Source of the DNA: Candidatus Saccharimonadota bacterium
Lineage (GTDB): Bacteria; Patescibacteriota; Gracilibacteria; BD1-5; UBA2023
Direction of reading: 5' to 3'
Assembly (NCBI GenBank): GCA_963706795.1
Contig: OY970170.1
Span: 1,110,001 to 1,142,000 of the forward strand
DNA length: 32,000 nt
Below, in pieces: positions 1 to 32,000 of the stretch. Positions within the stretch are counted from its first letter, which is position 1. The number at the start of each line of letters is the position of its first letter. The position numbers and the translations under genes were made by a program. The notes under the pieces were generated by a model, which had not been told where the DNA came from, did no database searches, and saw nothing but the letters and a program-made list of their open reading frames with translations.

Positions 1-260
1 AGTCAAAAATTCTCAATCTGACCGTAGTCATAAAACATATCACCAATACCAATTCCATTCTCATTGACGATAGCTTCTGCGGTATCTGGTGCGTTGTTTT
101 CGATCAGCAAATATACTCCTGCAAGTATAACAACTACGACCGAGAGTGCGTAGATTTGTGTCAAAAATCCCCAAATGGCGAGTGAGACAGTAGCGATACC
201 TGCGACGAGATACCAGCCTGCTCAGTGGTCGTGTTTTGTGGCGATGATCCAGTTGAACAT
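1..260 (-). CDS. hypothetical membrane protein, C-terminally truncated by the window edge (MFNWIIATKHDHGAGWYLVAGIATVSLAIWGFLTQIYALSVVVVILAGVYLLIENN...)
   Basis: ATG at complement 258-260 overlaps the TAA of the upstream gene as TAATG. The frame stays open to position 1 in code 25, with two in-frame TGAs. Two hydrophobic helices. Absent from the ORF track because of the TGAs. Confidence 0.45.
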
Positions 261-601
261 TAGAGATTGTCGATTACAAAACGGATAATAAACCATCCAG
301 AAACCGAGAGCACAAAGCCGGTGATACCTGCAGTGATGATCTTTTTACCGGTTTCTTTGTCATTAGAGAGTGAGCCAAGACCCATGCGGACTGCGCCGTA
401 AATGATCATGACCACTGCTACTGTACCAGAGAGGCCGAGTATATAGTTGGTAATATTGATGATGATATTGGGAATATCATTAAATCAGACCTCTCCATTG
501 CGGAGCTTGTCATCAGAGACACCAATCCAATTGCTTGCGGCGAAGGCCTGAGATACCCCAAGGTTCGTGATCGCAAAGAGTGAGAAAAGAAAACGCTTCA
601 T
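260..601 (-). CDS. small secreted membrane protein, T4SS-pilin-like (TrbC/VirB2-like), 113 aa
   Basis: ATG at complement 599-601, TAA at 260-262, one in-frame TGA at 485-487. Signal peptide MKRFLFSLFAITNLGVSQAFA followed by two hydrophobic helices (ILGLSGTVAVVMIIYGAV, ITAGITGFVLSVSGWFIIRFVI), the layout of CPR T4SS-pilin family proteins. Invisible in the standard-code track. Confidence 0.5.
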
Positions 602-641
602 GGAGGCATTATAGAGACATTACGTACTTTCCCAAGTCTTC

Positions 642-669
642 TTGGAAAAAGTTGTGAGTTGTCTATAAT
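642..669 (+). promoter_or_regulatory. candidate sigma70-type promoter for pheT (TTGGAA-16 nt-TATAAT)
   Basis: Hexamers read directly at 642-647 and 664-669, 23 nt upstream of the pheT ATG, in the divergent intergenic region. Confidence 0.35.
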
Positions 670-692
670 ACGCCAAAACTTCACTACATTTT

Positions 693-3137
693 ATGAAACT
701 TCCGCTTTCATGGATCGGCGTTTTTGCGTCGGTTGAAAATCCTCTTGCCACGCATGGCGCTAAAGAACTCGCGCATATCTACTCGACCCATACTTCCGAA
801 ATCGAAGGCTATGAAGCATTTGGCGACTACGATAAAGTGGTTGTTGGTCGCGTTATTTCGACTGAGCGACATCCCGAATCCACCAAACTCTGGATCACAA
901 AAGTGGATCTTGGAAAGCATGGTGAAGAGACGATTTTGACCGGAGCTCAAAATATTCCTGATGCAAAATACGTGCCAGTTGCAATGGTGGGCGCAGCACT
1001 TTCACCAGATTTTGTTATTACAGAGCGCAAAATGGCTGGCATGATCAGCCGTGGAATGATCTGTGGTGCCGACGAAATCGGACTCTCAAAGCAGGTGTCT
1101 ACAGGTATCATGATCCTCGAAGAATTCTTTGAAGAATCTATTCTTGCCAAGCAGCTTGGTGAAAATCTCTTTGATCTCGAAGTTGCGATCCCTGATATCG
1201 CAGGTGGGTCAAAGATGATCAAAATCAGCGGTACCGGATTTGAAATCGACAACAAGAGCGTGACTAACCGCCCCGATCTCTTTGGAATCCTGGGTCATGC
1301 ACGCGAATTTGCAACTCTCTTTGATCTCGAATTCACGGCACCAAAATACCCACTTGAAGCCCTTCCTGCTGGTAATCTGCCAACCGAAGTACTCTCTAAA
1401 AATGTGCTCTCGTACCATCTTATGAAGATTGAAGGGGTTACGCCGAAGCCTTCACCGCTTGGAATTTCTCTCATGCTTGAGCAGAGTGGACATCAGACTC
1501 GACTTGATCTTGTGGATATCACGAACTACCTCATGACCGAGCTTGGTCAGCCAATGCACGTATTTGATGCGGATAAGGTCGATGGTCACATCATTGTTCG
1601 TCAGGCCCAAAAAGGCGAGACACTCGTAGCACTCGACGGTAAAACCTATACATTCGAATCATCTGATCTTGTGATCGCAGATCAAAAAAAGGTTCTTGCG
1701 ATTGCCGGTGTTATGGGCGGGATGGATTCTGGAGTTACAGAATCTACACAAAATATCTATTTTGAATCCGCAGTCTTCGATCCTACTGCGATTCGTCTCA
1801 CAGCACAGAGACTCGCTATTCGTACGGATGCCTCAACTCGCTACGAAAAATCGCTCGATCCAATGATGAGCAAACAGGCACTCGCTCGAGCAATTCAGTT
1901 GATGACATTTTTGGGTCAAAAAAGTACGATTTCTGGCACTTCCTACTATCTCGACGAAACCCGAGTAAAAAAGATTGAGCTTACAGTAGCCGTAGAGTTC
2001 ATCCGTAATAAACTCTGAAAAGACATCTCAGAAACTGAGATGATCCATACTCTCACTAAGCTCGGATTTGATCCGAAGCTCTCGAATGGTGTTATTGCAG
2101 TTACTGTTCCTTCATGGCGAGCGACAAAGGATATCTCACTCAATGAGGATATCGTCGAGGAAATCGGACGTATCCATGGATATGATGAGATCGATGAGCG
2201 ACCAATTCCAGGACTCTTTGATATTTCGAAGCGCAATTACTGGACTGAATTCCGTGCCATCACCCAGGATTATTTTGCGGGCAAGGCCCTCTACGAAGCC
2301 TTCAACTATTCATTTTCTAATGAAGCGAAGGATCGAGGAATTCTCATTGAAAACTTCGATGATGCGGTGCGTATAAAAAATGCAGTGAGTGAAGAATTTA
2401 CGCTCATGCGTCGATTTATGGCACCACTTCTCCTTATTAATGCTCGAGAAAACCGTAAGCAGTCTCAAAAATTCGGATTTTTCGAAATCGCAAAAATCCA
2501 TACGAAACATGCAGAGAATGATTTTTCGGAGAGCAAAAGAGTTGCTGGAATTTTGATTGGTTCGGATATCCAAGATCTCAGAAATCTCATCGATGGATAT
2601 TTTGCGCAGACTACTTCTGCTGATCTTGCTTGGAAAATAGAGCAGGGTGTCACGGATACGACTCCGTATTTTCATCCAAATAAATCAGGTCGCTACATGC
2701 TAGGTGATGACTGTATTGCGACATTTGGATATATTCATCCGCGTGTCCTCACTAACTTTGATCTCACTGGTGAAGAAGTTGTATTCTTTGATATCGACGC
2801 CGAAAAACTTGCTGCACTTGCGCGCAAAAAATCGGTTGCGTATCGCGAACCTTCAAAATTCCCAAGCATTTCGCGTGAACTGAATTTTGTTCTTCCTGAT
2901 CGTGAAAACACTGGAAATATTGCCCGCGCGATAGCCGCTGTTGATCCTCGCATCTCTTCACCAAAAGTTGTTGATACCTATATAGATGAGACAAAAGTGG
3001 GGGTTGGCAAAAAATCTGTAACCTTCTCATTTATGATCGAAGATCGTACAAAAACGATCACCGATGAAGAAGCAGGGGAGATCCAATCACGTGTTATTTC
3101 TGGACTCGCAGAAAAGGGATATATGCTTCGTAGCTAA
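693..3137 (+). CDS. pheT: phenylalanine--tRNA ligase beta subunit, 814 aa
   Basis: Track ORFs 693-2018 and 2040-3137 are in the same frame and joined through TGA 2019-2021 (IRNKL-G-KDISETEMIHTLTKLGF, B5-domain context). N-terminal tRNA-binding domain (MKLPLSWI...HPESTKLWITKVDLG), B3/4 region and C-terminal anticodon-binding-like domain. Confidence 0.93.
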
Positions 3138-3145
3138 TTGATATA

Positions 3146-3176
3146 AAAAAGCGCTCAATATTGAGCGCTTTTTTTG
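3146..3176. terminator. rho-independent terminator after pheT
   Basis: Perfect inverted repeat GCGCTCAA/TTGAGCGC (3151-3168, abutting arms, apical pairs presumably open as the loop), flanked by an A-run and TTTTTTT. Confidence 0.8.
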
Positions 3177-3208
3177 ATACTGGCGAAGTTCCTCATATAC
3201 TTTGATTC

Positions 3209-5452
3209 ATGAGTCATGCAGCCAGCGCCATAGTTCCGTTGCCAACTACGGATTATACTGCCGTCGATCGTATCGTCGACGATATTATTAGTGTGGTTAT
3301 TGCCTATATGGATGGCATTTCGCACGACTTTATTAGATCCGAAATTCGAAAGGCCTACATATTCGCGCGCGATGCTCACGAAGGTCAAATGCGCAAATCG
3401 GGCGATCCCTATATCATCCATCCAGTAGAAACCGCCAAGATTCTCACTATTTTGAAGCCCGATATTATCACTCTCCAGTGTGCATTTTTGCATGATGTTG
3501 CTGAAGATACGGAAAAAACAGTTCAAGATATTGAAAACGTCTTTGGTCCCGAGGTTGCGCACATCGTCTCTGGGATGGAAAAACTCTCCAAAGTAAAATA
3601 CCGCTGAGAGGAGCGCTCGATTGGAAGTATGCGTAAAATGTTCGTAGCTATGAGCGAGGACATTCGTCTCATCCTCGTAAAATTTGCAGACCGCATCCAC
3701 AATATGCGTACGCTCGATCATCATCCAGATCCCGAAAAGCGCCGTCGTATTGCACTGGAAACCCTCAATATCTATGCACCAATCGCTGATCGCTTGGGTA
3801 TATTTGATTTTAAAGAAATGCTCGAAACAGAGTGTTTCCGTATTTTGTTTCCGGATGATTTTGCGCGTATTACACGTGAACTTGCCGAGCTTTCGGACGA
3901 GCAAAATATCTTTTTGCATGAAGCGAAGCACATGCTTCTGGAGTTTATTCCTGAGCATATTGCGATCTACGAAATTTCCTCACGTATCAAGTCGCCATAC
4001 AGCATCTATAAAAAAATGATGCGTAAGGAATATGATCATGTAAATGATCTTTATGATCTTTTTGCACTGCGCGTTATTACCGAAACGATTCCTCAGTGTT
4101 ATGAACTTTTGGGATTGATACACAATCACTACACGCCGGTTCCACGTCGGCTCAAGGACTATATCGCTCTTCCAAAGCCAAACGGATATCAGTCGATCCA
4201 CATCACGATTTTGTGAATGCTGCAAGATCATCGCAGACTTCCGACGGAGATCCAGATCAGAACACTTGCCATGCACAAGCAAGCCGAAATCTGAGTTGCT
4301 GCACATTTTGAATATTCTGAAACCGGTAAATCTGAGTTTGCTAAGGATATTTATTGGGTAAATGAGCTCAAAGAACTTCTCGCGACCACGGCCGACGGCG
4401 AGCTGATTTTTGAGATGAAAACGAATGTATTTGATGATCGTATCTTTATCTTTACACCGAAGGGTGCGGTTATCAATCTACCAAAAGAATCAACACCGAT
4501 AGATTTCGCATATGCGATACATTCGGAGCTTGGTAACCAACTTGCTATCGCCAAGGTCAATGGGAAGGTTGCACCGCTTGATTCGGTCCTTCATAATGGA
4601 GATCGAGTTGAGATCGTTACCGAAAAAAACAAAGGCCCATCTGTGACATGGCTCTCGTTCATTAAAACCTCGCGTGCAAAAGAAGTTATCCGCTCACAGA
4701 TCAATCGCGAGCAACGAGAAATGCTCATCGAGCGCGGACGCTTTGTGCTCTCGAGCTATCTTGAGAAACATTTTGGGAAGGGGCTCGACAAGGATCTCAC
4801 CATCCTCAAGCACGTAGATGGCCGACTCCTCGATACTAAAGGCAAAGAAGAAATCCTCCTTCAGATTGGAAACCTCTCTCGTAAACCTGGCTCAGTCGTC
4901 AGAGCGATCGAGTGAATCGTCCTACCGCCGATCAAGCAAGAAGAGCCTAAAAAGCCTCGTTCGCGTAAAGCAGCAACTCCAGAGGCTGTCGAACATCCAT
5001 TTGGTGAACTGATTATTGGTGGCCAACCAGGAATCCCACATCGTTTTGCGAAGTGCTGTAGTCCAGCACCAGGAGATCGTGTGGTTGGATACATCAATAA
5101 AATGGGCGTAAATATCCATAAAGTTGCCTGTGCTTCGATCAAAAATGGAAGCCTCGATCGTCTCATTCCGGCAAATTGGTCCAATATTCCGGTTCAATCA
5201 TCGAAGCTTCGCATCGAGATCCTTGTCGAAAATCGTCTCGGTGTACTGCGCAAACTCACAGATATTTTTTATCTCATGCGTATCAATATCGATGAGATTG
5301 CCCAAAAAACTGAGAGCAATGGTGAGCTCGCAAGACTCTATCTCTTGCTCTCGATGGATGAAGACGATTACTATCTCTATGATCGTCTGATTGAGCGAGT
5401 TAAGCTCTCTGTACCCGAATATCGCAATTCTTCACTGGTTGAGATTACATAA
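3209..5452 (+). CDS. rel: bifunctional (p)ppGpp synthetase/hydrolase, RelA/SpoT homolog, 747 aa
   Basis: Four same-frame track ORFs (3209-3607, 3629-4216, 4415-4915, 5081-5452) joined through TGAs at 3605, 4214, 4292 and 4913. HD domain (FLHDVAEDT), synthetase motifs (ADRIHNMRTL, YQSIHITI, IQIRTLAMHKQAEI-G-VAAHF), TGS domain and C-terminal ACT-like domain. Confidence 0.93.
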
Positions 5453-5454
5453 AA

Positions 5455-5479
5455 AGGACCTCGTTGGAGGTCTTTTTTA
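5455..5479. terminator. rho-independent hairpin between convergent rel and tatD
   Basis: AGGACCTC-gttg-GAGGTCT followed by TTTTTT. The T-run overlaps the tatD stop codon. Confidence 0.7.
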
Positions 5480-6316
5480 TGTAATCTGGTAAAATCGGAG
5501 ACTATTCTCAAATACGATTTTTTCGACGATATCTGCTGGTTCGCTTCTGAGCTCTTTGAGTTTGTCGAGAACGTATTTGGTGTATGCAGGCTCATTTGCT
5601 TCTCATCTCTTGGGTACTGGCGTCAAAAATGGCGCATCTGTCTCGACCAGTATTCGATCTAGTGGAATCTTGCTTGCGGCTTCCTGGATAAGAGGTGCGT
5701 TTTTATAAGTCAGAATTCCAGAAAAACTAAAATATATTTGGTCCGAAAATTCAAGAAGAGACTTTGCAAAATCCCAGTTTTCGGAGAAGCAGTGGATCAC
5801 GCAATAACGTACGTCATATTTTTTGATATATGCGATCGTGTCATCTGCTGCATCTCGTGAATGAATGACGAGTGGTAACCCAAATTCTCGTCCGAGATCT
5901 GCTTGTTTTTTAAACCAAAAATACTGCTCTGATCTTTGTTCTGCCTCTTTTCATGTCTCAAGGTAGTGATAATCCAGTCCTGTTTCTCAGATCGCAACAA
6001 TCTGTGCTCGATTGTCTATGATGAGATTTCGCATAGCTTCGTAGATGTCCTCTGGATTTTGCGGAAGGGAGATCTCACTTTCACTCGAACGTACTTTTTG
6101 AGTGTTGGGATCTTGGGCATCCACTGGATGAAATCCTACCGTTGCATAAAAATGCTCATATTTATGAGCGAGTGCGATTGCAGATTGCGAGCTCGCAATA
6201 TCACATCCAATCTGTACCGAATGAGTCACTCAGAGCGCCTTCATATTTGCTAAAATCTCCGACTCGCGGGGAGCTAGAGTATCAAAATAGATATGCGAAT
6301 GGGTATCAAATATCAT
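5477..6316 (-). CDS. tatD: TatD-family metal-dependent hydrolase/DNase, 279 aa
   Basis: Starts MIFDTHSHIYFD. In-frame TGAs at 6230, 5987, 5951 and 5603 fall in KAL-G-VTH, AI-G-ETGLDY, LET-G-KEA and PKR-G-EANEPAY. Also VIHSRDA and VETDAPFL motifs. Unites track ORFs 5603-5800 and 5987-6229. Confidence 0.9.
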
Positions 6317-6651
6317 TAGTACACGCGGGTTCAGAGTGGAACTTCTTGGTCGGGTTTGAGTAGGATAACTCATCCTTCGCTATCAACACCAGTCACAAGT
6401 ACTTCCGAAATAAATGGTCCAATCTGGCGCGGTGGGAGATTAGTAACGGCAATCACCAGCCTATCCATGAGCTCCAAAGGCGCATATTTTTGTGTGATCT
6501 GAGCGCTCGAGCGTTTAGTGCCAATCTCGGGACCAAAATCGAGAGTGAGCTTATATGCGGGTTTTCGTGCTTCGGGAAAAGACTCAACCGCTATGATGCG
6601 ACCGACTCGTAATTCGACAGAAAAGAAAACCTCAGGATCAATAGTGCTCAT
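6316..6651 (-). CDS. csaA: tRNA-binding domain protein, CsaA/EMAP-like, 111 aa
   Basis: Near-colinear with my remembered B. subtilis CsaA (RVGRIIAVESFPEARKPAYKLTLDFGPEIGTKRSSAQIT...PPRQIGPFISEVLV). Extends past TGA 6370 and TGA 6331 (EVPL-G-TRVY) to TAA 6316-6318, which overlaps the tatD ATG as TAATG. ATG at 6651 preferred over the track's TTG at 6669. Confidence 0.85.
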
Positions 6652-6705
6652 ATGGCTTGAATACAACAAGAATTACCATATTATCCATTTTCTTCCCTTT
6701 GCAAT

Positions 6706-7359
6706 ATGCGACTCAAAAATCGAGCCGAGATCACTGAGATTATCCAAACTGTCGAATCCCTCTACGGCTGAACGGTGATTGAACTCGATTATTCAACGCC
6801 ATTTCAACTCCTCATGGCGGTTATTCTTTCGGCGCAAACTACTGATAAGCAGGTCAATCGTATCACTCCGCCGCTTTTTAAAAAAGTGCGGGAGCCTCAG
6901 GATATGCTCGCACTTGAACTTGATGAGATCATGGAGTATCTCAAATACGTCAATTACTACCGCAATAAATCAAAATTTGTGTATGGCTGCGCTATAAAAC
7001 TCGTAGAAGAATTCGACGGAATTATCCCCAATGATCTCACTACACTGATGACCTTCCCATGAGTTGGGATCAAGACAGCAAAGGTTGTACTCTCTGTTTT
7101 ATATGATGCGCCGTATGTCGGTGTAGATACACATATTCATCGTGTTTGTAACCGAATATGACTCGTTCGAACTACCACGCCTGAGGCAACAGATAAGGCT
7201 ATTGTAGAACGTCTCACCCTCGAGCAGCGCGTAGGAATGCACCACCCATTTGTCCTCTTTGGTCGCTATCACTGTACGGCGCGTAGTCCAAAATGTGACA
7301 CCTGCAAACTCCAAAAACTCTGTAATTATTATCAAGAAGCTTTCAAAAAAGCACAATAA
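6706..7359 (+). CDS. nth: endonuclease III (DNA-(apurinic/apyrimidinic site) lyase), 217 aa
   Basis: ATG 6706. TGAs at 6769, 7060 and 7159 give the HhH-GPD motif TFP-G-VGIKTAKVVL and NRI-G-LV. C-terminal 4Fe-4S motif CTARSPKCDTCKLQKLC (C-x6-C-x2-C-x5-C). TAA 7357-7359. Confidence 0.92.
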
Positions 7360-7705
7360 AAAAATGGGACCAGTATCGATCCCAAAAAGAAGGAGTATTG
7401 CGGCTTTTGCATCTAATCCAAGAGCAGACTGAGTTGCCTCAATCATTTCTTCTCCCGTTACAGACATGATTATTGATTGCATATCCAGTGCAAGATAGCA
7501 ACATCAGTATTGGTTAACGACATGACGCTCTTTGCTCATGAACATATCGTCCCCAGAGTATGAGGTGAACGGTTTCCCTCTCTCCTGTAGTATCTTATTA
7601 GTGGTTCGAAACTCCGTTGTCTTTGGCCAACTAAGTCCGTATCCAATAATATTTTTGGTGATACGGAGGGTATCTTAGGTATTCATTCTCGGGTGTCAAT
7701 TCTGA

Positions 7706-8080
7706 CTAGGTCAAAAGATCTGCGAGAATGGATTCGAATGCTTTTCGATCATTTTTGCCAATATGGACCTCGCCGATTTCGTGGGCAATTCGGTTACGAA
7801 GTTTGTGGAGTCTCCAGACTTCTTGGATGTCAGAGAGGATGCGAGGTTGTTTTTTGAGTTGGTCGGCCACGGTTCAGGTATAGCCGTAATCTGTGAGAAT
7901 ATGCGCGAGAATTTTGTCGTATTCCATAATCGCTTCGCGATCCGAGAGATTTTGGACGCGCGTAAGTTTGTTACGATAGTATTCTTTTTTGGACTGCGTA
8001 AGTGATTTCTTGCGAGAGAATCGAAACGCGAGAAAAAAGACTCAGAGAATGAGCAATATAATAATTGCGAGACCGAACAT
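7706..8080 (-). CDS. small membrane-anchored protein with C-terminal Rx4H (HEPN-like) motif, 124 aa
   Basis: ATG at complement 8078-8080, TAG at 7706-7708, two in-frame TGAs. N-terminal TM helix MFGLAIIILLILGVFFLAF, then a helical region ending WRLHKLRNRIAHEIGE. Not in the ORF track. The track ORF 7763-8005(+) is its antisense shadow. Confidence 0.5.
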
Positions 8081-8097
8081 TTGCATACAATGAGTAT

Positions 8098-9639
8098 ATG
8101 AAATTTTTAAAAAAATCCGCTTTCCTTCTTGGGATTTTGTTTGTGCTTTTTCCGTGCTCGATTTTTGCGCATCCGCTCGATATTTCTTCGTCGACTCTCA
8201 CTCTTCATGATCAGGAAATTGACGGGATAACCTATCTGCATCCAAGCGAAGTTGAGGCGATTTTGGGACGCAGGGGATTGTCGATGCGAGCTCTTACGTA
8301 TGGGGATTATTATACGTACAAACAATATCTTTTTGATTATTTGATCACAAAAGTCCGTATTCAGTCATGAGATGCGAGTTGTACGCTGAGTAATTTTTCG
8401 ACGACGGATTTGGGGGTCGATGAAATCTTTACGTCAGGTTTTCCGGTCCGATATCGCGTTAAGTGTCCAGCGAAGATTGATGGCTTCTCGTTGCATGTTG
8501 AGATTTTTAGTGAGCTTCCACTGCAGACAAATCGCGTACTGTTATATGATGGCAAAACAGGGAATACTATTCTCTATAAGGTCTTTACGGCGAAGCAGAC
8601 CGAGTATGTCTATACACCAGGGGCACAGACTAAATTGGTAGATACTGATCATGATAGTCTCTCAGACGAAGAAGAAAAACTCTATCGAACCGATCCCACA
8701 AAAACCGACACCGACGGGGATTTTTATACTGACTACGAAGAAGTTATGTCCGGTTGGAATCCGCTCTCTAAAAGTCCATCACCATGACAGAATCTTCGTA
8801 TTGCGCCTTCAGATAAACCCTTCTCGCTTCCGACGAATATAACGCAGTCATGAGACGGAATGGCACCTGGCTCATATGAGCAAAATACTGATGCATGATC
8901 CGGTGGGACTCTTACGCTCGCGAGTTCGGATACCACGCTCTTTACACTCTTTAAAAAGATCCTTGGGCAAATAGACGGACTTCGTAGTGGGAAGGCTGAT
9001 ACACAGGTTGTCTTTTTTATTTTGGCACTTTTGGTAATGCTTGGCTTTTTACATGCGCTCGGGCCTGGCCACTCGAAGGGATTTTTGGTTGGATATATTT
9101 TGGCGGAATGAGCGAGTGTCGGATCAAGTCTTATGTATGCTCTGATCTTTACACTCATTCATCTCGCTGATATCGTGATTATTACGCTTCTCGCGAAGTT
9201 CGCATTTGCGTATTTTGATCCGACACAGTTTTTGGAACAGATCGAATTTTTTGGAGCGCTGGGGCTTTTGTGTCTGTCGCTTGTACTTTTTTTTGCAGCA
9301 GTAAGGCTTATTCGGAAGCAAAAAAAGATTGGACTCGAGCGAACGAAGCCTTCTAAAAAGGGACTCTGGATCGCATTTTTTGCAGGATTGGCGCCCTGTA
9401 CTTTTGCATGGAGTATTGTGCTTGTACTCTTTGCTATTGGGCAGATGCAGTACGCGTTGCCTTTTTTGCTCGCGCTGTGAACGGGTGTCTTTTTGTGTCT
9501 CGGAACTCTTGCACTCATCACACATAAAGTCCGAGATCGGATTTACGGACTCAATGGCAGTATTGCGTATTATTCGCCGCTTGTTTCGTCGGTTTTTATT
9601 TTTACACTTTCGGTATTTTTCTTGATACGATTCCTCTAG
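8098..9639 (+). CDS. NicO/RcnA-like nickel/cobalt transporter fused to an N-terminal extracytoplasmic domain with thrombospondin-type-3-like Asp-rich repeats, 513 aa
   Basis: One frame unites track ORFs 8065-8370, 8410-8787 and 9133-9480 through 6 TGAs. Signal peptide MKFLKKSAFLLGILFVLFPCSIFA. Asp-rich stretch DTDHDSLSDEEEKLYRTDPTKTDTDGDFYTDYEE. NicO signature LHALGPGHSKGF followed by multiple TM helices. TAG 9637-9639. Confidence 0.7.
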
Positions 9640-9640
9640 A

Positions 9641-9668
9641 TTGACTCCGATTTTAAATATAGTATAAG
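9641..9668 (+). promoter_or_regulatory. candidate promoter for the giant ORF (TTGACT-16 nt-TATAAG)
   Basis: Hexamers at 9641-9646 and 9663-9668 in the 53-bp gap upstream of ATG 9693. Confidence 0.4.
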
Positions 9669-9692
9669 TTCTCAAACTTTTTTCTTCGACCT

Positions 9693-12600
9693 ATGCATAT
9701 CCTTCTCAAAAAAGTAGTCGCTCTCACTTCTGTAACTACGATTTTGTTTGCCTCTGTAGTGCCTACTACACTGGCGGTATCGACTAACAATCTAGGTACG
9801 CCTTGGACTCGCGAGAAGGCTGAGCATCTCGCTCGAAAAGTGCTCTTCGCACCTATCAGCTCCAAGATCGATCAACTCTATATGGCAGGATCAGCAGATG
9901 CGGCAGTTGCCCTGCTTTTCCCTGATGCCAATGGCCCTGATCGAACTGGCTATAATGCTGAGGTGACAGCTCTCACAGGAGGTGCATTTAATTGGTGAGA
10001 TGGAAGCGATATGAATCGTCTCTATCAAATGAGATATGCCCGTGATCCATACGAAGCAAAAGTTAAGCTCTTCTCCCTTTTTGAGGATATTTTTTCGGTA
10101 AATCAGTCTGATAAAATCAGCTATAAAGATATCAAGGACCAACAGGATTTGCTCTATGCAAACACGCTTGGCAACTACAAGAGCATGATTAAGCATGTGC
10201 TCTACAATAATGGATCAGTAGGGGATTATGCCGAATGAAAATTCCTCGATCTCCTTGATCAAACAGACAAAAAAAATCCAAATGAAAACTACGGTCGCGA
10301 GCTCCTCCAGCTCTTTATGATGGGTGAATACAAGATGGGCGACTCCAAGGACAATGGAGATCCACGTAACTACGAAGAATCCGACGTCGCCTCAATCGCA
10401 AGAATCCTCACGGGTTTTAAGTCCGATGCCATGACGCACGTTGTAAGTTATGATTCAAATAATCACAATACTTCTACGGGGATCGTATTCCTCTCGGGTT
10501 CATTTTTAGCAAATGAGACATTCCCATTTGTTTCGGCATCAGGTACGCTCGATCTTGGTGCAATGCAGACTCCGATTAGTGGGAATAATGGTCTCGCTGA
10601 CAACACAATCGACTATATTTTTGCGAAGCGAGCAGATGCGATTGCACTCTTTTTAGCTGATCGAATCTACCGTTTTTATGCCTATGACAAGCCAACGCGC
10701 CCTGAGCTCGATGCGCTTGCGAATACCATCCGCACAAACAACTTTGATATTCTTCCTTCTGTTAAGACATTCCTGGCATCGGACATGATGTATTCGGATG
10801 CGAGTATGAATAGTATCACCTACAAAAACCCGCTCGAACTCATGATCGGGACTATCAAGCTCATCCATACCAATTCTCCAAATGCGATTGATCCCATGAT
10901 CCTCGATCAGGATCTGCTTCGTCGTATGAACTGGACTCCATATTTTGCCTGAAGTGTATTCGGACGTGAAGGATTTGATGAGAATGCGAAGTGGTTCTCA
11001 ACCTATACACAAAATCAGTGGATCAGCTATACGAGTCGTATTGCCTACGGTACGCAGACTGGCTCATATTTACTCTCTGATCTGCTTCCATATACCAATA
11101 CAGGAGTCACAAGTCTCTTGGATATCGCCTCAGGAACTGGTAACACGTTTACAGGAAGTATTGCGGTATCGAGTGGATCGCTCACAGTTCCAGCAACGGG
11201 AAGTGGTGCATCAGGATCAGTAAATATGTCGGTGAGTGCTACTAATTTCTCAGTTCCTAATCTCAACCTCGCAACTTCATCGGGTACACTCAATATCTTT
11301 GTTGGGCAATACGATCCAATTGGGATGCAGGTGCTCATTTCTTCGGGATCACTTGGAACAGGAACGGGCGCAATTCCAGTGCTCTCAGGTGCACTGACAC
11401 TCTCGGCTGCGAACCTCTCTCGTGAGATCACTCCAAATGAGATGTATGGCTTTCTTGAAACAAAACTCCTCTCTGGTCGACCACTTCCGAGTGATGTAAA
11501 GACTGGGATGACGGATTTTCTTCTTAAAGATGGAGACAACAAACCTATCCTTTTTAAACCGTCGACTACTGCGTATCAAACCACCAAGATCCGTTCGATC
11601 GTTGCCATGTTTTTGTCGCAGCCAGAATATGTACTGAACATGGGCTATGACCAGACCACAACCGCCGAAAACCTTGCACAGTCCGTACTGACGAATGCGA
11701 CTGGTAAGATTCTCTTCGTAGAGCTTGGTGGAGGATATGACTGGCTCCATGGTGTAATCCCAAAGGCTGAATATCAGGACTATATTGCGAAGCGAACAAC
11801 TGCCTCAGGAAGTAGCATCGTAATTGATAATTCTCACGTTGCTGATCTCTGAGATTTTTATCTCAATAATGCTCTGGCATATGGAAGTGGAGGAATAGTT
11901 CCTTCCTTTAAATCGCTCTTTGATTCGGGGAATCTCAGGATTTTTAATCGAGTAGGAACACCAAATCACTCGCGTGACCACGATCAGGCTCAAAAGCAGA
12001 TTGCTTCGTATGGCAGTACGACTCTCGATGATGCGGATGGAGTATTTGGACAGCTTGTCCGATATGAGCCAACATCGGAGTCAACCATCTCACTCTCAGG
12101 GCGTCGTCCAAATGTCTTCCGTGGTGGTCGATATATCAATATTGGACCGAGTGGAGCGATCTTTTCAAATAGCTATCTCAGTCAAAAAGATAGAGATGCG
12201 ACATTTGTGGCACTGCGAACTATTATGCAGGCACGTACCTATCCTGAACGCACTGGCGATCTCTTTAAGGCAGCAATCCGTGTTGACGAAATCGCGCGAC
12301 TCTCCAAAAATGGCGGAGGTCCTGATGGTGCGGGATATGGGAATATCAATAATCTCAAATTCCTCAGAACACTTCTCACAAATAATGTCGGGAAGGCGTT
12401 CTACATGCAAGCAGATGGAGGATATGATACGCACTCGAATCAGCTCGCACCGCAATCCAATTTTGATCCGATGAATATTCCAAAGGATCTCAATTACAAT
12501 GTCTGAAAAGTAGCCGAAAACCTCACGACATTCTTTAATGATGTAAAAGCCACTCAGAATATTACCATCATCATGTTCTCTGAGTTTGGTCGTACCATTA

Positions 12601-15041
12601 AGGTAAATGGCGACCTCGGAACTGACCATGGTGAAGGAGGTGGTATGTTTGTGCTCTCCAATAATACATCGCTTCTCTCGTCACTTTCGAGTAAAGTCTA
12701 TGGAAATATCTCCCTCCGAAATGCAAAAGATGACTGGCTCGGAGTCGGTATCGATTACCGATCTGTTTACGGAAAAATCTATAAGGCACTCTACGGAGTG
12801 AGTGATACAGCGCATTTTGGCTCGATCAGTGATCTCTCTAAGGATGTGAGTACAACGCCCGCAAAGGTTGCATTCTATCGACCAGAATACCGCTCACTCA
12901 ATGACAATAATGTCCGCCTCAATATTAAATTTAAGGTAGAATCCAATAATTTCGACTCTGACAAGGCGGGTTATGTCCTCGCAAGCAGATCCAAAAATCC
13001 AAGTGACCCAAATAGTGTGCTTGAAAATATTAGTACTTGGGAACTCAATAATTACGCAACAAAACCAGATAGTCAGTATGACTTTTCTCGTGATTGGATA
13101 GGGGAGAAGACGACCTATAAATTTAATTATGACGTCTTTACCAACCAATATGCTGAGACGGCATATTCTGGTGCATTCCTCCTCCCAGATGTCTTGCCAG
13201 CAAACCAAAATGCTGTGAGCGGATCATGAAATGTTGTATTACGTAAATATGACAATCTCACGGTAAGTGGTACTGGTACTAACCTTGTTAACGGATCAAA
13301 TTCTGGTATCACTCTCACGAGTGCTACGGGTACAGGTATTCAGACAGTCACACTTCGCTCGACAGATGGCATCGAGATACAATCTACGGGTACTGGAAAA
13401 ACGCTCATTACGAGTCTCTCGAGTTCTTCGGGTGCGCTTAAATGGAATGGAGGATTTATCCTTGGTGAGTTCGTAGATCCTGTGCGATTTATCTCTCAAG
13501 ATGCAAAGACTCTTACTGGCAGTGTACCACTCTCTACCCTCACGATTGCAAAAATCGCTAAGGTTGGAGCAGATACTCTCGGTGTTGGAATGAATCTCTC
13601 ACGTCCTGTAAATCTTGCTATCCCAGGTCTTCAGGCAAACTCTGAGTATCGCGTGTATCGTAGCGAAGACGGGCTTACATGGACAGAAGTGGGGACCGGT
13701 TCAACAATGAAGGCGGATACAAATGGGAAGCTCCTCTTTCCAACAACATCGTTCTCATATTTTGCGGTTGTCTCGTCTACACCAGTAGTACCACCAACAT
13801 GTTCGATTACACCATCATCAACAAGTGTACCAAACGGTACGCAGATTGCACTTAATTGGTCGAGCTCAAATGCGGTCTCAGCAACACTCGCTCCAAATCT
13901 CGGAGCACAACAAGTAACTGGAACTCTCCAGGTAACTCCACCAAGCGACACTGGAACACTCTATGTCCTTTCGCTTGTCGGAAATGGAAGTAGTACTGGC
14001 TCCTGTCAGGCACTCGTTACTACCACTGGATCATCTGGCGGTGGCGGTGGTGGTGGAGGCGGCGGAGGTGGCGGTGGTGGAGGCGGAGGAGGAGGAGGAG
14101 GTTCCTCAGTCGTCATTGGCCCATTCACCAAGGACAATTGTCCACTCGGAGATACTTCGCCAAGCAACTATGATGGGAAGTGTGATGCGAAATGAACCCT
14201 GAGCTCTACTGGGGCGGTTACTACCACTCCGACTTCTCCCGTAACTACCAGCACAGGAATCACGAGTAATGATGTACTCTCTGGTAAAAAATGATTTATC
14301 CTGAATGGACAGCTCACAAGCGAGGGGAAGACAGCGCTTGAACCTGTCGTAAAGGCATATATCGATGCCGCGCTTCTCAAGTCGCAGACGAGCTCAATAA
14401 CACTTGATCGATCGCTTGCTCAGTCAATCCTCCAGATTAATAAACTCATTCGCAAAGCAAAAACGAAGAGTGAGAAAAATGCTCTCCTCTATATTCGTGG
14501 TAAGCTCTCTCTCGCACAAGCTCAAAACAAAGCGCCAAAGACTGAGACAAAACCACCTGCTGATATCCCAAATCGTACAGATCCGGTAGTGGTTAAAAAG
14601 CCAGAAAAGAAACCAGATCCAACTCCTGAGCCACCAAAGGTAGCGGTTACTCCGGTTACTACGCCGAAGCCAGTAGTAAAGCCGCCAGTCACACCAAAAC
14701 CTGATCCAGTTGTGGTAGTGCAGCCAAATCCAAATACTTCTGTGAGTTACGGACTACCGACTTATGCACTCAATTACACAAGTCAAGACTTTGCGAGTTA
14801 TGACTGGTCGAGCGATCGTAGATTTACGGCAAATATATTTGGACCGATCGATGCCAATATTGCCAAAATCCGCTCCGAAATTACTGCAAAATGAGGTCGC
14901 ACCACTCCGTATTACGAGTCGCTTCTTGCAGATATAAATGCTCGACTGAAAACAACGGATTCACAACGAGATAAAAAAATTCTCCTCTACATAAAGAGTG
15001 AAATCACTATACTCTACGAGCTTTCAAAAAGACCAAGGTAA
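9693..15041 (+). CDS. giant secreted protein, DUF1800 + DUF1501 (sulfatase-like) fusion with Ig-like/poly-Gly/Pro-rich C-terminal extension, 1782 aa
   Basis: Single frame with no TAA/TAG from 9693 to TAA 15039-15041. 9 in-frame TGAs (9996, 10236, 10950, 11850, 12504, 13227, 14193, 14292, 14892) unite 8 track ORFs. Signal peptide MHILLKKVVALTSVTTILFASVVPTTLAVS. DUF1800 motif NENYGRELLQLFMMG...EESDVASIARILTGF. DUF1501 motifs FVELGGGYDWLHG, ADGGYDTHSNQ and FSEFGRTIKVNGDLGTDHGEGGGMF. Confidence 0.8.
14037..14102 (+). repeat. in-frame run of 22 consecutive Gly codons (mixed GGC/GGT/GGA) inside the giant ORF
   Basis: Counted codon by codon in frame. It uses only GGN codons, never TGA. Confidence 0.9.
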
Positions 15042-15709
15042 TGCATATTGTATATTTGATTCCTCCTTCAGAATGAAAGCGCGACGGTTGAGCAATTGCT
15101 TGATCGTCGCGCTCTTTTGATCTGCCTCTCGCGCTCAAGATAGCGAAGCAAGCAACCGAAAAGGATCTCAAGTGTACTGGTCGTCGTTTTGCGGAAGCAA
15201 AAAATCTCAATCACAATATTGCTAAAAATCCTGTTTTGCCGGCGATAGAGCGATATGACGGAGTGATGTATGCTGGGATAGCATATGAGCTTTTTTCCTC
15301 TGAGAGCAGACAATATTTCCATGATTCTGTTTTTATTTTGTCGGGACTTTTTGGATTGCTTAAACCAATGGATTTGATTCCAAATTATAAGCTGCCGATC
15401 GAGGCGAGTGGCCTTGTGTCTTTTTGGAAGAACAAGATGACAAAGGCACTCAAAAACATGGAAGATGTGATCTTTGTAGATGTGCTTCCTCAGTCCTACC
15501 GCAAGATGATTGATTGGAAGAAAATCCCCAACTATGTCACTGTCGAATTTGTGGATGATAATGGCACAAAACTCGGTCATACTGTCAAAGCTACCAAGGG
15601 TAAGTGGCTGCACGAAATGATCCAAACATGAGCGAAAAATATCCAAGAACTTGATGGGATTTTTGATGCCGAACTCAATACACTTACCGTTCGACCATGA
15701 CAAAACTAA
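15041..15709 (+). CDS. yaaA: YaaA/DUF328 (UPF0246) peroxide-stress family protein, 222 aa
   Basis: ATG overlaps the giant ORF stop as TAATG. MHIVYLIPPSE-G-K (TGA 15074) matches my recollection of an 'LPPSEGK' N-terminal variant of the family. Also AIERYDGVMY, ILSGLFGLLKPMDLIPNYKL and KATKGKWLHEMI. 5 in-frame TGAs. The 232-aa track ORF 15068-15766(-) is antisense to it. Confidence 0.75.
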
Positions 15710-16329
15710 ATCGCAAAATCGAGACATTCGAGCGTCTATTTGAATATGGTGCGTGGTATATTTCACGATATAGCATCTCGCTCAAAAAACTCACCTTTCA
15801 ACTCACTAGAAAGGCCGAAGATGAAACTATGGTTGAACAGGTTTTGCAAAAACTTCAGCCATTTATGGATGACAGACGTGAGATCGAGTCTTGAGTTCTT
15901 GGTGCGATTTCGCTCGGTCTTCCGCTCAGGGATTTGAGATCAAAACTCCTCACCAAGTCCTTCCAAAAAGCTGATATTGATGCGGTCTTTGCAAATTATG
16001 AAACCGAATTTGCTGATTATGCAGTCTATGAGCGAGCAATCATGAGCCGTATAAAAACACTCCAGTCGCGCAGATATGGACGAACTCGTATTGAGTCAGA
16101 GCTCACACAAAGCTATCCAAAATTTCGCACAGAAATCCGTGGACTCCTCGACCTCGCTGATCAAAAATCTGTAGACGAAAATCCACTCGAAGCATTTCAA
16201 AGCGAACGGGATCATCTCGCAGGAGACGATCACAAAGGCAGAAAAAAACTCTTCGAGAAACTCATTCGAAGAGGTTTTAGAGTCCAAGATGTCCGTCAAT
16301 TTCTTGCTATTTCGGAGGAAGAATCGTAA
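15697..16329 (+). CDS. recX: RecX-family regulatory protein, 210 aa
   Basis: ATG 15697 overlaps the yaaA end by 13 nt. Track ORFs 15697-15894 and 15934-16329 joined via TGA 15892. Repeated three-helix pattern (YISRYSISLKKLTFQLTRK..., LFEKLIRRGFRVQDVRQFL) typical of RecX. Confidence 0.6.
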
Positions 16330-16528
16330 TCACATTGTCCTGTACCTGGATCACATCGCCTGCTTTAATCTGCTTGCGAAGCTGGTATTCTGGTGCTCCA
16401 TTGAGACCGACGAGTTCGAGTCGGATGAGTTCTTTCGCCTGTCCGCCAGTCTGTGCTATACGGAGGACTTTGAGAAGTTTATAGAGCTCTATAGTGTCTT
16501 CTCGGAGGATGAATTCGTGCTGATGCAT
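16307..16528 (-). CDS. S4-domain RNA-binding protein, YbcJ-like, 73 aa
   Basis: ELYKLLKVLRIAQTGGQAKELIRLELVGLNGAPEYQLRKQIKAGDVI resembles E. coli YbcJ. No TGA. Its 3' end overlaps the recX 3' end by 23 nt (convergent). Confidence 0.7.
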   Translation of the reverse strand: MHQHEFILREDTIELYKLLKVLRIAQTGGQAKELIRLELVGLNGAPEYQLRKQIKAGDVIQVQDNVITILPPK

Positions 16529-16538
16529 GGGATGGATA

Positions 16539-17402
16539 TTAATGAATGTGTGGATAATTCGTTCGGAGATAGGACTGAACTTTTGGAATATCGGCTTTGG
16601 ATGTGAGATCAGGAATAGATTCTGTGATCACAATACAATTCAGTCGGTCTTGCGCGAGTAGAGTTGTATATACATCGGTTACTTCCTTTTCGTCGCGTAC
16701 GGGATGAGGCACGAGTGCTGCGAGGAGGGGGAGAGTTTCTGAAACGCTGAGCGTTACGAGATTCATATTAATGGAGAGTCTGAGTCAAAGAGTCTCCATA
16801 TTTGCAATCTCTATAGCATCGGGTTTTTCGACAAGCTTTGTAACTTTACCAGCAGGGCTGCTCGCAATGAGGCCGTATCGACTGCGATCTTCACTCGAAA
16901 TGCCGAGCGAGATTGGATCGTAGGGGAGGATTGTGTTCTCTGTGGCTTCAAATGCTTTTTTGAATGCTTCAGTACTGCAGAGATTATCCGAATTTGTAAG
17001 TGTATAAAATCCATCCGCTGGGAGAGGACACTGTGTTAATGCCTGATATACTGCATCACCAGTTCCGTAGGGTTTTTCTCGTCCTTCGACTATATATTGT
17101 CGAGCAATTCGCAGAATTAATCACACATAGTCAGCTCGTGCAATCTCGGCTCGTACGTGAGGCTCTGTGATTACATCATTTGGATGCAGGATCATGATCA
17201 TATCTCGAAAACCAGCTTCGTAAGCATTGGCGATGAGATAGTCAATAAATCTATGTCCGTTCACACCCACTGAGAGCATGCACTTTGGAAGCGTATTTGC
17301 TTCCTCAAGAAGCTTTGGATCGATGTCGGTGTCGCCAGTTGCGAGCGCTTTCTTCATACGAGAAGAAACTCCTGCGGCGAGGAGGATGAGAGTATTTTGC
17401 AT
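16539..17402 (-). CDS. sugar-phosphate nucleotidyltransferase (NTP_transferase family), 287 aa
   Basis: MQNTLILLAAGVSSRM...LPKCML (G-x-G-x-R and PK motifs), GTGDAVYQA, KLVEKPD. Joins track ORFs 17121-17468 (start trimmed to ATG 17402) and 16539-16766 through TGAs at 17121 and about 16781. TAA 16539-16541. Confidence 0.75.
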
Positions 17403-17409
17403 GCCGAGA

Positions 17410-18714
17410 TTATAGAGATTGTTCGTCAGTCGGCAACTCAATGAATGCACTGATAGACTTGCCAGCATTCCAGCCAGTAGCCCAGGCGACCTGGAGATTA
17501 AATCCTCCAGTCACACCATCAATATCGAGCACCTCTCCTGCCATGTAGAGTCCAGGAGAGATTTTTGAAGCAAGTGTCTCGTCATCGATTTCATCCGTAT
17601 TTACGCCTCATGCAGTAACAAATTCGTCACCGGCTCTACGTTGGATAACCGTGAGTGGAATGCCTTCTCCAAGAAGTCTTGCAATGCTCTTACGCTCTTC
17701 ACGGGAGAGATTTGCTCCGTTTTTATCGAGGACTTGGTGGATGTTCGGTATAAAATTACAGTGTTTTAATTCTTCGACAAATCTCTTGGGTAAGAGTTGT
17801 ATGAGGATATTTGTCACGAGTTTCGCTGAATGCTCTCGACATTCTCGCTCGAGATAAGTATCCCAGTCTTGCATGCTCCAGCCAGCAAGTGGAGCAAATT
17901 TGAGTGAATAGTGGATTCATTTGCCGATTTCTTCAAAGGCAATCTGCGACGAAAACGTAAAAGTCACCGGTCCTGAAATCCCAAAATGTGTGAGCAAAAT
18001 TGGACCGTCCGAACGAATCTTCCCATCTGATGAAAACAGCGTCGCACGCTCAAATGCGATTCCTGAGAGATTTTTTGGAAAAATCTCGGCTATCTCAAAA
18101 CTTGAGAGCGAAGGTCCGAGCTTAGTAATCGAATGTCCAAGAGACGAAGCAAGCGTATATCCGTCACCTGATGAGCCAGTGTGTGCATACGCATTTCAGC
18201 CGGTTGTCAAAACAAGTATATCAGTGCTATAACTTCCATGCTCAGTATTCACTGTATAGACACGGTCAGCCCATGAAACACTCGTCACCGAAGTGCTAAA
18301 ATGGATCGTAATTGCGGGAGTATGTTTCCGAAAAAGGCTCTCAAACGCCCAGATAACTTCAGCACCACTATCAGATACAGGGAAAATTCGCAGATCATCC
18401 TCACATTTAAGTCGCACAGCGTGGGATTCGAACCATTCCATGACTTTTTTAGGACCAAACTTACCGAGTGAACGCTTAAAAAACTCCGAGCCTCGCGTAT
18501 ATTTTGAGAGCAGAGTTTTGCGGTCAGTAATCCCCGTTGTGACATTGCAGCGTCCACCACCCGAGATCGAAACCTTGCGCCCGAGAACACTATTTTTCTC
18601 GAAGAGATGAATATGAATATTCGAGAGAGTGTTTTTCTCGAGAGCATCTTCTATAATTTTTGCAGCACACATCATTCCTGCGGCTCAGCCTCAGATAATC
18701 GCGATATTTTTCAT
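17410..18714 (-). CDS. HI0933/BaiN-family NAD(P)/FAD-dependent oxidoreductase, 434 aa
   Basis: MKNIAII-G-G-G-AAGMMCA, where two of the Rossmann glycines are TGA (18691, 18685). SISGGGRCNVT, TTGGNAYAHTGSSGDGY, YMAGEVLDIDGVTGGFNLQVAWATG. Unites track ORFs 18196-18675 and 17608-17874. TAA 17410-17412. Confidence 0.88.
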
Positions 18715-18740
18715 GTGCCTGATTTTGCTCGCTTCTGATA

Positions 18741-18776
18741 AAAATACAACAAAAACCGCAACCTAAGAGTTGCGGT
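18741..18776 (-). terminator. rho-independent terminator on the minus strand
   Basis: ACCGCAAC-6 nt-GTTGCGGT (18755-18776), followed on the minus strand by TTTTTGTTGTATTTTT. Confidence 0.75.
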
Positions 18777-19098
18777 AGATAAACCGTTTAGACATAAAAT
18801 TTTCGGAGGGAGGTACTTCTTGTTGTAGAGTTTTTATGGTTCTAACAATCGTTTGTTCCACTACAGTCACTGCTGTAATTCTCTGACCAGATATTTTCCT
18901 CTCCTGACGTAAATATTTTTCATCAATACACTTCTGACGATCGGACCACGCCATCCAGATGACTCATATAAGTGATTGGCTATGTAGAAAATCTAATTCC
19001 TGATCACTTAGAATACCAAGATCGACTCAATCGAGTGTTATCTTGGTAAGGCCCACTTCACGGGGCTTATGCGAAAAAGAATTTGGAAGTGTTTCCAT
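18763..19098 (-). CDS. hypothetical protein, 111 aa (code-25 extension of track ORF 18763-18954)
   Basis: ATG at complement 19096-19098, two in-frame TGAs, and a TAG inside the terminator stem. No recognisable motif. Coding status is uncertain. Confidence 0.3.
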
Positions 19099-19131
19099 GT
19101 GAGCAAGCTGAACAGAGTTGATCTTCTTTGC

Positions 19132-19497
19132 TTACTTTTGTGGCGAGAAAGGTGTGGTTGTACCAAAGACTGCTTGAGAGATACGTGCCATGAGAGTCTC
19201 CGTGGTTGAATCTTTCGCATATATGATGGCAACTCGAGATTTTGAATCTCTGCGGTCGATTATCTCCGTTACTCGCTGAACGTGGTGAGCTTGTATATTC
19301 TGTGATTGATATGGGGCAGTGGTTTGGCGGTCTTTTAATCTCTGTATAGCATGGAGGTATGCCATTCCATCTTTTCTGCTTAAAAAAGGGCTTTCAAGGG
19401 CAGCAATGTAAGCGGCTTCTAACTGTTCGAGTGAAGCATGTCGTATAAAGGGTGTTTCAGCTGAGAGGTCAGCTTGATTGTATTTTTGTGTGTCCAT
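19132..19497 (-). CDS. hypothetical protein, 121 aa (MDTQKYNQADLSAETPFIRHASLEQLEAAYIAALESPF...)
   Basis: Track ORF 19132-19560 trimmed to the internal ATG at 19497. Ends with TAA. No TGA. No family recognised. Confidence 0.45.
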   Translation of the reverse strand: MDTQKYNQADLSAETPFIRHASLEQLEAAYIAALESPFLSRKDGMAYLHAIQRLKDRQTTAPYQSQNIQAHHVQRVTEIIDRRDSKSRVAIIYAKDSTTETLMARISQAVFGTTTPFSPQK

Positions 19498-19583
19498 TTT
19501 TTGATATGTAAAAAAGACAAGGAGGAATGGCAGGGGCGTCTGATTTATATGTAACACCATATTTTTTTGTTTGCAATATCAAT

Positions 19584-19612
19584 TTAAGAAAAATGAAAAA
19601 GTTATCTATAAT
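19584..19612 (+). promoter_or_regulatory. candidate promoter (TTAAGA-17 nt-TATAAT) for the VOC-family gene
   Basis: Hexamers at 19584-19589 and 19607-19612 in an AT-rich divergent intergenic region. Confidence 0.3.
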
Positions 19613-19647
19613 TGCTCAGACGAAATTATTTCTTCATCTTTCTTTTT

Positions 19648-20082
19648 ATGGCTTCCACTGCTACATATTTGAATTTTGCGAATAATACAGAACAGGTTTT
19701 TGAGTTCTACAGATCAGTCTTTGGTGGCGAATTTGAAGGAGGAATCCACCGCTTTGGAGACATGCCCGAGATGCCATGAACTCCGCCGCTTAGCGAAGAA
19801 GACAAGAATGGCATTATGCATATTGCACTCCCCATTCTCGGCGGACATATACTCATGGGAACTGATGCTCCAGAATCCATGGGTTTCCATGTGAACAAAG
19901 GGAATAATGTCTACATTTCACTCCATCCGGACTCACGCGAAGAAACTGATCGACTCTTCAACGCTCTTGTAGTTGGTGGGACCGTTCAAATGCCACTTGG
20001 CGATATGTTTTGGTGAGCATATTACGGCTCACTCGTTGATCAGTTTGGGGTTCAGTGGATGATTAATTTTACGACGAAATAG
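19648..20082 (+). CDS. VOC (glyoxalase/PhnB-like) family protein, 144 aa
   Basis: MASTATYLNFANNTEQVFEFY...IMHIALPILGGHILMGTDAP...MFW-G-AYYGSLVDQFGVQWMINF. TGAs at about 19783 and at 20014. Ends with TAG 20080-20082. Only its middle part appears in the track (19816-20016). Confidence 0.75.
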
Positions 20083-20105
20083 AGAGAATCATACGGCCAG
20101 AAACT

Positions 20106-20138
20106 AAAAAAATCGCACTGATAAGTGCGATTTTTTTA
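20106..20138. terminator. rho-independent terminator after the VOC gene
   Basis: ATCGCACT-gata-AGTGCGAT flanked by AAAAAAA and TTTTTTT. Confidence 0.8.
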
Positions 20139-20170
20139 GTTGATATTTCTTTACTAGATGGTGTATATCT

Positions 20171-20422
20171 TTATTGATTTTCGTTGAGGAACTTCAAACT
20201 AGAAATAAAATTATCAATTTGTTTCAACTCACTTGCCTCATTTTCCAAATATTTCCCATCATTTAGTCTTTTTATAGCGGTGTCTCCTTGTTTTGAATAG
20301 TCGTCAGAAAGGGTGTAAACGATAGCAATATAGTGTTCGGAAAAAGGGAAAACAACAATCTTTTGGATTTTCGAGAGAGTATTATAAGAAACTTCGAATT
20401 TATACGTAACGATTCACTTCAT
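20171..20422 (-). CDS. hypothetical small protein, 83 aa (MKGIVTYKFEVSYNTLSKIQKIVVFPFSEHYIAIVYTLSDDYSKQGD...)
   Basis: ATG at complement 20420-20422. The third codon is TGA, so it is absent from the track. TAA 20171-20173. The amino-acid composition looks protein-like. No family recognised. Confidence 0.35.
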
Positions 20423-20501
20423 CCCATCAACGGTAATACTCTTTGTATTTTTACCTCTTTTAAAGACTTTTCAGAATTTTTGCTAACTTCAGAGATAGTA
20501 T

Positions 20502-20525
20502 AAAGGAGTCATTTCTGACTCCTTT
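20502..20525. terminator. 10-bp perfect hairpin downstream of tRNA-Trp
   Basis: AAAGGAGTCA-tttc-TGACTCCTTT. T-rich on the plus side, and it lies 3' of the minus-strand rpsB-tsf-tRNA unit. Confidence 0.5.
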
Positions 20526-20543
20526 TGTGTTGTTTATATCATA

Positions 20544-20618
20544 TGGCAGCCCCAGTAGGAATCGAACCTACCTCGCAGGATTTGGAGTCCTGAATTCTAG
20601 CCGATGAAATATGGGGCT
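20544..20618 (-). tRNA. trnW: tRNA-Trp, anticodon CCA, 75 nt with encoded 3' CCA
   Basis: Hand-folded cloverleaf: acceptor AGCCCCA/TGGGGCT, anticodon stem CAGGA/TCCTG with loop CTCCAAA, T arm GTAGG-TTCGATT-CCTAC, discriminator G, GG in the D-loop. The D-stem has one T-T mismatch. Confidence 0.85.
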
Positions 20619-20645
20619 ATAGAAGGGGCGAACCCCTTCAATGTG

Positions 20646-20825
20646 TTATTTTGCAGCGACGAGATTGGCAACGAGTTGTTGTACATGCGGCAACATGATT
20701 CCAACTTTATTGTCACCATCTTCTTCTTCGAGCTTTTTCTTCAATACGATTGCTCGTACTGCTCTGATCTCTTCCTCCTCTCGTCGAGCTCGGTTTGAGA
20801 GATCAGAATCTGGTCCGAAATTCAT
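20646..20825 (-). CDS. hypothetical small charged protein, 59 aa (MNFGPDSDLSNRARREEEEIRAVRAIVLKKKLEEEDGDNK...)
   Basis: ATG lies 1 nt after the tsf TAA. Ends with TAA 20646-20648. The track ORF starts earlier, at 20846, inside tsf. Confidence 0.4.
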   Translation of the reverse strand: MNFGPDSDLSNRARREEEEIRAVRAIVLKKKLEEEDGDNKVGIMLPHVQQLVANLVAAK

Positions 20826-20826
20826 A

Positions 20827-21615
20827 TTAAATTGAGTACTTTTCAAAACTAATAATAGCTCCAGTTCCGATGAATTCCTGAACCTTCTGGTCTGGATTTA
20901 CAACGAATGGCTGTGTGAGGAGAGCGTTCTCTTCTTTGAGCTTTGTCATCTTTCCTTCGATAATTTTTTCGAGGATGTCAGTTGGCTTTCCAGCGTTCTT
21001 TGGATCTTCGGCCATTTGTGCGAGAGCAATTTCACGCTCTTTGGCAACGAAGTCTGCAGGAACGTCACTTGGAGAAACTACCTGTGGCTGTGATGCAACA
21101 ACGTGCATGGCAACCATCTTGAGCTTTTCTACGTCAGTTCCAGCCTGAGCTACAACAACTGCTCCATTCTTAAAGTTTGAGTGAACGTAGCTTGCAACTA
21201 CTGGTCCTGAGATCTTTGTGAGTGCAAGGATCTTCATGTTTTCACCAACCTTGAGAGTGTATTCTGAAGCCTTGAGTGTCTCAGCTTTTTCGATTGCTGA
21301 TGCATCGTCTGCAGAATTCTTGCGGATTTCGATAAATGTATCGAGCATTCCTTCGAATGTATCATTACGAGCAACGAAGTCAGTTTCACATGAAACAGAG
21401 GCAACGTATACGTCGCTTCCTTCTGTAACGATCTTGATGCGACCTTCTGAAGTTTCGTTTCCAGCGCGCTTTGCGGCCTTGGCGATACCCTTTTTGCGGA
21501 GGACTTCGATAGCTGCTTCGATATCTCCGTTTGTCTCTGTGAGAGCATTCTTACAGTCTGCCATTCCGACACCTGTGCGCTCACGGAGTTCTTTGACCAT
21601 TTGTGCGGTAACCAT
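20827..21615 (-). CDS. tsf: elongation factor Ts, 262 aa
   Basis: MVTAQMVKELRERTGVGMADCKNALTETNGDIEAAIEVLRKKG is the canonical UBA-like N-terminus. Intact in the standard code, with no TGA. Confidence 0.95.
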   Translation of the reverse strand: MVTAQMVKELRERTGVGMADCKNALTETNGDIEAAIEVLRKKGIAKAAKRAGNETSEGRIKIVTEGSDVYVASVSCETDFVARNDTFEGMLDTFIEIRKNSADDASAIEKAETLKASEYTLKVGENMKILALTKISGPVVASYVHSNFKNGAVVVAQAGTDVEKLKMVAMHVVASQPQVVSPSDVPADFVAKEREIALAQMAEDPKNAGKPTDILEKIIEGKMTKLKEENALLTQPFVVNPDQKVQEFIGTGAIISFEKYSI

Positions 21616-21632
21616 GGTATGTGAGGTTATTA

Positions 21633-21968
21633 TTTAGAATATTTTGTAATGAGGTCCACGATGAGTCGGACGATGCCGAGCATGTAGGATTCTCATTGGT
21701 AGGCCTTGTATGATGTCCAGCCTGCAATAATGAGGTAGAGGAACATACCAAAGCCAGAGCTTCCATCTATTGGAAGGAAGCTCATGACGATCAGGATGAA
21801 GAAAAACGCGAGTGCTTGTTTGAGATGAAACATCACAAATGCATCTTCGTTTTTGTGCAGTAAATAGGGAAGAACGAATCCAAAAGGAATGTAGCAGACC
21901 GCAGCAAGAACACGAAGTTCTTTGCTGGGGCCGGTGCTTTCTTCGAATATAGTCTGTTCGCTATTCAT
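21633..21968 (-). CDS. DUF4870-like small integral membrane protein, 111 aa
   Basis: LAAVCYIPFGFVLPYLLHKNEDAFVMFHLKQALAFFF pattern. Track ORF 21693-21968 extended through TGA 21693 to TAA 21633-21635. Confidence 0.6.
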
Positions 21969-21980
21969 GTGAGAAGAGAA

Positions 21981-22748
21981 TTACTCGGCTGCTGTCTCTG
22001 TTGCTTCAGCTTCTCCTTCTGCTGCTTCGTCACCCTTGTGAGCCATTCGGTCGAGCTTGAGTGGATTTTCAGCCTTCTTTTCACGCTTGATTGATCCCTT
22101 GAGGTATTCGAGGATGAATGAGAGAGACTTGATTGAGTTAACGTTACATGGAACGAAGTCTGTAGTGTGGTCAATATCACCAGTCGATCCGAGGAGCGCG
22201 TAAGTTGGGAGCTTGAGAGTTGCAGCTTCAGCGAGTGCAAGGTGCTCGAAGTGTCCGTCAATTACGAAAAGTGCGTCTGGAACACGGCGGATATCCTTGA
22301 TACCTTCGTATGATTTTTTGAGCTTTTCGAGTTCTTTGATCTTTTGAGAGATTTCCTTCTTTGTGAGACCTTCGAATCCACCTTCAGAGGCAGTTTTTTC
22401 GATGGTGTTGTAGGTAGCGATTCGCTTCTTGATAGTAGGGAAGTTCGTGAGAAGTCCAGGAACCCACTTACTGTCGATGTAGTAGTTGTTGGTTTCGATT
22501 GCGATTTTGCGAGTAAGTTCTCGAGCCTGAACCTTTGTTCCGATGATGAGAATAGTCTTACCCTTTGCAGAAAGGTCTGCGAGAATAGCCTTCATGGCTT
22601 CGAGCTTTTCAGCGGTCTTACCGAGATCGAAGACGTGAACGCCATTCTGAACTCCGTAGATGTAATTACGCATTTTTGGCGACCAGTATTGGCGCTTGCT
22701 TCCGATATGCACTGCATTTTCGAGCATATCTTTGACGAGGTTCGTCAT
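21981..22748 (-). CDS. rpsB: 30S ribosomal protein S2, 255 aa
   Basis: MLENAVHIGSKRQYWSPKMRNYIYGVQNGVHVFDL and VIDGHFEHLALAEAATLKLPTYALLGSTGD. Acidic C-terminal tail. No TGA. Confidence 0.95.
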   Translation of the reverse strand: MTNLVKDMLENAVHIGSKRQYWSPKMRNYIYGVQNGVHVFDLGKTAEKLEAMKAILADLSAKGKTILIIGTKVQARELTRKIAIETNNYYIDSKWVPGLLTNFPTIKKRIATYNTIEKTASEGGFEGLTKKEISQKIKELEKLKKSYEGIKDIRRVPDALFVIDGHFEHLALAEAATLKLPTYALLGSTGDIDHTTDFVPCNVNSIKSLSFILEYLKGSIKREKKAENPLKLDRMAHKGDEAAEGEAEATETAAE

Positions 22749-22804
22749 AAGTGAGAGAAAAAAAAGAATAATCCTTGGTCCGATCCAGTGTTAAACTTTC
22801 GATG

Positions 22805-22829
22805 CCGAAGCCTTTCTCGAGGCTTTCGG
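22805..22829 (-). promoter_or_regulatory. stable hairpin in the rpsB 5' leader (possible autoregulatory element)
   Basis: CCGAAGCCT-6 nt-AGGCTTTCGG with one bulge, about 60-80 nt upstream of the rpsB ATG and downstream of the preceding terminator. Confidence 0.25.
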
Positions 22830-22842
22830 AGGAAGAAAGCGT

Positions 22843-22889
22843 AAAACAAAAAACCGGCTCTAAGCTCATTTTCCGAGCAGAGAGTCGGC
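22843..22889 (-). terminator. rho-independent terminator of the upstream ORFan pair
   Basis: On the minus strand, CCGACTCT..GCTC-loop-GAGC..AGAGCCGG followed by TTTTTTGTTTT. Confidence 0.65.
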
Positions 22890-22941
22890 CAAAGTATATG
22901 GAATTTGTGGAGAATGCAAGCCTTTTAAGCCTCTTTTTTGA

Positions 22942-23733
22942 CTAGAGTTCTATGTGGATAATGGCAACATATGGATTTGAATCCTTAAATGCATAATTAT
23001 CGAGATAAACCTGTGAGACTTTGTTTGGATCATATATAACTACGGCAGGTTTTTTATGAACCTCGGCATGTTCATCCGAGAGCGCATAGTAGAGTGGATT
23101 ATTGATGTTATCAGAGTCTACTAAAAATCCGGATTCGTCTGTTGCAAAAAATGTACCTGGATTATTTTTGCGTGAATAATGCTTTTTGCTTTTTGTATTC
23201 CCAAATCCGCTGTAAAGCAGATCTGAGCGATAAAATGGAAGCTTGCGCAATTCTTCTAAAAAGAGCTCACTTTCGTGTGTACTATCAAAAGCCTCATGCA
23301 GACTTATATTATAGGCTGGAATATCAAGAATTGCATCTGTATTGATCGGCTGGAGATTGACTCCCGCAAGAAGCAAGAGATTTATAAAAGAATTTAATTC
23401 AGTTTCTACTGCCTGTATGTCAGTTTGCGTAACGTGCGCATGAGGATGGGTGATATGAGCCTCAGCTAGCTTTCTAAAATCAGAGCCATGCGTGAGCATG
23501 AGCGACTTAAAGGCATTGCCTATCTTGAGCATTTTTTTTGCGTACGATTGATCAAGCAATTCATTGCGAGTACTGAGCATTTCTGCTGTTTTGCAGGCCG
23601 CATTGATGGATCAGAGATATTGCAGAGGATCCTTCATAAAACCTTTAATAACGGCTTTTGCTTCTGTTTCAGAGAGAGCTAGTTTTTTGCTTGGAATGAG
23701 TACTTTGTTTTCGGATTGATCAGGTGTGTGCAT
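22942..23733 (-). CDS. hypothetical protein, 263 aa (ORFan)
   Basis: Track ORF 22942-23580 extended upstream through one TGA to ATG 23733 (MHTPDQSENKVLIPSKKLALSETEAKAV...). Ends with TAG 22942-22944. Starts 8 nt after the upstream gene's stop. No motif recognised. Confidence 0.6.
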
Positions 23734-23741
23734 TTTTGTGC

Positions 23742-25154
23742 TTATAATTGAGTATTATTTGATTGCTGGCGATTTGCATTTCATCTCGTGGCTACGAGTT
23801 CGATATGATTGCCAAGACGATCTGAGGATTTGTTCGGAGACATTTCATAAACCTTGAGCCAGTCAAGCAGTCCATGATAGGCATGAAGCGGATTATTATG
23901 TGAAGCTGCAAAATACTGCATCATCACAGAAGTAGTCACTTTCGGGTCATTTTCCAATGCCTTTTGAAGCGTTGGAAGCGGGTGAGTGATGAGTTCCTTT
24001 TGACGAGTTACCATCTTTTTCCCAACTTTTTGCTGCACGGGAATATAGAGAATATTGTTCTCCGGAAGCAGGCGAATTGTATTCGCAATATTATGAATTG
24101 CGAGCAAATATGCGGCCTTGTGATGATTTTCGGGAGAGAAGTTTTCGATATTCGAATCCCCAAGAATTTTATTATTCGCAAATACACGATCGGCAGTTAC
24201 TGCGCCTGCTTCGCTTCATTCTTTATTGCGTCAGCCGACGGACATTTTGGTGTGCTGGTAATTACCAAAAGAGACATACGGATCTCAGAGTGCCGGAATA
24301 TGCGCAAGGTATTCAACGCCTGCTTTTTGTAGCAGAAGATCGTAGAGCTTTTTATTAAAATTGCCGCCCATTTGGTCCATGATTTCGGTCATGGAGAGCT
24401 CTATGAGCTCTTTTGCTCTGATCTTTTGAATGAGTTTTTTGGCAAGAAGCCTTTTATGAGGATTTTCGAGTTTGTAGGGTGGCTTTGCAAGACCATTCTC
24501 GATATCGAGTTTTGATTGCATGGCTGCGATTTCTCCATTGATACCTGTCTCAAATTGCTCAATTGTCATCTGTTTCCACGGAGTTTTACTCTCAATTACT
24601 GGTAGGATTCTAGCAGTATAAAATTCTCGCAATACAGGATTTCGTGATTCGAATCGCTTGAGTTTTTCTTCCCAGAGTTCTCTGAGATTTTCGCGGAAAT
24701 TTATCTCGGGATTCATTCCTTCGAGTGTGATCGCTTTTTCTTTGTTTTTGAGAAGCTTTTGATAGAGCACATGAGACTCTTTTTTGTCGTCGGGTAGATT
24801 GCTCAGAGCTTTCCATGCTTCTTTGTCTTTTGGAGCTGTAAAAGTTGTAAAAGGTGCGACTCGATCTTTGTTTGTTCAAAAGAGAAGTTTACGCGTCATA
24901 GTCTCGCTCCCAATAACATTTTGTTGCGACCCAAGCTCTCGGAGATCGAGTTTTTGCGCTTTATTTGTTTGGATAGCCTTGATTTCGGATTTGAGATCTG
25001 ACTGTGCTTTTCGGGCGTCGTGGCTCACAAAAAGCTTTTTCACTCTACAACTAGCACGAGCCATAATGCCGTCTATGGTCGCGCAATCTTCGGGAAGCGG
25101 TCGTGGAGTTTCGACTACGGGAGTCGGCTTTTCAAGGAGGTCTCTTTGACTCAT
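23742..25154 (-). CDS. hypothetical protein, 470 aa (ORFan)
   Basis: Track ORFs 24876-25154, 24285-24770 and 23781-24107 share one frame and are joined by 5 TGAs. ATG 25154, TAA 23742-23744. No signal peptide or TM segment. No motif recognised. Confidence 0.6.
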
Positions 25155-25198
25155 GTTCGAAGTTTAGCACATGCGCTATTTTGGAGCAAAAATCCGCG

Positions 25199-25226
25199 TT
25201 GAAAAACCATCAAGCTTGTGTACTAT
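25199..25226 (+). promoter_or_regulatory. candidate promoter for gatB (TTGAAA-16 nt-TACTAT)
   Basis: Hexamers at 25199-25204 and 25221-25226, about 30 nt upstream of ATG 25258. Confidence 0.35.
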
Positions 25227-25257
25227 GAAGCCTTCTCGGAGAATATTCATCAAAATT

Positions 25258-26688
25258 ATGTCCAAATACGAAATTGTCATGGGGCTCGAAACTCATGTCC
25301 GAATCAAATCTGCTACAAAGATGTTCTGTGGTTGTGCCAATGCGATCGAACTCGCTGATGAGCCAAATACCAATGTTTGTCCGGTATGTATGGGAATGCC
25401 TGGAATGCTTCCGGTTCTCACAGCTGGCGTAACGGATCTCGCGGTTCGCGCGTCGCACTCGCTTCGTATGACTGTAAATCAAAAATCGGTTTTTGATCGT
25501 AAGAGTTATTTTTATCCGGACCTTCCACAGGGATTTCAGATCACCCAGCTCTATCATCCAATTGCAGAACACGGTACTGTCACTACTTTTGTGGCTGGAG
25601 TCTCCAAGACTTTTCGCGTAAATCGTCTCCATATTGAGACGGATGCCGGCAAACTCGTTCATGCTGGTACAAAAACTCTCTGTGACTACAACCGTGCTGG
25701 ATCACCACTCATGGAAATCGTAACAGAGCCTGATTTTAGAGCTAAAGATGAAGTAATCGCCTATCTCGAAGAGCTCCAAAAACTCATGCGTTGGTCAGGA
25801 GCGTCTGATGCCGACATGGAAAAGGGGCAACTTCGATGTGACGTTAATATCTCGCTTCGTCCTATTGGTTCAACTGAACTTCGTAATCGCGTTGAGCTTA
25901 AAAATATCAACTCGTTCTCATCGATCGGACGCGCCATCGATGTGGAGTTTGCTCGCCAAGAAGAAATCTATGAAGCAGGTGGCACTGTCACTCAAGAAAC
26001 TCGTGGCTGGGATGATGAACACGGAGAGAGTCACTCAATGCGTTCCAAAGAAGACGCTATGGATTATCGATATTTCCCTGAGCCCGACCTCCCGCCTCTA
26101 GTGATTACTCCCGAGTATATTTCAGAGCGCCAAATTGGTGAGCTCCCAATCGATCGTCGTATGAAATATCTTGGTGAATGGAAACTCCAAGAAGACGATG
26201 CTCGAATACTCAGCAATGACCGCGTACTCTCGGATTACTACGAGTCGCTCGTTGCGCTCACGGATGATCCAAAGAAATCGTGTTCGTATATTACGACTAT
26301 TCTCTTCGGTCTCTTCGAAGAAGCACAAGAAGCAGTCGATCTTGGAACGCTCAGATTTGATATCAAAGAACTTGCCGAAGTCATCAAACTCGTCAATGCA
26401 GATGGGCTCTCAAGCACTAATGCAAAAACAGTAGTTTCTGAACTCTTCAAAAATGGCGGATCAACTGGTGTAATCGTTGATAAACTTGGTCTTCGCCAAG
26501 TAAATGACACTGGTGCACTCGAAGCCGTCGTTGACGGTGTGATTACTGCAAATCCCGCACAGGCTACTGAATACCAAGCTGGTAAAGTACAGCTCTTCGG
26601 TTACCTCGTTGGTCAATGTATGAAGGAATCTAAAGGACAAGGAAACCCAAAGATATTTACAGAAATGCTTAAGAAAAAGCTTGGATAA
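25258..26688 (+). CDS. gatB: Asp/Glu-tRNA(Asn/Gln) amidotransferase subunit B, 476 aa
   Basis: MSKYEIVMGLETHVRI, CPVCMGMPGMLPVL, HIETDAGKL and YRYFPEPDLPPL motifs. Start trimmed from the track's 25171 to ATG 25258. No TGA. Confidence 0.95.
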   Translation: MSKYEIVMGLETHVRIKSATKMFCGCANAIELADEPNTNVCPVCMGMPGMLPVLTAGVTDLAVRASHSLRMTVNQKSVFDRKSYFYPDLPQGFQITQLYHPIAEHGTVTTFVAGVSKTFRVNRLHIETDAGKLVHAGTKTLCDYNRAGSPLMEIVTEPDFRAKDEVIAYLEELQKLMRWSGASDADMEKGQLRCDVNISLRPIGSTELRNRVELKNINSFSSIGRAIDVEFARQEEIYEAGGTVTQETRGWDDEHGESHSMRSKEDAMDYRYFPEPDLPPLVITPEYISERQIGELPIDRRMKYLGEWKLQEDDARILSNDRVLSDYYESLVALTDDPKKSCSYITTILFGLFEEAQEAVDLGTLRFDIKELAEVIKLVNADGLSSTNAKTVVSELFKNGGSTGVIVDKLGLRQVNDTGALEAVVDGVITANPAQATEYQAGKVQLFGYLVGQCMKESKGQGNPKIFTEMLKKKLG

Positions 26689-26721
26689 TAAAAAACACCC
26701 GATTGATCGGGTGTTTTTTTA
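26689..26721. terminator. bidirectional rho-independent terminator between gatB and map
   Basis: CACCCGA-ttga-TCGGGTG flanked by AAAAAA and TTTTTTT. Confidence 0.8.
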
Positions 26722-26728
26722 GTGTAAA

Positions 26729-27532
26729 TTACAAGAATTTCTTTGTTGCTGTGAGAACTTCGTGACCGGTTTCGGTAACGAGGATCGTGTGTTCGAATTG
26801 TGCAGAGAGCGAGCCGTCTTTGGTACGGACTGTCCAGTCATCGTCCATGAGTCTGGTTTTGTAGCCACCAGCATTGATCATTGGCTCAATCGTAAAGATC
26901 ATACCTGGAACCATCTTGTGTCCAGAGTTCTTGAGTGCCTTGTGGTAAATAACCGGCTCGTCTTCATGGAAGAGTACGCCAACACCATGTCCTGTATATT
27001 CACGGACTACTCAATATCCCTGCCCTTCTGCAAATTTTGAGATCTCGTAACCGATATTGCCCGTAAAATTCCCAGGATAGACCTGTGTAATACCGAGATC
27101 GAGACACTTCTTGGTGATCTCAATGAGGGCGAGAGCTTTGGGGCTCGTCGTTCAGACGATATACATGCGGGACGCATCGCCAAAATATCCATCGTAGATC
27201 GTAGTGACATCAATATTGAGGATATCTCATTCTTTAAGAATCTCATCCTTGCGAGGTATTCCGTGGCAGATGACGTCATTAACGGAGATGCAATTGTATT
27301 TTGGGTATCCGCCCTTTGACCAATTGTTATTGCCGAGATAGTCGATACATGCCGAAGTTCCACCCTGCGAGAGCATAAAATTGTTCGCAATGTGGTCGAG
27401 TTCTTCGGTAGAGATACCTTCTTTGACGTATTCTCCGATCATATCGAGAACGGCTCCTGTAATCGCCGAGGCTTTACGGACTCACTCTATTTGTTCTGGC
27501 GTTTTAATAACAACACCCTTTGGTTTTTTCAT
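26729..27532 (-). CDS. map: type I methionine aminopeptidase, 267 aa
   Basis: MKKPKGVVIKTPEQIE-G-VRKA, ILKE-G-DILNIDV, MYIV-G-TTS, GY-G-VVREYTGHGVG, FTIEPMIN, QFEHTILVT. 4 in-frame TGAs unite track ORFs 27227-27442 and 26729-26914. Confidence 0.92.
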
Positions 27533-27555
27533 GGTTTTTTAAAATCAACTCGGGA

Positions 27556-28023
27556 TTATATCTCTGTGGCGAGAATTCCAAATTCTTTTTGAAGTGTCTG
27601 GAGGATATATTGCTCGTGTTCCCACATAATTTCGTATTCTTCCTCGGTTTCATGATCAAATCCTTGGAGATGGAGAAGTCCGTGCGTCAGGAGGCGGTAG
27701 ACTTCTTCGGTAGGCGTATGTCCAAAGGTTGTTGCCTGCTCGAGGATCTTGGTTTCAGAGAAGAGAATTTCGCCAAAAACCTCGTCCGGACGTATCACAT
27801 CAGCAGTTCCAAAATAATGAAACGAGAGCACATCTGTATTCGAATCAATCTCACGATAGGTCCGATTGAGTTCTCGCATGCGCTCGTCGGGTATTACTGC
27901 AACATTTACAATCCCCATCTGCTCTATTCCTGTGGTTTGTAAGAGTGCGTCAATGATGACGGTCATAACATCTTCCTCGAGTGGGAGATTGTTTGGGAAG
28001 TCGATTACTTGAAGTGAATACAT
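27556..28023 (-). CDS. ybeY: rRNA maturation endoribonuclease YbeY, 155 aa
   Basis: Zinc motif THGLLHLQGFDH. Start trimmed to ATG 28023, which overlaps the upstream TAA as TAATG. Confidence 0.9.
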   Translation of the reverse strand: MYSLQVIDFPNNLPLEEDVMTVIIDALLQTTGIEQMGIVNVAVIPDERMRELNRTYREIDSNTDVLSFHYFGTADVIRPDEVFGEILFSETKILEQATTFGHTPTEEVYRLLTHGLLHLQGFDHETEEEYEIMWEHEQYILQTLQKEFGILATEI

Positions 28024-30356
28024 TATTTGAAATCTACATTGTAATTTTGAAGTCCAGGCTGTTTGAGGAAAACTGGCTTCATTGCGCAATTTGCCGGTGT
28101 GGATTCGTAGTCGAATTTTATCTCCGAATTTTCGAGTACTTTAGTATTGGTTGTAAAATCTATACTCGTGTAATCTGGTTGACTGTCATCGGTTGTCACT
28201 GAGACATTTGCGTGTGATTTGAGTTTAGATCCTTTTGGTACGAGGAGTCGAACGTATTCGACATTTTCGCCGTTTCCTTGGACGAATAACTCATGCTCGT
28301 GTGTTTTGGGATCTATATTGTAGCTATAGAGCATGCGACGTATCATCTCACGTGTTCCAATATCAAAATTGTGCGAGGTTTTGAGGCTGAATGTATTAAG
28401 CATTGTACAGCCGGCGACTGACTTGGCAGTGAGCTCAAAATTGCGGTGTACATACCGATCAGATTTATTCCCTGAGAGTGAAGTAAATACTGGATATACA
28501 AAATTATCTCTTCGCCCCTTGTAGGCATCATCCGGTATAAATTTGTGGATGAATGTGTCGAGATCGCCATCTCGGTGGGCTACGAGGATTTCACCCGCTG
28601 CAACATTGCTCTCGAGTGCATCAAGATAACGCGTGTATTCGCCAGTTTCACGAAGCTTTGATTCGAATGCTTCAATAAATGTAAAAAGTATGTCTTTTGC
28701 GCTCGTTTTGCGATTGATTTGTCACTCAACAAGTACCGAGAGAATGAGTGAAAAATTATCACTCGTGACAGTTTCTTTAATACCAGGAACCGTTATCGGT
28801 CCAGTAATACTCAGGAGATCGGTTATGAAGCCCTGATTGATTGCGACGATACCATCGAGTGTTCCACCGCCAGATTTTTCGTACATGCGTGAGATCGTCT
28901 CAAAACTCTCCTTAAAATTTGGATAGTAGTTGGCATCACGCATTCCATAGACATCCGTGATCTTATCAATACCAGGTGGCGGCGTTTCTCCATATGGGAA
29001 GAGTCGCCAGTCATAAAAATAGATGTCCTTTTTTTCGTATGACTGTAATCGCCCCTTATAAAACACGAGTTCTACCGCGCTTCATGGAAATCCTCCATTC
29101 GCGCGAAGTTCGTCACGGTTTTGGTTGAGGATGAGATAGTGTTTTGGGGTTTTGTCACCAAGCAGTGCAAAAATCTCATTTTGGTGTGCGAGTGTGAAAT
29201 CGAGTGTGCGCTCTATACTCTCAAGGAAGTGTACAGCTTTTGTGAGTTTTTCTTCCTTTGCAGGATCTCCGAGATTTTGGATAGAGCTAAATTCTATGAC
29301 AGATTTTTTGAGGCTATCACGAATGATGCCAAGATTTTTTGCACGCGCCTCAAATATATCCGTGAGCGGAAGCAAATTTGCCGCTAAAAGCCGTGGATCC
29401 GTGTAGGTAAGTGCACTTCATGAATTGGTATGTACTCATGTAGCAAGCTCATTGCGAAGTGTATCGAGCTCAGCAAATGCCTCGAGTAAGGCCTTTCAGC
29501 CATGGATAGCATGGGCAGCATTATCGAGATTTTCGCTGCGTGCGACTCAGGCGCGGATGAGGATATCGAGTGGCAAAAAAAGAAGATCTGCCTTTTGGAA
29601 TTCGGTTTGAAGTGAGGCGATCTCGTTTGAAATTGCCACTGGATCCTTCATTTCTTTGAGCGCAATGAGACGGCTATATCCGTCCATAGTGATCGTTTTG
29701 ACGCTATTTGCTAGAAGCCCAAGAAGTACGATTGCTATAATCGCTCAGAGCGCGAACCCAGAGCTGACTTTGAGAACTTTTTTCCCATGTTTTCTGCGAA
29801 AACGTCTAATACGCCTAGAGAGAGGCAGATCGAGCGCATAAATATCCGGACGAAGCCGCTTAAGGTCATGAAGCTCCAGCGTGCGAACATCGACTGCCGT
29901 ATCTGGAAAATCTGGCAGAGCAGGGTAGAGGTCAATCACTGGTAAGCGCGGAGAGAACGCCTTCCTCGAAAATGACGAAAGAAGTGTCGGCGCAAAAACC
30001 TGTGATCCATAGAGATCAAAAAGTCTTGAAGTTGGATGATTTTTGACTGAGAGAGTGAGTTTTTGACTGAGATTTACAGGCACAAAAGGCTCGACTCGCA
30101 TGTCATTCCAAACCCTGTGAGGATTGTGATTGATCGCAATAGTCTCACGAAAAGGGAAATGTACCGTGACATCAATAATCGGAGGAATACCCGAATCAAT
30201 ACTGAGGTCATTTAAAAAACCAGCGGGTTCAATCGGTGGAAGTTCTTCGTCTAGCGTTTCCTCGTGCTCATCGTGGCCGTGTGCGTCATGCTCATTGTGG
30301 CCAGAGTGCTCATCGTGGGCGTCGTGACTTGCGTGATCGGAGTGATCGTGTGACAT
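28023..30356 (-). CDS. DUF4012 domain membrane protein with His/Asp/Glu-rich cytoplasmic N-terminus, 777 aa
   Basis: Track ORFs 29745-30395, 29082-29375, 28722-29066 and 28023-28403 share one frame and are joined by about 7 TGAs. N-terminus MSHDHSDHASHDAHDEHSGHNEHDAHGHDEHEE. One TM helix (GFAL-G-AIIAIVLLGLLANSV). DUF4012 signature LILNQNRDELRANGGFP-G-SAVEL. ATG 30356 preferred over the track's GTG at 30395. Confidence 0.78.
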
Positions 30357-30383
30357 CTCGCTTGCGCTTCGGGGGTGACTTTT

Positions 30384-30401
30384 TATACTGTGCACAGTAT
30401 A
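30384..30401. promoter_or_regulatory. 18-bp perfect palindrome TATACTGTGCACAGTATA in the divergent promoter region (candidate operator)
   Basis: Checked base by base. It lies in the 72-bp gap between ATG 30356(-) and ATG 30429(+), and overlaps a TTGCGC-16 nt-TATACT promoter-like pair for the plus-strand gene. Confidence 0.5.
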
Positions 30402-30428
30402 TATACGCCGTTCACTTTTCGAAATTCA

Positions 30429-31616
30429 ATGCAGAAAAATACTTTTACGTGTCCACACTGTGGCGGAGCGATTGATCTCGGTCAGATCGAAGAGCATCAA
30501 ATTGCGGAGCGGCTCAAGGAGCGCGAGGCACAACTCGAAAAAGATATCAGCCTCAGAGCTAAAAACTATTACGAAAAACAAGCGACCGATGAGCGTAAAA
30601 AAATGGAAGAAGATCAAAAAAAATCTGCCATTGAACTCGAAATGCTCAAAAAACGCGACGAAGAAGCTCGTAAACGCGAGCTCGATTTTATGCGCGAGAA
30701 AGCCCTTCTCGAAAGCAAACAAAAGGATCTCGAGCTCGAAAAAGAACGCGCCATCATCGAGGCTCGAAAGGTCATGGAAGCTGAAATGGCTGAGCGAATC
30801 AAAAAAGAACAGGCTCTTCAATTTGAGCGCATCGAGCTCGATTTTGCTAAAAAGCTCCAAGAAAAAGACAAACAAATCGAGCAGGTCCAGCGCTCTCTCG
30901 AGGAGGTTAATCGCAAGGCGAGCCAAGGTTCTATGCAGATCCAGGGTGATATCCAAGAAGATGCTCTGAGAGCAATTCTCATACGTGAATTTCCGTCAGA
31001 TATTGTTGATGACGTCCCAACAGGAATTAAATGAGCGGACCTTATCCAGAGTGTACGCACGCAGTTTGGTCACCATGTCGGAGTAATCGCATGGGAATCC
31101 AAAAATACCAAGGCATGGAGTGATAGTTGGGTCGACAAGCTCAAAGAAGATCGTCTCCGCGTCAATGCTGGAGTATCAGTGATTGTCTCAAGTGTATTAC
31201 CCGAATGAGTCAATCACTTTGGTCTCTACCGTGATATTTGGGTCACAGAATGGCACTATGTTCTTCCACTGACTATTGCACTTCGTGAACAGATGATCAG
31301 CATGGATCATTTGCGTAATTCTCTCGCTGGCAAAGACGAAAAAATGGAGGTTCTCTATGCGTATCTCACATCTACCGAGTTTCGCGACAAGATTCAAAAT
31401 ATTGTAGAGGCATTTACATCTATGAAGGACCAACTCGACCAAGAAAAGCGCGCCATGGAGCGCATCTGGGCCAATCGCGAAAAACAACTCGATCGCGTCA
31501 TCAGTAATACTGCACGTCTCTACGGTGACATGCAAGGCCTCATCGGAGCCAAACTCCAAGGTGTCGGGTACTTTGAGCTCGGAGCTTGAGAAGATATTTC
31601 AGAAGAAGAAAAGTAA
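30429..31616 (+). CDS. DUF2130 family protein (N-terminal CxxC, long coiled coil, C-terminal PD-(D/E)xK-like domain), 395 aa
   Basis: MQKNTFTCPHCGG, then about 170 aa of E/K/R-rich coiled coil, then QGDIQEDALRAILIREFPSDIVDDVPTGIK-G-ADLIQSV...GVIAWESKNTKAWSDSWVDKLKEDR...VIVSSVLPE-G-VNHF...LYAYLTSTEFRDKI. TGAs at 31032, 31206 and 31587. TAA 31614-31616. Confidence 0.75.
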
Positions 31617-31620
31617 CAAA

Positions 31621-31658
31621 CAAAAACTCACCAATCCTGGATTGGTGAGTTTTTGTTT
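31621..31658. terminator. bidirectional terminator between DUF2130 and mazF
   Basis: ACTCACCAAT-cctgg-ATTGGTGAGT flanked by AAAAA and TTTTGTTT. Confidence 0.8.
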
Positions 31659-31998
31659 ACGAGAGCGAGAAAGTAAGTTTTATTTTCTCTTCAATTTGTT
31701 TCTGAGTTTGTATGTCGTCTATATTTCCTATATATCCAGCTATTCTTGTCTCATCTATAACTCGAATTTGATGAAAAAGGATTTTAGACGCGGAATCAAG
31801 TCCGTAGTTTTTCCAGCTGCTTAAAATGAGACCCGTAGGTACATCAGTAAGGTTTGGAGTTAATGGAGCAACAATGTATAAACCAATATACTTACTAATA
31901 AAATCATTTTGGACTATAACACACGGACGAAGGCCTTGCTGTTCATGTCCCTTTACTGGGTCTAGATTCACCAGAATAATCTCAAAACGATTATGCAT
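31657..31998 (-). CDS. mazF: MazF/PemK-family type II toxin endoribonuclease, 113 aa
   Basis: FEIILVNLDPVKGHEQQGLRPCVIVQND...YIVAPLTPNL...HQIRVIDETRI matches the PemK pattern. Intact in the standard code. The expected upstream antitoxin would lie beyond position 32000. Confidence 0.85.
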   Translation of the reverse strand: MHNRFEIILVNLDPVKGHEQQGLRPCVIVQNDFISKYIGLYIVAPLTPNLTDVPTGLILSSWKNYGLDSASKILFHQIRVIDETRIAGYIGNIDDIQTQKQIEEKIKLTFSLS

Positions 31999-32000
31999 GC

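Follow-up and report, generated by a model that had tools for sequence, protein, structure and literature searches.

The window, that is, the whole 32 kb stretch of DNA analysed here, carries 29 curated genes and a canonical tRNA-Trp (Table 1). The genes are bounded only by TAA (23 stops) or TAG (six stops), none of the 29 contains an internal TAA or TAG codon, and 93.5% of the window is coding. In-frame TGA codons number 73 and are spread over 22 of the 29 genes, and Pfam domains are matched at full length across the TGA sites. Translation table 11 splits the same genes into 102 pieces with a median length of 74.5 aa. An earlier note on this DNA had described the standard-code ORF track as systematically fragmented, with TGA and never TAA or TAG between same-frame pieces, and with every re-joined gene ending in TAA or TAG. 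The curated set agrees, and the note's hand count of about 70 in-frame TGAs is close to the curated number. Its figure of three to five TGAs each in tatD, nth, map and the HI0933-like gene also holds (4, 3, 4 and 5), and the motifs it quoted all occur as written: AEI-TGA-VAAHF in Rel, AI-TGA-ETGLDY and KR-TGA-EANEP in TatD, P-TGA-VGIKTA in Nth, IAII-TGA-G-TGA-AAG in the flavoprotein, KE-TGA-DIL and GY-TGA-VVREYTGHG in MetAP, PL-TGA-TRV in CsaA, PPSE-TGA-K in YaaA, ANGGFP-TGA-S in the DUF4012 protein and IK-TGA-AD in the DUF2130 protein. A fifth TGA of rel, upstream of its likely start, and a fourth upstream of nth lie outside the tabulated counts. The hypothetical gene at 19132..19560 is separated from the next gene by a TAA and 11 codons. 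An exact copy of the EF-Ts protein is encoded on an NCBI/ENA contig of 1,267,896 bp.

Table 1. Genes and tRNA of the window, the match on which each call is based, and the number of in-frame TGA codons.
Feature	Coordinates	Strand	Basis	In-frame TGA
T4SS-pilin-like small membrane protein	260..601	-	PF18895, E=5.7e-10	1
pheT (Phe-tRNA synthetase beta chain)	693..3137	+	five PheRS-beta Pfam domains	1
rel (RelA/SpoT (p)ppGpp synthetase/hydrolase)	3209..5452	+	HD_4, RelA_SpoT, TGS, ACT domains	4
tatD-family hydrolase	5477..6373	-	PF01026 matched 1-253/253	4
csaA-like tRNA-binding chaperone	6316..6651	-	PF01588	2
nth (endonuclease III)	6706..7359	+	HhH-GPD + 4Fe-4S domain	3
hypothetical small membrane protein	7706..8086	-	ORF	2
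hypothetical membrane protein	8098..9639	+	ORF; sub-threshold TSP3 repeat match only	6
DUF1800 + DUF1501 fusion protein, 1,782 aa	9693..15041	+	PF08811 + PF07394	9
yaaA-like protein	15041..15709	+	PF03883, E=1.9e-33	5
hypothetical protein	15628..16329	+	ORF; no Pfam match	3
S4-domain RNA-binding protein	16307..16528	-	PF13275	0
nucleotidyl transferase	16539..17402	-	PF00483	2
HI0933-like flavoprotein	17410..18714	-	PF03486 matched 2-243/244	5, two in GxGxxG loop
hypothetical protein	18763..19098	-	ORF; no Pfam match	2
hypothetical protein	19132..19560	-	ORF	0
PhnB/VOC-family protein	19648..20082	+	PF06983 + PF00903	2
hypothetical small protein	20171..20422	-	ORF	1
tRNA-Trp(CCA), canonical	20544..20618	-	ARAGORN; Rfam alignment	
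tsf (EF-Ts)	20827..21615	-	PF00889	0
small membrane protein	21630..21968	-		1
rpsB (ribosomal protein S2)	21981..22748	-	PF00318	0
hypothetical protein	22942..23733	-	ORF; no Pfam match	1
hypothetical protein	23742..25154	-	ORF; no Pfam match	5
gatB	25258..26688	+	GatB_N + GatB_Yqey domains	0
map (methionine aminopeptidase)	26729..27532	-	PF00557 matched 2-208/208	4
ybeY	27556..28023	-	PF02130	0
DUF4012 protein, His/Asp-rich N-terminus	28023..30356	-	PF13196	7
DUF2130 protein	30429..31616	+	PF09903	3
PemK/MazF-like toxin	31657..31998	-	PF02452	0

When TGA is no longer treated as a stop, the total stop-to-stop length of ORFs of at least 100 aa rises from 14,637 to 33,430 aa, and the maximum ORF length goes from 506 to 1,792 aa. 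That longest ORF is the DUF1800 + DUF1501 fusion, which exists only with TGA read through. If TAA or TAG is dropped in its place, no ORF exceeds 512 aa; the gain is specific to TGA. Re-calling the genes under different codes, a check proposed in the earlier note, favours TGA as a sense codon in ORF length. Tables 4 and 25 give identical ORF boundaries, and the ORF-length evidence therefore cannot separate tryptophan (code 4) from glycine (code 25). Code 4 occurs in Mycoplasmatales, Entomoplasmatales and a number of insect endosymbionts. The code 4 systems compared (Mycoplasmatales/Entomoplasmatales, Hodgkinia, Nasuia, Zinderia and Stammera) share with the window the use of UGA as a sense codon, and reduced genomes and host association would be a further likeness. 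Under code 4, either a tRNA-Trp(UCA) or a tRNA-Trp(CCA) whose anticodon stem has only 4 bp would read TGA as tryptophan, and a tRNA-Trp is indeed present in the window.

The amino acid at the TGA sites differs, however, from that of the code 4 systems. At 30 tabulated TGA columns, standard-code homologues (PDB and genomic) contribute 91 residues, of which 55 are Gly and none is Trp or Cys. Among the 20 amino acids, glycine has the highest summed BLOSUM62 score (+71.9), followed by Ser at +6.5, and Trp is 18th (-70.9). Gly is the majority residue in 14 of the 30 columns, among them both glycines of the GxGxxG loop, which cannot be WGWAAG, and invariant motifs of Rel, TatD, MetAP, Nth and CsaA. 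The claim that TGA in a conserved motif stands for Gly is thus upheld at these columns, but about half of those tabulated are variable positions, uninformative either way, rather than conserved glycines. As an internal control against standard-code homologues, TGA fell on Gly in 65% of cases, GGN on Gly in 55%, TGG on Trp in 36% and TGG on Gly in 0%. At the codon level, TGA of the window lies opposite GGN 31 times, TGA 14 times and TGG 0 times in orthologues, and TGA of relatives lies opposite GGN of the window 222 times and TGG 0 times; TGG of the window is never opposite TGA or Gly. Substituting Gly rather than Trp raised the Pfam bit score in all five families compared: TatD (238.3 vs 228.3, +10.0), HI0933 (242.1 vs 219.2, +22.9), MetAP (168.1 vs 157.2, +10.9), DUF2130 (201.3 vs 194.2, +7.1) and a fifth with +0.7 bits. 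The tabulation and Pfam comparison suggested in the earlier note thus place Gly first and above Trp. With no Trp at any TGA column and TGA never opposite TGG, code 4 is effectively refuted, and we consider it very improbable.

Codons 336 and 362 of rel are Gly in the Rel/RelA proteins of B. subtilis, Mycobacterium and E. coli, and five orthologues from Gracilibacteria have TGA or GGN there. Gly is likewise found at codons 128 and 254 of tatD (5/5 aligned PDB chains), at codons 8, 10, 173 and 369 of the HI0933-like gene (4/4 PDB homologues and L059) and at the P-TGA-VG site of nth (5/5 aligned PDB chains, representing three distinct enzymes), where the HhH motif match appears only with Gly substituted. 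At codons 102 and 127 of map, E. coli MetAP and four genomic homologues have Gly. Two examples of sites that are not conserved glycines are MetAP GY-TGA-VV, where E. coli has Ser, and the second CsaA site, EG-TGA-V, where homologues carry Asp or Arg; the CsaA PL-TGA-T site is Gly in 3/3 aligned structures. At the PhnB/VOC site FW-TGA-A, PDB homologues carry A, S or G, and the TGA columns of yaaA, including PPSE-TGA-K, fall outside the alignment with its sole PDB homologue. Orthologous codons were available for further genes. Codon 442 of pheT aligns with GGA in the standard-code L038, four of the seven TGAs of the DUF4012 gene with GGT or GGA in L001, the DUF2130 IK-TGA-AD site with GGA in L001, the TGA of the small membrane protein at 21630..21968 with GGC in L001 and L008, and codon 71 of the gene at 7706..8086 with GGC in Peregrinibacteria L020.

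In the Rfam alignment the tRNA-Trp(CCA) of the window has G73, an A1:U72 pair and an anticodon stem of the normal 5 bp, CAGGA/UCCUG; such a stem is expected under code 25 (PMC13092985) and speaks against a tryptophan reading of UGA. ARAGORN detected no tRNA(UCA) anywhere in the 32 kb, the tRNA-Trp(CCA) has no tRNA-Trp(UCA) beside it there, and prfB does not lie within the window. A relative, L004, carries a tRNA(UCA) at 11100-11178, adjoining a tRNA-Gly(GCC), with G1:C72, C2:G71, G3:C70 and U73, the glycine identity criteria for tRNA(UCA) (PMC8629427). On the model of the clade, a dedicated tRNA with anticodon UCA and this identity set would be charged by GlyRS and then read UGA; release factor 2, which otherwise recognises UGA, would be absent, as the clade and the literature suggest. 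UGG alone would be read as Trp, because tRNA-Trp keeps its CCA anticodon and normal 5-bp stem.

A standard code, with the in-frame TGAs due to pseudogenisation, assembly or sequencing errors, selenocysteine or programmed read-through, is a formal possibility only, although ARAGORN calls the L004 tRNA(UCA) 'SeC'. That label arises from the anticodon alone; the 7-bp acceptor stem and short variable loop are unlike tRNA-Sec, and the residues opposite TGA are Gly rather than Cys. Essential genes are among the 22 interrupted, always by TGA and never by TAA or TAG, the identical sequence (100%) is present in an independent Logan assembly, and 14 TGA sites are kept as TGA in other species. This site conservation and the specificity for Gly effectively refute aberrant TGAs under a standard code, to which we assign a negligible probability.

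Since gatB contains no TGA, it served as a code-neutral marker for placement. By similarity of this one marker rather than by a tree, the window GatB shares 54-79% identity with 17 MAGs and at most 45% with other phyla. Twelve of the 17 are titled Candidatus Gracilibacteria, and five generic Patescibacteria, Peribacteria or 'uncultured bacterium'. In-frame TGA occurs within GatB in 16 of them and in a neighbouring gene in the 17th (L008); it is missing from GatB in 62 of 63 more distant loci, the exception being L078. This marker places the window within Gracilibacteria/Absconditabacteria, which correspond to GTDB class JAEDAM01 (PMC13092985). The earlier note had pointed to a CPR lineage and to a reassignment known for Gracilibacteria and Absconditabacteria (SR1); the placement can be narrowed to the former, because every close GatB match comes from a Gracilibacteria MAG and CGA clearly stands for Arg. 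In the extended code of Absconditabacteria, the sister clade, UGA is likewise Gly and CGA/CGG are Trp (Shulgina & Eddy 2021, PMC8629427); CGG is also Trp in some Gracilibacteria (PMC8629427). In the window CGA is frequent (106 per 10,000 codons) and occurs at GatB columns that are Arg in 62/62 standard-code homologues, so the additional Arg-to-Trp change is not seen here. CGG lies opposite Arg codons in relatives and never opposite TGG, a weak test with 12 codons.

Taken together, we read the window, with a probability of about 0.96, as part of the chromosome of an uncultured bacterium of Candidatus Gracilibacteria (CPR/Patescibacteria) that uses genetic code 25, in which UGA is a glycine sense codon and UAA and UAG are the sole terminators. 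Four independent lines support glycine: homologue residues, orthologue codons, Pfam scores for Gly against Trp, and the clade with its relative's tRNA(UCA). The observation of the earlier note is confirmed, and its interpretation is supported. The phenomenon is already known for Gracilibacteria (BD1-5/GN02) and Absconditabacteria (SR1) (Hanke et al. 2014, PMC4032931; PMC8629427; PMC13092985; Campbell et al. 2013 and Rinke et al. 2013, as cited in PMC8629427). The window shares with it UGA at conserved Gly, stops at UAA/UAG only, the canonical tRNA-Trp(CCA), the placement among Gracilibacteria MAGs and the relative's tRNA(UCA) with Gly identity elements, and there is no qualitative difference. 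Clade membership alone is insufficient for the call, because two nominal 'Gracilibacteria' retain UGA as a stop (PMC8629427), and the evidence within the window decides. The episymbiotic lifestyle named earlier is suggested by the literature, not by the window. The reassignment matters mainly because standard gene-finding cuts most of the genes into fragments; a large public protein collection contains only truncated fragments of these proteins.

UGA accounts for 10.7% of the glycine codons (73 of 685). This low use matches the GC of 0.44, which falls in the upper part of the 0.21-0.53 range that PMC8629427 gives. The codon is almost absent from the core translation genes: in the four tested (pheT, gatB, tsf and rpsB) there is one TGA against 126 GGN, compared with 72 against 486 in the remaining genes (Fisher p = 4e-6). 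Such a skew might arise if UGA were read as Gly uncleanly, with residual termination or Trp misreading making it costly and selecting it out of highly expressed genes, and ambiguous U34 wobble between UGA and UGG is possible (PMC8629427). We find this very unlikely, as the skew, tested on four genes only, may simply arise because ancestral GGN codons are more strongly conserved in these genes and the GC of this lineage is higher. Nor is TGA intrinsically barred from gatB, because in AT-rich relatives as many as 85% of the glycine codons in GatB are TGA, compared with none in the window.

With the standard code, stop-to-stop ORFs of at least 100 aa in the window sum to 14,637 aa, and the longest measures 506 aa. 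The gene-calling check proposed in the earlier note was run by switching TGA off as a stop; the ORFs of this size then sum to 33,430 aa, and the three longest measure 1,792, 1,057 and 822 aa. When TAA or TAG was dropped instead, the longest ORF was still 512 aa. The stop-codon anomaly in the window (GC 0.44) is specific to TGA. Greedy calling of the longest ORFs with TAA and TAG as stops gave 103 TGAs, but 11 of the calls were antisense shadow ORFs, and the gene set was therefore rebuilt frame by frame. The curated genes were checked by Pfam with TGA translated as X, which keeps the check neutral as to the residue.

The curated set consists of 29 genes and one tRNA, with a coding density of 93.5%. 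Of these genes, 22 carry in-frame TGAs (73 in total) and none has an internal TAA or TAG; 23 genes end in TAA and six in TAG. The earlier note, which claimed that TGA encodes Gly throughout, had put the number of in-frame TGAs at about 70; this count was correct, as were all the TGA motifs it quoted. Table 11 splits the same genes into 102 pieces with a median length of 74.5 aa, 44 of them shorter than 60 aa. Full-length Pfam matches run across the TGAs in TatD (1–253 of 253; four TGAs), HI0933 (2–243 of 244; five TGAs), and Peptidase_M24 (2–208 of 208; four TGAs). Read-through of a TAA between two same-frame ORFs was also considered and rejected: 11 codons lie between the TAA and the next ATG, and these are two ordinary genes.

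Features of the window and their positions
Feature	Position	Strand
T4SS-pilin-like small protein (PF18895) and adjoining small membrane protein	3–601	-
pheT	693–3137	
DUF1800 + DUF1501 ORF	9693–15041	+
22-Gly run within this ORF	14037–14102	+
HI0933-type flavoprotein	17410–18714	-
Segment identical to the Logan contig	18653–31163	reverse complement
Same-frame ORFs separated by TAA	19132–19560 and 18763–19098	-
PhnB/VOC-family protein	19648–20082	+
tsf	20827–21615	
rpsB	21981–22748	
Two hypothetical proteins (263 and 470 aa)	22942–25154	-
gatB	25258–26688	
map (MetAP)	26729–27532	-
N-terminus of DUF4012 protein	about 30255–30356	-
PemK/MazF-type toxin	31657–31998	-

The TGA-bearing proteins were aligned to PDB chains of standard-code organisms and to genomic homologues from standard-code organisms retrieved by means of GatB. 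Wherever a TGA falls at an invariant family position, the residue is Gly. In Rel, the TGA sites in HTxxxG and AExGxAAHW are Gly in three of three species, and in TatD those in xGExGLD and RGxxNxP are Gly in all five aligned PDB chains. In the HI0933 flavoprotein, TGA encodes both glycines of the GxGxxG motif and sites in TGGxS and xGGV, which are Gly in four of four structures and in one of the related loci (L059). The sites in MetAP (LKxGD and IVG), Nth (LPGVGxKTA), and CsaA (PxGTK) are family-invariant glycines. The PDB alignment of YaaA spans residues 67–178 only, and none of its five TGA sites lies inside. The earlier note's check of the residue at TGA columns came out for Gly, which holds the majority in 14 of the 30 tabulated columns; Trp does so in none, and the other columns vary in residue (S, K, T, D, E, H and others). 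The residues facing TGA in these columns are Gly in 55 of 91 cases and never Trp or Cys. Selenocysteine as the meaning of the in-frame TGAs is excluded, as the sites are too many and too widespread and the aligned columns hold Gly rather than Cys.

Decoding of TGA as Trp (code 4) is likewise excluded, as every residue-level test speaks against it. When all 20 amino acids were scored against the TGA columns with BLOSUM62, Gly reached +71.9 and Ser +6.5, with Cys at −70.4 and Trp at −70.9. As an internal control, the codon classes of the window were compared by the residues of the standard-code homologues that they face in these alignments: TGA faces Gly in 65% of cases, GGN faces Gly in 55%, and TGG faces Trp in 36% and Gly in 0%. 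Gly beats Trp in the Pfam score of all five families tested (bits with TGA as G, X and W, respectively): TatD (238.3, 229.6, 228.3), HI0933 (242.1, 222.4, 219.2), Peptidase_M24 (168.1, 161.1, 157.2), DUF2130 (201.3, 197.0, 194.2), and HhH-GPD (76.6, 75.3, 75.9). The FAD/NAD-binding and helix-hairpin-helix motif matches were recovered only with the Gly versions. Amino-acid composition does not tell code 4 from code 25: Trp is at 0.67% as called and 1.4% with table 4, and Gly is at 6.1% without TGA and 6.85% with it.

GatB of the window is free of TGA and therefore served as a code-neutral probe for related loci. It is 54–79% identical to its counterparts in 17 metagenome-assembled genomes (MAGs) and at most 45% identical to those of all other phyla. 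The titles of twelve of these MAGs name Candidatus Gracilibacteria; those of the other five are generic (Patescibacteria, Peribacteria or 'uncultured bacterium'). In the orthologue alignments, TGA of the window is paired with GGN in 31 cases, with TGA in 14, with other codons in 20, and with TGG in none; TGA of the relatives is paired with GGN of the window in 222 cases and with TGG in none. The suggestion that the in-frame TGAs reflect pseudogenes or sequencing errors is excluded by the 14 TGA sites conserved across species, by the restriction of in-frame stops to TGA, and by an identical independent assembly (Logan contig ERR12037365, 12.5 kb, 100% identity).

In-frame TGAs were present within the GatB ORF of 16 of the 17 close relatives and of one further locus (L078), and in none of the other 62 loci. 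The exception among the close relatives, L008 (JASDUA010000146.1; GatB 73% identical), has a GC content of 0.57, which lies above the range of 0.21–0.53 quoted for UGA = Gly lineages (PMC8629427). That it kept or regained the standard code was ruled out, as its genes end only in TAA or TAG and it has one in-frame TGA. In most of the scorable relatives, the fraction of DNA in long standard-code ORFs drops from about 0.8–1.1 to 0.02–0.5; for L001 (0.74) and the GC-rich L008, this measure is uninformative. L078 (CAUQDZ010000006.1, 'uncultured bacterium') has a GatB that is 42% identical with six in-frame TGAs, a GC content of 0.35, and collapsed standard-code ORFs. It probably represents a second UGA-recoded lineage at a greater distance, such as Absconditabacteria.

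The sole tRNA in the window is tRNA-Trp(CCA), with A1:U72 and G73. As its anticodon stem has the normal 5 bp, this is not the variant with a 4-bp stem able to read UGA as Trp, a variant expected to be missing from stop-to-Gly organisms (PMC13092985). No tRNA(UCA) was found within the 32 kb of the window. A tRNA(UCA) is located at 11100–11178 of the relative L004 (GatB 67% identical), 16 nt upstream of tRNA-Gly(GCC), the pair spanning 11100–11270. Its acceptor stem has 7 bp, among them G1:C72, C2:G71 and G3:C70; further features are discriminator U73, a short variable loop, a bulged U in the anticodon stem, and an encoded CCA. These three base pairs together with U73 constitute the rule of Shulgina and Eddy for tRNA(UCA) as a glycine acceptor (PMC8629427). 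Judged by its sequence, the L004 tRNA matches this rule exactly, and its architecture is not that of tRNA-Sec; ARAGORN calls it SeC on the anticodon alone.

Beyond UGA = Gly, Absconditabacteria are reported to read CGA or CGG as Trp, and some Gracilibacteria to read CGG in this way (PMC8629427). CGA is common in the window (106 per 10,000 codons), and the GatB columns at which it falls hold Arg in each of the 62 standard-code homologues. CGG codons are few (12); they face Arg codons in the relatives and never TGG. There is no support for an extra reassignment of either codon, so that code 25 alone is sufficient. These findings, combined with the GatB matches, point to Gracilibacteria rather than SR1.

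The window is thus in genetic code 25 within a Gracilibacteria genome. Every defining feature testable within the window was found. At the level of the whole genome, code 25 is further marked by a tRNA-Gly(UCA) and by the loss of RF2; of these, a tRNA(UCA) with predicted glycine identity is present in L004. As the earlier note stated, this reassignment is documented for Gracilibacteria and Absconditabacteria; it is not new, having been known since 2013–2014, and a BD1-5 bacterium has been studied by proteomics (PMC4032931).

TGA is nearly absent from four core translation genes. There is one TGA versus 126 GGN in pheT, gatB, tsf and rpsB, compared to 72 versus 486 in the other genes of the window (Fisher p = 4e-6). 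This skew would be expected if UGA decoding were leaky or costly, but TGA accounts for up to 85% of the GatB glycine codons in AT-rich relatives and is the dominant one in the most AT-rich of them. Across L001–L015, L044, L060 and the window, its share ranges from 0 (window and L008) to 0.85 (L015, GC 0.25) and falls as the GC content of the locus rises (Spearman rho = −0.86, p = 5e-6). The skew is more simply read as mutational bias combined with codon conservation. We consider it unlikely that selection, rather than conservation of ancestral codons, accounts for the scarcity of UGA in the core, highly expressed translation genes of this relatively GC-rich lineage, where UGA = Gly is established. 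Were this residual possibility true, UGA decoding would still cost fitness, stemming from slow, ambiguous or leaky decoding, and the clade would offer a natural series for measuring the spread of a captured stop codon. The genes for YbeY, PemK and an S4 protein also have zero TGAs.

The main value of the result is practical: annotation, homology clustering and structure prediction for the window need table 25. With the wrong table, the 29 genes become about 100 fragments, and domain matches are weakened or lost. In public gene calls, this DNA is represented by table-11 fragments, with 71 aa for MetAP (a 'weak' Peptidase_M24 fragment), 201 aa for DUF2130, and 114 aa for DUF4012. A public collection of 15 billion protein sequences holds only TGA-free proteins and table-11 fragments from the source genome; exact look-ups of MetAP, HI0933, TatD, VOC, DUF2130 and others, translated with Gly or with Trp, gave no match there. 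Exact protein matches assign the DNA to a 1,267,896-bp NCBI/ENA contig as well as to the Logan contig, and the fragments are what the collection stores for the former.

The two neighboring hypothetical proteins have no Pfam match and no homologue among the 80 related loci. The T4SS-pilin-like protein adjoins another small membrane protein, which is cut off by the left end of the window. At the right edge begins a complete PemK/MazF-type toxin gene, whose antitoxin partner, if any, would sit outside the window. DUF1800 and DUF1501 are fused in a single ORF of 1,782 aa with a signal-like N-terminal segment, Ser/Thr/Gly-rich repeats, and a Pro/Lys/Thr/Val-rich tail; its run of 22 glycines uses only GGC, GGT and GGA, with no TGA. 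The N-terminus of the DUF4012 protein is very rich in His, Asp and Glu (MSHDHSDHASHDAHDEHSGHNEHDAHGHDEHEE), a composition that suggests metal binding.

Follow-up and report, generated by a model that had tools for sequence, protein, structure and literature searches.

A single-chain DUF1800-DUF1501 protein with a Sec-type signal in Gracilibacteria and other Patescibacteria

Gene context and reading frame

The fusion gene is located on the forward strand of the window, the whole 32,000-nucleotide stretch of contig OY970170.1 analysed here, and spans 5349 nt (9693–15041) or 1782 codons from an ATG start to a TAA stop. It joins domains of two uncharacterised families, DUF1800 (PF08811, COG5267) and DUF1501 (PF07394, COG4102) (PMC5122149, PMC6946804). 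The stop codon is followed after 37 nt by an intrinsic-terminator-like hairpin on the same strand (15078–15123) with 16 pairs, nine of them G-C, and then a T-run. Directly upstream lies a possible accessory gene (8098–9639, forward strand) encoding a signal peptide, Ca-binding repeats of the bacterial TSP3 type and a metal-permease domain resembling NicO/RcnA (HALGPGHSKG). A NicO/RcnA-like gene also adjoins the fusion gene at loci L001/L002 and L006, but not at L003, L004, L005 and L007.

The frame contains no internal TAA or TAG across its 1782 codons, the chance of which is ~1e-31 as judged from base composition. TGA occurs in frame nine times, against ~32 expected at random, at nt 9996, 10236, 10950, 11850, 12504, 13227, 14193, 14292 and 14892 (residues 102, 182, 420, 720, 938, 1179, 1501, 1534 and 1734). 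The window follows code 25, where TGA encodes glycine: MetAP, TatD and a Rossmann GxGxxG motif carry in-frame TGA codons at conserved glycines, and in MetAP and TatD these align to invariant Gly and never to Trp. The tRNA-Trp of the window has the anticodon CCA, and the closest named GatB homologues are those of Candidatus Gracilibacteria. Positions 182, 420 and 720 of the fusion protein are Gly in homologues translated with code 25, and all nine TGA codons of the gene are read through as glycine. The single reading frame claimed by the preliminary description is thus borne out, as the 5.3 kb are open up to the terminal TAA once TGA is read as the neighbouring housekeeping genes demand. That the fusion is an artefact, with one TGA being a real stop or a frameshift or assembly error joining two genes, is highly improbable and effectively refuted: the frame does split into nine or more pieces under the standard code and public pipelines give fragmented gene calls on contigs of the same organism, but housekeeping genes in the window require TGA=Gly, homology is unbroken across each TGA of the fusion gene, the linker between the two domains has none, and about 80 independent assemblies share the fused architecture. 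Moreover, the fusion is independent of the altered code: translation of the closest relative by table 11 still gives an uninterrupted frame through both domains, and L009, a CPR locus that uses the standard code, has a fused form as well.

Domain anatomy of the fusion protein

The protein begins with a Sec-type signal peptide (9693–9776, forward strand as are all features below; aa 1–28), assigned from sequence by its KK n-region, hydrophobic core and a terminal TLA preceding VS. This N-terminus, MHILLKKVVALTSVTTILFASVVPTTLA followed by VS, is the sole hydrophobic segment of the protein in a 19-residue window, and homologous N-termini share a K-K...A-V-x-T-N pattern. No twin-arginine (RR) motif of the Tat type is found at the N-terminus or at the domain junction, in agreement with the Sec-type signal ahead of both domains that had been described. 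Both Pfam profiles exceed their curated cut-offs, each of the two domains is present in full, and all motifs quoted earlier were located.

The DUF1800 profile matches with E=1.4e-36 (127 bits against a cut-off of 26.1) and covers aa 45–647, equivalent to profile positions 1–418 of 419. Its N-terminal part (9795–11060, aa ~35–456), which carries the PNENY(A/G)RE..LF signature as well as the motifs NENYGRELLQLFMMG (197–211) and DVASIARILTGF (231–242), is helical in the AF2 model of a homologue and can be aligned to 71 standalone DUF1800 proteins. The residues P-N-E-N-Y-A-R-E..L-F, D231, G241, P380 and G424 are kept in at least 90% of the fused and at least 80% of these 71 standalone sequences. 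A lineage-specific, all-beta insertion rich in Ser, Gly and Thr follows (11061–11426, aa ~457–578), and is present in ~80% of the long-form homologues. It forms beta strands in the homologue model, with a mean pLDDT per 10-residue block mostly above 85, and by alignment both standalone DUF1800 proteins and L009, a short fused form, lack it. The preliminary description had recognised this segment but taken it for the linker between the two domains; it is instead an insertion inside DUF1800, since the PF08811 match spans 45–647 and standalone proteins align on both sides of it. The C-terminal helices of DUF1800 (11427–11636, aa ~579–648) end in SQPEYVL, with profile position 418 of 419 at aa 647, which is where standalone proteins stop. 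The true linker has 23 residues (11637–11705, aa 649–671) and lacks both an RR motif and TGA codons. It occupies the place of the Tat signal in standalone DUF1501 proteins.

The DUF1501 domain (11706–12857, aa ~672–1055) is identified by PF07394, conserved residues and Foldseek. The profile match (E=6e-9, 36–40 bits against a cut-off of 27) aligns profile positions 250–321 of 390 only, and the motifs of the whole domain (GG.D, R, H, (F/Y)DTH..Q, SEFGR, GTDHG and D.R) are all present at 680–1026. They include GGGYDWLHG at 679–687, DGGYDTHSNQ at 908–917, SEFGRT at 963–968 and GTDHGEGGG at 976–984. Over residues 680–1026, 37 columns are conserved in fused and in 64 standalone DUF1501 proteins, with the same residue in 28 of them, and in tblastn residues 8–374 of a 415-residue DUF1501 query aligned to many split loci. 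An AF2 model of a 60%-identical homologue over both domains (pLDDT 88, pTM 0.82) suggests, by its pTM, a fixed two-domain assembly.

Further modules after DUF1501 had been described as well, and their length comes to ~700 residues and not the ~600 estimated. Directly after DUF1501 lies a beta-sandwich module conserved in the family (12873–13181, aa ~1061–1163; strands at 1032–1134 in the AF2 model). Either this module or the DUF1800 insertion is the probable source of the small beta-sandwich matches of Fn3/ML type in Foldseek. The module is followed by tandem all-beta Ig/Fn3/PKD-like modules (13230–14027, aa 1180–1445), the last of which is flanked by Cys1370 and Cys1438; these were modelled with AF2 on the window's own sequence (pLDDT 79) and match adhesin, S-layer, Ig and Fn3 modules in Foldseek. 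A poly-Gly spacer of 22 residues encoded by mixed GGN codons (14037–14102) leads to a KDxCPxGDxSPSxYDxxC motif (14130–14183, aa 1480–1497, with Cys1483 and Cys1497), which occurs in ~88% of family members and is of low confidence in the AF2 model. The variable tail (14184–15038) consists of Ser/Thr-rich, helical, Pro/Lys-rich and again helical segments, in which Pfam and sequence scans detect no known anchor domain, LPXTG motif or transmembrane segment; other family members have C-terminal SH3b, SLH or cadherin-like domains. The whole protein has four cysteines only, arranged as two pairs. Together with the lone N-terminal hydrophobic segment and the Ig/Fn3-like modules, these paired cysteines suggest that the fusion protein is extracytoplasmic.

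The fused clade and the split gene pair

Fused DUF1800-DUF1501 relatives number ~80, including standard-code Patescibacteria, and form one clade that is monophyletic in 50 of 50 bootstraps. The fusion is therefore not peculiar to the source genome, but a conserved trait of one clade that spans Gracilibacteria/Absconditabacteria and further Patescibacteria. A search of 1.84 billion proteins gave 68 representatives at E<=1e-30; relatives of the query at E<=1e-3 amount to 3,425, and 63 homologues are of the long form. The family is already deposited under the name 'DUF1800 family protein', and the fusion is a form, hitherto undescribed, of a gene pair that is known but uncharacterised. Short fused forms from Patescibacteria belong to the same clade and likewise have an N-terminal Sec-type signal or anchor and a short junction without a Tat motif, but are encoded in the standard code, unlike the code 25 of the window. 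L009, an 887 aa protein from 'Candidatus Levyibacteriota', is without the beta insertion and stops right after DUF1501, and others of 860–1085 aa (for example HEX9502719.1, 1085 aa) have no room for a long C-terminal stalk and tail. Tat is reported in Microgenomatia and is not listed for Gracilibacteria, where its absence is suggested by omission only (PMC9166423). The Levyibacteriota source of L009 would be placed in Microgenomatia by NCBI taxonomy, and has a fused form too.

Outside the fused clade DUF1800 and DUF1501 are encoded by adjacent genes, in this same order, at ~60 loci in at least eight phyla. Both families are abundant and are expanded in planctomycetes and SAR202. The earlier statement that they are usually neighbours in other phyla holds for Planctomycetota, Verrucomicrobiota and many more (PMC5122149), and their co-operonic status and the Tat motif have been reported before (PMC5122149, PMC3542564). 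The two-gene module of Planctomycetota, Bacteroidota, Proteobacteria and others has the same domains in the same order, and its family-invariant residues are kept in the fusion. The window protein in contrast is one polypeptide, in which the 23-residue linker replaces the Tat signal of DUF1501, and it adds the ~120-residue beta insertion, ~700 C-terminal residues and an altered nucleophile-region motif. It also differs in carrying a Sec signal ahead of DUF1800, as split DUF1800 is normally signal-less: a Tat motif is present on 63 of 66 standalone DUF1501 proteins, whereas DUF1800 lacks any possible signal at 54 of 61 split loci.

This asymmetry of the split pairs, taken with the Sec-exported fusion, suggests that split DUF1800 and DUF1501 form a complex that is co-exported by Tat hitchhiking. 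In known hitchhiker complexes such as hydrogenase-2 HybO/HybC and DmsA/DmsB of E. coli, one subunit carries the Tat signal and its partner, encoded by the adjacent gene, has none. The split pair resembles them in combining one Tat-signal subunit with a signal-less neighbour and in its presumed extracytoplasmic action, although its co-export is putative and the fusion protein itself does not use Tat.

Alternatively, DUF1800 of the split systems could stay in the cytoplasm as a chaperone of the TorD/DmsD kind, serving the maturation or Tat proofreading of DUF1501, and the CPR fusion could be a secondary repurposing with little bearing on split systems. Cytoplasmic Tat chaperones (redox-enzyme maturation proteins) are signal-less and have a Tat substrate as partner, as would be the case at the 54 signal-less loci, and DUF1800 is largely helical in the homologue model. 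We nevertheless consider this unlikely, because ~80 fused proteins have DUF1800 downstream of a Sec signal, so that it leaves the cytoplasm together with DUF1501. A signal-binding role would be useless in the fusion, yet PNENYARE..LF and other signature residues are invariant. DUF1800 is furthermore far larger (450–550 aa) than known Tat chaperones, and the pTM of the model points to a fixed assembly of the two domains.

The DUF1501 active site and a proposed function

Judged from the model, DUF1501 has the alkaline-phosphatase (AP) superfamily fold; by alignment, it retains every family-invariant Asp, His, Glu and Arg residue of metal-ligand type. With the 60%-identical homologue as query, Foldseek places AP-superfamily enzymes at PDB ranks 1–13 and in most of the best 50 matches, led by 3lxq, MCR-1/2, S1 sulfatases, alkaline phosphatases and BcsG; the similarity is weak in each case (E no better than 9e-4, TM to target 0.3–0.42, ~10% identity). 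No PDB relative is detectable by sequence, and none of the PDB matches listed is a structural match to the DUF1800 helical domain. The conserved residues comprise D683, R701, H763, D912-T-H914, S-E964-F-G-R967, G-T-D978-H979-G, D1021 and R1023. As in 3lxq, MCR-1/EptA, BcsG, S1 sulfatases and E. coli alkaline phosphatase, an alpha/beta core has an Asp after its first strand and the D-x-H and D-H-G metal-ligand-type motifs in the expected order. MCR-1/EptA and BcsG are phosphoethanolamine transferases. DUF1501 differs from these enzymes in being tied obligatorily to a large helical domain, in having no formylglycine motif and in possessing a candidate nucleophile only.

That nucleophile region is where the fused clade departs from standalone DUF1501, the 'NRSHF' of the latter reading 'HSR(D/G/A)HD'. 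Replacement of the Ser beside the invariant His means that catalysis may be altered or lost, but the Ser two residues N-terminal of the replaced position is conserved, and this nearly invariant S760 could serve as nucleophile. The protein might accordingly be seen as a mainly non-catalytic adhesin or structural surface protein with DUF1501 as an inactive scaffold, to which its long beta-sandwich stalks and inserted beta module, typical of adhesins, and the SH3b, SLH or cadherin-like C-termini of other family members would also be suited. This is unlikely, a little more so than a chaperone role, given that the fused clade, at 30–60% overall identity, shows no change in any of the remaining invariant residues of metal-ligand and substrate type (D683, R701, H763, D912/H914, E964/R967 and D978/H979), which argues for selection on an active site. 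A classical formylglycine (type I) sulfatase is very unlikely even though the fold matches include several S1 sulfatases and the family is often loosely termed 'sulfatase-like', because residues 660–1085 contain no C/S-x-P/A-x-R motif, the conserved D-T-H and T-D-H-G are closer to two-metal AP/NPP-type or phosphoethanolamine-transferase sites, and the matches are headed by 3lxq and transferases of MCR type, not by sulfatases. Of the 'sulfatase/alkaline-phosphatase-like' fold first proposed, the superfamily is hence upheld and the sulfatase label is too specific.

The explanation that we favour, with somewhat better than even confidence overall, is a single Sec-exported chain joining the products of the widespread DUF1800 and DUF1501 gene pair. 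DUF1800 would be the obligate helical partner of a catalytic DUF1501 subunit, and in other phyla the folded pair would exit on the Tat signal of DUF1501. In the CPR lineage this signal would have been lost, the domains joined via the 23-residue linker and the chain exported by its one N-terminal Sec signal, so that metal would be loaded extracellularly. The candidate activity is that of a metal-dependent hydrolase or transferase of phospho- or sulfo-esters, and the beta-sandwich stalk modules may hold the enzyme away from the cell, towards an extracellular or host-envelope substrate. More speculatively, and on balance rather doubtful, the pair would be a two-subunit AP-superfamily Tat-hitchhiker enzyme that CPR converted once to a stalk-mounted, single-chain surface enzyme, Sec-exported and metallated outside, perhaps aided by the NicO-like permease, with which episymbiotic Gracilibacteria would strip phospho- or sulfo-ester groups, or the head groups of lipids or polysaccharides, from the envelopes of hosts or from polymers in the environment.

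As the Rosetta-stone argument put forward at the outset had it, the fusion is good evidence for joint action of DUF1800 and DUF1501: being conserved, it implies that they work as one unit outside the cell, probably as a metal-dependent enzyme of phosphatase type. It also implies a site of action outside the cytoplasm for DUF1800, from which one would expect the DUF1800 proteins of split systems, lacking a signal, to hitchhike on Tat. For the half responsible for catalysis, a metal enzyme of alkaline-phosphatase type is predicted and not a formylglycine sulfatase, and the single-chain version is a convenient construct with which to express and assay the pair. From the secreted multi-module architecture a role in host interaction or nutrient scavenging is plausible, and for CPR biology this conserved, very large secreted putative enzyme is a candidate for nutrient acquisition or host-surface action by small-genome Gracilibacteria.

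Reading frame and genetic code

The fusion gene (window 9693-15041, plus strand) is 5349 nt long, starts with ATG, ends with TAA and encodes 1782 aa. As the preliminary description had claimed, its frame contains no internal TAA or TAG, and from base composition the chance of such an open frame is about 1e-31. Nine in-frame TGA codons are present (residues 102, 182, 420, 720, 938, 1179, 1501, 1534 and 1734) versus about 32 expected at random. A first alignment comparing Gly and Trp as the meaning of TGA gave no discrimination because the database homologs mix code 4 and code 25 (TGA read as Gly) translations, and the question was decided by housekeeping genes and by homologs translated with code 25 only. 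The neighbouring genes are ordinary housekeeping genes (PheT, RelA/SpoT, TatD, Nth, EF-Ts, S2, GatB, MetAP and YbeY) which are complete only when TGA is translated. In MetAP, TGA lies opposite the invariant Gly of E. coli-type MetAP (kdGDivNID, FIVGk), in TatD opposite a Gly that is invariant in three solved TatD-family structures (GETGLD, RGkxNEP), and in a Rossmann GxGxxG motif it occupies both variable Gly positions; nowhere in the window's housekeeping-protein alignments does it fall opposite Trp. At the TGA positions of the fusion gene, code-25-translated homologs carry Gly at residue 182 in nine of nine, at 720 in eight of ten and at 420 in seven of ten cases. The sole tRNA or Rfam match in the window is a tRNA-Trp with anticodon CCA (20544-20618, minus strand), which reads UGG only and is consistent with TGA not encoding Trp. 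GatB matches a protein on a public 1.27-Mb contig at 100% identity, and its nearest named relatives belong to Candidatus Gracilibacteria (about 70% identity). The code-25 reading of the fusion gene is therefore correct.

PheT (693-3137, plus strand) needs Gly at the TGA of 2016-2018 to be a single 814 aa protein, and appears in a table-11 (standard code) ORF listing as two pieces of 441 and 365 aa. Code-4-translated public copies of the fusion family are numerous, for example the database homolog P0059 with 7.2% Trp and 0.8% Gly, and in Logan contigs of the same organism (loci L085/L086) code-11 gene calls break up genes such as those for MetAP and DUF4012. This introduces a systematic distortion into the lineage's annotations and alignments. 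The long antisense ORFs over the fusion gene have no family match and arise because this code has just two stop codons. The stop codon of the fusion gene is followed, after 37 nt, by a G+C-rich hairpin of 16 bp and a T-run.

Domain architecture and genomic surroundings

The motifs quoted in the preliminary description all lie where it placed them, and a Pfam search recovers both of the domains it had named above their curated thresholds (DUF1800, E=1.4e-36; DUF1501, E=6e-9). The Sec-type signal it had noticed is found at residues 1-28, with a KK n-region and TLA|VS, and is the sole hydrophobic segment of the protein. DUF1800 spans residues ~35-648, matches profile positions 1-418 of 419 and terminates at SQPEYVL (642-648), the exact end of the standalone proteins. 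The Ser/Gly/Thr-rich segment at residues ~457-578, which is confidently predicted to form beta structure, had been taken for a linker between the domains. It has no counterpart in 71 aligned standalone DUF1800 proteins or in a short relative of the fused type, and is therefore a lineage-specific insertion inside DUF1800; the true inter-domain linker comprises residues 649-671. DUF1501 (residues ~672-1055), of which Pfam aligns only ~80 residues, shares with other fused and 64 standalone DUF1501 proteins every invariant residue: G680-G681-x-D683, R701, H763, D912-T-H914, Q917, S-E964-F-G-R967, G-T-D978-H979-G, D1021 and R1023. By score and signature residues, the protein belongs to both Pfam families.

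DUF1501 is followed by a beta-sandwich (residues ~1061-1163), tandem Ig/Fn3/PKD-like beta modules (1180-1445), a spacer of 22 Gly (window 14037-14102, plus strand), a conserved KDxCPxGDxSPSxYDxxC motif and a variable tail rich in Ser/Thr, helix and Pro/Lys. The spacer uses GGC, GGT and GGA codons in mixture and no TGA; the Gly/Ser-rich spacers that homologs have at this site differ widely in length. Only four cysteines occur in the protein, as two pairs, and there is neither an LPXTG motif nor a second hydrophobic segment. Pfam returns no match for the insertion, C-terminal modules or tail, no NCBIfam model covers the protein, and self-BLAST reveals no internal repeats. A homolog search with the tail retrieved two short fragments only, which are probably code-11 truncations of the fusion family.

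Directly upstream (8098-9639, plus strand) lies a gene whose product has a NicO/RcnA-like metal-permease domain (HALGPGHSKG) besides a signal peptide and Ca-binding repeats of the bacterial TSP3 type. Its homolog adjoins the fusion gene upstream in surveyed loci L001 and L002 and downstream in the divergent L006, and is not next to it in four other loci; beyond this partial linkage the fused homologs have no conserved neighbourhood. It may be speculated that the NicO-like protein supplies metal to an enzyme that is exported unfolded. Elsewhere in the window, a DUF4012 protein (PF13196, E=1e-22; 28023-31076, minus strand) has a strikingly His/Asp-rich N-terminus (MSHDHSDHASHDAHDEHSGHNEHDAHGHDEHEE), and its true start within a long open frame is uncertain.

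Fused and split forms of the DUF1800/DUF1501 pair

Searching 5.8 billion clustered proteins yielded 63 fusion homologs of 1,042-2,266 aa, most with both Pfam domains, and those that are named derive from Gracilibacteria, Absconditabacterales or 'Altimarinota'. Fused sequences are already public, under the title 'DUF1800 family protein'; the exact sequence of the window is absent from the protein collection searched. The full-text libraries searched contain neither a description of the fusion nor a functional assignment for DUF1800 or DUF1501. The fusion is a variant of a known yet uncharacterised gene pair. Fused forms are rare next to their standalone relatives: among 1.84 billion representatives, searched exhaustively, 68 match at E<=1e-30 versus 3,425 at E<=1e-3. 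The same search also turned up fused forms of only 860-1,085 aa; one cluster of these short forms is annotated as Patescibacteria.

The preliminary description had left open whether the fusion is kept or split among relatives, and every code-25 locus in the GTDB genome survey turns out to be fused. Locus L009 from 'Candidatus Levyibacteriota' (887 aa), which uses the standard code, is likewise fused, and in the closest relative, L001, both domains lie in an open frame even under table 11, so the fusion is independent of how TGA is read. In a neighbour-joining tree of the DUF1501 domain all 81 fused proteins, long and short, form one clade that leaves out every split-locus DUF1501 in 50 of 50 bootstraps. 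The fusion is a conserved family and no accident. [quoted passage not shown] That stop-to-Gly reassignment created the fusion can be rejected, since the fused clade has standard-code CPR members and split loci parted by an in-frame TGA alone occur at about chance frequency (six standard-code loci, with 15 of 62 pairs in the same frame). These six (L016, L025, L031, L060, L063 and L070) would read as fusions under code 25.

Adjacent DUF1800 and DUF1501 genes, named in the preliminary description for other phyla, do occur at about 60 loci, in the order of the domains in the fusion, and such adjacency has been reported (PMC5122149). The loci are distributed over Bacteroidota, Planctomycetota, Verrucomicrobiota, Chloroflexota, Acidobacteriota, Eremiobacterota, Cyanobacteria-related and other lineages, share 21-31% identity with the query and in nearly all cases have a gap ranging from a short overlap to ~200 nt; neighbourhood analysis found no conserved third gene near them. 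The export signals of the split pair are strikingly asymmetric: 63 of 66 DUF1501 genes carry an RRxFL-type Tat signal, whereas 54 of the 61 DUF1800 genes that could be assessed have neither an RR motif nor a hydrophobic stretch anywhere in the open frame ahead of their conserved N-terminal motif. Some standalone DUF1800 ORFs, L011, L017 and L018 among them, open with an MxRRxF(L/F)-like motif that is not followed by a hydrophobic core and may be a remnant or an atypical form of a Tat n-region.

Fold, candidate active site and export

A two-domain structure model was built on P0001, a collinear homolog with 60% identity, in place of the window's own sequence. It is a confident model (pLDDT 88, pTM 0.82), which suggests that DUF1800 and DUF1501 form a fixed assembly. 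The top Foldseek PDB matches are mostly members of the alkaline-phosphatase superfamily (3lxq, MCR-1/2, S1 sulfatases, alkaline phosphatases and BcsG) and are weak (best E=9e-4, TM to target 0.3-0.42); among the matches listed the helical DUF1800 half has no counterpart, and the family profile finds no relative among PDB sequences. The protein is a candidate enzyme that would work like the members of this superfamily and probably belongs to it. The formylglycine-sulfatase motif is absent, and the D / D-x-H / D-H-G pattern with E964 and R967 would fit a metal-dependent phospho- or sulfo-ester hydrolase or transferase. Unlike a typical DUF1501, the fusion protein has no Tat signal and is altered in its nucleophile region, where the fused clade reads 'HSR(D/G/A)HD' versus the standalone 'NRSHF', a change that shifts the candidate nucleophile Ser by two residues.

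A single polypeptide here combines a Sec signal, both domains intact, the conserved residues and an alkaline-phosphatase-superfamily fold. DUF1800 would be exported together with DUF1501 and would thus act outside the cytoplasm. If so, DUF1800 in split systems, which lacks a signal of its own, would presumably exit the cell in complex with the DUF1501 partner that carries the Tat signal; such a hitchhiker mechanism is known for HybOC and DmsAB, and the split pairs may share it. The CPR lineage may have given up this split arrangement in favour of covalent linkage behind one Sec signal; metal loading would then follow export. Tat is listed for freshwater Microgenomatia, Paceibacteria and Saccharimonadia, with Gracilibacteria absent from the list (PMC9166423); a connection between the fusion and Tat loss is faintly hinted at.

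The main value of the fusion lies in its Rosetta-stone and topology argument, which predicts Tat-hitchhiker behaviour of the split DUF1800/DUF1501 pairs. For the small-genome Gracilibacteria, the fusion protein is a conserved candidate surface enzyme.
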